Below, piece by piece: positions 1 to 64,000 of a stretch of DNA of 64,000 nt. This stretch comes from a virus. The stretch covers positions 32,001-96,000 of IMG/VR virus record IMGVR_UViG_3300007513_000013; one strand, given 5' to 3'. Below the pieces are notes generated by a model. That model was not told where the DNA came from and ran no database searches. It saw only the letters and a list, made by a program, of their open reading frames with translations. The first letter of the stretch is position 1, and each line of letters opens with the position of its first letter. Made by a program: the position numbers and the translations under genes.

Positions 1-1
1 G

Positions 2-139
2 AGCTTGTTTGGCTGGAACTCAAGCGGTATTGTGATTGCCATATGTGGTCCAAAGTGGGTAAAGGTAGCGTGGTCTGATGGGATTATTTACGAAGAGCAC
101 GTTGAGGATTTGGAAAGGATTAGCACTGCCCCCACTTAA
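2..139 (+). CDS. Partial small SH3/KOW-like protein (5' truncated by window edge)
   Basis: Hand translation from base 2: SLFGWNSSGIVIAICGPKWVKVAWSDGIIYEEHVEDLERISTAPT*; same GIV...V.W...LE.IS pattern as the downstream family. Confidence 0.55.
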   Translation, partial: SLFGWNSSGIVIAICGPKWVKVAWSDGIIYEEHVEDLERISTAPT

Positions 140-176
140 TTTTTTTTTTTTTTTTTCCTGCGCGCGAGGGCAAATT

Positions 177-350
177 ATGAAAGTTGGAGATCTAGTAAAG
201 TTTGGACAGAACGATGCAATGGGCATTATTGTTGATATAAGCCCTAATTCTTATTTTGGCAATTCGGACTTGTATCATGTCAGATGGTTCGATGGTGTTA
301 TGAACTCTCGATTCGACGTTGAACTGGAAGTTATCAGTGAAGGTCGGTGA
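177..350 (+). CDS. Small SH3/KOW-like protein (VGDLV family)
   Basis: MKVGDLVKFGQNDAMGIIV...YHVRWFDG...LEVISEGR; ATG at 177 after GAGGG, more plausible than the track start at 78. Confidence 0.75.
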   Translation: MKVGDLVKFGQNDAMGIIVDISPNSYFGNSDLYHVRWFDGVMNSRFDVELEVISEGR

Positions 351-531
351 TCTAGTGGCAATAAAATCCAACATGGGAGATGACATGGGAAAAGTATATT
401 GCACAGGAATATACTTAGGCACCAGCAACACTTGGAAAGATTGGCATCTTGTGTGCGATATGAAAGGCCGACAAATGAAGTGGGATGAGCCTTTTTGGAT
501 ACTGGAGGTAATCAGTGAGAGCCAAACCTAA
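337..531 (+). CDS. Small SH3/KOW-like protein (VGDLV family)
   Basis: GTG start, VKVGDLVAIK...LEVISESQT; overlaps upstream gene by 14 nt. Confidence 0.7.
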   Translation: MKVGDLVAIKSNMGDDMGKVYCTGIYLGTSNTWKDWHLVCDMKGRQMKWDEPFWILEVISESQT

Positions 532-688
532 AGTTGGCGATCTTGTAGAGCATTTTCATGGCGCGCGCGGCATCGTTAAAGCCACTCGCGGAATTGACGT
601 GGAAATTCATTGGATGGGGAGGCGCGCCCTAGTGGGCGACTCTTCATGGCACCGGCGCACTAGTGTCAAAGTGATATCAAGGGCTTAG
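515..688 (+). CDS. Small SH3/KOW-like protein (VGDLV family), not in ORF track
   Basis: GTG at 515 after GGAGGT: VRAKPKVGDLVEHFHGARGIVKATRGIDVEIHWMGRRALVGDSSWHRRTSVKVISRA*. Confidence 0.7.
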   Translation: MRAKPKVGDLVEHFHGARGIVKATRGIDVEIHWMGRRALVGDSSWHRRTSVKVISRA

Positions 689-717
689 AAAAAACATGAA
701 AAAAAACATGAAAAAGC

Positions 718-746
718 TTGACATTTTCTTCAACGTGTGAGATAAT
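718..746 (+). promoter_or_regulatory. Sigma70-like early promoter
   Basis: TTGACA-17 nt-GATAAT with TG extended -10 context. Confidence 0.8.
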
Positions 747-757
747 TATAATGAACG

Positions 758-1420
758 ATGGATGGAGAAAACATGAATCCTACGATGCTCGAAAGATTGA
801 CTGCTGCTCTTGAAAAGAAACAGCTTCTAACCGATTGGGAACATGGCTTTATTGAGAGTTTGCAAGAGCAATTCAATAAACGTGGAAGGCTCTCTGCGCG
901 TCAGGTTGAGATCCTTGATCGCATTGAGAGAGAAAAGCTTTCTGAGAGCGCAGTCGCAAAAGCGAAACGCTGGTTCAAAGAGTACAGCGATGAACATCGC
1001 CGCACTGCGCGCATATGCGCCGAATATTATAGGCACACTGGATACTTTCAGACGCTTGTTCACCTCATCCTGAATACAGAAAACCATATCCCCACTGAGA
1101 AGCAGTACAAAAAGATGTGCGAAAACAAGTACGCCAAAAAAGTGCTGGCCGAACATGATGTTGCGCCAAAGTACCCTGTTGGTTCGCTGGTTGAAGTACG
1201 CGCCACTGCTGATTGGTCCCACCGACGCTCCGCAAATGGTATGCCTTGTGTTGTCATTTCATCGGGAGGCACAGTTAAGAGCGCAGCTAAGGGCGCGAAA
1301 CCATACAAGATTTTGCCCTTTGGCTCCGCGAAGCCCATTGATTGCGAAGAGCGACACATAAAAAAGTGCAAGAATCCAAAAAAAGCTAAAAAAGTTGTTG
1401 ACAACGATATACCATTCTGA
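758..1420 (+). CDS. Hypothetical phage protein with C-terminal KOW/SH3-like segment
   Basis: 220 aa ORF directly after a promoter; C-terminal YPVGSLVEV...CVVIS...YKILPFG...CEERHIK. Confidence 0.75.
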   Translation: MDGENMNPTMLERLTAALEKKQLLTDWEHGFIESLQEQFNKRGRLSARQVEILDRIEREKLSESAVAKAKRWFKEYSDEHRRTARICAEYYRHTGYFQTLVHLILNTENHIPTEKQYKKMCENKYAKKVLAEHDVAPKYPVGSLVEVRATADWSHRRSANGMPCVVISSGGTVKSAAKGAKPYKILPFGSAKPIDCEERHIKKCKNPKKAKKVVDNDIPF

Positions 1421-1426
1421 TATAAT
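1398..1426 (+). promoter_or_regulatory. Sigma70-like early promoter
   Basis: TTGACA-17 nt-TATAAT, perfect consensus. Confidence 0.85.
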
Positions 1427-1459
1427 AGTGGCAGGACTTAAGAAACAAAGGAGAAAAAC

Positions 1460-2161
1460 TTGAGTTGGAACAACACAGTTAGGTGTTCTCATTGTTGGCA
1501 AAACGGCCACAACAAGGCCGGATGCACAGAATTACGAGAAAAGATGCAAAAACGCATGGATGCTGATCCGGACGACTGGCGCGCCCAAGAATACTTTAGA
1601 AAGAAACAGCGAAGCAGAAGCCGCACGTGTTCTTATTGCAATCATTCCGGGCACAACCGAAAGACATGCAAAGAGTTGCAACATGCAAAGAACGTAACGC
1701 GAGAAAAAGCCGCTGAATGGCGAGTCATGGCATTGGAGCATCTTAGTCGCATCGGCGTTGGTGTTGGGGCGCTCGTAACCTACCAAACTTGGGAAAATGC
1801 GCCAAGACCAGCGATGGTTACAGGGATCGACTGGAATAGTCTAGATCACAGGTATATCCACAGCGGTTGGCACGAAACAAACTCTTTTAGGATCGGCAAC
1901 TTGGACAACTCCAATGTTCGGGCGGCTGATTACACCGTGGCTTTGCCAAAAGATGAGACAAACAAGGTGACAGCCGAAAACTACGATCCTTATCGGCCTG
2001 TTGTCATCGTCGGACCTCTTTCAGCGGAGTCGGTGAAAAGCCAAGTTCCAGCGAATTGGCTGACGGGCGAAAGCGCGCTCACTAACATTTTTGACAAGGA
2101 TACCAGACCACACACTGTTAGTGATTGGGTAGAATTCCAGAATTTTTATCAAGAAAAGTAA
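1460..2161 (+). CDS. Tandem zinc-knuckle (CCHC) protein
   Basis: Two CxxCxxxGHxxxxC motifs (CSHCWQNGHNKAGC, CSYCNHSGHNRKTC); TTG start after AAGGAG. Confidence 0.75.
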   Translation: MSWNNTVRCSHCWQNGHNKAGCTELREKMQKRMDADPDDWRAQEYFRKKQRSRSRTCSYCNHSGHNRKTCKELQHAKNVTREKAAEWRVMALEHLSRIGVGVGALVTYQTWENAPRPAMVTGIDWNSLDHRYIHSGWHETNSFRIGNLDNSNVRAADYTVALPKDETNKVTAENYDPYRPVVIVGPLSAESVKSQVPANWLTGESALTNIFDKDTRPHTVSDWVEFQNFYQEK

Positions 2162-2169
2162 AAAAAACC

Positions 2170-2198
2170 TTGACAGATTGAAGAATCTGTGAGATAAT
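2170..2198 (+). promoter_or_regulatory. Sigma70-like early promoter
   Basis: TTGACA-17 nt-GATAAT followed by TATAGAAAC. Confidence 0.8.
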
Positions 2199-2239
2199 TA
2201 CTATAGAAACAATGAGAAAAGCCGGGAGGCACACACAAC

Positions 2240-3301
2240 ATGGCAATTGACTTCAAAACTTTTATCGAAATTGTTCCACACGTAACCACGATTCGCAAGC
2301 CTGTTTTGCTTCGTGGTCGCCATGGCATCGGCAAATCTCAGGTTGTTTATCAGTACGCTGAAAACGCTGATATGCCAGTGGTAGAGCGACGTGCAAGTCA
2401 AATGACTGAAGGCGATCTGCTCGGCCTCCCCTCTACTGATGGTCAGATCACGTCTTGGAATCCTCCCGATTGGTACAAGGCTGCATGTGATCAGGGCGTT
2501 GTGCTCTTTCTCGATGAGGTTGACCGTGCGACCACTGAGGTCCGTCAAGGTATCTTTGAGTTGACCGATAGCCGCAAGCTGAATGGTCATCACTTGCACC
2601 CTGATACTTTCATCTTTGCTGCTGTCAATGGCGGCGACCATGGCGATCAGTATCAGGTTGGCGAAATGGACCCGGCAGAACTTGATCGTTGGACCGTGTT
2701 TGACATTGAACCAACCATTGAGGATTGGCTGACTTGGGCAAAAGACAAGGTTGACACGGTTGTTTGGGACTTTATTAACAACAATCACAGTCACTTAGAG
2801 CACACGAGCGAATTCGAGCCTAACAAGGTATATCCTTCGCGCCGTTCGTGGGAACGCTTGGATTCATGTCTGGTTAGTGCGGATCTTTTGAAAGAGGCTA
2901 GCCCAACACTGTTCAACCTTGCCACTGGGTTCGTTGGTTTCGAGGCGGCTGTCTCTTTCAACGATTACGTTGCAAATTACGACCGTCAGGTCACAATTGA
3001 AGATGTTTTGGATGCTGGTGCTCTTGACAAAGTGAAAGATTGGGACATCAACCAGCACAACGCTTTGATTGAGAAGATGGAGGCAAAAGACGTCTTCAAA
3101 GAGGATCTGAATAAAACTCGGGTCCAGAACCTCGCGAATTATTTCGTGATTCTACCTTCTGAGGTCGCCATGAAGCTATGGACCGTTCTCGGTCAGGGCA
3201 AGATGGAGAACACGGTTGCTCTCCATCAGGCCAAAGCTAGCGATGGCAAGTCCGTCAGTGCTCACATGGTTGAAATTCTAACTGGTACTGAGCAGGGCTA
3301 G
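2240..3301 (+). CDS. AAA+ ATPase, MoxR/AAA_5-like
   Basis: Walker A GRHGIGKS, Walker B LFLDEVDR, MDPAELDR, SRRSW; adjacent to a vWA gene. Confidence 0.9.
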   Translation: MAIDFKTFIEIVPHVTTIRKPVLLRGRHGIGKSQVVYQYAENADMPVVERRASQMTEGDLLGLPSTDGQITSWNPPDWYKAACDQGVVLFLDEVDRATTEVRQGIFELTDSRKLNGHHLHPDTFIFAAVNGGDHGDQYQVGEMDPAELDRWTVFDIEPTIEDWLTWAKDKVDTVVWDFINNNHSHLEHTSEFEPNKVYPSRRSWERLDSCLVSADLLKEASPTLFNLATGFVGFEAAVSFNDYVANYDRQVTIEDVLDAGALDKVKDWDINQHNALIEKMEAKDVFKEDLNKTRVQNLANYFVILPSEVAMKLWTVLGQGKMENTVALHQAKASDGKSVSAHMVEILTGTEQG

Positions 3302-3308
3302 TAAAAGC

Positions 3309-3350
3309 GCCCTGATGTTGAAAAAAAACAACATCAGGGCATTTTCTTCT
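3309..3350 (+). terminator. Intrinsic terminator
   Basis: Perfect 12 bp stem GCCCTGATGTTG/CAACATCAGGGC with A8 loop followed by a T-rich tract. Confidence 0.75.
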
Positions 3351-3378
3351 TGACATTTTACTCAGCCTGTGAGATAAT
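3350..3378 (+). promoter_or_regulatory. Sigma70-like promoter, probable leaderless transcript
   Basis: TTGACA-17 nt-GATAAT; ATG 3385 lies 6 nt after the -10. Confidence 0.8.
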
Positions 3379-3384
3379 TATATC

Positions 3385-4602
3385 ATGGTAAACGAAACAA
3401 AGAAAGAATTCAACCTCAACATGCACACGGCGCGCCTTCTTTTTGATGAGCCGTTCTTTGCAGCGTTGAGTCGTCGCATCAACAAGATTGCGACCACTTC
3501 AATTCCCACAGCCGGTGTTCGTGTGAACCCAGACACAGCGCAGTTTGAGATGGTTTACAACCCTGAGTTCTTTGAGGGACTTGAAGATAATCACCGCACT
3601 GGAGTACTGAAACACGAGTTCTATCATCTTGTTTTTGAGCACGTTACAAGTCGTAAGCCGGATGGTGTTGACCACAGGACTTGGAATTACGCTACGGATC
3701 TTGCAATCAATTCGCATCTTTCTAGCGAACTTCCTGAGACTGCTTTGATTCCCGGCGCAGGTCCGTTTGAAAGTTATCCGTCAGGACTTAGCGCAGAAGC
3801 CTATTTACTTAAGCTGCAAGAGGATGAACAGTTTCAAGAGGGGAAAGGTAAAGGGGATGCTGGAAATGAGAATACAGAATCTGGCGCGAGTGACGATAGT
3901 GCCGGTGGTGAGCAATTTGATTCTCACGAGGGCTGGGGTGAATCAAATTCTACAACTAGCGAGATCGCTAAGGAAAGACTCAAAGATTACATAAAAAAGG
4001 CAGCCGAAGAAGCGCAGCAAGGTAGCGGTTGGGGTTCTGTACCTGCGGCATGCCGACGCGATATTATGGCGCGCCTTGCCACTTTTGTTGATTGGCGCTC
4101 TGTGCTACGTTATTTCGTAAAGACCTCACAGCGCGCAGCCAAACGCTCTACAGTGCGTAAGATTAATAAGCGTTTTCCTTATGTCCATCCGGGCAAGAAA
4201 GTGAAACGTCAGGCTCGCATTGCAATTAGCATTGATCAGTCTGGATCGGTTTCGGATGGCATGCTTGAAGCCTTCTTTAGCGAGTTGAACAAGCTGGCGA
4301 AACATGCTACCTTTACCGTTGTTCCGTTTGATACTCGCGTTGAAGAGGCTTTGGTCTATGAGTGGAAAAAGGGCGAGAACCATAAAACTGAGCGAGTTAT
4401 GTGCGGAGGCACGGATTTTGATGCTCCAACGGCATATGTCAATAAGAACAACTTTGATGGTCACATCGTTTTGACTGATATGATGGCACCGAAACCAAAG
4501 GCTAGTAATTGCCAGCGTATGTGGATGACTACAAGGGCTTGTGCGGCGCATCCATACTTTAAGACAAATGAACGTGTTATCGCAGTTGACATAAAAGAGT
4601 AA
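3385..4602 (+). CDS. Metallopeptidase plus vWA domain protein (DUF2201-like), partner of the AAA ATPase
   Basis: HEFYH zincin motif, WNYATDLAIN, acidic linker, MIDAS DQSGS, GGTDF. Confidence 0.88.
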   Translation: MVNETKKEFNLNMHTARLLFDEPFFAALSRRINKIATTSIPTAGVRVNPDTAQFEMVYNPEFFEGLEDNHRTGVLKHEFYHLVFEHVTSRKPDGVDHRTWNYATDLAINSHLSSELPETALIPGAGPFESYPSGLSAEAYLLKLQEDEQFQEGKGKGDAGNENTESGASDDSAGGEQFDSHEGWGESNSTTSEIAKERLKDYIKKAAEEAQQGSGWGSVPAACRRDIMARLATFVDWRSVLRYFVKTSQRAAKRSTVRKINKRFPYVHPGKKVKRQARIAISIDQSGSVSDGMLEAFFSELNKLAKHATFTVVPFDTRVEEALVYEWKKGENHKTERVMCGGTDFDAPTAYVNKNNFDGHIVLTDMMAPKPKASNCQRMWMTTRACAAHPYFKTNERVIAVDIKE

Positions 4603-4619
4603 AAAAGTGAAGTTTTTAC

Positions 4620-4648
4620 TTGACAAAACTGGTTTATTTTGAGATAAT
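4620..4648 (+). promoter_or_regulatory. Sigma70-like promoter, probable leaderless transcript
   Basis: TTGACA-17 nt-GATAAT; GTG 4655 lies 6 nt after the -10. Confidence 0.8.
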
Positions 4649-4654
4649 ATAAGA

Positions 4655-4759
4655 GTGGTAGAAGCAATCGCAATATTTTACTTGGTATTTACAATAGCTT
4701 TTATAGCTTGCGATGGCTTAAACCTTATGTTTAAAAACCCGAAGAGTGGGAGAAAATAA
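4655..4759 (+). CDS. Small membrane peptide (34 aa)
   Basis: VVEAIAIFYLVFTIAFIACDGLNLMFKNPKSGRK*; stop overlaps the next ATG. Confidence 0.5.
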   Translation: MVEAIAIFYLVFTIAFIACDGLNLMFKNPKSGRK

Positions 4760-5265
4760 TGCAAGTTAATGATATTCTTATGAAAAAGTGGTGTTTCGGA
4801 ATGGGACGCAGCAAGGTTCGCGAAGAGGCAACAATGGGCGCAAACGGGGAACTTCAAACGTTCCGCACCTATCCCAAGTATCGCACTATTGTTTTCAAGG
4901 TTGAGAAAGCAACAAAGAAGGGCAACCAATGGCATGTTGAGGGAAAACAATATTCTTCTTTGAATGGCAAGCCCAAGACAACTAAGTTGGTGCTCGATGA
5001 AAAGAAAGTGGGCAAGTATAAGTTGTTCAGCGTACCGGGACAGAAGCGCCCATTCTTGCAGATTGAGAACCCCGGCACTCTAACAGAAGAGGGTTTGCCG
5101 CCGGTTGGTAGTCTGATTACTATCAACAAAAAGCATGCCATTGTAACTGCTGTAGGTCGAAATGAGTTGACAGTATTTACAAACAACAAAATGCAAACTA
5201 TCACATGCAAACCGGGCACAATCAAGTGGCACTCGGACAAAATTCTAACCAGCGTTGTTGGTTGA
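4759..5265 (+). CDS. Hypothetical protein, two beta-rich SH3-like halves
   Basis: 168 aa ORF; MQVNDILM... and PVGSLITINKKHAIVTAV segments. Confidence 0.7.
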   Translation: MQVNDILMKKWCFGMGRSKVREEATMGANGELQTFRTYPKYRTIVFKVEKATKKGNQWHVEGKQYSSLNGKPKTTKLVLDEKKVGKYKLFSVPGQKRPFLQIENPGTLTEEGLPPVGSLITINKKHAIVTAVGRNELTVFTNNKMQTITCKPGTIKWHSDKILTSVVG

Positions 5266-5275
5266 GGGAGGAAAA

Positions 5276-5335
5276 GTGTTTGAATTACTGGTACTTGCAG
5301 CATTATCATATATTTGCTGGAAACTTAACAATTAA
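5276..5335 (+). CDS. Small hydrophobic peptide (19 aa)
   Basis: GGAGG then GTG: VFELLVLAALSYICWKLNN*. Confidence 0.4.
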   Translation: MFELLVLAALSYICWKLNN

Positions 5336-5346
5336 CTAAAAACTTC

Positions 5347-5375
5347 TTGACAAAACGTTCTCTGTGTGAGATAAT
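5347..5375 (+). promoter_or_regulatory. Sigma70-like early promoter
   Basis: TTGACA-17 nt-GATAAT followed by TATAGAAAC. Confidence 0.8.
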
Positions 5376-5407
5376 ACATATAGAAACTTAGAGAAAGGGC
5401 AAATAAC

Positions 5408-5575
5408 ATGCAAGCTGGCGATTTAGTGGGACATAGATTTGAAAATGGTTTAGGCGTGATATTGAAAACACCAGAACAAACGAACAACGGTGATTATTTG
5501 GTACATTTTACAAACGACCGCAAGCCAAGATGGTATAGAGAGAAATACTTGGAGCTAATCAATGTCGCATCCTGA
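5408..5575 (+). CDS. Small SH3/KOW-like protein (VGDLV family), not in ORF track
   Basis: MQAGDLVGHRFENGLGVILKT...YLVHFTNDRKPRWYREKYLELINVAS*. Confidence 0.75.
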   Translation: MQAGDLVGHRFENGLGVILKTPEQTNNGDYLVHFTNDRKPRWYREKYLELINVAS

Positions 5576-5798
5576 AAACAATGAAAAGAACAGGTTCGAA
5601 CTAGCCACAAACGTTGTTGACACTTGGTCACTGGAGGATTTACGCGAATATGTGATACGCGAGCTTGAATCCGACTACCGTGCTGACCAATCATATTTTG
5701 AAGAAGAGTTCGACAACTTCGAAGACTCTTTCGAGTGGTCCGAAGAACTTCAGGCAACTATTGAAAAGCCGATTGACACTTCTCACATTGGAGCATAA
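5562..5798 (+). CDS. Acidic hypothetical protein
   Basis: 78 aa ORF, GGAG upstream, overlaps the previous stop. Confidence 0.7.
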   Translation: MSHPENNEKNRFELATNVVDTWSLEDLREYVIRELESDYRADQSYFEEEFDNFEDSFEWSEELQATIEKPIDTSHIGA

Positions 5799-5801
5799 AC
5801 A

Positions 5802-6185
5802 ATGGGATACCGATCAGAAGTAGCACTCGCAGTTAGCAAAGACATTATGCCATATTTTCTTGGCGTATTGGCAAAAGAACCAGCGGCGCGCCCCATGATA
5901 TTCAAAGGCTGCGACCATCTTGATCAAGATTATAACGGAGAGGGCACATTGCTCGTTGTCTGGCATGAAATAAAATGGTATGACACTTATCCAGAGATCA
6001 AGGCAATTCAGGACTTTATTGAAGGTTGTGAATTGGATGATGCCGAACACATGGGACTCAAAGACATTGAATATCCAAGCGAGCATGTACGATTCGTGCG
6101 CCTCGGTGAGGACTTTGATGACTGTGAGACGAAGGGCACATTGCACGATTGGGATATTGGCATGAGCAGGGCACTGAGCTATTGA
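5802..6185 (+). CDS. Hypothetical phage protein
   Basis: MGYRSEV...KWYDTYPE...FVRLGED, a pattern seen in small phage proteins; GGAG upstream. Confidence 0.75.
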   Translation: MGYRSEVALAVSKDIMPYFLGVLAKEPAARPMIFKGCDHLDQDYNGEGTLLVVWHEIKWYDTYPEIKAIQDFIEGCELDDAEHMGLKDIEYPSEHVRFVRLGEDFDDCETKGTLHDWDIGMSRALSY

Positions 6186-6379
6186 AAGTCGGTGATTTAG
6201 TTAAAGTTACAGCATCAGGTTTGCGCCCACAAATTGATGGTATTGCATTGATCACAAGAGTGGAAGAACGGAAAGATTCATCAGGTGCTATAGTTCAATA
6301 TTGGGCACAAATGGCGGAATCAGGCCACTTGTACTGGTTTCGAGAAGGGCAGATAGAGGTTATAAGTGAAAGTCTGTAA
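6182..6379 (+). CDS. Small SH3/KOW-like protein (VGDLV family)
   Basis: TTG start overlapping the previous TGA; LKVGDLVKV...IEVISESL. Confidence 0.7.
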   Translation: MKVGDLVKVTASGLRPQIDGIALITRVEERKDSSGAIVQYWAQMAESGHLYWFREGQIEVISESL

Positions 6380-6635
6380 AGTAATTATAGTTTTGATAAT
6401 GGTTGTTGTTTCTGGGTGTGTTTTTCATGTAGAAGAAGAGCCTATTCCTTGTGGGTATGATGAACAACCTTATTATGAGGTGCCTTTATACTGCGATGTG
6501 AACCCGTGGACATATAAAGGCGAGTGCTGCACTTGGATAGTACAAGACTACTACAGCGAGTGCATTGAATCATGGTGCTATAATGAATACGTGTGCGGCT
6601 GGATGGTTAACCAGCGCTCCTGTTATCCCATATAA
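6366..6635 (+). CDS. Cys-rich putative lipoprotein
   Basis: Hydrophobic signal ending VSGC, then several Cys and Trp residues. Confidence 0.65.
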   Translation: MKVCKVIIVLIMVVVSGCVFHVEEEPIPCGYDEQPYYEVPLYCDVNPWTYKGECCTWIVQDYYSECIESWCYNEYVCGWMVNQRSCYPI

Positions 6636-6650
6636 AACAAAAGAAACTTC

Positions 6651-6679
6651 TTGACAAAACATCGTTTGTGTGAGATAAT
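6651..6679 (+). promoter_or_regulatory. Sigma70-like promoter, probable leaderless transcript
   Basis: TTGACA-17 nt-GATAAT; ATG 6686 lies 6 nt after the -10. Confidence 0.8.
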
Positions 6680-6685
6680 ATAAGC

Positions 6686-6865
6686 ATGAAAGTTAAAAGA
6701 CTAGTTGAAGTTCTCACAACGATGGACGTGCCAGCCTCTCGAAAAGAACTTACGCCATCAAACGTACGATGGCTACTTCGAAACCTGCGAGTACGCAACG
6801 GGCAACATCCCGATATTAATGAAACAATTTCAGATCTTAAGGAGATTGCACGTGCAAGTCGGTGA
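6686..6865 (+). CDS. Hypothetical protein, not in ORF track
   Basis: MKVKRLVEVLTTMDVPASRKELTPSNVRWLLRNLRVRNGQHPDINETISDLKEIARASR*. Confidence 0.7.
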   Translation: MKVKRLVEVLTTMDVPASRKELTPSNVRWLLRNLRVRNGQHPDINETISDLKEIARASR

Positions 6866-7040
6866 TTTAGTTGAGCTTTCGGCTTGTGGTAAGAAACTTA
6901 AAAGTTTCAAGGGGTTACATGGGCATCATGGAATTGTGATCAAGCCTTCTTCAAGGTACGGCCTCTATCAAATACATTGGTTTGGAAAGCCTGTTAATTT
7001 TATGAAACGAAAAGATATAAAACACGTAAAAAACACTTGA
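6852..7040 (+). CDS. Small SH3/KOW-like protein (VGDLV family)
   Basis: GTG after AAGGAG; VQVGDLVELS...HGIVIK...YQIHWFG. Confidence 0.75.
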   Translation: MQVGDLVELSACGKKLKSFKGLHGHHGIVIKPSSRYGLYQIHWFGKPVNFMKRKDIKHVKNT

Positions 7041-7065
7041 CAAACCCGCCAATCTATGAGATAAT
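7037..7065 (+). promoter_or_regulatory. Sigma70-like promoter, probable leaderless transcript
   Basis: TTGACA-17 nt-GATAAT; ATG 7072 lies 6 nt after the -10. Confidence 0.8.
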
Positions 7066-7071
7066 ATTAAC

Positions 7072-7245
7072 ATGATACGAGAACTTCAAATTGGAGATTT
7101 AATTCAGACCAGAATGGGCTGGGTGGGAATTATTGTCGCACAAGACATACAAACCCAAACCGGTCAGCATTGGTGGAGAATTTACAACGCTGCCCAACAA
7201 CGATTCAGAATTGTTGGAGAGTGGGAGTTAGAGCGCATAAAATGA
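7072..7245 (+). CDS. Small SH3/KOW-like protein (VGDLV family), not in ORF track
   Basis: MIRELQIGDLIQTRMGWVGIIVAQD...WWRIYNAAQQRFRIVGEWELERIK*. Confidence 0.7.
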   Translation: MIRELQIGDLIQTRMGWVGIIVAQDIQTQTGQHWWRIYNAAQQRFRIVGEWELERIK

Positions 7246-7424
7246 AAGTCGGTGATATAGTAAAACATACTCGCGGCCTGTTAGGGATTATTGTTGAAGT
7301 TCCGGCAGAAGATGACTACTGGGGCAAAACTGCTGTAATTCAATGGACCGATGGACCGATGTACAGAGCAGAGCACACAGAAGAAGAATTTGAAGTTCTG
7401 GAGGTAATCAGTGCAAGTCGGTGA
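7242..7424 (+). CDS. Small SH3/KOW-like protein (VGDLV family)
   Basis: MKVGDIVKHTRGLLGIIV...IQWTDG...LEVISASR; ATGA overlap. Confidence 0.75.
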   Translation: MKVGDIVKHTRGLLGIIVEVPAEDDYWGKTAVIQWTDGPMYRAEHTEEEFEVLEVISASR

Positions 7425-7599
7425 TTTGGTTAAAGAAAGAAGCAAAATGAATCGCATCTGTTCGTTGGGAGTGATACTAAAAATACAAGAATGCCGCGCC
7501 GCCAAATGTGAATGTAAGGCAGAAGAATATTTAGTTCATTTCTTTGATGATGATGACAAGTGCTGGATGAGCAGTGGGTTTTTAGAGGTTGTCGGTTGA
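7411..7599 (+). CDS. Small SH3/KOW-like protein (VGDLV family)
   Basis: VQVGDLVKE...LGVILK...YLVHFFD...LEVVG; GGAGGT upstream. Confidence 0.75.
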   Translation: MQVGDLVKERSKMNRICSLGVILKIQECRAAKCECKAEEYLVHFFDDDDKCWMSSGFLEVVG

Positions 7600-7607
7600 G
7601 CAGTAGA

Positions 7608-7808
7608 ATGCCCAAAGTTGGTGATTTGTTGATTCAGAAGGTTGACGGACAAAACCATGTTGGTTTTATTTATAGCCTCTCTTTTCCTAAAGCAAGGGTT
7701 TTTGTGCGATGGGCGGGAAAAGCACCAAATTGTTATAACAGTGAATACGGCTATTCACCAACCAATATCCACAATCAACCCCACGTATTTAGTTTGGTGA
7801 AAACATGA
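7608..7808 (+). CDS. Small SH3/KOW-like protein (VGDLV family)
   Basis: MPKVGDLLIQ...VGFIYS...VFVRWAG. Confidence 0.7.
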   Translation: MPKVGDLLIQKVDGQNHVGFIYSLSFPKARVFVRWAGKAPNCYNSEYGYSPTNIHNQPHVFSLVKT

Positions 7809-7993
7809 AAGTTGGCGATATGATTAGAGAAAAAGAGTATCCCGACGATTCGTGCGGAGTGATTGTGCATGTTGGAGACTTGCGAACAAAAAAACCATAC
7901 AAAGTCTGGTGTCCCTTTTGGCAGGGCATTATGGACTTTGATAAGAATTACGTTCAAGAGGTGTGCGAGGTCGTTAGCAGTGCAAGTAGGTGA
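7805..7993 (+). CDS. Small SH3/KOW-like protein (VGDLV family)
   Basis: MKVGDMIRE...CGVIVHV...YKVW...CEVVSSASR. Confidence 0.75.
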   Translation: MKVGDMIREKEYPDDSCGVIVHVGDLRTKKPYKVWCPFWQGIMDFDKNYVQEVCEVVSSASR

Positions 7994-8144
7994 TTTAGTT
8001 AGACAAAAACACACCCCGCAAGGCGTTTGGTTAGTTACCAAGATAGATACTATTGATGGCTGGTTTAAGGCTCAAAGCTGTGGATATCATAGCGCATGGT
8101 TGAGAACAAACGAATACGAGGTCTTGAGTCGTGGCAATAGATAA
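7980..8144 (+). CDS. Small SH3/KOW-like protein (VGDLV family)
   Basis: VQVGDLVRQK...YEVLSRGNR; GAGGT upstream. Confidence 0.7.
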   Translation: MQVGDLVRQKHTPQGVWLVTKIDTIDGWFKAQSCGYHSAWLRTNEYEVLSRGNR

Positions 8145-8358
8145 GAGCAAACTAAAGGAGCCAATTAGCACAGAAGAGAATCGCGAGCTATTTGCAGAGC
8201 TTCTTGTTAATGATATGTCAACGAAAGAAATTCGAGAGAGAGTAAAAGAGGACATAATGAAGTCTTTCAGAAACTCAAGGACAACATTTCTCAGGGAGTA
8301 TTGGAAGTATTACGAAGAGACTTATGGGCACTGTCCGTTCAGGCTCAATAGTGACTAA
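8131..8358 (+). CDS. Hypothetical protein
   Basis: 75 aa ORF, GTG start after GAGGT within the previous gene. Confidence 0.65.
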   Translation: MAIDKSKLKEPISTEENRELFAELLVNDMSTKEIRERVKEDIMKSFRNSRTTFLREYWKYYEETYGHCPFRLNSD

Positions 8359-8391
8359 AAAGTAGCTCGCGAAATTTTTTCACTTTAATAC

Positions 8392-8420
8392 TTGACAAAC
8401 ACGTCACCATATGAGATAAT
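8392..8420 (+). promoter_or_regulatory. Sigma70-like early promoter
   Basis: TTGACA-17 nt-GATAAT followed by TATAGAAAC. Confidence 0.8.
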
Positions 8421-8451
8421 GTATATAGAAACAGTGGCAAAAGGAGCCAAA

Positions 8452-8622
8452 ATGTTAGATATAGAACGAGCAAAGATTCAATCCTTTCTCGACAACGCAG
8501 AAACGCCCGAAGAAACTGAGCTTGCAGAAGCTTTGCTTGAGGGTTATGATAGTGGTGAACTTGAGGTTCTGACAGATACAGCAACGGGCGAATTGCTCTT
8601 TGCTTTGAAGAGGGTAAACTAA
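8452..8622 (+). CDS. Acidic hypothetical protein
   Basis: ATG 8452 after AAGGAG (MLDIERAKIQ...). Confidence 0.7.
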   Translation: MLDIERAKIQSFLDNAETPEETELAEALLEGYDSGELEVLTDTATGELLFALKRVN

Positions 8623-8834
8623 TGACTGATATTAGTCAAATTATTTTAGATGTACTGGATTCACATCCAGACTTAGCCGGGAACCATGCCAACGCTGAAG
8701 TAGCAGAGCTATGTGAACAAAAACTACTAAACGCTTCGCTGCATCAGTTGGCAAGCGTTATTGGTGGTACTGTAGAAGTAGATAATGACGGTCAAGCTGT
8801 TATCTACACAAATATGCGCCTTGGAGGGCTATAA
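8622..8834 (+). CDS. Hypothetical protein
   Basis: 70 aa ORF, TAATG coupling. Confidence 0.65.
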   Translation: MTDISQIILDVLDSHPDLAGNHANAEVAELCEQKLLNASLHQLASVIGGTVEVDNDGQAVIYTNMRLGGL

Positions 8835-8837
8835 TTT

Positions 8838-8993
8838 ATGACGAGAGCAGAAGAACTAAAAATCCTTAAAGACTTCATTGACAAGAATGGAGTAACTCAG
8901 CTTCCCCCAGATGAAAGGGGGCCAGAAGCATTCATTAGCGCATGGGCAAAGCCTAAAGCTAAGAGAGGGAGAAAGAAGAAAGTTGCAAAGTGA
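8838..8993 (+). CDS. Small basic protein, not in ORF track
   Basis: GGAGG then MTRAEELKILKDFIDKNGVTQLPPDERGPEAFISAWAKPKAKRGRKKKVAK*. Confidence 0.65.
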   Translation: MTRAEELKILKDFIDKNGVTQLPPDERGPEAFISAWAKPKAKRGRKKKVAK

Positions 8994-9036
8994 AGTAAAA
9001 GAAATACTGATTGACTTGGTTAATTATTATAATACA

Positions 9037-9219
9037 ATGGGCACGCAATCTGATCCGGGCATTGAAGCCTTTCAATCAGTTGCACAACGCGCATCAAAAG
9101 CATTAGAACGCGATGCTGCTAACAAACGTTTAGGTTCAGCAGATGTTGATCCATATTCGTTTGATGTAGTTGGTACGCTCAAAGAAGTAGCTACCGTTAA
9201 ACACGAATCAGAACTTTAA
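9037..9219 (+). CDS. Hypothetical protein
   Basis: MGTQSDPGIEAF... to stop 9219; start uncertain. Confidence 0.5.
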   Translation: MGTQSDPGIEAFQSVAQRASKALERDAANKRLGSADVDPYSFDVVGTLKEVATVKHESEL

Positions 9220-9326
9220 TTTTTTTATTTTTTTGGTTTTAGATAGAGGTAGCAAAGGTTATAAGTAGATAAAGGCGTTGATTGATTAGGTGGAAGTGGA
9301 AATAGGTGGTTAGAGTAGTACTATAA

Positions 9327-9355
9327 AGCCTATATACGCGAACACCGCTTGTCAA
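9327..9355 (-). promoter_or_regulatory. Possible leftward sigma70-like promoter
   Basis: Minus strand TTGACA-17 nt-TAGGCT (TAnnnT), back-to-back with the promoter at 9389. Confidence 0.45.
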
Positions 9356-9388
9356 GCCTTTATTTATTTTTTTTTTATTTTTATTTGC

Positions 9389-9417
9389 TTGACAAGCGTA
9401 CCGTCGCATGGTATGAT
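9389..9417 (+). promoter_or_regulatory. Sigma70-like promoter
   Basis: TTGACA-17 nt-TATGAT with TG extension and upstream T tract. Confidence 0.8.
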
Positions 9418-9443
9418 GGTATTAACAAGTAGGAGGATTGTTT

Positions 9444-9527
9444 ATGACGCTAGGAATTATTGGTTATATAGCGGCTGTGGCTGCATCGGCAACGATGTTC
9501 GCATGGTCGAACCCTAAAAAGTTTTAA
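9444..9527 (+). CDS. Small membrane peptide (27 aa)
   Basis: AGGAGG then MTLGIIGYIAAVAASATMFAWSNPKKF*. Confidence 0.6.
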   Translation: MTLGIIGYIAAVAASATMFAWSNPKKF

Positions 9528-9897
9528 AACAGGCTATTTTTAAAGCCTAATGATATCGCGGAGTTAGTTTAACTTTCGCTTAGTGGAGATAGAATTGAAA
9601 TTATTTTCTACATTGCCTCTCGACAATTTAATATTGCTTTCAATATTGCCCTTTGGTACGGGCTATTTATTGGACGAGGAAGACAAGCCAGACGAGAATT
9701 CTCTCATGTTTGCCATGGCATTAATAGCGGCTGACAGTCGCGCAACCATTCCAACCATAACCTACAGCAATTAATATCGAGGGCAGCAATGTATAATTCA
9801 GACGAGTCAGTGATCACGGGTATGGATATCCATCCAATCGTCAAGAAAATGACAGTCAAGAAGGTTAAAAAAAGATTGAAAAAGCGAAAGAAAAAGC

Positions 9898-9926
9898 TTG
9901 ACAAACGGCGCAAAATTTGAGATAAT
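9898..9926 (+). promoter_or_regulatory. Sigma70-like early promoter
   Basis: TTGACA-17 nt-GATAAT followed by TATAGAAAC. Confidence 0.8.
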
Positions 9927-9958
9927 GTATATAGAAACTTAGAGAAGGATAACATTCT

Positions 9959-10183
9959 ATGGCTAGCGACTTGTACAACGTCATGACCCACGATCAGGCA
10001 GTTGATTATTTCAACGCTGAGATCCTGCCAACAATCAAAGAGCATTACGAGCAAGATGGCGTTCCAGATCTTCCCGCGCGCCGTGAAGAGTGGAACAATT
10101 GGACTGATTCGCTCTGCAAAGATGAGCAGATCAGCGACTGGCAATACGACAATTGGACACAACCCGAAACCTGCGAGGGCTAA
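9959..10183 (+). CDS. Hypothetical phage protein
   Basis: ...DLPARREEWNNWTDSLCKDEQISDWQYDNW, a pattern seen in small early phage proteins. Confidence 0.75.
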   Translation: MASDLYNVMTHDQAVDYFNAEILPTIKEHYEQDGVPDLPARREEWNNWTDSLCKDEQISDWQYDNWTQPETCEG

Positions 10184-10190
10184 AAATAAT

Positions 10191-10247
10191 ATGCTTACAA
10201 TAGCAATTCTTTCAGCAGTAGTAACCACAACAAGTATTTTTATTTAA
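10191..10247 (+). CDS. Small hydrophobic peptide (18 aa)
   Basis: MLTIAILSAVVTTTSIFI*. Confidence 0.35.
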   Translation: MLTIAILSAVVTTTSIFI

Positions 10248-10255
10248 TTTTTTTC

Positions 10256-10284
10256 TTGACAAACCTTATGTCATTTGCTATAAT
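10256..10284 (+). promoter_or_regulatory. Sigma70-like early promoter
   Basis: TTGACA-17 nt-TATAAT with TG extension, then TATAGAAC. Confidence 0.85.
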
Positions 10285-10321
10285 GTATATAGAACAATGA
10301 AGAAAGGTTAAGAGTATACCT

Positions 10322-10495
10322 ATGACACGTAAAGACTTCCAACTGATTGCCGACGTACTCAAAGCTAGTAGCACGTCCCCTATGAATCGCTGCGTAATAC
10401 GAGAGCTAGCGGTGAGCTTCGCTAGCGAGCTAACCAAGACCAACCCCCGCTTTAATAAAGAGCGTTTCGTTAAAGCCTGTTTAGAAAAAAGCTAA
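10322..10495 (+). CDS. Hypothetical phage protein, not in ORF track
   Basis: MTRKDFQLIADVLK...NPRFNKERFVKACLEKS*, a recognisable small phage protein pattern. Confidence 0.75.
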   Translation: MTRKDFQLIADVLKASSTSPMNRCVIRELAVSFASELTKTNPRFNKERFVKACLEKS

Positions 10496-10667
10496 ACAAT
10501 AACAAACAGTTAAAGGTACCCCCCCTCCCCCCTATACCGGAATTATAATCCCTTATAGAGAGGGGAGAAGTGGGGACTAAGTACAGCCGCGTGATCACAA
10601 AAAAAAATTAAGCCAGAATTCGAAACAACGTTACCTCCGAACTATTTATATAAAAGGAGACAATAAC

Positions 10668-10742
10668 ATGAAAAACGTACTACATCGATTACTTAACTGG
10701 CTAAACCCGATGCATTGCTGTTGCAAGTGTGGCTGTTGCTAA
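10668..10742 (+). CDS. 24 aa Cys-rich micropeptide
   Basis: AAGGAGA SD; MKNVLHRLLNWLNPMHCCCKCGCC*. Confidence 0.6.
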   Translation: MKNVLHRLLNWLNPMHCCCKCGCC

Positions 10743-10753
10743 TAAAAAAAAAT

Positions 10754-10813
10754 ATGGAACTAGCTAGATTAAAAAAAATAATCATAGAAGAACTACGTAA
10801 ACTTCTAGAATAA
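10754..10813 (+). CDS. Leader-only micro-ORF (19 aa)
   Basis: MELARLKKIIIEELRKLLE*, matches the leader motif of downstream proteins; no clear SD. Confidence 0.5.
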   Translation: MELARLKKIIIEELRKLLE

Positions 10814-10865
10814 TGATGAAAAGCTAAATTTTAGTACTATTTAATATATCAGGAGTGTTAACAGC

Positions 10866-12062
10866 ATGAAAATCACTAAATCAATATTACAAAGAATCAT
10901 ACAAGAAGAATTGAGCTTAACCTTGAAAGAAGCGTTTTGGCCGTTCGGCGTACGCCTAGGCGATATCGTAGAGCCTGCAGCGCAGAGTGTCGCGCGGTCA
11001 GACCCGGCATATACAGCAGACGCCGCGGCCAACATATATGATCGAAACATGCAACTGTTGCGAACAAATCTAGGAAAAGGCTACGGTCGACATCGACTGG
11101 GAATTGGACCAGAATTTGCCGCACCGCCGCTGCAGCAGGGAGACTTTATTGATTTAGACGGTGATGGCGAAAACGATTCTGCAACAATATTGCGCCTTGC
11201 CTTAAAACACCACTTAGAAGATGATGACGCGGCGATTAACACGGTACCGGCATACGAAGCCGATCCGTTAACAGCTGGCGGAGCGCTGCTAGGAGACTAT
11301 TTAGAGGAAACAAAACATATGAAAATCACAAAATCAATATTACAAAGAGTTATACAAGAAGAACTACAGGCAGTACTGCAGGAAGAAAATTTTACACCTG
11401 CGGACTTTGGCCAAGAGCAGATGACGCACGTGGCACCGGTTACGCAGGGTTCAAGTACGTTCGTTCCAGTAGGCATTGAAGACGAAAGTACCCGCACATC
11501 GTACCCTGTGAGCAAGACCCCGATGAGCCGTATTGACCGCCGCGAGCCTGGTAGTGTCGATCTTAAGCCCTCTGAAGAGGCGCGCAGAGACTTTGTCACC
11601 GGATCCACGATTGGAGTGGTCGGTGAAGCGCTTTCATTCGAGCAAATTGTACAAGAAGAATATGATATGCTAATGCAAGAAAAAGAAGAAAAGCTAGTGA
11701 CCCCAGCAAAAAGTCCGAAGAAGGGATTCACAAAAGACAAGAAAGTCACAGTAAAGGGCGAATTCGGTGGCAAGAAAGTAGTAACGTTACCAGGAAAAAA
11801 ATATGATCCCGGTAAATTTCGCGATGATGTTAAGATAGTCCACACGGGCCCAAAAAAGCCCAAGTATACGCCAAGAGTAACAGTAGGCGGCTTGGTCAAG
11901 CGCGACATAGAAGATGTATATGGAAAAGAAGATAAGAAAGAGAAGAAAAAAAGCAATCTAAAAGTAAGCAAGAAGCCGACAGATAAAGATACTGCAGCTC
12001 TGCGTAAACTAAAGAAACAGAAAGAGAAAAACATCGATGCTAAAGCGCGGAAGAAAAAATAA
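10866..12062 (+). CDS. Modular protein with repeated MKITKSILQR(I/V)IQEEL leader and Lys-rich C-terminus
   Basis: Leader at aa 1 and again from 11319 with near-identical DNA; AGGAG SD. Confidence 0.8.
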   Translation: MKITKSILQRIIQEELSLTLKEAFWPFGVRLGDIVEPAAQSVARSDPAYTADAAANIYDRNMQLLRTNLGKGYGRHRLGIGPEFAAPPLQQGDFIDLDGDGENDSATILRLALKHHLEDDDAAINTVPAYEADPLTAGGALLGDYLEETKHMKITKSILQRVIQEELQAVLQEENFTPADFGQEQMTHVAPVTQGSSTFVPVGIEDESTRTSYPVSKTPMSRIDRREPGSVDLKPSEEARRDFVTGSTIGVVGEALSFEQIVQEEYDMLMQEKEEKLVTPAKSPKKGFTKDKKVTVKGEFGGKKVVTLPGKKYDPGKFRDDVKIVHTGPKKPKYTPRVTVGGLVKRDIEDVYGKEDKKEKKKSNLKVSKKPTDKDTAALRKLKKQKEKNIDAKARKKK

Positions 12063-12166
12063 CCGCCAAAGAAAAAGAGAAAGTTCACGGCGCAGGAAAT
12101 GGACGATATGGACAAAGACTTATAGACACTATTAACAATTATTAAAAGGACAAGGGTTAACCACAC

Positions 12167-12718
12167 ATGAAACTAACTAAATCACGACTACAACAAATTA
12201 TTAAAGAAGAGTTACAGGCAGTTCTCCAAGAAACCGGCCCATACCAAGATCAACATCCGGGTAGTGGCTGTGATCCTTCCGTGCAGACATGTGTTGGCCC
12301 ATCGGTTGAATTGGGTAGTGAATTTGATTACGGCGGCAAAACGGCTGATGTGGTTAGATCCTACCAAGCCGGGCAATCACGTGACATGTCACCTCATTCT
12401 AACCAAACCCTTACCGGCGATTTCCAAACACTACTAGCGCATGCAAGTGAAGTTGGAGATGCTATGGACCCGGGTATGAGGCAGCATATGCATGATTTAG
12501 GCCAAGAATTACTGGCCCGGGGCTATCCAGCCAATTTAGTTAATGCGCAATATAAGACATTTGGAATTAACCAACAACAACCACAATATAAACTGCAATT
12601 AAGAAATTTAAACAAGGCACCGGGAGAGGAGGGCTTTGTGCCCATCGATGAGTCAACAATCAAAAAACAACAACTGCAGGATATTATTCAAGAAGAATTA
12701 CGAAATGTTTTGCTATGA
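12167..12718 (+). CDS. Leader-bearing hypothetical protein
   Basis: MKLTKSRLQQIIKEELQAVLQE at the N-terminus and QLQDIIQEELRNVLL at the C-terminus. Confidence 0.8.
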   Translation: MKLTKSRLQQIIKEELQAVLQETGPYQDQHPGSGCDPSVQTCVGPSVELGSEFDYGGKTADVVRSYQAGQSRDMSPHSNQTLTGDFQTLLAHASEVGDAMDPGMRQHMHDLGQELLARGYPANLVNAQYKTFGINQQQPQYKLQLRNLNKAPGEEGFVPIDESTIKKQQLQDIIQEELRNVLL

Positions 12719-13803
12719 AGTTAACCAAGGCCAAATTGCAACAAATTATCAACGAAGAATTACTAGTTTGTTTTAATGAAGAAAAAAAAATTTTGGTAAC
12801 TGAAAGCGAGGCGCGACAACCTCGTCGCGGAATGGAATACGATATCGAAAAGGCCCCTCCAATTGATTATGCTGCTGGGCGGGGTTCAACATACGAAGAT
12901 TCATATGGCGAAGAAAGGGCAGCTGCTCCTAAACAAGAGCTATCTTCTGAAGCTTGGGAAGATATTCTTCATATGGCCAACGATCCATTTTCTGTGTATC
13001 ATAACATGGCGCTTGACGCAATACGAGCTGAATTACCATCACCGTTCTTTACCCATCACATGCCGGGCATGCCGGGCCTATCGAAAAAAGAAGCTAATGA
13101 TTGGTTATATTCTACTGGCTTTAGCGGAATAGAAGGTCATGGTGAAGCTGCAGACTATGAAACAACACTTGTATCTCCCCACGTACCTGAGCAGTACGCG
13201 GGCGAAAAATCGCCCGGCCATATAGATCTATATAGGTGGGGCATTGCTCCTGGTATATATGAAGAAAACTTAAAGCGAGTCGTAAAAGAAGAATATAAAA
13301 AATTATTGGAAGAGCATGCGAAAGATTACGTTTGGGGCGTCAAGGCTCCCTACGGGCGCGCCGCCAATCAATATGAGCTAAAAACACTTCATGAATCAAA
13401 AGCTGGGATATTGCCGCCCGGGCAAGCATCACATACTCCGACCACAGCTGGTAACCCTGAAGAAGAAAAGAATTGGCCAACCGGAGGTAAATTATATCGT
13501 AAAGGGTGGCACAACAAGCCTTATGATATGTGGTACCGACACGGGCCAGCGCAAGCAAACGCCGTTCCAGTTTTTAGTCCTGCCAACCAATCTCGCGAAG
13601 GCAGCAGATGGAGCATCACACCACTTGGGTGGCCCAACGTTCAAGAAATGGACAAAATATATGGCGCTGGTGGTCTAGGCGAAGAAAGCCCTTTTCCCAT
13701 CGGCGGGCCTTATGAGCGAATATATATACCGGCCGGAATAAGGCAAGGACCTGAAATGGACGCATATATAAGAGAAAGTGCTCCATGGTTGTTTGTTGAT
13801 TAA
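12715..13803 (+). CDS. Leader-bearing modular P/G/Y/W-rich protein
   Basis: MKLTKAKLQQIINEEL; internal LKRVVKEEYKKLLEE. Confidence 0.8.
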   Translation: MKLTKAKLQQIINEELLVCFNEEKKILVTESEARQPRRGMEYDIEKAPPIDYAAGRGSTYEDSYGEERAAAPKQELSSEAWEDILHMANDPFSVYHNMALDAIRAELPSPFFTHHMPGMPGLSKKEANDWLYSTGFSGIEGHGEAADYETTLVSPHVPEQYAGEKSPGHIDLYRWGIAPGIYEENLKRVVKEEYKKLLEEHAKDYVWGVKAPYGRAANQYELKTLHESKAGILPPGQASHTPTTAGNPEEEKNWPTGGKLYRKGWHNKPYDMWYRHGPAQANAVPVFSPANQSREGSRWSITPLGWPNVQEMDKIYGAGGLGEESPFPIGGPYERIYIPAGIRQGPEMDAYIRESAPWLFVD

Positions 13804-13883
13804 GAAAAAAATATTTTTGATGTTTTCTGTTCTCGATAAACTATTTATATTATAAAAACGTGCACGAATTAAGGAGAATTTAA

Positions 13884-14486
13884 ATGTCATCATTCAAAAA
13901 AGGCAGTTCAAGTACACAAACACTAACAATCACAAAGGAATTGGTTGTCGACAGCACGACTCTCGTCGTTGATGATGATGATAATAACGTCGGTATAGGA
14001 ACTGCAACGCCGTTAACCAGTTTACATGTAATAAATGATTATCAGGCTGAAACATTTGAGAACCACTTAACTAGCGGTCAAGGCGGTGGCGAAATTTTGC
14101 GCTATTCGCCGGGTGCTGATGATACCTTAACAGCGGGGCAAGTATACTTTCTACATACGGATGGCACGTGGAATGTTGCAGACGCAGACGCCGAAGCAAC
14201 AGCAAAAGGTATGCTTGGTGTTGGTCTTGGCGGCTCTTCGCGTACGGTTGGAGTATTGACACGTGGATTTATCCGTATACCAAGTACTGAAATTTTAAAC
14301 ACACCCGGTAGTGGTGCCGTCGACGGCCTACCTCTTTATATAAGCACTACAGATGGCCACTTTGATTTCACGGCGCCTTCAGCTTCAGGAGACATAGTTC
14401 GACTTGTAGGGTATGCGATTGATGACCATTCTAGTGACGTCCTTGTTTATTTTAATCCCTCCAATGATTACGTGGAGATAGCATAA
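13884..14486 (+). CDS. Putative virion structural (fibre/decoration-like) protein
   Basis: VDSTTLVVD...NVGIGTATP repeat typical of tail-fibre proteins, then a beta-rich domain. Confidence 0.6.
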   Translation: MSSFKKGSSSTQTLTITKELVVDSTTLVVDDDDNNVGIGTATPLTSLHVINDYQAETFENHLTSGQGGGEILRYSPGADDTLTAGQVYFLHTDGTWNVADADAEATAKGMLGVGLGGSSRTVGVLTRGFIRIPSTEILNTPGSGAVDGLPLYISTTDGHFDFTAPSASGDIVRLVGYAIDDHSSDVLVYFNPSNDYVEIA

Positions 14487-14487
14487 T

Positions 14488-15360
14488 ATGGCTGTGGCTC
14501 TTAAGGTCAATGGAGTTGCATGTCGCGATCTCAAAAAAAGAAATGGCGTTGCAAAATTGAGCGTTGATAACTATAATGGAACGGCACATACCAGCCCCTC
14601 TCCTATAATTTATTACACCTTCGAAGATCATGATACGGCCATTGAAGATTATTCAGAAAGCGGCACAGATCATGATGGAACTGGTAGCGGTACCGAAAGG
14701 GATGACACATCAGCAAAACGGGGAACATATTCTTTAAAGTTTGAGGCGGGCGCGCCCGACACGGAACATATAGAAATTGCGCACCATGCTGACATAAACT
14801 GGGATCATGATGATCCATGGACGATCTCAGGATGGGTTATAATGTCGTCAGCAATTGCCGGGTATCGTGGCCTTTATGTTAAAAGAGAGTCCGCGGGTAA
14901 TGACTACACCGGCCCTGCAGTATTTTTTGCTACTGTTAGTGGTAATCAGTGCGTTACGGCTTATTTGATATCGGATTGGACTAGTCAATCAGGCGATCCT
15001 GCTGCTTATGATGCTGCAATTTATAAAGAATCTACTGTTACAATAGACGATAACGATTGGCATCATGTTGTGGTTACATATGATGGATCAGGCGGGCAAG
15101 CCGGAATGCTTTGCTATATAGATGGTTCTCTTGATAGCACTTTTGCTGTGGCTGAAAGCAGAACAACAGTTGCTGGTAAGCCAACTACGAATTCGGTTGT
15201 GGCTCGCGTGGGTGGCGATACCGCCAATCTTCCCACCGCTCAATATTCTTTAAGCGCTTGGCTAGATGAGTTCGCCATATGGAACGTGGCGCTAACAGCA
15301 AATCAGGTTTCTGTTTTATATAATAGTGGTACACCAGCTGCCATAGCATCGGGACTATAA
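14488..15360 (+). CDS. LamG/concanavalin A-like jelly-roll protein, probably virion-associated
   Basis: WTISGWV, WHHVVVTYDG, YIDG, LDEFAIWNVALTANQVSVLY. Confidence 0.85.
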   Translation: MAVALKVNGVACRDLKKRNGVAKLSVDNYNGTAHTSPSPIIYYTFEDHDTAIEDYSESGTDHDGTGSGTERDDTSAKRGTYSLKFEAGAPDTEHIEIAHHADINWDHDDPWTISGWVIMSSAIAGYRGLYVKRESAGNDYTGPAVFFATVSGNQCVTAYLISDWTSQSGDPAAYDAAIYKESTVTIDDNDWHHVVVTYDGSGGQAGMLCYIDGSLDSTFAVAESRTTVAGKPTTNSVVARVGGDTANLPTAQYSLSAWLDEFAIWNVALTANQVSVLYNSGTPAAIASGL

Positions 15361-15361
15361 A

Positions 15362-15682
15362 ATGCCAGTATTAATAGCACCACACAAGATAGCAGCTGCA
15401 CAATGGGAATACGACGCAAAAATAACTATACCTGACAGCATGCCGGAATGGTCTCGTAAATTGCAATGCTTGTTGGCAAAGGAAGCGCTATATCAACATG
15501 AACAAGCATTAACAAACACACAGGTACAAGAAATTAAGGCCAGATACTTAGAGACTTGGAGTGTAAAGAAAGACGGAGAAGTACCTTCCGAAGATCCCTT
15601 GCCACATTTTATCATCGGCTCAGGAACATCCGAAGATCCTTACAAAATGAACTATTCTTCGTTTTTGTTAACAGAAGAATAA
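15362..15682 (+). CDS. Hypothetical protein
   Basis: 106 aa ORF contiguous with the LamG gene; contains GSGTSEDPY. Confidence 0.65.
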   Translation: MPVLIAPHKIAAAQWEYDAKITIPDSMPEWSRKLQCLLAKEALYQHEQALTNTQVQEIKARYLETWSVKKDGEVPSEDPLPHFIIGSGTSEDPYKMNYSSFLLTEE

Positions 15683-15686
15683 TCTA

Positions 15687-16013
15687 CTAATACTTTTTCT
15701 TTTTCTTCCACTTCTTTTTATTACGATTGCGGTTGTTTTTATTTCTATTATAATAATGATGGTGGTGTCGATGTATAGTTGTTTTTCCTCTATAAATTGT
15801 TCTCTTTCTGATTATCCGCCTAGGTCGATAATATCTTCTAGGTTTGTGATATCTATAGTATTTTCTTCTCGGACGTTCATATATGTGCACATCCGCAGGT
15901 ATGTGTGAGGTGTATACAACACGATGTGGTGTAATTACACCATGGTGTGCATAGCAACCCGGGGTAATCACCATACCAAACCCCGTAATAATGTATAAAA
16001 TGCATTTTTCCAT
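15687..16013 (-). CDS. Arg/His/Lys-rich putative lipoprotein
   Basis: AAGGAG SD on the minus strand; hydrophobic N-terminus with PGC, then a highly basic tail. Confidence 0.7.
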   Translation of the reverse strand: MEKCILYIITGFGMVITPGCYAHHGVITPHRVVYTSHIPADVHIYERPRRKYYRYHKPRRYYRPRRIIRKRTIYRGKTTIHRHHHHYYNRNKNNRNRNKKKWKKKKKY

Positions 16014-16093
16014 TTGTTTTCTCCTTTATACAACATTAATTATTGCAAGTCGCATGCCAAAGTAAAAAACAAAATGACACAGTATTTATAAAC

Positions 16094-16264
16094 ATGGACT
16101 CAGAACAACAATTTGTTAATTTAATTATAGCTGAAAGCGCTGCGGCATCTTTGGAGATAGAGAATGCTAGGTTGCGTACGGAAAATGAAAGATTAAAGAA
16201 AAAAATATTTGACTTTATTAAACTAAATCCGTCTAAAGACTATTTAGATATACTAAAAAAATGA
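16094..16264 (+). CDS. Small coiled-coil protein
   Basis: MDSEQQFVNL...LEIENARLRTENERLKKK. Confidence 0.6.
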   Translation: MDSEQQFVNLIIAESAAASLEIENARLRTENERLKKKIFDFIKLNPSKDYLDILKK

Positions 16265-16458
16265 TTAAAATTGGGGACTTAGTGCAACTCGATTTCGGCG
16301 CTGATATATTTGGAATTGTACTAGAAGTCAATGAGATATTTGATGAATACCCTGAAACAGCTGGTAGATATGATGTGCAAGTATACTGGTTTGATTCAAA
16401 TGATGCATATTGGTGTTTCTCAGAGGGCTTGCATATAATATCTTCTATAAAAAAATAA
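16261..16458 (+). CDS. Small SH3/KOW-like protein (VGDLV family)
   Basis: MIKIGDLVQL...FGIVLEV...VQVYWFD...LHIISS. Confidence 0.75.
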   Translation: MIKIGDLVQLDFGADIFGIVLEVNEIFDEYPETAGRYDVQVYWFDSNDAYWCFSEGLHIISSIKK

Positions 16459-16545
16459 AAACTATTTACAATCATGGCCATTTGTGTTATGATTAACTAA
16501 ACTTATCGCTGCCGCGGTAAAACTAATTTCAATTGAGGTAAAAAA

Positions 16546-16770
16546 ATGGCAAAGAAAAATGTAATTCAAGAAGAGAGTCCACAAGTTAATATTAAAGACG
16601 CTGATGATATTGTGTGTGAAAAGTGTGAGAGCACCTATTTTCAGCCCGCTTTCATTATTAAGCGTATTTCGCCCTTGATGTCACCAACAGGACAGGGAAT
16701 GTTTGCTCCTGTGCAATTGTTTCAGTGTGCTGAATGTAAACACGTTAATGAAGAATTTTTGAATTTTTAA
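16546..16770 (+). CDS. Zinc-ribbon protein
   Basis: CEKC...CAEC; GAGGT SD. Confidence 0.8.
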   Translation: MAKKNVIQEESPQVNIKDADDIVCEKCESTYFQPAFIIKRISPLMSPTGQGMFAPVQLFQCAECKHVNEEFLNF

Positions 16771-16808
16771 TTAGCTGTTGACCAAATGCATTTATAGTTA
16801 AAAATATA

Positions 16809-17012
16809 ATGCAAGTTGGCATGTATGTCAGACATATGTTGTATCGCAATCGTGGCGAACATGTGTATCGCTATGGAATTATTGTAGAATTTATGTGCAC
16901 AGATGTGCCAAAAGTGGCTAATGTCTTTTGGCAACCCACCCCTTCTTATACGCTTCAGATTAATCCTTACTTTCAAATAATAAAAGTATATTTACTAGAA
17001 CCCATTTCATAA
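16809..17012 (+). CDS. Small SH3/KOW-like protein
   Basis: MQVGMYVRH...YGIIVE...NVFWQ...LLEPIS. Confidence 0.65.
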   Translation: MQVGMYVRHMLYRNRGEHVYRYGIIVEFMCTDVPKVANVFWQPTPSYTLQINPYFQIIKVYLLEPIS

Positions 17013-17051
17013 AACTTACAACTACTTATATAAGCAAAGGTATTTTATAAC

Positions 17052-17822
17052 ATGGATTCAACTAAAGACCCCAAGGGTATTCTAGAAGAAATCGAACCAG
17101 AATCGGTTGATGTGTCTAGTTTCGAGGTACAAGACATCCTACATCCAGAGTTTTGGGATGAGGCCGGAAATCTAAATGAAGAAATAGCAAACAAACTATA
17201 TGAAATTGCTAAAGAATTCTTTCAAGGCTTAGAATTAGATTGGGTTGAGATTGTTGATGTTACAATGACAGGTTCTTTAGCGAATTTCAATTGGTCAGAA
17301 TATTCTGATATTGATCTCCACGTTATTGTGGACTACACACAAGTAGACGACAAACAAGATTTAGTTCAAGACTTTTTTAGAACCGCTTCCAGCCTTTGGA
17401 ATAGAAATCATAAAATATTAATAAAAGGATTTGAAGTAGAAGTGTATGTTCAAGATTCCAATGAGCCGCACTATTCTACTGGTGTATTCTCTATAAGAAA
17501 TAACAAATGGAACACTGAGCCCTCTAGAGAAGAGAACATAATTGACGAGAAGAATATAAAAAAGAAAGCTGCAGCATTTATGAACGATATCGACGCAGTG
17601 TATGAACTGTTTGAAGAAGGACACTATGAAGAAACTGTAGAACAAGCAGAAAAATTAAAAGAAAGAATCAGAAAACTTAGACAATCTGGCTTAGAGGATA
17701 AGGGCGCGTTTTCAGTAGAGAATTTAGCTTTTAAAATTCTAAGACGTACAGACTATTTACGAAGACTGTCTAGTGTAAAAACAATGGCATATGATAAATC
17801 AATGTCGATCAACGAGGAATAA
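17052..17822 (+). CDS. DNA polymerase beta-superfamily nucleotidyltransferase
   Basis: GSLANFNWSEYSDIDLH (GS...DxD) and EVEVYVQ third acidic residue. Confidence 0.8.
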   Translation: MDSTKDPKGILEEIEPESVDVSSFEVQDILHPEFWDEAGNLNEEIANKLYEIAKEFFQGLELDWVEIVDVTMTGSLANFNWSEYSDIDLHVIVDYTQVDDKQDLVQDFFRTASSLWNRNHKILIKGFEVEVYVQDSNEPHYSTGVFSIRNNKWNTEPSREENIIDEKNIKKKAAAFMNDIDAVYELFEEGHYEETVEQAEKLKERIRKLRQSGLEDKGAFSVENLAFKILRRTDYLRRLSSVKTMAYDKSMSINEE

Positions 17823-17824
17823 AA

Positions 17825-18691
17825 ATGAAATTGACCAAAGAACAATTACAAAAACTAATACAAGAAGAATACCAAAATGCGCTAAGTGAGCAGGTGCATG
17901 AACCTACGAGTCCGAGGTATGACCTGATGAACGTGCCGCGGCAGTGGCAAAATGTAGCACCAGACTCTGAGGGTTTTGGTACGCAAGTTCATAAGAAGGG
18001 AGACGATGACAAAATATATGGAATGACGCGACCGGCCACCGAGGGCGAAATTGCTGATCGGTTCAACATTGGGGACGGATGGTGGGCCGATGCATTAAGA
18101 ACTGGTCGCGACACTGTTGCCAACTTTACTCCCGCTACGGATGAAATTTGGGGACACACACCATTGGAGCCCCGGACCGATGTTGAAGCGGTATATGGCA
18201 TGCCCCGAACTGAACAAGAACAAGAACATTATAAAGTACGACCTTTGGACCGGAGTGACGAAATGGAAGCCGGATATTTGACGGAATCCCTGCAACGAAT
18301 CATACAAGAAGAATACGAAACGATGGTAGGTCCAGAAATAGTAACAGATCCATTAACCGGCCAAGAGTATGAAGATCCTTACGGGGGAATTGCAGCGAAT
18401 TTAGCTACTTTTGGAGAAGCTTATCCGTTTGACTATGATCCCTATGCAGCGCCGGAGGGCTATCAAATTCCACATTTTGAACCTCCTCCTTCGTCAGGAT
18501 ATTATGGGGGCCCCCTGAATAACGCTTATATGTCGCCGGAGGAAAGTGAGGCCAATGTGATGCGCGCAGAACAGGAAAGGGCGGAGCAATTGCTACAAAT
18601 GAAATCTCTTTTAGATCCAGGGCCGGAAGGTCCAACAGAAGAGCAAGTTCGTAATGAGCTTATACGGCAAGAAATGGAAAGAAACCAGTAA
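17825..18691 (+). CDS. Leader-bearing modular acidic P/G/Y-rich protein
   Basis: MKLTKEQLQKLIQEEYQNALSE; internal LTESLQRIIQEEYETM. Confidence 0.8.
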   Translation: MKLTKEQLQKLIQEEYQNALSEQVHEPTSPRYDLMNVPRQWQNVAPDSEGFGTQVHKKGDDDKIYGMTRPATEGEIADRFNIGDGWWADALRTGRDTVANFTPATDEIWGHTPLEPRTDVEAVYGMPRTEQEQEHYKVRPLDRSDEMEAGYLTESLQRIIQEEYETMVGPEIVTDPLTGQEYEDPYGGIAANLATFGEAYPFDYDPYAAPEGYQIPHFEPPPSSGYYGGPLNNAYMSPEESEANVMRAEQERAEQLLQMKSLLDPGPEGPTEEQVRNELIRQEMERNQ

Positions 18692-18702
18692 GGAACAAAA
18701 CT

Positions 18703-18927
18703 ATGTGTATAATTTGTACAGAATTTAGAGCAGGAAAACTCACCGTTAAAGAAGCTTTACGCAATTACGGCGAAATGCAAGAAATAATTGAAGAAGATCA
18801 CAAGCCAGAAGTTGATCAATTGCTGTACGAAGGGTTTTGGAAAGAATACAGCGAACAGTCTATGGAATCAGGTGGCGAAAAAGAAGAAGATGACGATTAT
18901 TATGAAGAAACAGGATTTGGCGATTGA
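18703..18927 (+). CDS. Hypothetical protein
   Basis: MCIIC...KLTVKEALRNYGEM, acidic tail. Confidence 0.7.
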   Translation: MCIICTEFRAGKLTVKEALRNYGEMQEIIEEDHKPEVDQLLYEGFWKEYSEQSMESGGEKEEDDDYYEETGFGD

Positions 18928-19373
18928 TGAAAAAATGCTTAATTTCAATTATATTGTTGCTTGTGGCATGTGGACCTCAATATGTAAAGGATCCCAATGC
19001 TAACGTTTTAGTAACCTCACAATATGAAAATGGGCCGCTAACAATACACCTTCCGGAAAACTGTAGGCCGCAACTCGATTGTAGTCAAAAAACAGAAGCA
19101 CAGTGCTCAATTGCACTTTATGAGGCTTCTAGAAAATTTATGAAAGAGGGTGAAAAACTAGCTAACAAAAAACTCTATCTTTCCGCTAGTTTAGAATATA
19201 TGCAAGCGTTGACTCGGCTTTCTGAGGCGAAAATTAGAGTCAACAAAGTGAAAACCGAATTGAACGATTTTATACAATGGAAACAGATCGAAAATTATAA
19301 CTTAGAAGAAAAGCTAAAACGAACAATCAAATATTGTGAAAAAAAGGTGTTTTTGTTACAATGGAAAAGATAA
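18924..19373 (+). CDS. Putative lipoprotein
   Basis: Signal ending LLVAC; helical C-terminal half. Confidence 0.7.
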   Translation: MMKKCLISIILLLVACGPQYVKDPNANVLVTSQYENGPLTIHLPENCRPQLDCSQKTEAQCSIALYEASRKFMKEGEKLANKKLYLSASLEYMQALTRLSEAKIRVNKVKTELNDFIQWKQIENYNLEEKLKRTIKYCEKKVFLLQWKR

Positions 19374-19579
19374 AAGTGGATATTAAAACAGCTATAGCTA
19401 TAGGTACTTTGTTGTTTGCTTTTGCAGGGTTTTACTACACAACTGTTAGTGATATCAATAGTTTATCGCTTAACATCAAGGGCCTTGAAAGTGAAAATAG
19501 AATGCATCAGAAGCGATTAGACTCATTAGATAAAAGAATGTCTAAAATAAATAAAAAAATAAGGGAACTACAAAAATGA
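19361..19579 (+). CDS. Single-TM coiled-coil protein
   Basis: TM segment AIAIGTLLFAFAGFYY followed by heptads. Confidence 0.65.
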   Translation: MEKIKVDIKTAIAIGTLLFAFAGFYYTTVSDINSLSLNIKGLESENRMHQKRLDSLDKRMSKINKKIRELQK

Positions 19580-19995
19580 AAAAAACAATTATTTCTTTGC
19601 TATTAGCAATCTTTATGACTGCATGCGCAACAACTCAATTAAAACAACAAGATTTACACCCTCTTATGACATTAGAGACGGTTAAAGCTAATTGTGAGGC
19701 AAGTGAAAGTTGGCAGGTTGGTGTCATTGGACTGGCTAGCCATATTGTAAGATTTGAGAAATGTTTAGCTGTTGAACCTCTTATTTTGATTGCAATAGAC
19801 ACTGAAGTACATACAGACAAAATCAATAGAATCTCCATCGATTTATTGGCAGCACATTATGCCTCGTTCTTGAACAAGGAAGACGAGACAAAGATATATT
19901 CAGTTGAAAAACTCAAAGAAGAGCTGGACAAAAAAGAAGGCTGGCTTGTCTATTATTACGCAGTAAAACAGAAAGAAAAAGAAAAGAAGGAATAG
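19576..19995 (+). CDS. Putative lipoprotein
   Basis: MKKTIISLLLAIFMTAC lipobox. Confidence 0.75.
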   Translation: MKKTIISLLLAIFMTACATTQLKQQDLHPLMTLETVKANCEASESWQVGVIGLASHIVRFEKCLAVEPLILIAIDTEVHTDKINRISIDLLAAHYASFLNKEDETKIYSVEKLKEELDKKEGWLVYYYAVKQKEKEKKE

Positions 19996-19998
19996 TTT

Positions 19999-21483
19999 AT
20001 GAAAGATTATTTTACAGGTTGGCGAAAATACCTTTTAGTTGAGCGCTATTCAATGCAGGCTGCGTATGAAGCCATTAAGCCCAACAACAAGAAAATGTAT
20101 AACTTATATAATAGGTACGTTAATCAGACTTGGCACTGGGACGTCGAAAACGGCTATATTGACCCAAGAGATGATCCAGAGCCGCCAGCAGATGAAGAAA
20201 AAATAAACAAAGCAGCTGCCAGTTACAGAAATTATATATTAGAAATAATACCAGAAGACATATGGGGCCCAAACGTAACAAGCCCAGAACAAAAAAAGAA
20301 AGAATCCGATAAAAATCAAGGCCTTGCAATGATGTGGGTTCGCAAATTAGCCCTTAAGGATCCAAATCTAGCCAGAGATATTATAGATGGCGAAATATCA
20401 TTTACAGGTCAAGGTCGACCTTATGCAAATATTATGCCCGACCTTGAAATCTACTTCCAAAATCTAGATTTAATGCCAAAAAGGAACTTAATAGAGCTTG
20501 AATCATTTGAAGAATTGCATCAAATGGTAGAAGCGGCAAAAGAAGAAATTCATGCTCGACAACAAGAAAGACAATACCTCGACGCAGAAGAGGGAACAGA
20601 AGTTTTAAGAGATGATGGGGAAATATATATTGCCGCTCTCCACAATAAAGGCGCTGCATGCGAATTGGGAAAAGGAACAGATTGGTGTACAGCTGCGCCC
20701 GGTTTAGATTATTTTTCAGACTATTATGAGCCAGATGATCCATTGTTCTTTTTTAAACGGAAACCGAAAACCGATCCGGATAAGCCTGAATTTATGCAGC
20801 GCGGCCACAAATCTCATCCGGGTGGTGAAGAAAAATATCAATTTCATTATGGCTCTGAACAATTTGTGAATGTGGAGGACTACCCGGTCAGTGATAAACT
20901 ATTCAAAGTACTTCACGGTTTTCTTATGCAAACAGAAGCACCACAAAAATATCCAGTTGTACAAACCTATCACTACAATCTCGTGGCCGATGATCCAAGC
21001 ACACCTCCAGAAGAGTTGAATGATATGGTTGAAGCGTTTGGGAATCTCTTGACCACCCATGATCATTACCACGCGGGTTTGACGTCTGAAGTCTTGTCAA
21101 AAGTTGCAAAAAACCCAAACACGCCAATTGAAGCACTTAGAAAACTTTCTAATTCGCGCGATAAATTTATTATTAGAAGCGTTCAAGTTAACGAACAGTT
21201 GGCGAATTTATTAGGCCCTGACCCAACAGAAGAGGGCATGAAATTAGCAAAAGAAATATTCCTCAACAATATAGAAGATCCACTAATATTTGACAGAGGT
21301 TTGAAACAATTCGGCCGCTGGATAAAGGCTGGAATAATGTCCAAAGAAGAAGCAAATAAAGCATTAAAGGATCATGTGGAGGCAGAAGAATTCCGCAAAA
21401 AGGCAAAAAAGGTTGCAAGGTCTGATGGGGGGTCTCAAGCAACATTAAGAGAGCGCAAGATCAGAATAAGGATAAAGAAATGA
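19999..21483 (+). CDS. Leader-bearing hypothetical protein with LRV/HEAT-like repeats
   Basis: MKDYFTGWRKYLLVE leader; ACELGKGTDWCTA; DPSTPPEEL and KNPNTPIEALRKL repeats. Confidence 0.8.
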   Translation: MKDYFTGWRKYLLVERYSMQAAYEAIKPNNKKMYNLYNRYVNQTWHWDVENGYIDPRDDPEPPADEEKINKAAASYRNYILEIIPEDIWGPNVTSPEQKKKESDKNQGLAMMWVRKLALKDPNLARDIIDGEISFTGQGRPYANIMPDLEIYFQNLDLMPKRNLIELESFEELHQMVEAAKEEIHARQQERQYLDAEEGTEVLRDDGEIYIAALHNKGAACELGKGTDWCTAAPGLDYFSDYYEPDDPLFFFKRKPKTDPDKPEFMQRGHKSHPGGEEKYQFHYGSEQFVNVEDYPVSDKLFKVLHGFLMQTEAPQKYPVVQTYHYNLVADDPSTPPEELNDMVEAFGNLLTTHDHYHAGLTSEVLSKVAKNPNTPIEALRKLSNSRDKFIIRSVQVNEQLANLLGPDPTEEGMKLAKEIFLNNIEDPLIFDRGLKQFGRWIKAGIMSKEEANKALKDHVEAEEFRKKAKKVARSDGGSQATLRERKIRIRIKK

Positions 21484-21524
21484 AACTCCTATTTGAAAAT
21501 TGGCGAAGGTCTCTAAATGAGTGA
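21480..21524 (+). CDS. Leader-only micro-ORF (14 aa)
   Basis: MKLLFENWRRSLNE*; DNA nearly identical to the start of 22074; ATGA and GTGA overlaps on both sides. Confidence 0.55.
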   Translation: MKLLFENWRRSLNE

Positions 21525-21871
21525 AAGATTTAAACTTTTTCACCTATAAAGCAAAATTAATAAAAGTTATAGATGGTGACACCATCGATGCAAAAATCGA
21601 TTTAGGGTTTGATGTGTGGGTTAAAAAAAGAATTAGACTTTTTAATATTGACACTCCAGAGGTTCGAACAAAAGATCTAGCAGAAAAAAAGAAAGGTCTA
21701 GCAGCAAAAAGCAGATTAATAGAAATACTAAACGAATCAAATAATGAATTTTGTATTGTTTCCCATGGTGTTGGAAAATACGGAAGATGTTTAGGTGAAC
21801 TATTTATAGGTGAAAAAAACATTAATAAACAATTGATTTTAGAAGGGCATGCCAAGGAATATAATAAATGA
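21521..21871 (+). CDS. Thermonuclease (SNase-like)
   Basis: VIDGDTI, RIRLFNIDTPE, GKYGRCLG. Confidence 0.9.
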   Translation: MKDLNFFTYKAKLIKVIDGDTIDAKIDLGFDVWVKKRIRLFNIDTPEVRTKDLAEKKKGLAAKSRLIEILNESNNEFCIVSHGVGKYGRCLGELFIGEKNINKQLILEGHAKEYNK

Positions 21872-22077
21872 GTCATCTAAAAGACAATGACGAAACATAC
21901 ATTAGTCATTTTTTATTTGCAGGAAAGATTGGGTTAACTTTAATTTTTAGAGGAACTATATTTTTATTGCATGCACTGTTTCCGATAGCTGATGTACCAA
22001 AGCGCTGGAACTTGTTTGCTACAATATCAGAACTAAAAGAGTGGCACTCTTATACAATTACGAGAAAAAACAAATGA
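21868..22077 (+). CDS. Small protein, DUF6356-like
   Basis: MSHLKDNDETYISHFLFA...LLHALFP. Confidence 0.6.
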   Translation: MSHLKDNDETYISHFLFAGKIGLTLIFRGTIFLLHALFPIADVPKRWNLFATISELKEWHSYTITRKNK

Positions 22078-22592
22078 AACTATTATTTGAAAATTGGCGA
22101 AGGTACTTGAAAGAAGACAAGGATATAGATTCTGTTGTTAAAGTTGTTATTTTAAACGATGAAAATAAAATTTTAATTTTAAAACGAAGTGATGATGAAA
22201 TGTGGAATTTACCGGGTGGCCACATGAAAGAAAATGAAAGCGAAGAAGAAGGTGCAAAAAGAGAAGTCTCCGAAGAAACTAATTTAGCTGTTGAGAACTT
22301 GAAGCCAATTGGTGAAAAAGGCAAAATAAAGTACTATGAATCTAAGGAGTTTAGTGGTATAATAGAGTTAAATGAAGAACACACAGAATATGTGTGGGAG
22401 AACAGCGAGGAGATTGCAAACAAGGATATGCATCAAAAAGATAAAGACATTATAACTGAAAAGTATAATAAATTAGAAGAGTTTGATACAAATATCCCAG
22501 GCCAAACACTGGTTTATGGAGATCCCAATAATGCCGGTGGATTAAATACAAAGCCTAAAAAGTTTGCTGACGAAGAAAATGAAGGAAGTTAA
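22074..22592 (+). CDS. NUDIX hydrolase with N-terminal leader
   Basis: Nudix box PGGHMKENESEEEGAKREVSEET; leader MKLLFENWRRYLKE. Confidence 0.9.
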   Translation: MKLLFENWRRYLKEDKDIDSVVKVVILNDENKILILKRSDDEMWNLPGGHMKENESEEEGAKREVSEETNLAVENLKPIGEKGKIKYYESKEFSGIIELNEEHTEYVWENSEEIANKDMHQKDKDIITEKYNKLEEFDTNIPGQTLVYGDPNNAGGLNTKPKKFADEENEGS

Positions 22593-23178
22593 TAATTTAG
22601 TAAAAGAATGGAAGAAATTTTTATTAAAAGAAGATAAAACCTACCAAATATATTGTGATATGGATGGCGTTTTAGTAGATCTGGTTGGTGCCGTCTTAGA
22701 AAAGGCACAAAAAAATGCAAAAGATGAAAAGTTAAGAAAAGGTGTTGAAAAAATTCTAGCCATTGATTGGAGATGGACGGAAAAGAATCCAAAATACCAG
22801 AAATCTTTAGATTATATTGATAACATGGTAAGCAATAATGTAGAATTTTGGGCAACATTGCCCCCAACATCAGATAAAGACGTTTTGTGGAGTTATATTT
22901 CACAATATGATCCAATTATCCTTTCTCACCCATGGGATGGAGAGTCTGCAGAGGGGAAAAGAGTGTGGGTTTCGAATTTAATAGATCCTCAACCAATTGA
23001 TGTGATACTAACAGGCGACAAACACAGGCATGCTACAACAAAAGATGGTAAACCCAACATTTTAATTGATGATTTTGAAAAATATACTGTCCCATGGGAG
23101 CAAGCAGGGGGCATTGCCATACTACATACTTCTGCAGAGGACACAATAAGCAAACTTAAGGCTTTAATGGAGCAATAA
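22579..23178 (+). CDS. HAD-family 5'(3')-nucleotidase-like protein with N-terminal leader
   Basis: YCDMDGVLVD, GKRVW, ILIDD, WEQAGG; leader LVKEWKKFLLKE. Confidence 0.85.
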   Translation: MKEVNNLVKEWKKFLLKEDKTYQIYCDMDGVLVDLVGAVLEKAQKNAKDEKLRKGVEKILAIDWRWTEKNPKYQKSLDYIDNMVSNNVEFWATLPPTSDKDVLWSYISQYDPIILSHPWDGESAEGKRVWVSNLIDPQPIDVILTGDKHRHATTKDGKPNILIDDFEKYTVPWEQAGGIAILHTSAEDTISKLKALMEQ

Positions 23179-23925
23179 ATGAAGAAATTATTTGAAAATT
23201 GGCGAGGATTAATTAAAGAATCAAGGGGTCCAAAGGGTTTTCACTATAAAATTACACAAAGTTCCAAAACAATAGTGATTTTGCCTTTAAGTTTGCAAAC
23301 TAATGAACCAGAACCAGGAAAAGCAGAGGGAAATGCAGAGGTTGTTCTTGAAAAACGCACAGATATTCCCAATTGGCAGCTAGCATGGTCTAATGCACCT
23401 GCTGATTCAGAGGGTGTTGGTACGATAATGTACCTAATGGCACTAGAATTAGCCGGAAATGAAGGTTTATCCCCCGATGATTACGATCAAAGTGATGATG
23501 CACTACGTGTTTGGGCCAAATTTATGCCCGAAAACAATAGATTTGGTGTTTCTAAGGTCAAAAAAGAGCAATTTGCCCACGATAACGATGAAAATCCCTT
23601 CTTTTTTGTGTTCTACAAGCCGAATAGAGCCATTTTAAGCCGCTTTAAGGACCGTATATCGTATGAGGAGGGGTCGGAGGAAGAAAAGCCCGTCAAAGAG
23701 CCTGATATTGAGCCGTTCGACGTTGAAAATGACTGGGATTCTCTCTATGATGACGAAATATTGCAAGAAGAAGAGCCCTATCAGAAGAAAGTGAAGAAAA
23801 AACACCGCAGAATGAAGGTTAGACTGATTGGAAAGGGCAAAAACAAGCATAATGTGGGCAAAAAGATGAAAAAGCCGTCTTATAAGCGATCAAAAAGCGC
23901 TCCACCGGGCGCTGGTGGCTCTTAG
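23179..23925 (+). CDS. Leader-bearing hypothetical protein with basic tail (GNAT-like core possible)
   Basis: MKKLFENWRGLIKES; GVGTIMYLMALE; tail KRSKSAPPGAGGS. Confidence 0.75.
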   Translation: MKKLFENWRGLIKESRGPKGFHYKITQSSKTIVILPLSLQTNEPEPGKAEGNAEVVLEKRTDIPNWQLAWSNAPADSEGVGTIMYLMALELAGNEGLSPDDYDQSDDALRVWAKFMPENNRFGVSKVKKEQFAHDNDENPFFFVFYKPNRAILSRFKDRISYEEGSEEEKPVKEPDIEPFDVENDWDSLYDDEILQEEEPYQKKVKKKHRRMKVRLIGKGKNKHNVGKKMKKPSYKRSKSAPPGAGGS

Positions 23926-23955
23926 TGACTAGTTATTGATAGCGAGGGAGGTTTT

Positions 23956-24156
23956 ATGCCAATTATCACTGAAATTTCCGATTTTGACCTCGAAATGATC
24001 AATATTCTGATCAAAAAAGAGCGCGAAGAGCAAAATAACGCTTTTGGGCGCCCATTTCTTCAAATACCAACCCCAAATCCGCTAAATTGTCCGAAATTGC
24101 GCGAAATAACAGAAGAAAAACAAAATGACGACAAAATAATCATTATTGACATTTGA
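23956..24156 (+). CDS. Hypothetical protein
   Basis: GGAGG SD; RPFLQIP...IIIIDI. Confidence 0.7.
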   Translation: MPIITEISDFDLEMINILIKKEREEQNNAFGRPFLQIPTPNPLNCPKLREITEEKQNDDKIIIIDI

Positions 24157-24194
24157 AAACTATTTAAACTGTATACTTTTATTTTCCCGGAGTT

Positions 24195-26129
24195 ATGCAG
24201 CATATGCCCTATAAGAACCTTGCAAGAATTATATTAGAAGAGTATTATAAGCTTATAAGCGAGTCAAAGGGCAAACTACCATCGACTATAAGCAAAATAG
24301 GTAAACCGGTTCGTATACCTACGCCTAGGCTTCCAACTATTAGGCCTGGTTTGTTAAACCTCGGAAAAACCAGCAAAATAGGACAGACTGGTCATGTTCC
24401 GGATGACGTGGGAGCGCCGCTCGAAGGTGAATTTACATATAGACCTTATGATCTTGAAGCGGCGCCGGTAAAAGAATTGACGCCTGCTGTTGGCGCGCCG
24501 CATGTAGAACCACATGGCCAGAACGTGCAGTATTTAGGGGTGCGCGAGGCTCCGGGTGAACCTGTAGATTATAGCGCGCTAAGAACGGAACTTGGTGGCA
24601 TGCTGGCGCCACATTTTCGAAAAGAACCTGTAAATCCACAAAACTATAGTAGGGTGGCAATGCCGGGAGACGAAGGAAATTTAACGGTTCGGCCATCATA
24701 TGAACAATTTGAAGAACTAGCACCAAGTGGTTTGCGCGATGTAATAAAAAGCATCACAGCGGATGTAAGGGCGGGGGTTATTACTCCACACGATGCTGCT
24801 AGCTTTGTAATCGAGTATTATCCCCGTGAAGCAATGCAATGGCACACAAGACGAGGATATCTTGCGGATGTAGAAAAAGCAGTTAAAGCAAAGATAAAAA
24901 GCATCGATCTTTACCCTAGTGCTGAAAAAGTTGCGTTAGAAAAGTTAAGATTGAAAGCTGCAGAAGCTTTTGAAGCAAACAGACCGGTGGGAGTTGCAAG
25001 CACCGGAAGGCTTGATTTATCAGGTGGTTCAACCATGGAAATACTAGCTCAAGAAAAGGCAGTTATAGACAGCATTGCTCCAAGCTTGGCGCGCCAGTAT
25101 TATGGTAAGGATTATGGTAATTTAACACCTGGAGAAAGAGCGACTGTTCAGGGTATTAGTAAAAACACGCTTGATAGTATAAAAAATACGCCCCCAGCGC
25201 AACTTCGTAAAAATATTGCAAATTTGGAGGCGCGCCAAGGCCAACAGAACCCATGGGAAAAGGCTGGAGTCTCGAAAAAGCTATGGGACGAAGATGTTGC
25301 TGCGAGATGGGGACAATTAATTGATGAAGTACACCCAATGGTAGTAGATTATTATGTCGACGGAATTCGCAGTGGAAAAATTACGGGGCGCGCCCTACAA
25401 CTTGCGCGTGGAACATGGATGAAAGATCCTTTTTATCGCGCAATTGTAAACAAACTGGAGGAACCCTCGCTTATCATCACTGATCATACCAAAGAACCTG
25501 CGATGACCGTTCGAAGGGACTTTAGCGAAGATCCGCGGGGCGTAACGGTTGTTGAACCCACAAAAACACACGAGGATTACGCACCCGGGATGTCTCTTGA
25601 AGATTTTAAAGGCGTTGAGGCGCCGAGTAATTCGGAATTGGCGTGGGCTCGTCACAGGGCACATACGCAAAGGGGCCATGAGGATACAGGCCAACTCATT
25701 CCCGGAAGAACATATGGGATTCAAGCTTATGAGAGAGCGGTGAGCGAGATAGGGCGTCTAGGCATGCCTTTAACTCCCGGAGAAATAAGAGAATTGGCAA
25801 CTAACAGCCCTACAGCATTGCGTGTATATCGCGACATTTTAAATTTGGGATGGGATGAGCACATTGCGCCCGGCCTCAGAACGCCACGAGTGCGCGTTCC
25901 GGAGCGTGGGTTCGATTGGGACACACACTTACAAGACGTGGAACGGGAGATACAAAGGTTTGGGTATTCTCGTTCGGCTGCAGATGTATGGGGTGAAAAT
26001 CCACGTGGTGGTCTAACAGTTGTTGATGAGACACCGCCAAGAAGAAGAGGTCGCATGACAGAATTTGACGAAGCTAAAAAAATAGTACAGAAAGAATACC
26101 AAAAGTTATTGTTGGAAATCAAGAAATGA
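24195..26129 (+). CDS. Large leader-bearing hypothetical protein; N-terminus paralogous to 26126
   Basis: 644 aa; leader-like motif at both ends; KLPSTISKIGKP...APLEGEF. Confidence 0.8.
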   Translation: MQHMPYKNLARIILEEYYKLISESKGKLPSTISKIGKPVRIPTPRLPTIRPGLLNLGKTSKIGQTGHVPDDVGAPLEGEFTYRPYDLEAAPVKELTPAVGAPHVEPHGQNVQYLGVREAPGEPVDYSALRTELGGMLAPHFRKEPVNPQNYSRVAMPGDEGNLTVRPSYEQFEELAPSGLRDVIKSITADVRAGVITPHDAASFVIEYYPREAMQWHTRRGYLADVEKAVKAKIKSIDLYPSAEKVALEKLRLKAAEAFEANRPVGVASTGRLDLSGGSTMEILAQEKAVIDSIAPSLARQYYGKDYGNLTPGERATVQGISKNTLDSIKNTPPAQLRKNIANLEARQGQQNPWEKAGVSKKLWDEDVAARWGQLIDEVHPMVVDYYVDGIRSGKITGRALQLARGTWMKDPFYRAIVNKLEEPSLIITDHTKEPAMTVRRDFSEDPRGVTVVEPTKTHEDYAPGMSLEDFKGVEAPSNSELAWARHRAHTQRGHEDTGQLIPGRTYGIQAYERAVSEIGRLGMPLTPGEIRELATNSPTALRVYRDILNLGWDEHIAPGLRTPRVRVPERGFDWDTHLQDVEREIQRFGYSRSAADVWGENPRGGLTVVDETPPRRRGRMTEFDEAKKIVQKEYQKLLLEIKK

Positions 26130-29100
26130 AAAAAAAGAAAATCACCATCAAGATGAACGAATCAAAAAGCAAATTACCATCAACTTTAAGTAAAATAGGC
26201 AAACCTAGACCACCAGGGCCATCGCTTAAGCTACCAGTTATTAGGCCTGATTTATTAAAAATTGGCAGCCCCACTATTTCAAACACTCCACGAGCAGTAG
26301 ATGCGCCACTTGAGGGTGAATTTGTATATAAACCTTATGATCCTGATGTATTAAAACCAGAGGTGCATTTGATGCCGAAGCCGCCGGAGACACCTGATCT
26401 TGCGCGCGGGAAGCAGCCTGATTACGATTGGCTGGAAAGCGAGGTTACACCTGCGGCACCAGTAGAAACTCCAGTTATAGAGCCGTGGGAGTCGCCATTA
26501 CGTTTAGACGACCGACAGCCATTAATGGCAGCCAGGGAAGAAGAAAAGCTGGTTAATGGTTTGAAAAATTTTCTTGCGAAAGAATACTCAAGCGGCCGGT
26601 ATAAGGAAAAATGGTTAGATGCCGGGGTACCAGAAAAAGTGTACGATGAGCTTGTTTTGCCGCGCGTAATAAAAAAAATCAACGCCACGCCAATAATTAT
26701 TTCAAGTCAAACACCTGATGGGCTTAACCCAGAAATATGGGAGAGGGCTGGTGGCGTATATGCCCCGCCGGGTGCAACTGGGACACCATGGGGGAGCGTA
26801 CAAATAAGAACACCATCAGATATAGCAAAATATTCCACCGGAGGCATGTCGACCTTGGGAACACTGGCTCATGAAGTTGGCCATGGTTTTTCTTATGATC
26901 CATATTTGGTTGCAATTTACAACAAATTCAGAAGTGCTCCTAATCCTGCGCAAGAGTTCCTAGCAAACAAAGCATTAGTTAGGAGCGGCATACCGGCTGA
27001 AATTATTCCGTATCTCAAATCGCACGGCTTAAGTGCAGCGCAGCAAGGTCTTTATCGTTACTACCCTCCGGAGCATGCGCAATCCATTTATATACCAACT
27101 GCTACACTGGCTCAAATGCAGGCTTATGAGCTAGATAGTTTACTTGATCTTGGTCAGCATGGCGGCCAGATTGGAGACCGTCTAACACCTGGAGAATTGC
27201 TGGGTTATAAATGGGCGCAAAATTTTAAAAAATATCGTGCTGGAGACACTTCTCCAGAAGTGAAGGAAGCTGCTCTTCAGGAATATAAATGGCGAAGCAA
27301 TATAGAGGAAATATATGCAGATGTAAAAGCAGTTGATGCTATTTTAAAGCGCCCAATGACAGGGAATGATATTAGAGAAACTTGTATGGGAGTTCGTACT
27401 GTTGGTTCGGCTGCAATAAATGCTGTCCCTTCGTTTAGGGATTTTTTAAATTGCAAACACCCTGAAAAGGCTGCTTCTATATTCAACAAAATAGTCCAAA
27501 TCGGCATTGCTGGTACTGGTGCTGCAGCTGTTGGTGCTTCCGAGGGAGATGGATCACAAAGCTTAAAAGAAGATACACAAAATAAAATAAACAAAATTAT
27601 TTCTGAAGAAATTGAGAAAATGTTGTTAGAGGCACCTGTGATACCCGCTTCTTTTGCCGATTATTTAGATACACCGCATGCAGCTGCTCTTCGAAGAAAA
27701 ATGGACTTCTTAGGTTCAAAACATTCTCTCCCCTACCCTCAAAGCATGGACGTACGCCCGAAGGAAGAAATCGGTGGTGGTTATACAGACGAATTTGGCT
27801 TGAAGCATCAAAAAGGTTCACAGCGCGTGACGCCCGGAGAGCAACTTAAGCACGAAATTGCAATGGGCGGCATGAACTGGAAACAAGGTGTCCCGGGATA
27901 TTATTTACCATGGGGCGGCCCTAAAGATCCTAAAGATCCCCGCGGGGCGCCAAGAGGTTGGATATATCAAGGGCCCGGAACACGAGAAGGTGGGGGTTCC
28001 ACACCGGTTCCTCCGCAAAGAATGGGCGGCTCTAGTGCTCTAAAAAAAGATCCGAGTGGTTATTTTCAAAGATTTGGAAAGGGCAAACGAACTTGGTCTG
28101 GTGTGCCAAGAGGAAAAAATAAAGGACTGAGATATGGCTACATTCCCGGCTCAGAATTAAAGGCGAAAGTGGACGAATACACCAAAACGAGAAACATACA
28201 CAAAGATCTAGAAGACGAAACGTGGCAAAATTACAGAGGCCGCTCAAGTTTTTTCAGTGAAGATTCCGGAGATTTAGATGGTCCGATTGTTCGCTCATAT
28301 CAAGATCCAAAAACAGGCAAGTGGCATCAAACCACAATTGTACCGATGGCAGATCCATATAGGCAGGGACCGGATCCCAGTAAAGAGGGAAAGTCATCAT
28401 GGTTAGATCTGTTTACTGGTGGCGGATCTGGTGTGGGATGGACTGGCATGCCACACACTGGTCCAAGCGCATCGCGGCAGCTAGAATTAAACAAAGAAAG
28501 AATGCGTCGGTGTGCAAATGATCCTAAATGTCTTGATAAATTAAAATCAAAATGGGAAAAATCTAAATATTTCCCTGGAGCAACAGAAGGGTTCGGAAAT
28601 CTTCCTCTCATGTGGCCTGGATGGGAACAACTTACAGATTATTGGACCGGAATACAGTCGCCCGGAACGCATCGTGCTGCCCTACCAGATGAAAGCAGTT
28701 ATCTACGACATTTGGGTGTACCCAAGAAAGCTACACAAAAGGTTTTTAATAAAAAAGATTGGCATTATTTAAACGACAGAGAGAAAGAGGTCGCTAGTTT
28801 TAACTATTGGGAGCGCAAAGAGAATAAAGATAGAATTCCTGAACTTTTGAAAAAACAAGAATCTGGTGATCTTACCGATAGAGAAAGACTGGAACTAAAA
28901 GGGTTAACGTATGTAAAGGAGTTTAGTAAAATCGCAGACAAATACAAAAAAGCGATGGGCCCGGGCTATGAATATTCTAACCCTGCATATGCAGGTGACG
29001 TTCCTTATCAGTTTAATCTTTTCACAGATCCTATAGAAGTAACTCCAGCCGGTATACCGGCCATGCTTTGGAGAGGGCTAGCCAAGGGAGGCTTACGGAA

Positions 29101-31114
29101 TATGTACAGATCATTGAAAAGTGGACAGCCTATGCCAACTGGTTTAGGTGGCGAAATTACCCCAAGGCTGGCTCATTGGTCAGAATCTCCGGTGTTGGCG
29201 AGGCTAGCTCCAAAAACAATAGACGCGGCGCAGTCTGCAGAGCTAATGCGCCAGGCGAAAGCCGCAACTGATCCTACGCAGTTGGCCAAAGGAGCAGTAG
29301 TTGGGCCCGGGGCACTTCCGGGTGGTGAGCAAATAATACGTCCATATGAAATACCAACGCCCAAGGGGCCAAAGCCGTTTGAGCCGGTAAGAGTCGACGT
29401 AGAAAAAAGCGAAGCCTTTAAACACATTCATCAACAAGTTAAGGCTTTAAAAGATTGGCATCAAGCTAATTTTGGTGCAAGGAATTCGGTCGAAATTGAA
29501 AATATCAAAAAAGGAATAACACAACAAGCGGTAACTGGTAGGCTTTATGACCTAGAAGACCTCAAACATATAATCATCGATCTTAAAACTAGTGGCGGTT
29601 GGGCAAGAAATCCATTTGCGGAGCTTTCACAAATAAAATATGATCCTAGGTTACTTGAAGAATCCTTAGACAGCTTGAAAAACGTTGTTCTAGGAAAATT
29701 ACAGAGTTTATTAAACGAAGACAAAGATATAGTTCTGGAAGAAATAAAGCCGCCCAAGCCCTACAAACCCAAGACTGTCAATTATAAATTTTCGTTTGGA
29801 AGAATTGGAGAGGAGCCTTTAGAAGAGCGTGATGGCGACAAACTTCATTATGGAGCATCGATGAATAAGCCTGTTTTGGCTTTTATCAATCTTGTTCTGG
29901 CCAAAAGAAAAGTCAAGCAACAGCAAACAGGAAAACCAATTAGAGCGCTAACTGATAAAGAGCTTTCAGATTTGATTACATATACAAATTACAAAGGTGG
30001 CTCAAATAAGGTTAATAGAGCTTTAAGCAATCTTCGTTATAATCCAAAAAATCCAAAAAACGATAGAGATTACTATAAAAAACTCAGCAAACAAGTAGGA
30101 ATAACACAAGAACAAACACGAGAAATGTTAAAAGAACTTGAAATTGATAATGTAATTGGTGGCGTTCGATGGGGTGGGGCGAACAACAGGCAATCGCCGC
30201 GGGGTTATAGCCAATTCATGTCTAAAATGCTACAATATAAGTCCAATCCGGATTCTGAATTTCATGATGAGGCCACTAAAGTATTATATTATATGCAACA
30301 CCGGCATGACAAGAGGAATACTGGTGCAAAAGGTTTAAAAAAATATTTAAATAAAAGACTAGAGAAAGAAGGGTATGGCAAAGATGCCATACAAACAATA
30401 TATGGAAAAGGCGGATATGTAAAGGGTACCCTAAACTACTCCATCGTTATAAATGATAAATATGTCCTATCTTTGTATACAAAGTCTAAAAAACCTAAAG
30501 CATCTTCATATAAAATGAGACCAGACTTACATAAGATATCGGCTGATATTATCTTACGTAACCTCGATCCAGAAGAGTTAGGTGTTGGTGGTTATGATCG
30601 ATTAAAACAGGACACGGAAATAGAAGGCTGGAATCAAAGAGAGATGGATAGAGTAGAGAAACTAGCTACTTGGGATGTTATTTCACCAGAGGACATGATG
30701 TCTGCACAAAAAATTGATGCACTAGTACCTCAAGAGGTGGACAAAGCAGTTGACCTAGATAGAGCAGAAGAGGAGCCAGATCTGCCATTGAGCAAAGAAA
30801 GACTAAATGAAGAAAAGCAACATATTGCGGTTGATATTGTACTAAAGTATAATAACGACTTTTCATTCTATGGCTATGTGTTAAATCAAATTAGAGCAAT
30901 TGATGGAATTACAATTGCAAAGGCGGATGAAGCTGGTGTTGTAGATGTTTCGCCCGAACGTCAACAAATTTTATTGCACCTTAAGTTTATGCCAATTGGC
31001 TCACTTTCACGTTATTTTTGGTATCTAAAAAATGAGCTAAAGAAGATACAGGATGCCAGTGGCGACAAGATCGACAGTGTACAAATTCGCGGAATCCCAC
31101 GACAAATAGATTAA
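26126..31114 (+). CDS. Giant modular protein (1662 aa): zincin module, low-complexity modules, beta-lactamase/PBP-fold module
   Basis: AHEVGH...EEIYA; ASMNK (SxxK), SNKVN, GKGG; internal KIISEEIEKMLLE linkers. Confidence 0.8.
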   Translation: MKKKKITIKMNESKSKLPSTLSKIGKPRPPGPSLKLPVIRPDLLKIGSPTISNTPRAVDAPLEGEFVYKPYDPDVLKPEVHLMPKPPETPDLARGKQPDYDWLESEVTPAAPVETPVIEPWESPLRLDDRQPLMAAREEEKLVNGLKNFLAKEYSSGRYKEKWLDAGVPEKVYDELVLPRVIKKINATPIIISSQTPDGLNPEIWERAGGVYAPPGATGTPWGSVQIRTPSDIAKYSTGGMSTLGTLAHEVGHGFSYDPYLVAIYNKFRSAPNPAQEFLANKALVRSGIPAEIIPYLKSHGLSAAQQGLYRYYPPEHAQSIYIPTATLAQMQAYELDSLLDLGQHGGQIGDRLTPGELLGYKWAQNFKKYRAGDTSPEVKEAALQEYKWRSNIEEIYADVKAVDAILKRPMTGNDIRETCMGVRTVGSAAINAVPSFRDFLNCKHPEKAASIFNKIVQIGIAGTGAAAVGASEGDGSQSLKEDTQNKINKIISEEIEKMLLEAPVIPASFADYLDTPHAAALRRKMDFLGSKHSLPYPQSMDVRPKEEIGGGYTDEFGLKHQKGSQRVTPGEQLKHEIAMGGMNWKQGVPGYYLPWGGPKDPKDPRGAPRGWIYQGPGTREGGGSTPVPPQRMGGSSALKKDPSGYFQRFGKGKRTWSGVPRGKNKGLRYGYIPGSELKAKVDEYTKTRNIHKDLEDETWQNYRGRSSFFSEDSGDLDGPIVRSYQDPKTGKWHQTTIVPMADPYRQGPDPSKEGKSSWLDLFTGGGSGVGWTGMPHTGPSASRQLELNKERMRRCANDPKCLDKLKSKWEKSKYFPGATEGFGNLPLMWPGWEQLTDYWTGIQSPGTHRAALPDESSYLRHLGVPKKATQKVFNKKDWHYLNDREKEVASFNYWERKENKDRIPELLKKQESGDLTDRERLELKGLTYVKEFSKIADKYKKAMGPGYEYSNPAYAGDVPYQFNLFTDPIEVTPAGIPAMLWRGLAKGGLRNMYRSLKSGQPMPTGLGGEITPRLAHWSESPVLARLAPKTIDAAQSAELMRQAKAATDPTQLAKGAVVGPGALPGGEQIIRPYEIPTPKGPKPFEPVRVDVEKSEAFKHIHQQVKALKDWHQANFGARNSVEIENIKKGITQQAVTGRLYDLEDLKHIIIDLKTSGGWARNPFAELSQIKYDPRLLEESLDSLKNVVLGKLQSLLNEDKDIVLEEIKPPKPYKPKTVNYKFSFGRIGEEPLEERDGDKLHYGASMNKPVLAFINLVLAKRKVKQQQTGKPIRALTDKELSDLITYTNYKGGSNKVNRALSNLRYNPKNPKNDRDYYKKLSKQVGITQEQTREMLKELEIDNVIGGVRWGGANNRQSPRGYSQFMSKMLQYKSNPDSEFHDEATKVLYYMQHRHDKRNTGAKGLKKYLNKRLEKEGYGKDAIQTIYGKGGYVKGTLNYSIVINDKYVLSLYTKSKKPKASSYKMRPDLHKISADIILRNLDPEELGVGGYDRLKQDTEIEGWNQREMDRVEKLATWDVISPEDMMSAQKIDALVPQEVDKAVDLDRAEEEPDLPLSKERLNEEKQHIAVDIVLKYNNDFSFYGYVLNQIRAIDGITIAKADEAGVVDVSPERQQILLHLKFMPIGSLSRYFWYLKNELKKIQDASGDKIDSVQIRGIPRQID

Positions 31115-31189
31115 TTATTTTTATAAACTAAAGAAAACGCTTGTTTTTTTGTTAAGTTGTGTTATACTTATATATAGAGGGCTTGTGCG

Positions 31190-33334
31190 TTGTTTATTAA
31201 AAAGCTACTTTCCTTAATACTTTGTTTCTTTATAATTTTATTTTTTATCGTTTCATGTACAGATGAACAAGGAGGGGGCAGTGGGAAAAATGATGAAGAT
31301 TTATATGCGTACCCCGAAATTTCTACAAAAGATACTTCTGAAGATTCTGAGGATGTATCTGAATCTGAAGACGCGACTGAAGAAGTAGAAGAAGATACCT
31401 ACTCTGTTTGGACCGATCCTTGTGTTGACTGCGCTTGGTATTTTTGTGGCAACCTAGATGTCATATGGCAAAAACAAATTTGTATCAATAACTGTGATGA
31501 TCCCCCTACAATTGTTTTTGAAGGTGAGTGCGAAGAGCACTTAGAATGCAATCCCGCACAACTAATTTTAGAAGCAAACATTCCATGCACAACAGAAGAT
31601 GGATATCCAGGCACAAAAGACAAGCTTTGCAACAAAGGGCAAATACAATATACAGACTGTAAATCAAGCTGCTCAGAGGAGATCTGTGACCTTTTAGACA
31701 ACGATTGTGATGGTGACATCGATGAAGGCGTAAAGAACGCTTGTGGAGAGTGTGGGGACGTCCCAGAGGAGGTTTGTGACTTCATAGATAATGATTGTGA
31801 TGGCGTAATTGACAATGGTGTCGCAAATGCGTGTGGTGGATGTGGAAAAGAACCAGAAGAGATATGTAATGGAATAGACGATAATTGTGATGGTGAAATT
31901 GATGAAGGTCAATTAAATGCGTGTGGAAAATGTGGACCAGTTGATGATGAAATTTGTGATGGTATTGATAATGATTGCAACGGATTGATTGATGAAGATT
32001 TGATAGGAAAGTGTTCTACAGACTGTGAAGAAAATTTAAAATATTGTGTAGGTGGTCAGTGGATATGTACAGCAAAACAACCGCAACCGGAAGTATGTAA
32101 TGGATTAGATGATGATTGTGACGGAAAAGCAGATGAAGGCTTAGATTGCTTGTGCACAATACAAGACATTGGTGTTTTATTTCCATGCCAAGAGGGTCCT
32201 TTGGTTTGCGGTGCGGGATATAAGACGTGTGAATGTGTTGATCCCAGCGATCCAACATGTGCCGAACTGCAGTTAACAGAGTGTTTAGCTGTATGTCATT
32301 GGCTTCCACAAACTACTGCACCCGGGACAATTTGCGATAAATATTTAGGTGAAGTAAAGCCAGAAGAATGTAATAATCATGATGACAACTGTAATCAACA
32401 AGTGGATGAAAACTTATTTGCAGGTTGTTATAGTGGGCCGCCAAAAACAATGTATGTTGGAATATGTATACCAGGCGAAATGACGTGTTCTGCGGGCAGT
32501 TGGGGCAATTATGATGATAACAATCAATTCATTAAAAAACTGTGCTTAGGAGAGGTTACGCCGGAGCCAGAGGACATATGCAATGGTACAGATACAAATT
32601 GCGACGGTAAAATTGATGAAGACAAAGAATTAGAGCCTACAGACATATTGTTTATTGTTGATTTGTCTGGATCTATGGTTGAAGAGATTAATGCGGTCAT
32701 GACTGCTCTTAATAAGTTTGCAGCACACTACAGTGATTCCGATGTAGTAAAATGGGGCTTAGTTTTTACAGCGGCGCAAGATCCAACATGGAGCGAGCGC
32801 GTTGTTTTGCAAACAGACCTAGTTGATTTTCAAACCTTTGTTAACACATTCCAAAACTCTGGCTTTAGTCTAACCGGAGGGAACGAACAAAATTATGATG
32901 CAATTTACCTAGCTATTCATAATTTGGTTGCAGACGCCGATCTTCCTTATAAAATCTCTGATTTACAATGGGGCTGGGGATCTGTCGAATCAGTACCTCC
33001 CAAGGACCAATGGAACATTAGTTGGCGTGATGATGCAAAGCATGTCATAATTTTATTTTCCGACGAAGAAGGTCAATCTTATTTGACACCGGCACTCACT
33101 GAGGCAGATATGGTTAATATGATTAATGCTGCTGATGAGTTGGCTGTATATACTTTCACTTCTCCGATGGTAATGAGCAGTGGGTGGGGGAATTCTTACG
33201 TACCGCTGGCTCAGGCAGGCGTTGGTGGAAAAGTTTATGAATTAACGATGAAGGCCATTGAAATGTATAACAGTCTTTTAGAAATTCTAGATGAGACTGC
33301 ATGTGGAAATAGCGTAAAAAATAATAATCCTTGA
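31190..33334 (+). CDS. Lipoprotein with Cys/Asp-rich MopE-like repeats and a C-terminal vWA domain
   Basis: IVSC lipobox; at least 7 E(I/V)C(D/N)GxD(D/N)xCxGxxDE repeats; DLSGS MIDAS. Confidence 0.85.
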   Translation: MFIKKLLSLILCFFIILFFIVSCTDEQGGGSGKNDEDLYAYPEISTKDTSEDSEDVSESEDATEEVEEDTYSVWTDPCVDCAWYFCGNLDVIWQKQICINNCDDPPTIVFEGECEEHLECNPAQLILEANIPCTTEDGYPGTKDKLCNKGQIQYTDCKSSCSEEICDLLDNDCDGDIDEGVKNACGECGDVPEEVCDFIDNDCDGVIDNGVANACGGCGKEPEEICNGIDDNCDGEIDEGQLNACGKCGPVDDEICDGIDNDCNGLIDEDLIGKCSTDCEENLKYCVGGQWICTAKQPQPEVCNGLDDDCDGKADEGLDCLCTIQDIGVLFPCQEGPLVCGAGYKTCECVDPSDPTCAELQLTECLAVCHWLPQTTAPGTICDKYLGEVKPEECNNHDDNCNQQVDENLFAGCYSGPPKTMYVGICIPGEMTCSAGSWGNYDDNNQFIKKLCLGEVTPEPEDICNGTDTNCDGKIDEDKELEPTDILFIVDLSGSMVEEINAVMTALNKFAAHYSDSDVVKWGLVFTAAQDPTWSERVVLQTDLVDFQTFVNTFQNSGFSLTGGNEQNYDAIYLAIHNLVADADLPYKISDLQWGWGSVESVPPKDQWNISWRDDAKHVIILFSDEEGQSYLTPALTEADMVNMINAADELAVYTFTSPMVMSSGWGNSYVPLAQAGVGGKVYELTMKAIEMYNSLLEILDETACGNSVKNNNP

Positions 33335-33367
33335 CAAAAACAAATTAATATATAAGAATAGTAATAT

Positions 33368-33763
33368 ATGAAAAACATTAAACTTAATAGCATATTGAAA
33401 ACATGCGATGATTCTAAAATTGAAACCTACATTAACAACATACCAGAACCTTGGAGTCATAATAAAAAAATAGCAGTACTGCTTATAACACTAGCCATAT
33501 TAAATATTTTTGATGCATTGTGCACGCAACATCTTATTTCTGTGGGTGGAATGAAAGAGTTTAATCCACTTATGCTGAGTTTGCTTAAAATGAGCGATGG
33601 TATATTTATTTTTGCAAAGCTGTTTGTTGGCTTCTTAGGTATTGGAATTCTATGGCGTTACAGAGAAAATATTTTAGTATATCTATTAACAATTCCTCTT
33701 GTAATGCTATATACTTTTATTGGGGCAATGCACATAGCTTTGCTTATACGATACTATCAATAA
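33368..33763 (+). CDS. Membrane protein, DUF5658-like
   Basis: LNIFDALCT...EFNPLM with several TM segments. Confidence 0.75.
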   Translation: MKNIKLNSILKTCDDSKIETYINNIPEPWSHNKKIAVLLITLAILNIFDALCTQHLISVGGMKEFNPLMLSLLKMSDGIFIFAKLFVGFLGIGILWRYRENILVYLLTIPLVMLYTFIGAMHIALLIRYYQ

Positions 33764-33778
33764 AATTGGAAATTAAAT

Positions 33779-34045
33779 ATGAAAACTACTATAAAATATG
33801 TGGTTGCTAGCGTTTTAGCTTTTGCTATAGGCGCTAGCGGAGCTTATTATGCAACTACACACAAATATGAAGCCAAGATTGTGCAACATCAAAAGACCAT
33901 TGATGACGCTGCAGCACAAATTAGTTCTTTTTGTGAAGGACAGAAAGTTGGAGACATAAGGATTACTAGGGCTCTATGTGGCGATGTTAAAGAATATTGT
34001 CTCTGTGTACATCCAGATAAATTTCGCGCAGATTTTCATCAATAA
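33779..34045 (+). CDS. Small secreted/membrane protein
   Basis: N-terminal TM segment, four Cys. Confidence 0.65.
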   Translation: MKTTIKYVVASVLAFAIGASGAYYATTHKYEAKIVQHQKTIDDAAAQISSFCEGQKVGDIRITRALCGDVKEYCLCVHPDKFRADFHQ

Positions 34046-34105
34046 CGTTCTGTTATAATGGTATAAAGCAATTGCTTAAACTATTTATTTACAGAGGTTT
34101 TTTGT

Positions 34106-35977
34106 ATGTCGTCCAAAAATGTATATACTCTTTTCAAAACATTGCGTGAGTACCTTAGTGAAGAAACGGTACAACTAGATATATCCTTACCAGAAGAAGA
34201 AAATGTCGGAGAAATTGAAGCCAAAGAAGCTCGATGGGTCGATAACTTATCTGATAGTGACCCGGGCGTATTCAATTTAAAGCTAGTAAAATCACAATTC
34301 AAGTCTCCCAAAAAAGATATGCTACAGGAACAGGGTTTACATGGATTTGACTTGCCATGGGCGTGGAAAGATAAAATATTAGCACTGGCTCCGCCTGCAG
34401 AACCTGTGGATTCAGTTCCGGGCGGCGTGATTCTTCCCGGACCTCAAAAAGCCAAAGAAAATCCACTCAAAGGCACAGATTTGGAGCACATCCAGCCAGA
34501 AGTGACACACCCAAAAGAACTGGCTGGTCAATATATAATAGAGCCTTTCGAAATCACTGCTCGTTCTAAAGAAGAGCAAGATAAAGCATATAAAGACTCA
34601 CTTAAACAAGTTTTTTTACCGCCGTCCGGACTGAAAGATTCTTCTGAGACGGGATATACAGCCGGGCGTAAATGGAGGCAATATGGAGAGTCGCGAATGG
34701 CGCGAATGTTGACTGATGTTGCACAAGAGTGGAAAAATAATCAAGAAGATTTAGTCGACGAAAAGGGAAGGTGGGGCCCCATTGAATATTGGGATGTGTC
34801 CAAAAAGGGAGGGGGCGAGTTTCCACCGCATGTCAGCCACCAATCAGGGAGAGATGTTGATATCGCAACGTTTCTCAAATCAAAGGCCCGCGGCTCTGCT
34901 AATATGGCCACCATTAGTACCGTTGATATGTATAGGATGTATAGGTTGGCTGAAATGTATATTAATTGGTCAGCGGATAATCCGGAGCCGCACTGGATTG
35001 ACAAAGAAACAGGACTAGCTAAAAATCCGATGGTGATATTCTGGAATCAAGAATTAATTGATGCAACAAGAAAATGGGCAGAAAAAAAACACAAAGTGAA
35101 TGGTGAGTGGGTATACAAAAACAATGTCAGCGAAATGACCAATGATGCAATGTTTGGCACGTGCACAAAACGGAATTCTCGGGAGGAGTGCGTAAAGCGC
35201 AAAAAAACATCTGATGTTAACAGGGGGCCGCGGACGTTTCGTCATGAACCTGGACATGCAAACCATTATCATATACGTACAGACCGAAGTTATGGAAAAA
35301 GAAACAAAATAAGATATGCAAACAAAGGTGAAAAACCATCTGTTTATATGCCTCCGCCTGAGCCGGAAGGGTTTGATCCAAAGGTGCGCATGAAAACTGC
35401 AGAGGATGAAGCAAGAGAATGGAAATGGAACGACAAGACACAACAGTGGGAAAATATGTTTGAGGGCGGCGCGGAGCAGGTTTATAACGTAGGCGGCGGA
35501 GGGCGGCCAGATCAAACAGTCCCAGTACCAGTGCCGACGCAAAAACTGTCGACGGTGCCCCCCAGTAATAAAATTAAAAAAGCGGCAAAAAAGAAGAGGC
35601 GGCACCGGGGCGTTTTTAAAAAGGCACCTAGTGGGCCCGAGACTATGAAAAACCTTATTAAGAGTGGGATATATGGGCCATTGGATGAGCAGATGGGGGC
35701 GCCCATGGATCCTATTCAGCAACAAATTCAAATGTCCGTAATGGCAGCACAAGAACAACTCGGTCCTTTGTTTGGTCAGTTGCAAGGAATGATTGTGCAA
35801 ATGCGCACTTTAAACACCCCAGCAGCCAATCAAGAGGTAAAAAAGCAAACTAATAGAATTGAACTAATTACTAATGACTTAAACGACGGAGATATTGATG
35901 TCATGGCCGCAATTGGTCAATTGGGTAACATTGCAAACGACATGGGCAAGAAAATGCAAAAGTTAACACAAGGGTAG
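34106..35977 (+). CDS. Modular protein with a MepA-like murein endopeptidase domain
   Basis: DVSKKGGGEFPPHVSHQSGRDVD and HANHYH zinc ligands of the LAS/MepA family. Confidence 0.85.
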   Translation: MSSKNVYTLFKTLREYLSEETVQLDISLPEEENVGEIEAKEARWVDNLSDSDPGVFNLKLVKSQFKSPKKDMLQEQGLHGFDLPWAWKDKILALAPPAEPVDSVPGGVILPGPQKAKENPLKGTDLEHIQPEVTHPKELAGQYIIEPFEITARSKEEQDKAYKDSLKQVFLPPSGLKDSSETGYTAGRKWRQYGESRMARMLTDVAQEWKNNQEDLVDEKGRWGPIEYWDVSKKGGGEFPPHVSHQSGRDVDIATFLKSKARGSANMATISTVDMYRMYRLAEMYINWSADNPEPHWIDKETGLAKNPMVIFWNQELIDATRKWAEKKHKVNGEWVYKNNVSEMTNDAMFGTCTKRNSREECVKRKKTSDVNRGPRTFRHEPGHANHYHIRTDRSYGKRNKIRYANKGEKPSVYMPPPEPEGFDPKVRMKTAEDEAREWKWNDKTQQWENMFEGGAEQVYNVGGGGRPDQTVPVPVPTQKLSTVPPSNKIKKAAKKKRRHRGVFKKAPSGPETMKNLIKSGIYGPLDEQMGAPMDPIQQQIQMSVMAAQEQLGPLFGQLQGMIVQMRTLNTPAANQEVKKQTNRIELITNDLNDGDIDVMAAIGQLGNIANDMGKKMQKLTQG

Positions 35978-35980
35978 ACA

Positions 35981-38900
35981 ATGTTAGATATATTTAATGA
36001 ATCAGAACATCCTTTAGAGGGGCTAGAAGAATTAATTCAAGATCTTTTTTCATTTTCTAATGAAAGATTTGGATTCCAGAGACCTCCCAGTTTATTTCTT
36101 AGGTCTGATTCAGAAAACGCAAAAAACGCATTAGGTAGAACCGGTTCTTACGACCCGTCAAAAATGGAAATTATGATCTTTGTAGATAAGCGACACCCAA
36201 AAGATATTTTGCGCTCTATATCTCACGAACTAATCCACCATATGCAAAACTTAAGAGGTGATTTTGAACATGAATTCGACACATCAGAAGGATATGCCCA
36301 AAACGATCCACACCTAAGAAACATGGAAGAAGAGGCTTATTCTGCTGGAAATCTGTGTTTCAGAGATTGGGAAGACTCACGAAAACAACAATTAGCAGAA
36401 TCAATATGTTATAACAATATTATAGGAGGAGATGACATGTCAGAGGATAAAAGAATTCCACTGAAAGAGTGGAAAAATGCAGAACTTAATTCACAATTGA
36501 TGAAGAAGTTTGGTCTTGTAAATGAAGAATCAGGTGCAGGAGCCGAGCAACTTTATCACGAAGAAACCACTGCAGAAAATGTTAGTGGCGAAGAAACCCT
36601 AGAAGAAGACGAAGAACCAGAGAGTACCAACTTCTCTACAACCTTAAATGAGAGAAAAGAACTTGTTGTAGAGAAGAGGGCTGAATATTATCGTGCTCCA
36701 GGGGAAAATTATAGATTTGATCGGGATGAAGCCAATAAAGGCAAGGGTGGAGTGTATTCGCAAAATATTGCGCAAGTATATGATCGCTGTGTTGCAGAGG
36801 AAGATCAAGATTGTATAGACGATCTTGAAATGTCCGGAGATATATATCAATGGGCTGACCGGCAGGGTAGAGCAGCCAAAAAGGCAAAACAATATTGTAT
36901 ATGGGGCCATTGCTTTCCCCTGTCTTCTAAAAAGAAGCCAAAAGGGAAGCCTAAAAAGAAGCCAAAAGGGACATATCAAGAAGGTATTGCATCCTATCTC
37001 CCTGTCCACCCTGACAAGCTTAAAACACTTTTAAACGAAGGCTGGCTTGAAGATTGGTGGCGAAGTTCCACAGGGCAATCCGGACAGTCTATTCAAGTGG
37101 GGCCCGGCCAGAAACAATACCAGAAGGTTCTGAATCAAGGCGCTTGGGTTGATGTTCCGAAGGGTACGTATGAACTTCCGGATTATGTTACACCTGCAGA
37201 CGTGGCGCCTTATATGTATCATAAAGGTGGAAATCCGGCGGCAGAGGCCGCAGAGCATGCCAAACGACGGCTAAATCCATCATATGGAGCGGTGGATTTT
37301 CACGCCCCTCTAAAAGCCGGTCCTTCTGACGTCGAGATGATTCGTAGACATCAGAACCCTAGGCAAAACATGGCATATGCCAATCAGCAAATTGCTAAAT
37401 TACCGGGTGGAAAACAAAGGATGACTACTTTAACCCCCACTGAAGAATTTGCTATAGACATGGGATTAAGCGCGCTCGATATATACGGTGGTTTTGGGGC
37501 GCTAAAATGGGCTAGAGCAATGAAAGCAGCTAAAGCAGCAGAAGAAGCGGCAAGGGTATCCAGAATTGTGAAATCTGGGGAGAAAGTGGCGCCAAAATTT
37601 GGTGTACCTCCGGAATTACCACCACCTCGAAAACCTGCTGAGTTGCCGCACACAGTTATTGATCCAGATGATGTATATTACATACTCGATGACGCCGACA
37701 TTATATCTTCAACGAAATCAAAGCCTGTGCAGCCTCCGCCAGTGCCAAAACCCGTGCGACCACCGCCGGTACCGGTCGAAAAGGCGGCGATGAGTCTAGA
37801 TGACCTTCCGGTGGTGACTGCGGCAATGAGAGGCGAAGAAGCGGCGCAACTTAGTAAGTGGCAAAGAATTAAAGATTGGACTAAAGATTTGCCCGTTAAA
37901 ATAAAAGAGGCATCCGGAAAGGCATGGGAGGCTACAAAAACAGGAGCAAGAAAGACAGGTGAATATTTAGATCCCAGGACTACGAAATTTCCTACCACAT
38001 TCAATCAACTTCTTGGGCCGGGTAAACAAAAGTTCTTCAGTAATAGAACTGCATTGAACCTTTTTGCTACTGCAGCTGGAACCGGTGCTAGCGCAGAAGC
38101 TCTATATTATTGGTTTGGTGGCGATGGTCCGTTCATTGAACATGAAGAGGGTAAGAATTATCCATCAAACGCTATCTTACAAAAAGATCCAAAATCAGGT
38201 GAGGTGGTTTCTTATTACCTAACCCGAGAACAGTTTATGGGCGAACCCAGATCGTTTTTTGATCGTACACCAGATCCCACAAAGTTCGTTAAAGTGTGGA
38301 CTACAAATGGCAGAGAAGCCAATGATTTAGTTGAAGGTCTTTACGCAGAACAGCACAGAAAAGAGTTTTTTGCTAAGGTTGGTAATTCTGAAGCTTCTAT
38401 GAAAGATTACACAGAACTCCGAGAGAAACAACTAGCAGGATTTAAACAATTATATGATGACGGTCGCGTAAATAAAGCGGTGCTTGATGCAAAACTAAGA
38501 CAAATAATGGCAGAATACAAATTAGTAACTAAAACGAAGGAGAAGAGTAAAGTTGATTGGCAACTGACAACACCCGAGCAAAAAGAACTTGTCCGGACTT
38601 ATTTAAGATCATTAATGTTAGAAGATTATGTCCGAGAGTTTGGGCCGGGTGCAGTTCCAGGGATTGGAGAAATATACACGTTCACAGACTATAAAGGTCA
38701 AAGAGTAAAGATAGAAAGCTCTGAGGATGATGGCGATAGTTACGGCATAAAAATAATTGGAGTTGAAGATCCTGATGGTGACGGCCCCTTAACAAAAAAA
38801 GATGCGGAAGAGAAAATAAAAAGAAACTGGGTGCTTGGACATATTGGGGGTCGCGAAGATCAGTGGTCTCAAGGAATGCATTTCCCAATTGCACAGACCG

Positions 38901-39202
38901 GAAAGCCAAAACACCCTATCCTATACACCCCTCAATCTGAACGTGAGTGGCGAAAGGGATATTTTGCTAACTTATTTGGCGATGATGAACCTGCCGGCTT
39001 AAGACCTCCTCGCTCTCCAGCTCTTATGGACAGGAAAACCAGAATGACGGATGAGGAAGAGGTACGCAAAGAAGATGAGTATGTATACGAAAACAAGGCC
39101 CAGGCACTCTTTAAAAAACCCTACAATGAACTAGGCGAAGACGATAAACAAAAAGTTCGCGATGCTGTCGAGCTAGACGAACTTGAGTGGGTTAACGAAT
39201 AA
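35981..39202 (+). CDS. Giant modular protein (1073 aa) with an N-terminal zincin-like domain
   Basis: RHPKDILRSISHELIHHMQ...EEEAY; internal SD+ATG at 36437; Pro-rich linker; central hydrophobic helix. Confidence 0.8.
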   Translation: MLDIFNESEHPLEGLEELIQDLFSFSNERFGFQRPPSLFLRSDSENAKNALGRTGSYDPSKMEIMIFVDKRHPKDILRSISHELIHHMQNLRGDFEHEFDTSEGYAQNDPHLRNMEEEAYSAGNLCFRDWEDSRKQQLAESICYNNIIGGDDMSEDKRIPLKEWKNAELNSQLMKKFGLVNEESGAGAEQLYHEETTAENVSGEETLEEDEEPESTNFSTTLNERKELVVEKRAEYYRAPGENYRFDRDEANKGKGGVYSQNIAQVYDRCVAEEDQDCIDDLEMSGDIYQWADRQGRAAKKAKQYCIWGHCFPLSSKKKPKGKPKKKPKGTYQEGIASYLPVHPDKLKTLLNEGWLEDWWRSSTGQSGQSIQVGPGQKQYQKVLNQGAWVDVPKGTYELPDYVTPADVAPYMYHKGGNPAAEAAEHAKRRLNPSYGAVDFHAPLKAGPSDVEMIRRHQNPRQNMAYANQQIAKLPGGKQRMTTLTPTEEFAIDMGLSALDIYGGFGALKWARAMKAAKAAEEAARVSRIVKSGEKVAPKFGVPPELPPPRKPAELPHTVIDPDDVYYILDDADIISSTKSKPVQPPPVPKPVRPPPVPVEKAAMSLDDLPVVTAAMRGEEAAQLSKWQRIKDWTKDLPVKIKEASGKAWEATKTGARKTGEYLDPRTTKFPTTFNQLLGPGKQKFFSNRTALNLFATAAGTGASAEALYYWFGGDGPFIEHEEGKNYPSNAILQKDPKSGEVVSYYLTREQFMGEPRSFFDRTPDPTKFVKVWTTNGREANDLVEGLYAEQHRKEFFAKVGNSEASMKDYTELREKQLAGFKQLYDDGRVNKAVLDAKLRQIMAEYKLVTKTKEKSKVDWQLTTPEQKELVRTYLRSLMLEDYVREFGPGAVPGIGEIYTFTDYKGQRVKIESSEDDGDSYGIKIIGVEDPDGDGPLTKKDAEEKIKRNWVLGHIGGREDQWSQGMHFPIAQTGKPKHPILYTPQSEREWRKGYFANLFGDDEPAGLRPPRSPALMDRKTRMTDEEEVRKEDEYVYENKAQALFKKPYNELGEDDKQKVRDAVELDELEWVNE

Positions 39203-42200
39203 TGGGTGGTGCTGCAGGACACATGGCACATCCTTTTGATTTGCCCGAAGTAAATACTGGAAATGATTTAATCAATTTCTTTCAAACAGCGGTAGATCAT
39301 TTACAAACAAATGCCGGTAGTGTTAAAATTGATGGAGTTAACGTAAGCTTTAAATTAATTGACGGACCTCAAGGCAAAGAATTTGCAGTTGATCGTGGAA
39401 GTACAAAACCAATTGACATTGAAGGGATAACAATAAGCAGAGTTAACGAAAGATTTCCAGAAGGTCATGGAATGCGGCCAGCTATTACAACTCTATTGAC
39501 AATCCTCAATGAGGCTCTCCCAAATATAAAACGACAATTGCAGCAATTGGGAATGTGGTATGACCCCACGAAATTCTTAAACACAGAATATGTCTTAGGA
39601 CAAACAAACGTAACTGTATATGATAAAAACTTTTTAGCTATTCACGGCTTAAATCAGTTTTATGAGAAAACCAATCAAAGAACCGGCGTTTCTAGACCGG
39701 GAACTAAAAGACCCTTAAACAATAAAGCTCCGAGTACAGAAGTAGAATATAGCGACGATCTAATGGAGTCTTTAGTTGCAGAAATTGGTAAAGTAGCTGG
39801 TAGGTATGGATTTGAAGTTTATGGATCCGTGCCAACAGAATCCATGAAGCCTGTTAATTTTTCTAGTACCTTAAGTACCCCTTTTACTGTTAATTATGGA
39901 TATGAAGAAAATGGTGAGGTGTTCTCAGACACAAAAACCCTTCAAGAATGGTTGGCAGAGGCCAATAATCCCCGAGGGGCAACTGTCAATTTAGCCGATG
40001 GTAGAAAACAAGGGGCCATGAGCAAATTAGTCTACACAGAAATTTTAAATGGCACTTTAATAACTGAATTGTTGCAAATTGGTGAAGATTTTTGGCAGAA
40101 CATGCAGGACGGGGGAAATATAGAAGGAACGGAAGTAGAATTAGCTGTAGATGGCGCAATATTCTACCATGCAACCAGATTGTTGGGAAATGATGTTTTA
40201 GAGACACTCACAAGCCCCATGGGAGACGTTCTAAGCCACGAAGGAGTGGTTATTAGGGGGTTATCCTCTGTGCCGGTTAAAATCACCGGAGAATTCATCG
40301 TACAAGGCCTACAAACGGCCTTTAGAGAGCAGAAAGAACTTTATGAGCAGAATATACCGTTTGCAGGCGAAAAGTCCCATATAGCCTTCATTCCGGGCGG
40401 ATTTAAGCCTCCGCACAAAGGGCATCTAGAAATGGTTAAATATTACTACAATAAAGTGGGCCCAAATGGGACAGTTGTTGTTTTAATGGGCGGTGGTGGA
40501 AAACAGCCGAGAACAATCAATGGAAAACCCATAACTTTGCAAGATTCTATGAATATATGGGAAACATATTTAAGAAATGATCCTGGAATTGATTGGCCCT
40601 CTGATAGAGTGGAGTTTCAGAGTGTTGAAGGTGTTGGTCCAATTGCGCCTATTATAGATTATATAAAAGAGAAAGCAGATCCAGAAACTGAAGTTATTCA
40701 TTTGGGCGCTGGTGCGAAAGATGCTAATAGATGGAAAATGATGCTGGATAATTCCAAAAACAACCCGAGAGGAGTTGAATTACATATTGATCCTGCTCCA
40801 AATATGGTAGATTCAGAAGGAAATCCATTGAGCGCAACTGTTATGCGAAGATCTGTTGAAGAAAAAGATCTAGACACCTTTAAGAGATTTATTCCCGACA
40901 CCAGCCTTCATACAGCTGAAGATTTGTTTGTTATGCTGAGCGGTGCTTTATTAACAGAAGGAAAGGAGGATGACCCACTTCCTGTGGGTATTTTTCTGCG
41001 GTTAATTGAAGAAGAGGTAGATAAAGAAATATTAAATGAAAATTTATGGGACACTTTAGATAATTGGAGGCGCAGATACGGCCGTAAAATCCTTAATCCA
41101 ATCGAAACAACGGCAGGAGTGTTGGGCGATCTTATCGGTAAACAAGAGGCCGGAAAAAAAGCAGAACACCTTACAGATAAATTAGCAGACACTATTACAT
41201 CTCCATTTGATCCTTTAATTAATCCAGTGGTTGATTATCTATCTGGTCGGAGAGACATTGATCCGCCAAAAGGGCCGGGCGGAAGTACACCAGTTATAGT
41301 ACCTCCATATGACCCTAGGACAGAAAAAATAAATCAACTTTTAAAACAAAGAGAAGACTGGAGTAAAAAACTGCATTTAAAATATTTACAAGACAGAGAA
41401 GAAGCTTATTATCGAAATCCGGAAAGATGGGAAGGGAAATTACCCGAAGAAGGATATTGGGGACCTCATGAGAATAGCCCGACAAGTAAAACGACTTACG
41501 ATGCGTGGTTAAAATCTGGCGCGTACAGAAAACATTTTCCAAACTTAACACGAATTAGCACTGATGACCCAAGATTAAAATGGTATTGGAAAGATATGGA
41601 TCCCTCCAAATTAGAACAAGTATATGGTACTCGCGATGGACGTTGGCACGACCCACTAAAAGAGTCAAACACACTTTCACCAGATATGTTTCTAGAATTA
41701 ATTGAAGAAGCTATAGCCAGCACAGATTTATTTGGTGGCAGGAAAGACGATGCCAATATGTATCCTCAATGGAATGCTCAAGCTGCTGATGATGCAATAT
41801 ATGATAATGACGATACAATACCGGTAACTGAAGCTAGTGGAATGGCAGCCGGTGATGTTTCTGGTGGCGGTGTAGGAAATAGGCCTCCGGGAGCTTGTGA
41901 TGATGAATACTTAATTCGTGAAGAAGACAGTGAAACACCTGAAGTTAAAAAACCTGCTGAAGTTAAAAAACCTGCTGAAGTTAAAAAACCTGCTGAAGTT
42001 AAAAAACCTGCTGAAGTTAAAAAACCTGCTGAAGTGGCTAGCTGGCAGGATGACCCGAGCTATGAATCATCTCTCCCTCCTCAAAACAAGCAAGAAGAAA
42101 CCCACGAAGACAAAATAAAGGGTATGAAGTTTTATAATAACTTAAAAGACGATACATTTAAAGAGGCTTTTAACAAGGCCTATAAAACATATGGCTGGAA

Positions 42201-43161
42201 AGGGGCTTATGTCTGGAAGAAGACATATGAAAACTTCATTAAGAAGGGAGACGGTCCGGATGATGCAGCATACTTTGCCAGCGATGCAGTTACTTCTTTG
42301 AAGTGGCCCGGGAAACAAAAAATCACCAAGCAGAGGGCGCGCCCGTACCACCCGCTAGAGCCCGGCTCATACACAAAGATTTATACCGGTAAAAACCGGC
42401 CATCAGATGAAGAGATAAAAAGAGATCCAGTGAAGCCGCCGCCAAAAGGTTCACAAAAATACTCCTATACAGATCAGGGCAAACAAATAGCTAATAATGT
42501 AAGAAACGACCTGATCAAAGCATATACACAGCCATGGTCCCCGTTTGCGCAGCAAGGAATCAGAAAACATGGAAAGAAAAAGTATTTTAACGAGATCCTT
42601 CCGAAAATTACAGAAAAACTACGTGGCATCAGCTTTAATATTGAAAAAGGTAAAAAGACCGTTAGTGATCATGCCGCGGCATATTACGCGCCCGGGACGA
42701 ATAGTGTCACTCTCCCCGGACGCTTTGATGCAAGCACAGAAGAACTTGAAACACTGCTGGTACATGAAATAGGGCACTCTTTGGCGCCAGGATTTCTTAC
42801 TAAACTTGGCCTAGGTGTTATTGATCCGGGTGATAACAAGCAAGATTTATTAGCGTTGATAGACAAGGAAAAAGTGCACAAAGGGTTCAGGCCCGGGCAG
42901 AAGTCGATTATGCACCGGGTTGAGTATGGCAAAGATCCGCATGGTGCGAATCCCTCGGAGATACAAACCAACTTAGCTCATTTAAAATATTACCTTATGA
43001 AAAAGGGCCACATGGGCAATGATGGGAAAGTAACCGGAAAAGTTATTGACAAAATTCGCCAAGGAAAAATAAAAGTACCCGGTAATAATTTTGTAAAGAA
43101 TATAAATTCCAAAATGGATTCGCGCGAACTAGCTCAGCGTATGAATAATATTTGGAATTAA
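39202..43161 (+). CDS. Giant modular protein (1319 aa): ligase-like domain, HIGH nucleotidyltransferase domain, C-terminal zincin module
   Basis: KIDG...EGVVIR...VKITG; PGGFKPPHKGH...LSATVMR; VHEIGH...EIQTN. Confidence 0.8.
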   Translation: MGGAAGHMAHPFDLPEVNTGNDLINFFQTAVDHLQTNAGSVKIDGVNVSFKLIDGPQGKEFAVDRGSTKPIDIEGITISRVNERFPEGHGMRPAITTLLTILNEALPNIKRQLQQLGMWYDPTKFLNTEYVLGQTNVTVYDKNFLAIHGLNQFYEKTNQRTGVSRPGTKRPLNNKAPSTEVEYSDDLMESLVAEIGKVAGRYGFEVYGSVPTESMKPVNFSSTLSTPFTVNYGYEENGEVFSDTKTLQEWLAEANNPRGATVNLADGRKQGAMSKLVYTEILNGTLITELLQIGEDFWQNMQDGGNIEGTEVELAVDGAIFYHATRLLGNDVLETLTSPMGDVLSHEGVVIRGLSSVPVKITGEFIVQGLQTAFREQKELYEQNIPFAGEKSHIAFIPGGFKPPHKGHLEMVKYYYNKVGPNGTVVVLMGGGGKQPRTINGKPITLQDSMNIWETYLRNDPGIDWPSDRVEFQSVEGVGPIAPIIDYIKEKADPETEVIHLGAGAKDANRWKMMLDNSKNNPRGVELHIDPAPNMVDSEGNPLSATVMRRSVEEKDLDTFKRFIPDTSLHTAEDLFVMLSGALLTEGKEDDPLPVGIFLRLIEEEVDKEILNENLWDTLDNWRRRYGRKILNPIETTAGVLGDLIGKQEAGKKAEHLTDKLADTITSPFDPLINPVVDYLSGRRDIDPPKGPGGSTPVIVPPYDPRTEKINQLLKQREDWSKKLHLKYLQDREEAYYRNPERWEGKLPEEGYWGPHENSPTSKTTYDAWLKSGAYRKHFPNLTRISTDDPRLKWYWKDMDPSKLEQVYGTRDGRWHDPLKESNTLSPDMFLELIEEAIASTDLFGGRKDDANMYPQWNAQAADDAIYDNDDTIPVTEASGMAAGDVSGGGVGNRPPGACDDEYLIREEDSETPEVKKPAEVKKPAEVKKPAEVKKPAEVKKPAEVASWQDDPSYESSLPPQNKQEETHEDKIKGMKFYNNLKDDTFKEAFNKAYKTYGWKGAYVWKKTYENFIKKGDGPDDAAYFASDAVTSLKWPGKQKITKQRARPYHPLEPGSYTKIYTGKNRPSDEEIKRDPVKPPPKGSQKYSYTDQGKQIANNVRNDLIKAYTQPWSPFAQQGIRKHGKKKYFNEILPKITEKLRGISFNIEKGKKTVSDHAAAYYAPGTNSVTLPGRFDASTEELETLLVHEIGHSLAPGFLTKLGLGVIDPGDNKQDLLALIDKEKVHKGFRPGQKSIMHRVEYGKDPHGANPSEIQTNLAHLKYYLMKKGHMGNDGKVTGKVIDKIRQGKIKVPGNNFVKNINSKMDSRELAQRMNNIWN
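41941..42030 (+). repeat. Perfect 18 bp tandem repeat x5 encoding EVKKPA
   Basis: GAAGTTAAAAAACCTGCT x5, in frame within 39202..43161. Confidence 0.95.
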
Positions 43162-43212
43162 GTTAAATGAGAAATTTATACACTATTTACTGTGTAAAGT
43201 GGAGCAAAAATA

Positions 43213-43938
43213 ATGCAAACTGAAAGAGAAGATTTTATAAATGAAATTTTGGAAGAAAGGAAGCTTAGAGAGGTGGTTCGAGCCGGTATTAAAACCATAC
43301 TGGAGAGGAAAAAGAAAGTCGTTGACGAGTCGATGCAGCTTAAATCAATCATACAGCATATAATTAAAGAAGCAAAAGCTAAAAACATTGCTGTACATGA
43401 TTCCACCGGGATGAATAGATTAGAAGATCTATTTAGCAACACTTCTTTTTTAGATACTCTGGAAAAAGCTTATATGTCGTTAACTTCGGCTCCAGAACAA
43501 AGAAAGTCATTTCGTGCACATCTTTTGAATGCAGTAGAGGCGTTACTGCAAACAGATGATCTAAACAGATCTGCAGATGCAGAGGAGGCTGGTAGTAGTA
43601 GCCTTATGACTAGACCGGTGAAACCTATAGCAGAAGATATTGATGTTGATATCGATGATGACTTTAGTGATGATGTTGAAGATGTTAACAAATCTGATGA
43701 AGAAAAGGAAGAAGAAGACTTTAGTATTCCCGGGATGGATGAAACAGGCAGAAATATCGCCTTACAAGCTTTTAATGGTCTTAAAGATTTAATTAAAAAC
43801 GCTCTAAAGCCAATTGTTAATTCTGAAGATAAAGAATTGTTTATGACATATTTAATTAAAAATTTAAATTTATATTTAGATACGTATGAAGAATCGATTA
43901 CTGGTGACTTTAAAAATCAAGAACCAATGATGCCATAA
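43213..43938 (+). CDS. Acidic hypothetical protein
   Basis: 241 aa; HDSTGMNRLEDL, DETGRNIA; GGAG SD. Confidence 0.8.
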   Translation: MQTEREDFINEILEERKLREVVRAGIKTILERKKKVVDESMQLKSIIQHIIKEAKAKNIAVHDSTGMNRLEDLFSNTSFLDTLEKAYMSLTSAPEQRKSFRAHLLNAVEALLQTDDLNRSADAEEAGSSSLMTRPVKPIAEDIDVDIDDDFSDDVEDVNKSDEEKEEEDFSIPGMDETGRNIALQAFNGLKDLIKNALKPIVNSEDKELFMTYLIKNLNLYLDTYEESITGDFKNQEPMMP

Positions 43939-43992
43939 AATAAAACCAACCGTCCGACCAAGGGTATCATAAATTTTTATAAAAATTAAACT

Positions 43993-44349
43993 ATGAGCTG
44001 GAAAAAAAAGAAAAAATATGGAAAGAACGAGCACTATAGTCTTGTAAAAAAGCTGAAAGACGAAGAAAAGATTAATGAAAGCTTTGAGTTAATGCTAAAT
44101 GGATTATCACTGGAAGAAATCATTGGACTCAAGTTAGAATTAGCATCTAAATTCTTCGGAGGGAAATCTTATGGCATGCCAATATGGTACTCGATGAGAG
44201 AAATTGTACAAGATGCTGTACTAAAATATGCTCTTTCAGCTTGTCGTACCAAGAAAGAGGCTGCTAGATTGTTGGGCTTAGATCCTAATAATTTCAGAAA
44301 ATTAATAAAAAAATACGAAACTGAATCTTTTTTTGAAGAAAATACTTGA
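43993..44349 (+). CDS. Fis-like helix-turn-helix protein
   Basis: C-terminal ALSACRTKKEAARLLGLDPNNFRKLIKKY matches the Fis/HTH_8 pattern. Confidence 0.7.
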   Translation: MSWKKKKKYGKNEHYSLVKKLKDEEKINESFELMLNGLSLEEIIGLKLELASKFFGGKSYGMPIWYSMREIVQDAVLKYALSACRTKKEAARLLGLDPNNFRKLIKKYETESFFEENT

Positions 44350-44374
44350 CAAAATTAATTATAATGTTTACTAT
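44346..44374 (+). promoter_or_regulatory. Probable tmRNA promoter
   Basis: TTGACA-17 nt-TACTAT, 13 nt upstream of the mature tmRNA 5' end; overlaps an ACTATTTA motif. Confidence 0.6.
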
Positions 44375-44387
44375 TTAACGTAATTAT

Positions 44388-44818
44388 GGGGGCGAAATGG
44401 TTTCGACAGAGTAATGAGATTGTTTTGTGCAAGACTGTGTAAGTATCACAGTATAAATACTTAAACTTTATAAATGCCAACGACAACGTTGAATTTGAAT
44501 ACGCACTAGCTGCGTAATCTGAAGTTACTAACGCTTTATTAACGAAGTTAGATCGGGAATACATACGATATCGTGTATTAGTTTTCAAGGGTTCAAATAA
44601 CCTAGCTCAGCTGTGGCTTAACAAGTCTTAAAAGGTCAGAAGGGCGAAAGGGTTATATAGTTACTATATAATTTTGGTAACCAGCACCATAAGTTGGTAA
44701 AATGGATTCCCCGATGTTTCATCGGGTGGTTGGTACTTAGGTGGTTATTGTACCTATTCTTGTGAATGACAAAATAATTAATTTATTTTGGACCCGGGTT
44801 CGACTCCCGGCGCCTCCA
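44388..44818 (+). ncRNA. ssrA: tmRNA, tag ANDNVEFEYALAA (44476-44517)
   Basis: GGGGGCG/CGCCTCC-A acceptor stem with G-U pair, TTCGAC at the 5' end, T-arm CCGGGTTCGACTCCCGG, pk1 CTGTG/CACAG plus TAAGTAT/ATACTTA, tag ending YALAA*. Confidence 0.97.
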
Positions 44819-44875
44819 CTCATATAGTAAGTTTACATCAGAGATAACTACTTATATACAAGGAGAATTAAATTC

Positions 44876-45967
44876 ATGAATGAAAACGAAAATGAGAACG
44901 AAGGTGGTTGGGACTTACCAGAAGCTCCCCCAGATGATTTTGATTTTGATTTTGTAGAAGCCTATGATGATGAGCCTTCTGTAGGTGAAAAAATGCTAGC
45001 TGAAAATACAGCACCTAGCGCAATTAATTGTGCTTTTGTTGGTATTGGCGGTGGCGGTGGTAAAATAGCCAAAGCCTTTTTGGACTTAGGTTTTAATAAG
45101 ACATTCCTTGTTAACACTACTGAAAAAGATCAGCCAATTGGACTAGAACCAGAAAATTTTCTTTTATTGCCTGGTGCAGATGGTGTTGGAAAAGATGTTA
45201 AGCTTGGAAAACAAATACTGCAAGATAACAGCGCTATGGTAGAAGATGCCCTCAGAACCAGATTCGGCAAAGTAGATTGGATTTTTGTTTGTGCTGGTGC
45301 TGGTGGAGGCACTGGAAGTGCTAGTTACATTTTACACAAAGCAATGACTCGATATTTATCTTCTATAGAAGCTTCAGGAAAGGTGGTTTATATAGCTAGC
45401 AAACCAACCGCGCAAGAGTTGTTAAATCCTACAATTAAATCTAATTGCGCAATGTTCTTGAAAGATATCAGCAAGCACACTCATATTATTATTGACAATG
45501 AAAAGCAATTGCAATTGCTGAGAGGTAAGGTGGGCATGTTGAATATGTATCCAGCGGCTAATAAGAACTTTGCAAAACTATTGGCACAGGTTCTTAAACT
45601 AGCTCATGAGCCTTCACCAATTCAAGTTTTTGATTCTAAAGATCTAGAAAGATGTTTACAAACAAACGGCCGTATACTTTTAGGAAGTACTGTTGTAAGA
45701 GATCCTTCCAAAACAGATTTAGGGGCAACTGTATTTCAGGGCTGTTTAAAATCTTCCCCGTGTCCTCCACCAGCTAGCAAATCTAAGACTGGTGCACTAT
45801 TGTTGGTAACCACTCCAGAAATGGCAGATGATCCTTCTATAAGTAATCGATTAGAGGCAGCCTTTTCATATGTTGGTGGTCGTTCTGAGACATTATTTTC
45901 TGGTGTTTATGTGAGAGAAAGACTACCAGGATTAATTGCCTTAACTTTATTGGGCGGAATGAGTTAA
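44876..45967 (+). CDS. FtsZ/tubulin-family GTPase
   Basis: VGIGGGGGKI, GADGVGKD, GAGGGTGS signature, IIDN. Confidence 0.88.
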   Translation: MNENENENEGGWDLPEAPPDDFDFDFVEAYDDEPSVGEKMLAENTAPSAINCAFVGIGGGGGKIAKAFLDLGFNKTFLVNTTEKDQPIGLEPENFLLLPGADGVGKDVKLGKQILQDNSAMVEDALRTRFGKVDWIFVCAGAGGGTGSASYILHKAMTRYLSSIEASGKVVYIASKPTAQELLNPTIKSNCAMFLKDISKHTHIIIDNEKQLQLLRGKVGMLNMYPAANKNFAKLLAQVLKLAHEPSPIQVFDSKDLERCLQTNGRILLGSTVVRDPSKTDLGATVFQGCLKSSPCPPPASKSKTGALLLVTTPEMADDPSISNRLEAAFSYVGGRSETLFSGVYVRERLPGLIALTLLGGMS

Positions 45968-46011
45968 AAAATAGTTTAATTTCGTTTACAATATGGCTAG
46001 AGGTGGTAATA

Positions 46012-46248
46012 ATGGAAGAACAACAAACCAAAACATGGAAAACAGTTGGCACATATACTGATTATAATGATGCAGCTGTTAAGAAGAACGAGTTGTGTGA
46101 ATCTTATCAAGAGGTTAAAATAAAGCGCGGCGGAAAAGGTGGTTCTATATTTCGGGTCAAAGCCTGGAATCCCCCTCAAAAAGAAAACAAAAAGAAAGGT
46201 AAGAAAAATGTCAACAAGAAGGTTCGCAGTCGATCAGAAGGGCAATAA
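46012..46248 (+). CDS. Small basic hypothetical protein
   Basis: GAGGTGG SD then ATG 46012. Confidence 0.7.
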   Translation: MEEQQTKTWKTVGTYTDYNDAAVKKNELCESYQEVKIKRGGKGGSIFRVKAWNPPQKENKKKGKKNVNKKVRSRSEGQ

Positions 46249-46426
46249 AGTTTATGTTGGAAGTACTGTAAGATATAAGGATGACACGCTTTTAATCGAA
46301 AATATTCAAGATCTTTCTTGGAATAAAATTCAATATCTTACACTTTCAGACCGTAAAAATAAAAATAAAAAAATCGATTTTGTTCCCTCATCAGAAGTGA
46401 CTGCCAGTTATAATTCTAGAAACTAA
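46208..46426 (+). CDS. Small KOW-like protein
   Basis: DQKGNKVYVGSTVRYK. Confidence 0.65.
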   Translation: MSTRRFAVDQKGNKVYVGSTVRYKDDTLLIENIQDLSWNKIQYLTLSDRKNKNKKIDFVPSSEVTASYNSRN

Positions 46427-46434
46427 TTAGCTTT

Positions 46435-46863
46435 ATGAAAAGTATTGTAAAAGATGTTTTATATTTGCAGCAAGCATGCGAGAAAATTGATTCAGAAAAA
46501 GAGGCTAAAGAAATCGCAGATGAGCTGTTTGAAATATTAAATAAAAATAAAAATGGTGTTGGTCTCGCAGCAAACCAAATTGGAATAAACAAAGCTGTTT
46601 GTGTTGTAAATGTCTGGCGCCCTCTTTGGTTTATGAATCCTAGTTTTATATCTGCCGGTAGTGAAAAAGTCCATTTTAATGAAGGGTGTTTGTCATTTCC
46701 GGACTCTATTATAACTACAGAGAGGTACAGGCACATTTCCGTAACGGCCGATAATCACGAAAAACAACTTTATTTTGGACCATGGAATATGTTAGAATGT
46801 GTATGTGTTCAACATGAAATATGCCACTTAAATGGTGAAACAATGTTTGATTATAAAATATGA
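46435..46863 (+). CDS. def: Peptide deformylase
   Basis: GVGLAANQIG, EGCLS, QHEICHLNG. Confidence 0.95.
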   Translation: MKSIVKDVLYLQQACEKIDSEKEAKEIADELFEILNKNKNGVGLAANQIGINKAVCVVNVWRPLWFMNPSFISAGSEKVHFNEGCLSFPDSIITTERYRHISVTADNHEKQLYFGPWNMLECVCVQHEICHLNGETMFDYKI

Positions 46864-46870
46864 GGCATAA

Positions 46871-47932
46871 ATGAAAAATGTATTGATTATTGGTACCGGT
46901 ACTATTGGCGAACCTCTGATAGGCTTGTTTGCTGATTTTAAAAAGAAATTAGGTGTAAATGTGTTTTTTCACAAACGTACACCCTTGGTAGATGAAATTG
47001 CAAAAGTTAATAGCTTGATTGCTCGCGGCGCAAATTTAGTTGTTGATCCAAAAAGAGTAGAGGAGTTTCAAGCTTTAGGGCATGAACCGGTTTTAAACTA
47101 TGAGGCTGCATTAAAACTATGTGATATTATTATTGATTGTACTCCCGCGGGAAATGCAGCCAAAAAAGAACACTATTTACCCCTTTCAGAAAAATACAAA
47201 AGTAAATGTTTTATAGCTCAAGGAAGTGAGAAAGGTTTCGGCATGCCCTACGCATATGGAATTAATGATGATGCACTTCTTAGGGAAAAGCCACAATTTG
47301 TGCAGGTAGTTAGTTGCAACACTCATAATATTGCCTCTTTGATTAAAACAATATGCCCTACCATAAGAGATCTTCATTGCGGCGATTTTACATGTATTCG
47401 TAGAGCAAATGATATAAGCCAAGAAGGAGGCTTTATAGCCTCTCCAGTCGTCGGGAATCACAGTAAGAGGTCTTTTGGCACTCATCATGCAAAAGATGCC
47501 TATGATTTGTTTGCAACGATGTATGAGCATCCAAATCTTTTCTCCAGCGCGCTCAAAACGAACACTCAATATATGCACACCATTCGTTTCAACATACAAA
47601 TCAGAAAGTATGCTACAGAAAGAGATATATTTGATAAATTTAAAAGCAATAAGTTTATTGCACTCACACACAAAACTTTAGCTAATAGAGTTTTTTCCTT
47701 TGGGAGGGATCATGGATATTATGGAAGAATTTTTAATCAAACTGTTGTCGTGGAACCGACCATTTCTGTTTCTCGCACTAATGGCACTACACAGATTGCA
47801 GGATTTTGTTTTACACCTCAAGATGGAAATTCTTTATTAAGCAGCGTGGCAGCTGCCATGTATAAGATTCACGGAGACAAATATAAAGAATATATGAATT
47901 TATTTGACGACTATTTATTCAAGAGGATATAA
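46871..47932 (+). CDS. Type II (archaeal-like) glyceraldehyde-3-phosphate dehydrogenase homologue
   Basis: Rossmann GTGTIG, DCTP, QGSEK, catalytic VVSCNTH, IRRAND, HHAKD. Confidence 0.8.
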   Translation: MKNVLIIGTGTIGEPLIGLFADFKKKLGVNVFFHKRTPLVDEIAKVNSLIARGANLVVDPKRVEEFQALGHEPVLNYEAALKLCDIIIDCTPAGNAAKKEHYLPLSEKYKSKCFIAQGSEKGFGMPYAYGINDDALLREKPQFVQVVSCNTHNIASLIKTICPTIRDLHCGDFTCIRRANDISQEGGFIASPVVGNHSKRSFGTHHAKDAYDLFATMYEHPNLFSSALKTNTQYMHTIRFNIQIRKYATERDIFDKFKSNKFIALTHKTLANRVFSFGRDHGYYGRIFNQTVVVEPTISVSRTNGTTQIAGFCFTPQDGNSLLSSVAAAMYKIHGDKYKEYMNLFDDYLFKRI

Positions 47933-47934
47933 GT

Positions 47935-48264
47935 GTGGTCAATGTTATTAGATATTTAGATTATGCATGCACACCAAACAATATTACAATAGAAGCCAGA
48001 TATCCGGCCACATCTCGATATTTAGAAGTTGAGCTAAAAGTTGATGGAAAAATTGCTTTACATGGTCAATATACAATATCGCTTCCAACCAAAAGAGACA
48101 TTATTGATGAACGCATAAAAACTTTTTGCGGTGGAATAGGAATGTTTACAGAGGATGAGATTCAAGATTATGTAATGGCGGATAGAATAATGGCAGCTTT
48201 GTATACCAAAAGGCACTTAAAAGAGGTGCGCACAAAAAGCGGCACGTTAATTTGGCGATTTTGA
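47935..48264 (+). CDS. Hypothetical protein
   Basis: 109 aa ORF in operon position. Confidence 0.6.
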   Translation: MVNVIRYLDYACTPNNITIEARYPATSRYLEVELKVDGKIALHGQYTISLPTKRDIIDERIKTFCGGIGMFTEDEIQDYVMADRIMAALYTKRHLKEVRTKSGTLIWRF

Positions 48265-49095
48265 TTTCTTTTTCTTGTTCTTGTTAACGAAGATGTTTTC
48301 CAAATCTAATGAGGACATGTGCTTTTTGTAAAGTTCGTATTTTTCTATATTGTATTTAATAAAGTGCTTTGTATGTTTATATGGAACACCTAGAGAGAGA
48401 TGGTGAAAACGCACAAAAACACTATGTACAACTCCTATCAAGTCTCCTCTATAATTAAGAATCATAGAACCAGAACTACCTGGGGCTACCGGCAAAGAAA
48501 ATAACGCAACTTTTCCTCCTGGTGCTAATCCACTATATCTGCCCTCTAAAATTGGTATCATGTTTTTTGCAAATATCCCCATGGGCGCCGCAACGTTATA
48601 TACTTTATCTCCAACTTCTGGTGCCTTTGATGCAACATCTACCGGCTCAATATCGCTCATATCATATACAAACAACAAGCAGATGTCCGTTTCTTCGTCA
48701 TAAGTCAATGATCTGGCGTAATAAATATTACCAGAAACGTCTGTCATCTTATATTCAACAGATATCTTAATTGCGGCTTGATTTAACTTCATCATCATTC
48801 TTAAGAAAGGCGGGATACTATCAGCGCAGACATGTGCAGCACTAACTGCATATGAACCATATTCATTTTTTCCAACTACAAAAGCACTGGCAGTGCTTCT
48901 GTTCGTTGGCATTTTTTGTGAATTACAAACTCCTTTCTCTTCGTCGCAAGAGTTAACTCTTATTTCTAGAGACTTTTCAACATGTATAAAACTCTCTATT
49001 GGAAGGAAATTTGAAGATTTGTTTTGGTTGCCATGGGCGCATGATTGCAAGAGAAAAATAGATAGAAATAAAAATAATACTTTTTTTAAAAACAT
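48247..49095 (-). CDS. Trypsin-like serine protease, putative lipoprotein
   Basis: LLQSC lipobox; SAAHVC, TDICLL, PGSSGS catalytic triad motifs. Confidence 0.9.
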   Translation of the reverse strand: MFLKKVLFLFLSIFLLQSCAHGNQNKSSNFLPIESFIHVEKSLEIRVNSCDEEKGVCNSQKMPTNRSTASAFVVGKNEYGSYAVSAAHVCADSIPPFLRMMMKLNQAAIKISVEYKMTDVSGNIYYARSLTYDEETDICLLFVYDMSDIEPVDVASKAPEVGDKVYNVAAPMGIFAKNMIPILEGRYSGLAPGGKVALFSLPVAPGSSGSMILNYRGDLIGVVHSVFVRFHHLSLGVPYKHTKHFIKYNIEKYELYKKHMSSLDLENIFVNKNKKKKSKSPN

Positions 49096-49190
49096 ATATG
49101 GTGCCCTCAACAATAACTAGATAAAACTAATTTAAAAACGTGTGTTCTTTTTATTTTTATGTTTTCACTGCCTATTTACAATAAGGTATA

Positions 49191-50513
49191 ATGGCTAAAA
49201 AAACTTATATTTTAGATACTAGTGTTTATTTGACAGATCACAATTCTATATTTTCATATGGCATTAATGATATCGTGATTCCTTTTAAGGTGTTAGAAGA
49301 GGTAGATAAGCACAAGAAAAGACAAGACACTGTTGGTTCAAATGCACGACAGATTATCCGTGCACTGGACTCTTTTCGTGAAAAAGGTAGCCTCTATAAA
49401 GGTGTGCGAATTGGCAAGGGAAAAGGACTGATATCTGTTAAAAAAAGCAAATCAGAAACTCTACCAGAAGATCTAGAACCTCATATCGCAGATAATGAAA
49501 TAATTGCAGTTGCACTAAACGAAAATAAAAAAAATTTAAAACGAAAGACGATCCTAGTTTCAAGGGATGTTAACATGAGGGTAAAGTGTGATGCTTTAGG
49601 TCTTTTAACAGAAGATTATGTGGTAAATCAAGTTGTCAAAGATAGCGATCACTTGTATATGGGGTTTAAAAGCCATTTAGTGGATGAAGAAATAATTGAT
49701 CAATTTTACTCTGGAGAAGAAATCTATCTAGACAAGGAAGATATTAAATTACAACCAAACCAGTATCTGATGCTTATTTCAAGCTCAAACCAAAAGAAAA
49801 CGGCGTTAGCTAGATTTTATAGTTATTCTAAACCATTAAAGAGAATCAATGGGGAACATAAAAAAGGAATTTGGGGCGTAAAGCCAAGAAATAAAGAACA
49901 AAGTTTTGCTTTGGACCTGTTGATGGATCCTTCTGTACCAATTGTTACTTTAATCGGAAAAGCTGGTAGTGGTAAAACTTTGTTGGCGATAGCAGCCGGT
50001 TTAGCGCAAGTTATGGAAGACAAAAAAGAATCTAACTATAGAAGATTGGTAATCTCTAGACCAATACAGCCCATGGGAAAAGACATTGGTTATCTTCCCG
50101 GCTCAATGGAAGAAAAAATGGCACCATGGTTGGCTCCCATACAAGATAATTTACAAAATTTAATGGGCAACGATAAAGAGACATTAAAAATGTATACCGA
50201 TAACGGCACTATAGAAATCGAAGCTCTAACTTATATAAGAGGTCGTTCCATTTCAAATGCATATATTATTATAGACGAAGCACAAAATTTAACAGCACAT
50301 GAATTAAAAACAATTATTACGAGAGTTGGCGAAAACACAAAAGTTATCTTTACAGGAGATGTAGAGCAAATCGACAATGCTTATGTTGATGAGACATCGA
50401 ACGGTTTGGCATATGCGATAGAGAAGTTTAAAGGCTATGATTTATCAGGCCACATTACCTTAGTAAGAGGTGAGCGTTCAAAAGTTGCAACACTTGCAGC
50501 AAAAATTCTTTAA
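49191..50513 (+). CDS. phoH: PhoH-family protein (PIN + ATPase, PhoH2/YlaK type)
   Basis: LDTSV PIN motif, GKAGSGKT, IRGRSI, IIDEAQN, GDVEQID. Confidence 0.95.
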   Translation: MAKKTYILDTSVYLTDHNSIFSYGINDIVIPFKVLEEVDKHKKRQDTVGSNARQIIRALDSFREKGSLYKGVRIGKGKGLISVKKSKSETLPEDLEPHIADNEIIAVALNENKKNLKRKTILVSRDVNMRVKCDALGLLTEDYVVNQVVKDSDHLYMGFKSHLVDEEIIDQFYSGEEIYLDKEDIKLQPNQYLMLISSSNQKKTALARFYSYSKPLKRINGEHKKGIWGVKPRNKEQSFALDLLMDPSVPIVTLIGKAGSGKTLLAIAAGLAQVMEDKKESNYRRLVISRPIQPMGKDIGYLPGSMEEKMAPWLAPIQDNLQNLMGNDKETLKMYTDNGTIEIEALTYIRGRSISNAYIIIDEAQNLTAHELKTIITRVGENTKVIFTGDVEQIDNAYVDETSNGLAYAIEKFKGYDLSGHITLVRGERSKVATLAAKIL

Positions 50514-50568
50514 AAGTGGTGAATTATGTGTTAATATTTAGCATACTAACCTAAAGGAAGGGTAAAAT

Positions 50569-50892
50569 ATGAGTAGAAATGATGTATCAATTGGAGATAA
50601 TGTATTGGACGGAGAAGATGTGCTGATTGAAAGATCGGAACTTCAAAAGCCGGTTGAACCGGATACAGATATGAAAAACTGGATTGTTGAATACGTTGGA
50701 GAAACGCTACAACCAGAAAATAGCGAAGTTACATTGGAAATGGTCATTGAAGTTATGGCAAAAGAATTCCCAGAGTTTCTTCTTCCGATAGCAGAAGAAA
50801 ACTTTATCCGCGGCTATCAACAGGCATTGCTCGATGTAGACGAAGGAAAGAAATTATACGAAGAGCAATTAAAAAAAGCAAATAATGAATGA
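50569..50892 (+). CDS. Acidic hypothetical protein
   Basis: EFPEFLLPIAEENFIRGYQQAL. Confidence 0.75.
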   Translation: MSRNDVSIGDNVLDGEDVLIERSELQKPVEPDTDMKNWIVEYVGETLQPENSEVTLEMVIEVMAKEFPEFLLPIAEENFIRGYQQALLDVDEGKKLYEEQLKKANNE

Positions 50893-51562
50893 GTATGTGA
50901 AAAATTCTGCTACAACGGCCGCTGCCTTACAAAGAGAAAAGTTGCTGCACAACAGGGTTGTGATCTATATCAAAGATCCCCTCCCAGACAATGTTGATGT
51001 GGATTATGTAATTTCTTTTCTGGAGAAAAACGTACCATCTCAAATGTTTTATTTCATAGATTCGATTTTTATAGGCCAGTTTAAACAGCTGAAAAAAAAT
51101 GATATCAACGCTTCGTATGAAGATGGCGCAATTTACGCAACAAACGAACAGTCTGATGCAGATGATATGATTGATGACATTGTACACGAATTGGCTCATT
51201 CTTTGGAAAAATCACTAGGCGATGTGATTTATGCTGACAATTTAATTGAGAATGAGCTTTTGGGAAAACGCAAAAGACTATATCAGATATTAAACGCAGA
51301 GGGTTATGAAGCTAGTTTAAAAAGTTTTTTAAATATAGAATATGATAAAAACTTCGATAAATACTTGTATAAAGTTGTTGGATATGATAAACTAACTATG
51401 TTGACTATGGGGTTGTTTATTTCTCCGTATGGAGCGACTTCAATAAGGGAGTATTTTGCAAACGGCTTTGAACATTATTTTTTAGAAAGCAAAGAATATG
51501 TACAAAAAATTAGCCCTTCGCTTTTTAGTAAAATAGAGGAAATAATTGACTATGTTCAATAA
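50885..51562 (+). CDS. Zincin-like metallopeptidase-fold protein
   Basis: IVHELAH...SIREYFANGF. Confidence 0.75.
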   Translation: MNEYVKNSATTAAALQREKLLHNRVVIYIKDPLPDNVDVDYVISFLEKNVPSQMFYFIDSIFIGQFKQLKKNDINASYEDGAIYATNEQSDADDMIDDIVHELAHSLEKSLGDVIYADNLIENELLGKRKRLYQILNAEGYEASLKSFLNIEYDKNFDKYLYKVVGYDKLTMLTMGLFISPYGATSIREYFANGFEHYFLESKEYVQKISPSLFSKIEEIIDYVQ

Positions 51563-51575
51563 AGGAAAAAAATAA

Positions 51576-51995
51576 ATGGAATTAGTGTTAAAATATAATA
51601 AAGATAAAACAGAACTTAAGGTTAATGTTAGTGTGCCTGCGGCCAAATGGGCTGCAGAGGAAAGAGTGTATACAACAGATGATGTTGTTGAGGCTCTGGC
51701 CAATTTAGATGTTGCAGTGACAAGAGAACGGTGTACACGGCAGGGCGGAAGGTTATATAACTGGACCGGTCAAACTAGTGGAACATGGCACTTTGAACTT
51801 GATGGCGCCTCTAAATCAGAGACGAAGCCTGCAAAAAAGACAGTTCCAAAAACTGCAGCGCCCAAAAAGAAAGTAGAGGCCCCCAAGCCAGCGCCCAAAA
51901 AGAAAGTAGACGCACCGGAGAAAACTGCAGCGCCCAAAAAGACCGCCAAAACATCCAGCACTAAAGACGTACTTAGTCGACTAAAGAAGTCCTAA
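51576..51995 (+). CDS. Protein with a histone H1-like K/A/P-rich tail
   Basis: APKK repeated three times (DNA repeat GCGCCCAAAAAG) in the C-terminal tail. Confidence 0.7.
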   Translation: MELVLKYNKDKTELKVNVSVPAAKWAAEERVYTTDDVVEALANLDVAVTRERCTRQGGRLYNWTGQTSGTWHFELDGASKSETKPAKKTVPKTAAPKKKVEAPKPAPKKKVDAPEKTAAPKKTAKTSSTKDVLSRLKKS

Positions 51996-52012
51996 GTAAG
52001 AATCGAGGAATT

Positions 52013-52804
52013 ATGTCTCATATATCTTTTTCAGAATTAAAACTGTGGAGCGAGTGCCCTTTTAAGCATAAATTGGTTTATATTGATAAATTAAAAGGAT
52101 TTGAAGGGAATATTTATACCGCTTTTGGTACTGCAATTCACGCATCTAGTGAACAAAAGGTCTTAAATGAAGGTTTAAACGAAAAGGAGATTTTCGAAAA
52201 GAACTTTCTAGAAGAACTACAAAAGTTGCCGGAAGCTGTTAGAAAAGATCTGGATAGAAAACAAGTTGAACAGTTTCGAAATCAAGGTAAATATTTATCA
52301 TCGCTGGTAATTCCAGCATTAAAAGATTACTTTGAAAATATCGAAGAAATAGTTTCTGTGGAAGAAAAACTATATGAGCCTATAAAAGACTTTACAACAG
52401 AAGAGCACGACTTCAAGGGATATATTGATCTGGTTGTTAAAACTTCTGATGGCAAGTATCATATCATTGATTGGAAGACATGTTCTTGGGGTTGGGACAC
52501 TAGAAAGAAGTCGGATAAAATGATCACATATCAGTTGACATTTTATAAATATTATTTTGCACTTAAACACGGCATTGACCCAAAAAATATTGAAACGCAC
52601 TTCGGTTTGATTAAAAGAACCGCAAAACACAATAATGTCGAGCTTTTTAGAGTTACTAGTGGAAAGAAAAAAACAGAGAATGCTCTTAAACTTTTACAAA
52701 AAGCACTCTATAATATAAACAAGAAACATTACTTAAAAAATAAACTTTCCTGTAAGAGCCCTTACGGAATGTGCGAATTTTACAAAACAGAACATTGCAA
52801 ATAA
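52013..52804 (+). CDS. PD-(D/E)XK RecB/Cas4-like nuclease with a probable Fe-S staple
   Basis: CP at the N-terminus, GYIDL...IIDWKT, QLTFY, three C-terminal Cys. Confidence 0.88.
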   Translation: MSHISFSELKLWSECPFKHKLVYIDKLKGFEGNIYTAFGTAIHASSEQKVLNEGLNEKEIFEKNFLEELQKLPEAVRKDLDRKQVEQFRNQGKYLSSLVIPALKDYFENIEEIVSVEEKLYEPIKDFTTEEHDFKGYIDLVVKTSDGKYHIIDWKTCSWGWDTRKKSDKMITYQLTFYKYYFALKHGIDPKNIETHFGLIKRTAKHNNVELFRVTSGKKKTENALKLLQKALYNINKKHYLKNKLSCKSPYGMCEFYKTEHCK

Positions 52805-52813
52805 GAGGTAAAC

Positions 52814-54082
52814 GTGAGCGATAAAAAGATCACCATTTTGACATTGAGCGATCATCCGCTTTCTCCTTCTGGAGTTGGCACTCAAACGAGAAACATGATT
52901 GAGGCAATGCTTGAGACTGGTAAATATAAATTTATAAGCCTAGGCGGGGCGATGAAACACGTCGATTATGAACCTAAAAAGGTAGATCCATGGGGAGAAG
53001 ATTGGGTTATTTTTCCAATCGACGGGTATGGAAATCAAGAAACAATTCGTTCCCTAATCAGAGTTAATAAAATAGATATTCTTTGGTTTATGACAGATCC
53101 CAGATTTTATGGCTGGCTCTGGTTAATTGAAAATGAAATTAGGCCGCTGATTCCAATGGTCTATTATCACGTGTGGGACAATTACCCTTATCCAACTTAC
53201 AATAAACCATTTTATGACTCAAATGACGTTATCGCGACAATATCTAAAGTAACTGACGATATTGTTAAGACTGTATCACCAGATGTTGAATCTGTTTATA
53301 TTCCACACGCAGTGGATGCTAATATTTTTAAAAAACATGATGGTCCCGAAATGGAAAAGTTCAAAACAGAGGTGTTTAAGGACAACTCTCTAGAGGGTAA
53401 ATTTATATTCCTGTACAATGGCCGAAATGCAAGAAGAAAACAGACTGGCTCTATGATCTTTTGGTTTAAAGAGTTTTTAGACAGAGTGGGTCACGACAAA
53501 GCTGTTTTTATTATGCATACAGATGTTAAAGACCCGGTTGGCCAAGATCTGGAATATATCATAAGACACTTAAAATTAACAAATGGAGAAGTTGTATTTT
53601 CAACACAGAAATATCCACCGAATGTTTTAGCTAAAATCTATAATATTGCAGATTGTACTCTTTGTTTGTCTGATGCCGAAGGTTTTGGATTGACCTCTTT
53701 GGAGTCTTTAGCATGCGGAACTCCTGTTATTTCAACGTTGACAGGCGGTTTGCAGGAACAAGTAACAGACGGCAAAGACACTTTTGGAGTGGGAATTGAG
53801 CCTAGTACAAAATCTATTATCGGCTCTCAGGATATTCCATGGATTTATGAGGATAGGGTATCGGAAGAAGATGTTATAAATGCAATGTTAAAGTTGTACA
53901 ATATGTCGCAAGAAGAAAGAGACGAACTTGGGGCAAAAGGTACAGCACATGTATTAAAAAATTACAGCTTTGAAAGGTACGTTGAACAGTGGGATGAATT
54001 ATTCCAGCGCGTTCATAGTGAAATGGGCTCGTGGGAAAATAGAAAAAATTACAAGTCATGGACTTTAAAAGAGGTAGTATGA
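52814..54082 (+). CDS. Glycosyltransferase, GT4 family
   Basis: SGVGTQ, RNARRK, AEGFGLTSLESLACGTPVI. Confidence 0.92.
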   Translation: MSDKKITILTLSDHPLSPSGVGTQTRNMIEAMLETGKYKFISLGGAMKHVDYEPKKVDPWGEDWVIFPIDGYGNQETIRSLIRVNKIDILWFMTDPRFYGWLWLIENEIRPLIPMVYYHVWDNYPYPTYNKPFYDSNDVIATISKVTDDIVKTVSPDVESVYIPHAVDANIFKKHDGPEMEKFKTEVFKDNSLEGKFIFLYNGRNARRKQTGSMIFWFKEFLDRVGHDKAVFIMHTDVKDPVGQDLEYIIRHLKLTNGEVVFSTQKYPPNVLAKIYNIADCTLCLSDAEGFGLTSLESLACGTPVISTLTGGLQEQVTDGKDTFGVGIEPSTKSIIGSQDIPWIYEDRVSEEDVINAMLKLYNMSQEERDELGAKGTAHVLKNYSFERYVEQWDELFQRVHSEMGSWENRKNYKSWTLKEVV

Positions 54083-55344
54083 GAAAAAAAGTTTTAGTTA
54101 GAGCACCAGCATTGAGCAGAACAGGATATGGTGAGCATGCTCGTTTTGTTTTACGTTCCTTAAGAAAGCATGAAGATAAGTTTGACATTTTTTTAGACAA
54201 CACCAACTGGGGCCAATCCGGCTGGATTTTTCGAGACAATGAAGAAAGACGATGGATAGATACAATTATTGCAAAAACAATGTTTCACGTGAATAATGAT
54301 GGCGGCCCAATGGATGTATCTGTACAAGTTACAATACCAAACGAATGGCAACCTTTGGCCCCGGTAAATATTGGCGTAACTGCTGGTATTGAAACAACAC
54401 AGGTCGCACCGCAGTGGGTTGAGCAGTCTTTTGTTGTAGATAAGATTATTACCACTTCCAATCATTCTAAACAAGTTTATGAAAACACAACATATGAAGC
54501 ACAACACAAAGAAACGATGGCGGTTATCAAAGAATTTAGATGTGAGCGGCCAATTGAAGTTGTCCATTATCCCGTAAAAGATATTGAAAAAGCAGAAATT
54601 GATTGTGAACTTGAAACAGACTTTAATTTTTTAGTAGTTGCTCAGTGGGGCCCTAGAAAGAATATTGAAAACACAGTTAGGTGGTTTATAGAAGAATTTG
54701 TCGACAATTCTAATGTTGGAATGGTGTTAAAGTTGTTTTATAGAAATGGATCTATTATAGATCGGGTCAATTTAGAAGAAAATGTAAAAAATCTACTTAA
54801 CGAATATCCGCAAAGAAAATGCAAAATTTATTTATTACATGGAGATATGAGTGAAGAAGAAATGACCGGCCTTTATACTCATCCAAAAATTAAGACATTA
54901 GTATCTTTGACGCATGGTGAAGGATATGGTCTTCCTTTGTTTGAGGCGGCTTATAACGCACTACCAGTCTTAGCTCCAGATTGGAGTGGGCATGTCGACT
55001 TTTTGTTTAAACCAACAAAAGATAAAAAAGGCAAAATAAAGCAAAAAGCACATTTTGCAAAAGTGGATTATGATATCGGCCCGGTTTCCCAAGAAGTATT
55101 GTGGCCCGGAGTTCTAGAAAATTATATGATGTGGTGTTACCCAAAGCAGGGTAGTTATAAGATGAAATTACGTGAAATCCACAAGGATCACGGCAGGTTC
55201 AAATCCCAGGCAAAAAAGCTGCAAAAATGGATTCGAAAGGAATTTTCTGAAGACAAACAATATGAAAAAATGGCTAATGCCATTTTGTCTGTTATAGAGA
55301 AGGGCGAAACTGCAGAGGAAAAAGCCGTCGTTAGTTATGAATAA
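54079..55344 (+). CDS. Glycosyltransferase, GT4 family
   Basis: TGYGEHAR, PRKN, GEGYGLPLFEAA. Confidence 0.9.
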   Translation: MRKKVLVRAPALSRTGYGEHARFVLRSLRKHEDKFDIFLDNTNWGQSGWIFRDNEERRWIDTIIAKTMFHVNNDGGPMDVSVQVTIPNEWQPLAPVNIGVTAGIETTQVAPQWVEQSFVVDKIITTSNHSKQVYENTTYEAQHKETMAVIKEFRCERPIEVVHYPVKDIEKAEIDCELETDFNFLVVAQWGPRKNIENTVRWFIEEFVDNSNVGMVLKLFYRNGSIIDRVNLEENVKNLLNEYPQRKCKIYLLHGDMSEEEMTGLYTHPKIKTLVSLTHGEGYGLPLFEAAYNALPVLAPDWSGHVDFLFKPTKDKKGKIKQKAHFAKVDYDIGPVSQEVLWPGVLENYMMWCYPKQGSYKMKLREIHKDHGRFKSQAKKLQKWIRKEFSEDKQYEKMANAILSVIEKGETAEEKAVVSYE

Positions 55345-56941
55345 GATTCTATACATCTCAGATTTTTTTTTGGACACAATACAAGGCGGCGGAGAACTAG
55401 TAGACGATTGTTTAATAAATAATTTAATTGAGCGAGGCTATGATGTTCAAAGAGTGCATTGTGGAAATGCCACTCCGGAGTTTATAGATAATAATTCTGC
55501 CGCATTTTTTATTGTATCTAATTTTGTCACTCTGTCAGAAGAGTCAAAAGAGTCTTTGGGCGCGCAGTCATATGTGATTTACGAACACGATCACAAATAC
55601 ATAATCGAAAGAAACCCTTCTGCATACAAAAATTTTGAAGTACCATCACATAGATTGGCTAATCTTTCCTTTTATCGAAACGCAAAAGCCGTCTTTTCTC
55701 AATCTAAATTACATTCTGAAGTTATAGGAAAAAATGTAAAGGGAGCAAATGTAATCAATTTAGGCTGCACTTTGTGGAGCGACGAACATTTGCGCGCCCT
55801 AGAAAATAACCTAGATACGCAAAAAGATGATAAGTTTGCTATTGTAAATTCAGAAAACCCTGTTAAAGGTAGGGATCCTGCAATTGCATATTGCAGAAAT
55901 AAAAACGTTTCTTTTGATTTAATAGGCTCGAACGATTATAAAGAATTTATCGCACAGTTGGCCGCCAAAAAAGGCTTAGTTTTCTTTTCACAGGTCTTAG
56001 AGAGCTTTTGCCGACTAGTTGTTGAGGCCCGAGTATTGGACTGCACAATTACAACCAATAACTTAAATGGATGTGCTTCTGAAGAGTGGTTTAAGAATTA
56101 TAAAGGCAAGGAATTATTAAATTTTTTAAAGGAAAAGAAAAAGGAAGTCATCGATACAATTATTTCAGTAATAAAAGGCGATCACCGTTCTAATAAAAAA
56201 GGCGACATCACAGTTATATTGAACTCTTATCGACGTCCATATAATTTAAACATGCAAGTTGAGGCAATAAAAAACCAAACCATACTTCCAAAAGAAACTT
56301 GGCTTTGGGTCAATTCCCATGAAGACAATAAGGGTTGGGACTATTCAAATCTTGGAATAGACAAAGTATTCAACAATGATCATAATTGGAAATTTTATGG
56401 CAGATTTGCTGCAGCCCTTCTGGCAGATACAGAATATGTTGCAGTGTTTGACGATGATACAATTCCGGGAAAAGAGTGGTTTGAAAACTGTTTAAAGACA
56501 ATGGAAACCCACGAAGGAATATTAGGAAGCGCCGGTGTAATATTGAATGGCAAACATTACGTTCAGCATAATAGGTGCGGCTGGCCCTCTCAAAATAAAG
56601 AGGCAACAGAAGTTGATTTAGTTGGTCATGCGTGGTTTTTTAAGCGCGATTGGCTTCAATATTTATGGAAAGAAAAACCAACAACATGGGACAATGGCGA
56701 GGATATACAATTTTCCTATTTAGCTCAGAAATATGGTGATATAAAAACCTACTGTCCACCTCACCCCTTAGAAAAGCCCGAATTACATGGTTCGATTTTA
56801 GGAAATGAGCTAGGCATAGACAATAAAGCAACTTCTACTGATTCTAGTATATCACACGAACGATTTTTTGCCGAAAGAGACGTCTGTGTACAAACAGCAA
56901 TAAAAAATGGCTGGAAAACTGTTAATGGAGTTTCGCTGTGA
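55337..56941 (+). CDS. Two-domain glycosyltransferase (GT-B-like + GT-A/GT2-like)
   Basis: GGGEL...ESFCRLVVEAR, then ITVILNSYRR...FDDDTIPG...GEDIQFS. Confidence 0.8.
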   Translation: MNKILYISDFFLDTIQGGGELVDDCLINNLIERGYDVQRVHCGNATPEFIDNNSAAFFIVSNFVTLSEESKESLGAQSYVIYEHDHKYIIERNPSAYKNFEVPSHRLANLSFYRNAKAVFSQSKLHSEVIGKNVKGANVINLGCTLWSDEHLRALENNLDTQKDDKFAIVNSENPVKGRDPAIAYCRNKNVSFDLIGSNDYKEFIAQLAAKKGLVFFSQVLESFCRLVVEARVLDCTITTNNLNGCASEEWFKNYKGKELLNFLKEKKKEVIDTIISVIKGDHRSNKKGDITVILNSYRRPYNLNMQVEAIKNQTILPKETWLWVNSHEDNKGWDYSNLGIDKVFNNDHNWKFYGRFAAALLADTEYVAVFDDDTIPGKEWFENCLKTMETHEGILGSAGVILNGKHYVQHNRCGWPSQNKEATEVDLVGHAWFFKRDWLQYLWKEKPTTWDNGEDIQFSYLAQKYGDIKTYCPPHPLEKPELHGSILGNELGIDNKATSTDSSISHERFFAERDVCVQTAIKNGWKTVNGVSL

Positions 56942-57942
56942 TATTAATAAGTTTCGGAACCAGGCCGGAATATATTAAGCTTAAGCCGATTGTTGATATT
57001 TTTAAAAAAAAGAAACAACCCTACAAAATTTTATTCACTGGGCAACACACTAGTTTACTACCCGCAGAAGCTTCAGTTGAAATAGATTATAAGTTAAACA
57101 TTAAAGATGGTTCAAATCGACTTGATTCAATCGTTGGCTCTGTCATGAATCAGTCCCATATATGGATTGAACAGCTTACGCACGTAATGGTACAAGGAGA
57201 CACGACTTCTGCTTTTGCGGTAGCATTGGCCGCTTTTCATAGAAAAGTCCCTGTAATACACCTTGAAGCCGGTCTCAGGACCTATGACAATAATAATCCA
57301 TACCCAGAAGAATTCAACAGGCAGGCAATTTCTCGTTTGACCAGCATACACCTTTGCCCAACGGAAAATGATGCAAATAATTTAAAAAGAGAAAACGCGC
57401 AAGGTGAAATACATGTTGTGGGAAATACTGTGTTGGACAATCTACAAAATTTGAAAGTTTCTTATAATAATAAAATTTTAATAACAATGCACCGCAGAGA
57501 AAATCATGATAAAATAGAAGATTGGTTTTTGGCCTTTAACAACCTTGCGAAATCTTATTTAGAGTATGATTTTGAGTTTGTTGCTCATCCAAATCCAAAC
57601 GTACAAAAGCATTTGCACCTATTGGACCATGTTAAGGTGGTGGATCCTATGGAGCATACTGACTTTGTTCGAGAAGTTGCACAATGCAAGTTTTTAATAA
57701 CCGACTCTGGTGGGCTACAAGAAGAATCTTCTTTTTTGAGAAAAAGGAGCATTGTTTGCCGAAAAGCCACGGAAAGAACAGCTGGACTGGGGCATTTTTC
57801 AATTTTATGTTATAATCCAAACGAGTTATATGATATGATACCTAGGTACATAAATAATTTTAAAATCAGTAGTGCGATTAAGTGTCCTTATGGCGATGGC
57901 AATTCTGCTGAAAAGATATATAACATTCTAAAATCAAAATGA
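56938..57942 (+). CDS. wecB: UDP-N-acetylglucosamine 2-epimerase (non-hydrolysing)
   Basis: GTRPEYIK, TGQH, VQGDT, HLEAGLRT, PEEFNR, HRREN, TDSGGLQEE, YGDG. Confidence 0.95.
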   Translation: MILISFGTRPEYIKLKPIVDIFKKKKQPYKILFTGQHTSLLPAEASVEIDYKLNIKDGSNRLDSIVGSVMNQSHIWIEQLTHVMVQGDTTSAFAVALAAFHRKVPVIHLEAGLRTYDNNNPYPEEFNRQAISRLTSIHLCPTENDANNLKRENAQGEIHVVGNTVLDNLQNLKVSYNNKILITMHRRENHDKIEDWFLAFNNLAKSYLEYDFEFVAHPNPNVQKHLHLLDHVKVVDPMEHTDFVREVAQCKFLITDSGGLQEESSFLRKRSIVCRKATERTAGLGHFSILCYNPNELYDMIPRYINNFKISSAIKCPYGDGNSAEKIYNILKSK

Positions 57943-58721
57943 CAGACAAATTTGTAAACGACCTATTTTTACTTTTAAACAAGCTAAAGAACAATGAACA
58001 CTTTGCTTTTGTGCGCTTTTCTGACGGAGAAGTCTTTGTTATGCAAAACAAATATTTGAGACTGGGAGAAAAACAGGTAAACGTTGGTGATTTTGTACAT
58101 AACTTTGGATATTCAGCAGATGACTTTAAAGAATACATACCTGAGAAACACAGCTTTCTCAAAGACAAATTAATAGACTCTATCTCGTTTGAAAAAAAGA
58201 ATTATTTTGTTGGGGCAGGTTGCGCAAATTGTACGTGCGCCATTAGAGAACACATCCCATGGATAAAAGAGTATTATAAAAACGGCGAAGAGCATTGGAC
58301 TAGTCCAAACTTGCTTGTTAATTCAAATTATCCGATGTTTGTTGGGCATTATGTGCCTGAATTCAAGAAACATAAGGTTGTTATGATCTGCAGCAAAAAT
58401 GCTGATCTTACAAGTATGCCTTTTGAAGTAGTGAAAGACTTTAGAGTTGGGAAAAACTGTATAGTCAACGATCATCATTTAGAAGATGAGATTAAAGAGT
58501 GGATGGAATCTAACTCAATAGAAGATCATGTCTTTTTGTTCTCAGCCAGTAGTTTAAGCGAGGTTTTGATACATAAGCTTTTTGATTGGAACGATAAGAA
58601 CACATATATTGATATTGGAACAACTCTCCACAAATATATGAAATTAGGAATAGAAAGAGATTACCTAAAAGCCTATTGGAATAATGCTCCTTTGGCGGAC
58701 ATACACAGATCATGCAATTGA
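57939..58721 (+). CDS. GT-D-fold (DUF1792-like) putative glycosyltransferase
   Basis: FVRFSDGE, YIDIGT; cluster context. Confidence 0.7.
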   Translation: MTDKFVNDLFLLLNKLKNNEHFAFVRFSDGEVFVMQNKYLRLGEKQVNVGDFVHNFGYSADDFKEYIPEKHSFLKDKLIDSISFEKKNYFVGAGCANCTCAIREHIPWIKEYYKNGEEHWTSPNLLVNSNYPMFVGHYVPEFKKHKVVMICSKNADLTSMPFEVVKDFRVGKNCIVNDHHLEDEIKEWMESNSIEDHVFLFSASSLSEVLIHKLFDWNDKNTYIDIGTTLHKYMKLGIERDYLKAYWNNAPLADIHRSCN

Positions 58722-59098
58722 AACTAGTTGAAAATGAACCTAAATACTGGGAATTTATAAGAAATTTAAGAAATGATTCTGAAGTAAAAAAAGGATTTAT
58801 ACAGCAACAATATATAACGACTGATAATCATAAAAGTTTTATGGAGAATCATAATAAAAATTTTTATATTTGCCTGGTAGAAGAAAAACCGGCAGGATAT
58901 GTTGGTCAAATAGATAACGACATAAGAGTTGCAACCTCTCCAGAATTTCAAGGAAAAGGTGTTGGAAAGTTTATGATTAATACGTTGATGGAAAAGCATC
59001 CAAATGCTTTTGCAAAAGTTAAAGTGGAAAACGAAGCGAGTCTGAGGCTTTTTGAAAGTTGCGGATTTAAGAAACAATATTATATTTTGGAGAAATAA
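58712..59098 (+). CDS. GNAT-family N-acetyltransferase
   Basis: PEFQGKGVG, NEASLRLFESCGF. Confidence 0.88.
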   Translation: MQLKLVENEPKYWEFIRNLRNDSEVKKGFIQQQYITTDNHKSFMENHNKNFYICLVEEKPAGYVGQIDNDIRVATSPEFQGKGVGKFMINTLMEKHPNAFAKVKVENEASLRLFESCGFKKQYYILEK

Positions 59099-59722
59099 AT
59101 GCTGCATAACCCTTATAAAATAGTACAGATGTTTGAAGAAGAAGTCGCCCATTACACGGGAGCGCCATATGCTGTTTCTACAAATAGTTGCACAAATGCT
59201 CTGTTTTTAGCATGCAAGTGGAATAAAGTAGAAGGGAAAGAGGTTATAATACCTAAAAGAACCTATTTGTCCCCTCCTCAATCTATTCTACAAGCTGGCG
59301 GAAAACTAATTTTTGAAGACATTAAGTGGGAAGGCACATATCAATTAAAGCCTTTTCCAATTTATGATGCCGCCAAAAGATTAACATCTAATATGTATAT
59401 TCCTGGTACATTTATGTGTATTTCTTTTCATATCAAAAAGCACCTTAAAATAGGCAAGGGCGGTATGATATTATGTGATAACAAAGAAGCCACAGAATGG
59501 CTTAAAGCAAGAAGATACGAGGGCAGAACTGCAGGAATGAAGTATCATGAAGACCAAATTGATGAAGAGGGCTGGAACATGTATATGACACCCGAACAAG
59601 CTGCAAGAGGGTTGACTTTGATGCAGAATTACCCAGAAAACATGCCAGACATTCCAGAAGATCCCCCTTACAGGGACTTGACTGAATTTGAATTATTTAA
59701 AGATATAGAGGTTAGAGAATGA
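59099..59722 (+). CDS. Short DegT/DnrJ/EryC1/StrS-family PLP aminotransferase
   Basis: FEEEVAHYTGAPYAVSTNSCT, YDAA, SFHIKKHLKIGKGG. Confidence 0.85.
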   Translation: MLHNPYKIVQMFEEEVAHYTGAPYAVSTNSCTNALFLACKWNKVEGKEVIIPKRTYLSPPQSILQAGGKLIFEDIKWEGTYQLKPFPIYDAAKRLTSNMYIPGTFMCISFHIKKHLKIGKGGMILCDNKEATEWLKARRYEGRTAGMKYHEDQIDEEGWNMYMTPEQAARGLTLMQNYPENMPDIPEDPPYRDLTEFELFKDIEVRE

Positions 59723-61335
59723 AGATTATAGGAGTTAGCACGGGTCACGATTGTTCATATTGTGTTTTGGAAGATGGAAGGCCGGTTGTACATGAAGAAT
59801 GGGAACGTTTTTCCAGAATAAAGGAAAGCGATACTAACGTTTTTGAGTTTTTGGAAGATAGATTAGCTGATTACAAAGATACAAAATATGTAACTCATTG
59901 GCCCTGCAATCCGAATGGTTGGGAAAATATCTTTAAAGACAAGAAGTTAGCCTCTTTTGAAAAGATGAAGGAAATGGTCAAGGAAAACGGAGGAGCCTAT
60001 TATCAATTTGGACACCATCAAAGTCATGCTGCCAATGCTTTCTTTTCAAGCAATCATGATAGGGCACTAATATTGACATTGGATGCTGGTGGTTGGGATT
60101 ACGGTGATTATGATGAGAACAGTGTTGGAAGGGGAGAAATCCACGACACTTCAGTTACTGTTTGGAGAGGTGAGAAAAACAAGATACACCCAATTGCAAT
60201 TCTTTCGATTGAGGATTTAAGCATTGGTTTGGTTTGGCATGATATTCTACCTTCAGTTTTTGGCCTTTCAAACGGAACACCAATTGGAAATCAGGCCGGT
60301 ACTGCCATGGCAATGGCAGCAATGGGAAAAACAGATAAATATGTAGATAAAATTGGCTTTAGCAACAATCATCATCGTACAGATTATAAGTACCTTAAAA
60401 ATGCAGCCGTAGAAAATCCTGATGAATTATACGAAATAGCAAGAGCGCTGCAAACAAACACTGAAGGGCAAATCAGGCGCCTGATTAGTTATTATCTAGT
60501 GGAAGGGGATGAAAACTTGTGTGTCGCTGGCGGAGTTGCATTAAATTGTGTATCTATGGGTAAACTATTTGATTGGTTTCCACAGCTTAAATCTGTTTAT
60601 GTGCCTCCTGTGCCTTATGATGCGGGTTTATCTATTGGCTCCGCTCAATATCTTTATCATCACGTGCTAGATAATCCAAGAATCACCTGGGAAGATAATT
60701 TTACACCTTATTTAGGAGTAACCTATGAATTGAGCGAAGTAAAAGAGGCGCTGGAACAGCACAAAGATGAGGTCACCTTCTCAGAAGCTTCTGATTCTGA
60801 AGTGCTGGAGTTACTGGATAAACAGAATATTGTTGCAGTTTTTGGCGGCCCCTCGGAATCTGGCCGACGCGCCCTAGGCAACAGAAGCATTTTGGCAGAT
60901 CCTCGCAACGCTAATATGAAGGATATAATTAATGAAAAGGTCAAACATCGACAGTCGTTCCGTCCATTTGCGCCATCTATTTTAAGAGAAGAAGTAAAAA
61001 ATTGGTTTGTGCACGATGTTGATAGTCCATATATGAATTTTGCTTTGAGATATCAAGAACATGCATTAGAAAAAGTACCGGCCGTTGTGCACTTTAATAA
61101 CACTGGCCGTTTACAAACAGTAACAGAAAGCGATAACAATTGGTATTACAACTTTATAAAACAATGGCAAGAAAAGACTGGAGTGCCGATTTTATTAAAC
61201 ACCAGCTTTAATGATCGAGAGCCAATTGTTGAAACACCAGAACATGCACTTAAATGTTTCATGAAAACCAAAATAGACTATTTGTATTTTACCGATTATG
61301 GCATTTTGGTGCGCAAGAACGAAGAAGAGAAATGA
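59719..61335 (+). CDS. Carbamoyltransferase, NodU/CmcH family
   Basis: GHD, HHQSHA, LDAGG, GGVALN, DAGLSIG, GRRALGNRS, KHRQSFRPFAP, LLNTSFN. Confidence 0.95.
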   Translation: MKIIGVSTGHDCSYCVLEDGRPVVHEEWERFSRIKESDTNVFEFLEDRLADYKDTKYVTHWPCNPNGWENIFKDKKLASFEKMKEMVKENGGAYYQFGHHQSHAANAFFSSNHDRALILTLDAGGWDYGDYDENSVGRGEIHDTSVTVWRGEKNKIHPIAILSIEDLSIGLVWHDILPSVFGLSNGTPIGNQAGTAMAMAAMGKTDKYVDKIGFSNNHHRTDYKYLKNAAVENPDELYEIARALQTNTEGQIRRLISYYLVEGDENLCVAGGVALNCVSMGKLFDWFPQLKSVYVPPVPYDAGLSIGSAQYLYHHVLDNPRITWEDNFTPYLGVTYELSEVKEALEQHKDEVTFSEASDSEVLELLDKQNIVAVFGGPSESGRRALGNRSILADPRNANMKDIINEKVKHRQSFRPFAPSILREEVKNWFVHDVDSPYMNFALRYQEHALEKVPAVVHFNNTGRLQTVTESDNNWYYNFIKQWQEKTGVPILLNTSFNDREPIVETPEHALKCFMKTKIDYLYFTDYGILVRKNEEEK

Positions 61336-62210
61336 TCACGTTTTTAGAATTAGGAAAACATGGCCGCCTAGGCAATCAACTTTTTCAATATGCCGCACTG
61401 AAAGGCATTGCTCTAAGAAATAACTACGAGTGTAAAATTCCAGATCCGGCAGAGTGCGAGTGGCACGGTCAAAAATGTCTATTAAAGGAATTTAATATAG
61501 AGAGCGAATATTTAACCTTACAAGATAGAGAAAAAATTGAATATATGGCAGTAGAGCCAAGCCCCCATTCTTTTTACGAGCAAATGCTGGCAATACCTGA
61601 CAACACCAATCTTCATGGCTATTTTCAGTCGACATACTATTTTAAAGGATATGAAGAGCAGATTCGCAAAGAACTGACCCCTAAAAAAGAATATATTGAT
61701 TTTGCCAAAGAGTATCTTGAACCACTAAAGACAGACGGCAGTGCCATAGTTAGTGTTCATTTACGCAGAGGGGACATTACAGATGGTACGAATGCAAGTG
61801 AGAAGTACTTAAATTTTTATGGAAAAGATGATATATTTAGTAAAGAAAGCGGCTATGGTAGATATATTAACAAGGCCTTGGAAAATTTCAAAGATGTGAA
61901 AGTAAAATATCTAGTCTTTTCCGGAGGTTCGCGCACAGGAGACGATGCCGCCGACATTGCATGGGCTAAGAACAATTTTGCAAAAGATAAATTTAAAGTA
62001 TCAGACACCAATGATCCAATGAAAGATTTGGCATTGATTATGTCATGCGATCACAACATCACATGTCACATGACGAGTTTCGGTTGGTGGGGGGCATATT
62101 TAAATTTTAATCCGGATAAAATTGTTATTGCACCTAGGAATTACTTTTATGATATGCCTAGCGCATACGTAAGGCCCGGCTTCTTTCCAGAAAATTGGAG
62201 CTTGACCTAA
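61332..62210 (+). CDS. Alpha-1,2-fucosyltransferase-like protein, GT11
   Basis: GRLGNQLFQYA, GYFQS, VHLRRGD, TSFGWWGAYL. Confidence 0.92.
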   Translation: MITFLELGKHGRLGNQLFQYAALKGIALRNNYECKIPDPAECEWHGQKCLLKEFNIESEYLTLQDREKIEYMAVEPSPHSFYEQMLAIPDNTNLHGYFQSTYYFKGYEEQIRKELTPKKEYIDFAKEYLEPLKTDGSAIVSVHLRRGDITDGTNASEKYLNFYGKDDIFSKESGYGRYINKALENFKDVKVKYLVFSGGSRTGDDAADIAWAKNNFAKDKFKVSDTNDPMKDLALIMSCDHNITCHMTSFGWWGAYLNFNPDKIVIAPRNYFYDMPSAYVRPGFFPENWSLT

Positions 62211-62224
62211 AGGGGATATGAAAA

Positions 62225-63058
62225 GTGGAGAATAAAAAAATAAAATTAATTAAAGAATACTGGAACAGACGGCCGTGCAACATAAAACACTCTTTAAAGG
62301 AGTTTGGCACCCAAGAGTATTTTGACGAAGTGGAAGAAAGAAAATATTTTGTTGAACCCCACATTCTAGAGTTTGCTGAATTTCAAAAATGGAAAGGAAA
62401 AGAGGTTTTAGAGATTGGTTGTGGAATAGGGACTGATAGTGTGAATTTTGCTCGAAATGGTGCAAACCTAACTGTTGTTGAACTCTCCGAAAAGAGTCTA
62501 GATGTATGTAAAAAACGATTTGGCGTTTACGGATTAAAAGCTGATTTTATCTTGGGAAATGCAGAAAAGCTCTCTTCTTTATTGCCGGTGGGAAAAAAGT
62601 ATGATTTAGTTTATGCGTTTGGCGTAATCCACCATACAAACAAACCAGATAGAGTAGTTAAGGAAATCAAGAAAGTTTTAAAGCCCCAGTCGGAGCTAAG
62701 AATAATGTTGTATTCTAGGTTTAGTTTTAAATTGTTTGATTTTATGCATCAAAATAATATTTGGGACTTTAGCAAAACGAGAGAAACGATACAATATTTT
62801 GCCGAAGCTCAATTGGGTTGCCCTAGGGCTTTAACTTATACTTTTAAAGAAGCAAGAGAACTATTAAGTGATTTTGATATCATTTCTATCAAGAAGGATC
62901 ATATCTTTCCTTACGATATATCTGAATATATTAATCATAATTATGAGATTGCTGATTCCTTTAAAAATATCACTAATGAAGATTTTAGACAACTGTGTGG
63001 CGAGTTGGGCTGGCACACTTTAATCAAAGCAAAGCCTAAAAACATGCCTGGAGAATGA
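62225..63058 (+). CDS. Class I SAM-dependent methyltransferase
   Basis: VLEIGCGIGTD, YDLVYAFGVIHH. Confidence 0.9.
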   Translation: MENKKIKLIKEYWNRRPCNIKHSLKEFGTQEYFDEVEERKYFVEPHILEFAEFQKWKGKEVLEIGCGIGTDSVNFARNGANLTVVELSEKSLDVCKKRFGVYGLKADFILGNAEKLSSLLPVGKKYDLVYAFGVIHHTNKPDRVVKEIKKVLKPQSELRIMLYSRFSFKLFDFMHQNNIWDFSKTRETIQYFAEAQLGCPRALTYTFKEARELLSDFDIISIKKDHIFPYDISEYINHNYEIADSFKNITNEDFRQLCGELGWHTLIKAKPKNMPGE

Positions 63059-63062
63059 TTTA

Positions 63063-63836
63063 ATGAGCTTTTTCACACAAGACATTTCTCAATGGTTAGA
63101 AAAATATCTAGAGGAGAGTTGTTTATCAACATTTGTTGTGGGAGTATCTGGTGGTGTTGATTCGGCTGTTGTGTCTACTTTGTGCGCACTGACAGGTAAG
63201 CCTACAGTGGTGCTTAATATACCTGTAAATTCAAAACACGAGAACACTGCTCTTTCCACTACTCAATGTGAGTGGTTAGCAGCAAATTATGACAATGTTA
63301 CGGTACATGAGATAGATCTAAGCAATACATATAAAGAGTTTCAAGAAGCTGTTTTAAAGTCAATTGATATCAATGGGTTAGCCATGGCCAATACTAAGTC
63401 GCGTTTACGTATGGTGTTGTTGTATTATTTTGCCACAACGTTAAATGGTTTAGTGGTTGGAACTGGAAACAAAGTTGAAGATTTTGGTGTAGGCTTTTAT
63501 ACCAAATACGGTGACGGAGGAGTTGATGTAAGTCCAATTGCAGATCTTACCAAAACTCAAGTGCGCAATCTAGCGAAAGAACTTAACATACCGGCTGAAA
63601 TTATTGAAGCTCCTCCGACTGATGGCCTTTGGGAAGATAGTCGCACCGACGAAGAACAAATTGGCGCTTCATACGAGGAATTGGAGTGGGCTATGGATTA
63701 TATTGATAATAATAGACAAACATCGTTATCAACAAGAGAGAGACATGTTTTAGACATATTTGTTAGTTATAGAACTAAAAATGCTCATAAAATGAATCCC
63801 ATACCGGTATATCAATGTAGAGGAGAGAAAGGTTGA
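63063..63836 (+). CDS. nadE: NH3-dependent NAD+ synthetase
   Basis: GVSGGVDSA, NTKSRLRM, GTGNKVE, GFYTKYGDG, PPTDGLW, DEEQIG. Confidence 0.95.
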   Translation: MSFFTQDISQWLEKYLEESCLSTFVVGVSGGVDSAVVSTLCALTGKPTVVLNIPVNSKHENTALSTTQCEWLAANYDNVTVHEIDLSNTYKEFQEAVLKSIDINGLAMANTKSRLRMVLLYYFATTLNGLVVGTGNKVEDFGVGFYTKYGDGGVDVSPIADLTKTQVRNLAKELNIPAEIIEAPPTDGLWEDSRTDEEQIGASYEELEWAMDYIDNNRQTSLSTRERHVLDIFVSYRTKNAHKMNPIPVYQCRGEKG

Positions 63837-64000
63837 ACATTTCAGTAGTAGGTATTGGAAAATTGGGTCTTTGTTTTTCTCTTACGTTAGAAAAAGCAGG
63901 CTATAATGTTGTGGGCGTTGATATCAATGAGAATTATGTAGCTCAAATTAATCAAAAAACACTTCACAGTTCTGAAGCGGGAGTCACAGCTGTCCTAAAA
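63833..64000 (+). CDS. Nucleotide-sugar dehydrogenase (UDP-glucose/GDP-mannose DH family), partial
   Basis: TTG start; NISVVGIGKLGL...VVGVDIN; runs off the window end. Confidence 0.8.
   Translation, partial: MNISVVGIGKLGLCFSLTLEKAGYNVVGVDINENYVAQINQKTLHSSEAGVTAVLK

Follow-up and report, generated by a model that had tools for sequence, protein, structure and literature searches.

Recurrent Glu-terminated helical tags as putative capsid-targeting and cleavage signals in late proteins of an uncultured marine T4-like phage

We describe a window of 64,000 nucleotides (positions 32,001 to 96,000 of IMG/VR record IMGVR_UViG_3300007513_000013) in which short N-terminal peptides are common to otherwise unrelated proteins. 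The record, from an uncultured marine phage, is 118 kb long and about 65% complete, with the head module missing; it carries a gp55-type late sigma factor together with gp25/gp6 baseplate genes (T4-type structural genes), and judged by these genes the phage lineage is T4-like. The peptides are of two types, type A with the 22-residue consensus MK[LI]TKxxLxQIIxEE[LY]xxhLxE and type B with the 14-residue consensus MKxLhENWRxFLxE, and at least 14 proteins of the record are headed by one or the other. The tagged genes form tandem arrays with unrelated payloads (Table 1).

Table 1. Tagged and neighbouring ORFs, internal tag copies and candidate late promoters
Feature	Position	Strand	Evidence or remark
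19-codon ORF, type A-like helix only (MELARLKKIIIEELRKLLE, then stop)	10754..10813	+	11.1 bits
398-aa late protein	10866..12062	+	type A leader 10866-10931; Lys-rich basic tail
398-aa protein, second full leader with own Met	11319-11384	+	type A
398-aa protein, third core copy	11646-11681	+	type A core
398-aa ORF, ACTATTTA sites	10836 and 11296 (23 nt 5' of internal Met)	+	motif scan
183-aa protein	12167..12718	+	type A leader 12167-12232; fused form is P0002
183-aa protein, shortened type A copy at C-terminus	12668-12715	+	...IIQEELRNVLL then stop
362-aa protein	12715..13803	+	type A leader 12715-12780; internal core 13279-13314
288-aa acidic protein	17825..18691	+	type A leader 17825-17890; internal copy 18290-18343; ACTATTTA at 17752
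494-aa protein	19999..21483	+	type B leader 19999-20043, MKDYFTGWRKYLLVE; 24.7 bits
Free-standing 14-codon type B leader ORF (MKLLFENWRRSLNE, then stop)	21480..21524	+	new copy
SNase-like ORF	21521-21871	+	GTG start overlaps stop of 14-codon leader ORF (GTGA)
NUDIX hydrolase	22074..22592	+	type B leader 22074-22115; fold from residue 17
HAD/NT5C-like 5'-nucleotidase	22579..23178	+	weak B-like N-terminal extension (MKEVNNLVKEWKKFLLKE), noise-level
248-aa protein, strongly basic tail	23179..23925	+	type B leader 23179-23220
644-aa protein	24195..26129	+	variant type A leader 24195-24263 (...IILEEYYKLISE); ACTATTTA at 24159
644-aa protein, C-terminal type A core	26082-26117	+	...IVQKEYQKLLLE, then IKK, stop; P0051 has the same ending
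1662-aa multi-module protein	26126..31114	+	short N-terminal peptide ending MNE; HExxH at residue 249
1662-aa protein, internal type A core at module joint	27596-27631 (residues 491-502)	+	core HMM, homologues
623-aa protein, sub-threshold MepA/M74-like region	34106..35977	+	opens putative late-promoter-led block with next two ORFs
1073-aa protein	35981..39202	+	N-terminal HExxH domain (residues 1-180), kept in G001 and immuto
1319-aa protein	39202..43161	+	ligase-like plus HxGH nucleotidyltransferase-like region, residues 1-590
1319-aa protein, loose type A-like joint	40993-41040	+	637-aa G001 homologue stops here
1319-aa protein, more modules beyond joint, including C-terminal HExxH region	within 39202..43161	+	
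ACTATTTA candidate late promoter	10836..10843	+	1 of 14 plus-strand sites
Other ACTATTTA sites	10641, 11296, 13840, 16239, 16461, 17752, 21799, 24159, 34080, 43182, 44370, 47172, 47910	+	

Both types recur far beyond chance expectation in shuffle controls. The six N-terminal type A leaders listed in a first-pass annotation of the window (10866, 11319, 12167, 12715, 17825 and 24195) are all present, with three more upstream of the window and another in the 19-codon ORF, and five internal copies that it had proposed (11646, 13279, 18290, 26082 and 27596) are real. The 12-residue core, hh-x-[EK]-E-h-x-x-h-h-x-E, occurs nine times in the phage proteins, where 500 shuffles give 0.07 and reversed sequences none, and the core HMM yields eight matches of at least 8 bits versus none in 20 shuffled proteomes. 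A further internal copy, placed at about 40995 and found at 40993, is loose by score, although it coincides with the end of a homologue in G001. Type B leaders stand out clearly at 19999, 22074 and 23179 (25–30 bits versus at most 6.8 in shuffles), and an additional free-standing copy precedes the SNase-like ORF, whose homologues elsewhere lack a fused leader. Other proposed type B copies did not survive scoring with the leader HMM: that at 22579 reaches 2.8 bits, which is noise, and those at 34106 and 36437 give no score. Some copies are C-terminal or are cut off before the Glu (...NVLL stop, ...GILL stop), an arrangement not expected of a plain N-terminal signal.

The position of the h-x-E ending was scored in 113 type A leaders from 80 IMG/VR loci, chosen by their first 15 codons only, of which 103 are long enough. 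The ending falls at position 21 or 22 in 57 of the 103 (55%), against 0–4% per position at 23–45, and the other 45% have no h-x-E at either place. Glu exceeds Asp about 4:1 at positions 21/22 and about 1:1 downstream, and composition beyond position 22 is rich in G, D, S and P. Among 22 type B leaders, chosen on residues 1–9, the ending is at position 14 in 16 and within 14–17 in 21, and in both types the P3 residue is L, I, V or M. By this measure, and in leaders sampled without bias, the h-x-E is position-specific, although the same aliphatic/Glu spacing is expected at the end of an amphipathic helix, and so the pattern is no proof of a cut site.

The tag ending also coincides with boundaries between protein modules, as the first-pass annotation had anticipated. 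In the NUDIX ORF (PF00293, 61.4 bits, cut-off 21.1) the Pfam match, homologue alignment and AF2 model all place the start of the domain 3–7 residues downstream of the tag, in agreement with the earlier claim that it lies close behind. Six tagless homologues begin M-x-KDIDSV, matching the point after E14 here (YLKE/DKDIDSV), other homologues have linkers of 20–50 residues inserted at this tag/domain point, and in the AF2 model the tag is a helix of low confidence (pLDDT about 52), with the fold at pLDDT about 97 (residues 17–130). The 644-aa and 1662-aa ORFs show paralogy from directly after the h-x-E onwards (SE/SKGKLPS versus NE/SKSKLPS), and alignments of 1662-aa ORF homologues stop at residues 501–503; at this joint the motif closes P0051 and P0046 and opens P0050, and P0048 and P0049 have a full leader. 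In G001 the homologue of the 1319-aa ORF, 637 residues long, likewise terminates at the 40993 joint. Fused and split gene forms break at the tag, and by these alignments the tags are portable modules whose boundary falls at the Glu. The putative polyprotein organization depends on two joints with good support, one in the 1662-aa ORF and one in the 1319-aa ORF.

Other payload assignments need revision. The HAD/NT5C domain proposed in the 22579 ORF does begin about five residues beyond the claimed motif, but its match to NT5C (PF06941, 22.7 bits) is just under the gathering cut-off of 24.8 and the tag itself is noise; phage immuto has a homologue that is annotated as NT5C and also bears an N-terminal extension. 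A MepA domain shortly after a motif is not upheld, the M74 match being sub-threshold and some 170 residues further downstream than the claimed tag, and a beta-lactamase fold in the 1662-aa ORF finds no sequence support, with no Pfam or PDB sequence match.

The motif ACTATTTA has 14 plus-strand sites where 3.5 are expected, a number that none of 100 shuffles attains, and it lies upstream of the gp25/gp6 baseplate genes and of tagged genes alike; in G001 it stands ahead of the scaffold, sheath, tube and gp6 genes. We regard it as a candidate late promoter, and from this context the tagged genes look late-transcribed. Among IMG/VR contigs found by leader, a terL-portal-protease module is present in 37 of the 80 leader loci, and in loci holding the protease gene 12 of 21 leader genes lie less than 1 kb from it. 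The genes after the protease have a B-type tag in G001 (17.5 bits) and an A-type tag in G006 (10 bits).

The T4-type head protease (S77, gp21) cuts at aliphatic-x-Glu, (L/I)-x-E. Neither a gp21-like protease nor head genes are found on the record, incomplete as it is; S77 is, however, encoded in all 13 relatives or leader-bearing genomes examined (five of five baseplate relatives, five of five long leader-bearing contigs, immuto, Mel-JY01 and LR756508). In the MCP of relatives, LLRE aligns with the T4 gp23 cleavage site FLTE/A.

Targeting and processing residues of the T4 CTS (MKTYQEFIAE, read from NC_000866), as well as C-terminal processing of Alt, have been described (PMC9026906). The tags resemble the CTS as short N-terminal peptides of unrelated, fast-evolving small proteins, in the aliphatic-x-Glu end, in the gp21-type protease of the lineage and in gene placement within variable arrays (PMC9026906, PMC3012670). 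They exceed the CTS in length (14 and 22 residues), and at least two families coexist; far more genes per genome are tagged, payloads include enzymes and proteins of 600–1700 residues, copies occur also at joints and C-terminal ends, and the tags are known from sequence alone. The A and B profiles have no match in T4 and no detectable similarity to its CTS, and nothing was found with them in cyanophage Syn1 or Mel-JY01; since T4, Syn1 and Mel-JY01 all have S77 yet no match to the A/B profiles, the link between tag and protease is permissive rather than specific. T4 internal proteins are basic, whereas the mature parts of the tagged proteins are mostly acidic (64% net negative), and we know of no packaged precedent for cargo such as a NUDIX hydrolase or 5'-nucleotidase.

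The T4 prohead core proteins gp67, gp68 and gp22 are gp21 substrates with several cut sites. Together with Alt, which is processed at both ends, and the multiple internal L/I-x-E sites of gp21 substrates, they provide a precedent for the C-terminal and internal tag copies seen here (PMC9026906). In the contigs found by leader, leader genes occupy gp67/gp68/gp22-like positions around the protease gene; homology to these three proteins was not detected (best score 3.9 bits, noise). Head and inner-body/ejection propeptides of phiKZ and SPN3US are cut after S/A/G-x-E by a diverged gp21 homologue, and the likeness extends to many head-internal proteins, some of them large, cut after Glu at redundant sites (PMC9026906). 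We rejected phiKZ-type head propeptides as an identification, because P3 here is L/I/V/M, aliphatic as in T4 and not a small residue, and the structural genes, baseplate and late sigma included, are T4-type.

Taken together, the most likely reading is that the A and B tags load late proteins into the capsid and mark cut sites, and they are probably lineage-specific equivalents of the T4 CTS. We infer core docking, cleavage, packaging and ejection of the tagged proteins, in which the amphipathic tag helix would dock a late protein into the prohead scaffolding core, the S77 protease would cut at the aliphatic-x-Glu end of the tag, and the mature protein would be freed inside the head and then delivered along with the DNA. 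Being a self-contained module, the tag could have spread to many unrelated proteins; on fusion of tagged genes it would remain at the joint, and the long ORFs would be chains of modules with protease sites in between.

The giant ORFs permit a different reading, which we consider unlikely: that they are polyvalent proteins, packaged or injected whole, with any processing done by their own HExxH peptidases, and with the helix as a linker or docking element. HE..H occurs eight times in the phage proteins against 1.4 in shuffles, including once in each of four consecutive large ORFs (26126, 34106, 35981 and 39202), and these embedded domains could be the processing agent in place of S77. There is a weak Pfam match to MPTase-PolyVal at the C-terminus of the 39202 ORF (E = 0.18, under cut-off), and LPD23 and Peptidase_M78-like clusters are feature-based leads for the large ORFs. 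Similar modular proteins have been described by Iyer et al. (2017), in the sections of that paper used here, as giant strings of enzymatic modules in late-gene/virion contexts, with DD-peptidase and nucleotidyltransferase modules and with HExxH modules proposed as releasers; those sections describe no recurring leader or joint peptide with a head-protease motif (PMC5512222). However, no HMM match in the giant ORFs reaches a curated cut-off that would establish membership, many small single-domain proteins without a peptidase bear the same tags, and the joint ends in a motif that S77 is known to cut. On our reading, moreover, the HE..H of the 34106 ORF lies in a LAS/M74-type region (the M74 match is sub-threshold) and not in a zincin.

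It is also conceivable, if quite improbable, that the helix is an assembly or oligomerisation element, such as a coiled-coil handle, which serves a complex other than the prohead core and stays on the protein. This would suit the heptad-like hydrophobic stripe at positions 8, 11/12, 15/16 and 19/20 in the column table of the leader sample, the spread of copies over N-terminal, internal and C-terminal locations, and the type A leaders that lack h-x-E, but it leaves unexplained the sharp preference for Glu rather than Asp at one or two fixed positions, the leaderless homologues that start right behind the Glu, and the clustering of leader genes near the prohead protease gene. Very improbable in our view is an evolutionary by-product, with the tag belonging to a cassette start module (promoter, RBS and first codons) that acts as a recombination joint and has no targeting role. 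The tandem arrays, the breakage of fused and split forms at the tag and the late-promoter-like motif at 11296, just ahead of the internal copy at 11319, are all in its favour. Synonymous codons of the tags nevertheless vary about as codon usage predicts (120 same-codon pairs of 244, with 105 expected), which indicates selection and conservation at the level of the peptide rather than the DNA, and internal copies without promoter or Met retain the peptide core and h-x-E.

If the tags do direct capsid loading and cleavage, we would tentatively, and at somewhat less than even weight, extend the proposal to a widespread uncultured marine T4-like clade with a modular 'address and cut here' code, in which at least two leader families are interchangeable and fused genes give rise to head-processed polyproteins. 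Such a code could bring nearly any protein into the capsid, whether small peptide, NUDIX hydrolase, nucleotidase, ligase/nucleotidyltransferase enzyme, zinc peptidase or cell-wall hydrolase, and the tag would then allow the arsenal of proteins that uncultured phages inject to be recognised from sequence alone. We also note that the cultured Flavobacterium phage immuto carries MKKSQLRQIIKEAL-type leaders.

Two peptide tags recur among the proteins of this phage, each forming a separable module whose last residue is a glutamate, within an aliphatic-x-Glu (h-x-E) motif. Type A, the longer amphipathic helix (consensus MK[LI]TKxxLxQIIxEE[LY]xxhLxE), stands as the N-terminal leader of ORFs 10866, 12167, 12715 and 17825, as the first-pass annotation had claimed; it also occurs with its own Met at 11319 and as a variant at 24195, and three further copies lie upstream of the window. 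A core-only HMM gives eight matches of at least 8 bits among the phage's proteins and none in 20 shuffled or reversed proteomes, and because the 12-residue core pattern is found nine times against 0.07 expected, the copies proposed at 11646, 13279 and 27596 (internal) and at 26082 (C-terminal) are real. Type B, a 14-residue peptide (consensus MKxLhENWRxFLxE), fared unevenly, being clear at 19999, 22074 and 23179, without a score at 34106 and 36437, and at noise level at 22579; two more copies are upstream of the window. Conservation acts on the tag peptide and not on the DNA, since the leaders differ in synonymous codon choice to about the degree set by codon usage (120 of 244 pairs share a codon, versus 105 expected), and this rules out a DNA-level repeat. 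A Tat or other secretion signal is ruled out by inspection, there being no hydrophobic core after the tag.

The positions of the motifs correlate with domain boundaries, contrary to the outcome that the first-pass annotation had named as refuting its reading. Eleven NUDIX homologues have a type B tag and six do not, and these six begin M-x-KDIDSV, the point that follows the Glu in the window protein (YLKE/DKDIDSV); other homologues have linkers of 20–50 residues inserted at the same boundary. AlphaFold2 renders the tag of the NUDIX ORF as a low-confidence helix (pLDDT ~52), with the NUDIX fold starting at residue 17 (pLDDT ~97). The neighbouring 644-aa (24195) and 1662-aa (26126) ORFs are 57% identical across 67 residues, and the similarity begins at SE/SKGKLPS and NE/SKSKLPS respectively, the leaders ahead being quite different. 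An exhaustive phmmer search with residues 1–700 of the 1662-aa ORF recovered 12 homologues, whose alignment ends cluster at residues 501–503, the end of the internal tag copy. Two homologues stop at this joint, one of them ending like the 644-aa ORF, another begins with the tag motif and runs on into the downstream module, two have a full type A leader at the joint, and the h-x-E there is kept in seven of eight. A 637-aa protein of the relative G001 corresponds to the first half only of the 1319-aa ORF (39202) and stops in a truncated version of the 40993 joint. A peptide-pattern search found no close IMG/VR relatives of the 1662-aa and 1319-aa ORFs, and no shorter homologues of the middle of the former were found.

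Two further arrangements bear on how tags and modules are joined. In the 398-aa ORF (10866) a second leader with its own Met (11319–11384) has a late-promoter-like motif 23 nt upstream, and therefore the 247 residues from this leader onward may also be made as a separate protein. A type B leader stands alone ahead of a staphylococcal-nuclease-like ORF (see table), the two frames being offset by one base, and in several relatives the ORF upstream of the nuclease ends out of frame with a B-like ...LVKSWRNFIS immediately before the nuclease start. None of the relatives checked had the leader fused to the nuclease; the overlap may be the scar of a fusion, or a recoding site.

The tags extend well beyond this genome. 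When the N-terminal 40 residues of one tagged protein were used in a word-based protein search, unrelated metagenomic proteins bearing near-identical leaders were returned, some with a second internal copy. Against circularity, IMG/VR was scanned with a degenerate DNA pattern spanning the first 15 codons only, which gave 113 leaders at 80 loci, mostly on proteins of 70–250 residues and commonly in tandem arrays. Among the 103 type A leaders long enough to score, 57 have an h-x-E ending at position 21 or 22, versus 0–4% per position at 23–45; Glu exceeds Asp 4–5-fold at positions 21 and 22, with no such excess downstream, where the sequence past these positions is rich in Gly, Asp, Ser and Pro. 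Type B leaders are found in the same loci, and in 22 selected on residues 1–9 only, the h-x-E ends at position 14 in 16 and within 14–17 in 21. With tblastn against 50,697 phage records, one leader matched one huge uncultured phage, and the consensus and a whole tagged protein were unmatched; a literature search on leader strings returned nothing relevant, and we found no paper describing these leaders. Further late proteins share a third N-terminal motif, LL(N/T)E(S/T)x(I/V)(K/R)RFM(K/D)LA..., and Flavobacterium phage immuto has a fourth leader type, FDLKKFLVENKLT...LLKE, on three genes directly upstream of its terminase gene.

The source, an IMG/VR virus record of which the window is bases 32001–96000, is linear, 118,471 bp long and judged ~65% complete, with nearly all genes on the plus strand. 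Genes outside the window specify a late sigma factor resembling gp55 and baseplate wedge proteins resembling gp25 and gp6; when the gp6-like protein is compared, the nearest cultured relatives are Microcystis phage Mel-JY01 (34%) and immuto (31%), followed by the uncultured 484-kb phage LR756508 (29%), and relatives in IMG/VR are numerous. On this evidence the phage is a distant marine myovirus of the T4-like kind. TATAAATA, the late promoter of T4, shows no enrichment (8 found, 5.2 expected) and is rejected as the late signal here. In the window ACTATTTA has 14 occurrences, all plus-strand, versus 3.5 expected (0 of 100 shuffles reach 14); the whole record has 18 on the plus strand versus one on the minus strand. 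ACTATTTA lies 23–45 nt upstream of the gp25- and gp6-like genes and likewise of 10866, the internal start 11319, 13884, 24195, 34106 and 43213; upstream of 17825 the distance is 73 nt. In G001 the motif is found ahead of two type A genes and of the genes for scaffold, sheath, tube and gp6. From this distribution we infer that ACTATTTA, unlike T4 TATAAATA, is the lineage's late promoter, a candidate for recognition by the gp55-like sigma factor. We also infer that the tagged genes, giant-ORF block included, are late genes.

The first-pass annotation had suggested looking for a gp21-like protease elsewhere in the genome; no Peptidase_S77 was found on this incomplete record, which also lacks terminase, portal and capsid genes. 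This protease is present in immuto, Mel-JY01 and LR756508, in all five long relatives found through the baseplate gene and in all five long contigs picked up by the leader pattern. In the major capsid proteins of G001 and G006, a second relative, LLRE aligns with the T4 gp23 cleavage site FLTE/A. With G001 head proteins as tblastn queries, a terL-portal-protease module was located at 37 of the 80 leader loci; at loci holding the protease gene, 12 of 21 leader genes lie at most 1 kb from it, on either side, where T4 has core genes 67, 68 and 22, and seven more are directly upstream of terL. In G001 the gene that follows the protease has a type B tag (17.5 bits), and in G006 the next conserved gene has a type A core (10 bits); PHROGs leaves the head-module neighbours p278, p180, p236 and p145 unnamed. 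The association of tags with S77 is permissive only. T4, cyanophage Syn1 and Mel-JY01 have S77 and lack A and B tags, which are lineage-specific, like the capsid-targeting sequence (CTS) of T4. The tags resemble the scaffold protein, the capsid protein N-terminus or T4 gp67/gp68 at noise level only, and we accordingly make no claim of mimicry. No virion proteome of immuto or Mel-JY01 was found.

In T4, propeptides of 10–19 residues dock internal proteins into the scaffolding core, gp21 cleaves after the Glu of L/I-x-E, Alt is processed at both termini and the core proteins have many cut sites (PMC9026906, PMC3012670); the CTS reads MKTYQEFIAE/A (NC_000866). By analogy with this propeptide model, we consider it probable that the A and B tags direct proteins into the capsid and are then removed by the protease. 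Tag copies at joints would likewise make the giant ORFs head-processed chains, a more tentative proposal that we regard as possible. The system would differ from the T4 principle in its different tags, its far more numerous and far larger payloads, and its tags at module joints. Against a capsid-tag role, 45% of type A leaders have no h-x-E at the expected place, and some copies are C-terminal or truncated ahead of the Glu; the h-x-E pattern could be due in part to helix geometry. The mostly acidic mature parts and the permissive link to S77 also count against it. The giant ORFs may instead belong to the polyvalent proteins of Iyer et al. 2017 (PMC5512222) and be cut by their own peptidases, a reading suggested by eight HE..H motifs in the phage's proteins versus 1.4 expected, four large late ORFs in succession having one HExxH each, and by weak signs of the families MPTase-PolyVal and LPD23 in the giant ORFs, although not one domain match is significant.

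As to payloads under the capsid-tag proposal, the NUDIX domain named in the first-pass annotation is solid, whereas NT5C and M74 fall slightly below cut-offs and the beta-lactamase fold is without sequence support (PDB sequence searches with the ligase/NTase and 'beta-lactamase' regions gave a best E of ~0.5). The parts after the tag are mostly acidic, which rules out basic, DNA-binding mature proteins like the T4 internal proteins.

Coordinates of motifs, overlapping reading frames and accompanying genes
Feature	Position	Remarks
HE..H, ORF 26126	26870	
HE..H, ORF 34106	35243	
HE..H, ORF 35981	36224	
HE..H, ORF 39202	42763	
14-codon ORF, type B leader alone	21480-21524	ends LNE, then stop
Staphylococcal-nuclease-like ORF	21521-21871	start overlaps 14-codon ORF by GTGA
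ACTATTTA sites, examples in window	10836, 24159, 34080, 43182	plus strand
ACTATTTA sites, examples in record	112646, 113066	
Third N-terminal motif, IMG/VR locus L001	18460-19137, 19149-19808	record coordinates
Third N-terminal motif, G001	163773	
Third/fourth N-terminal motifs, immuto	111631	
Tubulin/FtsZ-like gene	44876-45967	
Similar-looking gene, G001	94545	
Similar-looking gene, G006	7243	
Lipoprotein	31190-33334	between giant ORFs
GroEL-like chaperonin gene, IMG/VR locus L002	2571-4142	record 22571-24142

If the tags do load and release capsid cargo, a simple motif would mark the proteins injected in advance of the genes by abundant uncultured ocean phages, likely first-strike factors for anti-defence and host takeover, and the T4 internal-protein principle would extend to dozens of proteins, enzymes and polyproteins. 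The T4 CTS can load foreign proteins into phage heads, and the tags could be natural parts for the same use.

Three other genes merit mention. The tubulin/FtsZ-like gene scores 32 bits against Pfam Tubulin, slightly below the cut-off of 33, and the similar-looking genes of G001 and G006, which share its GxGxGGG N-terminal motif by eye (unaligned), adjoin leader clusters and head modules. A GroEL-like chaperonin gene (523 aa), judged on its N-terminal sequence only, is present at one leader locus. The lipoprotein carries a VWA-like region and four Cys-rich metal-binding repeats of MopE type, and is 47% identical to a gene of leader locus L119; this hints at a host among Myxococcota-like bacteria.
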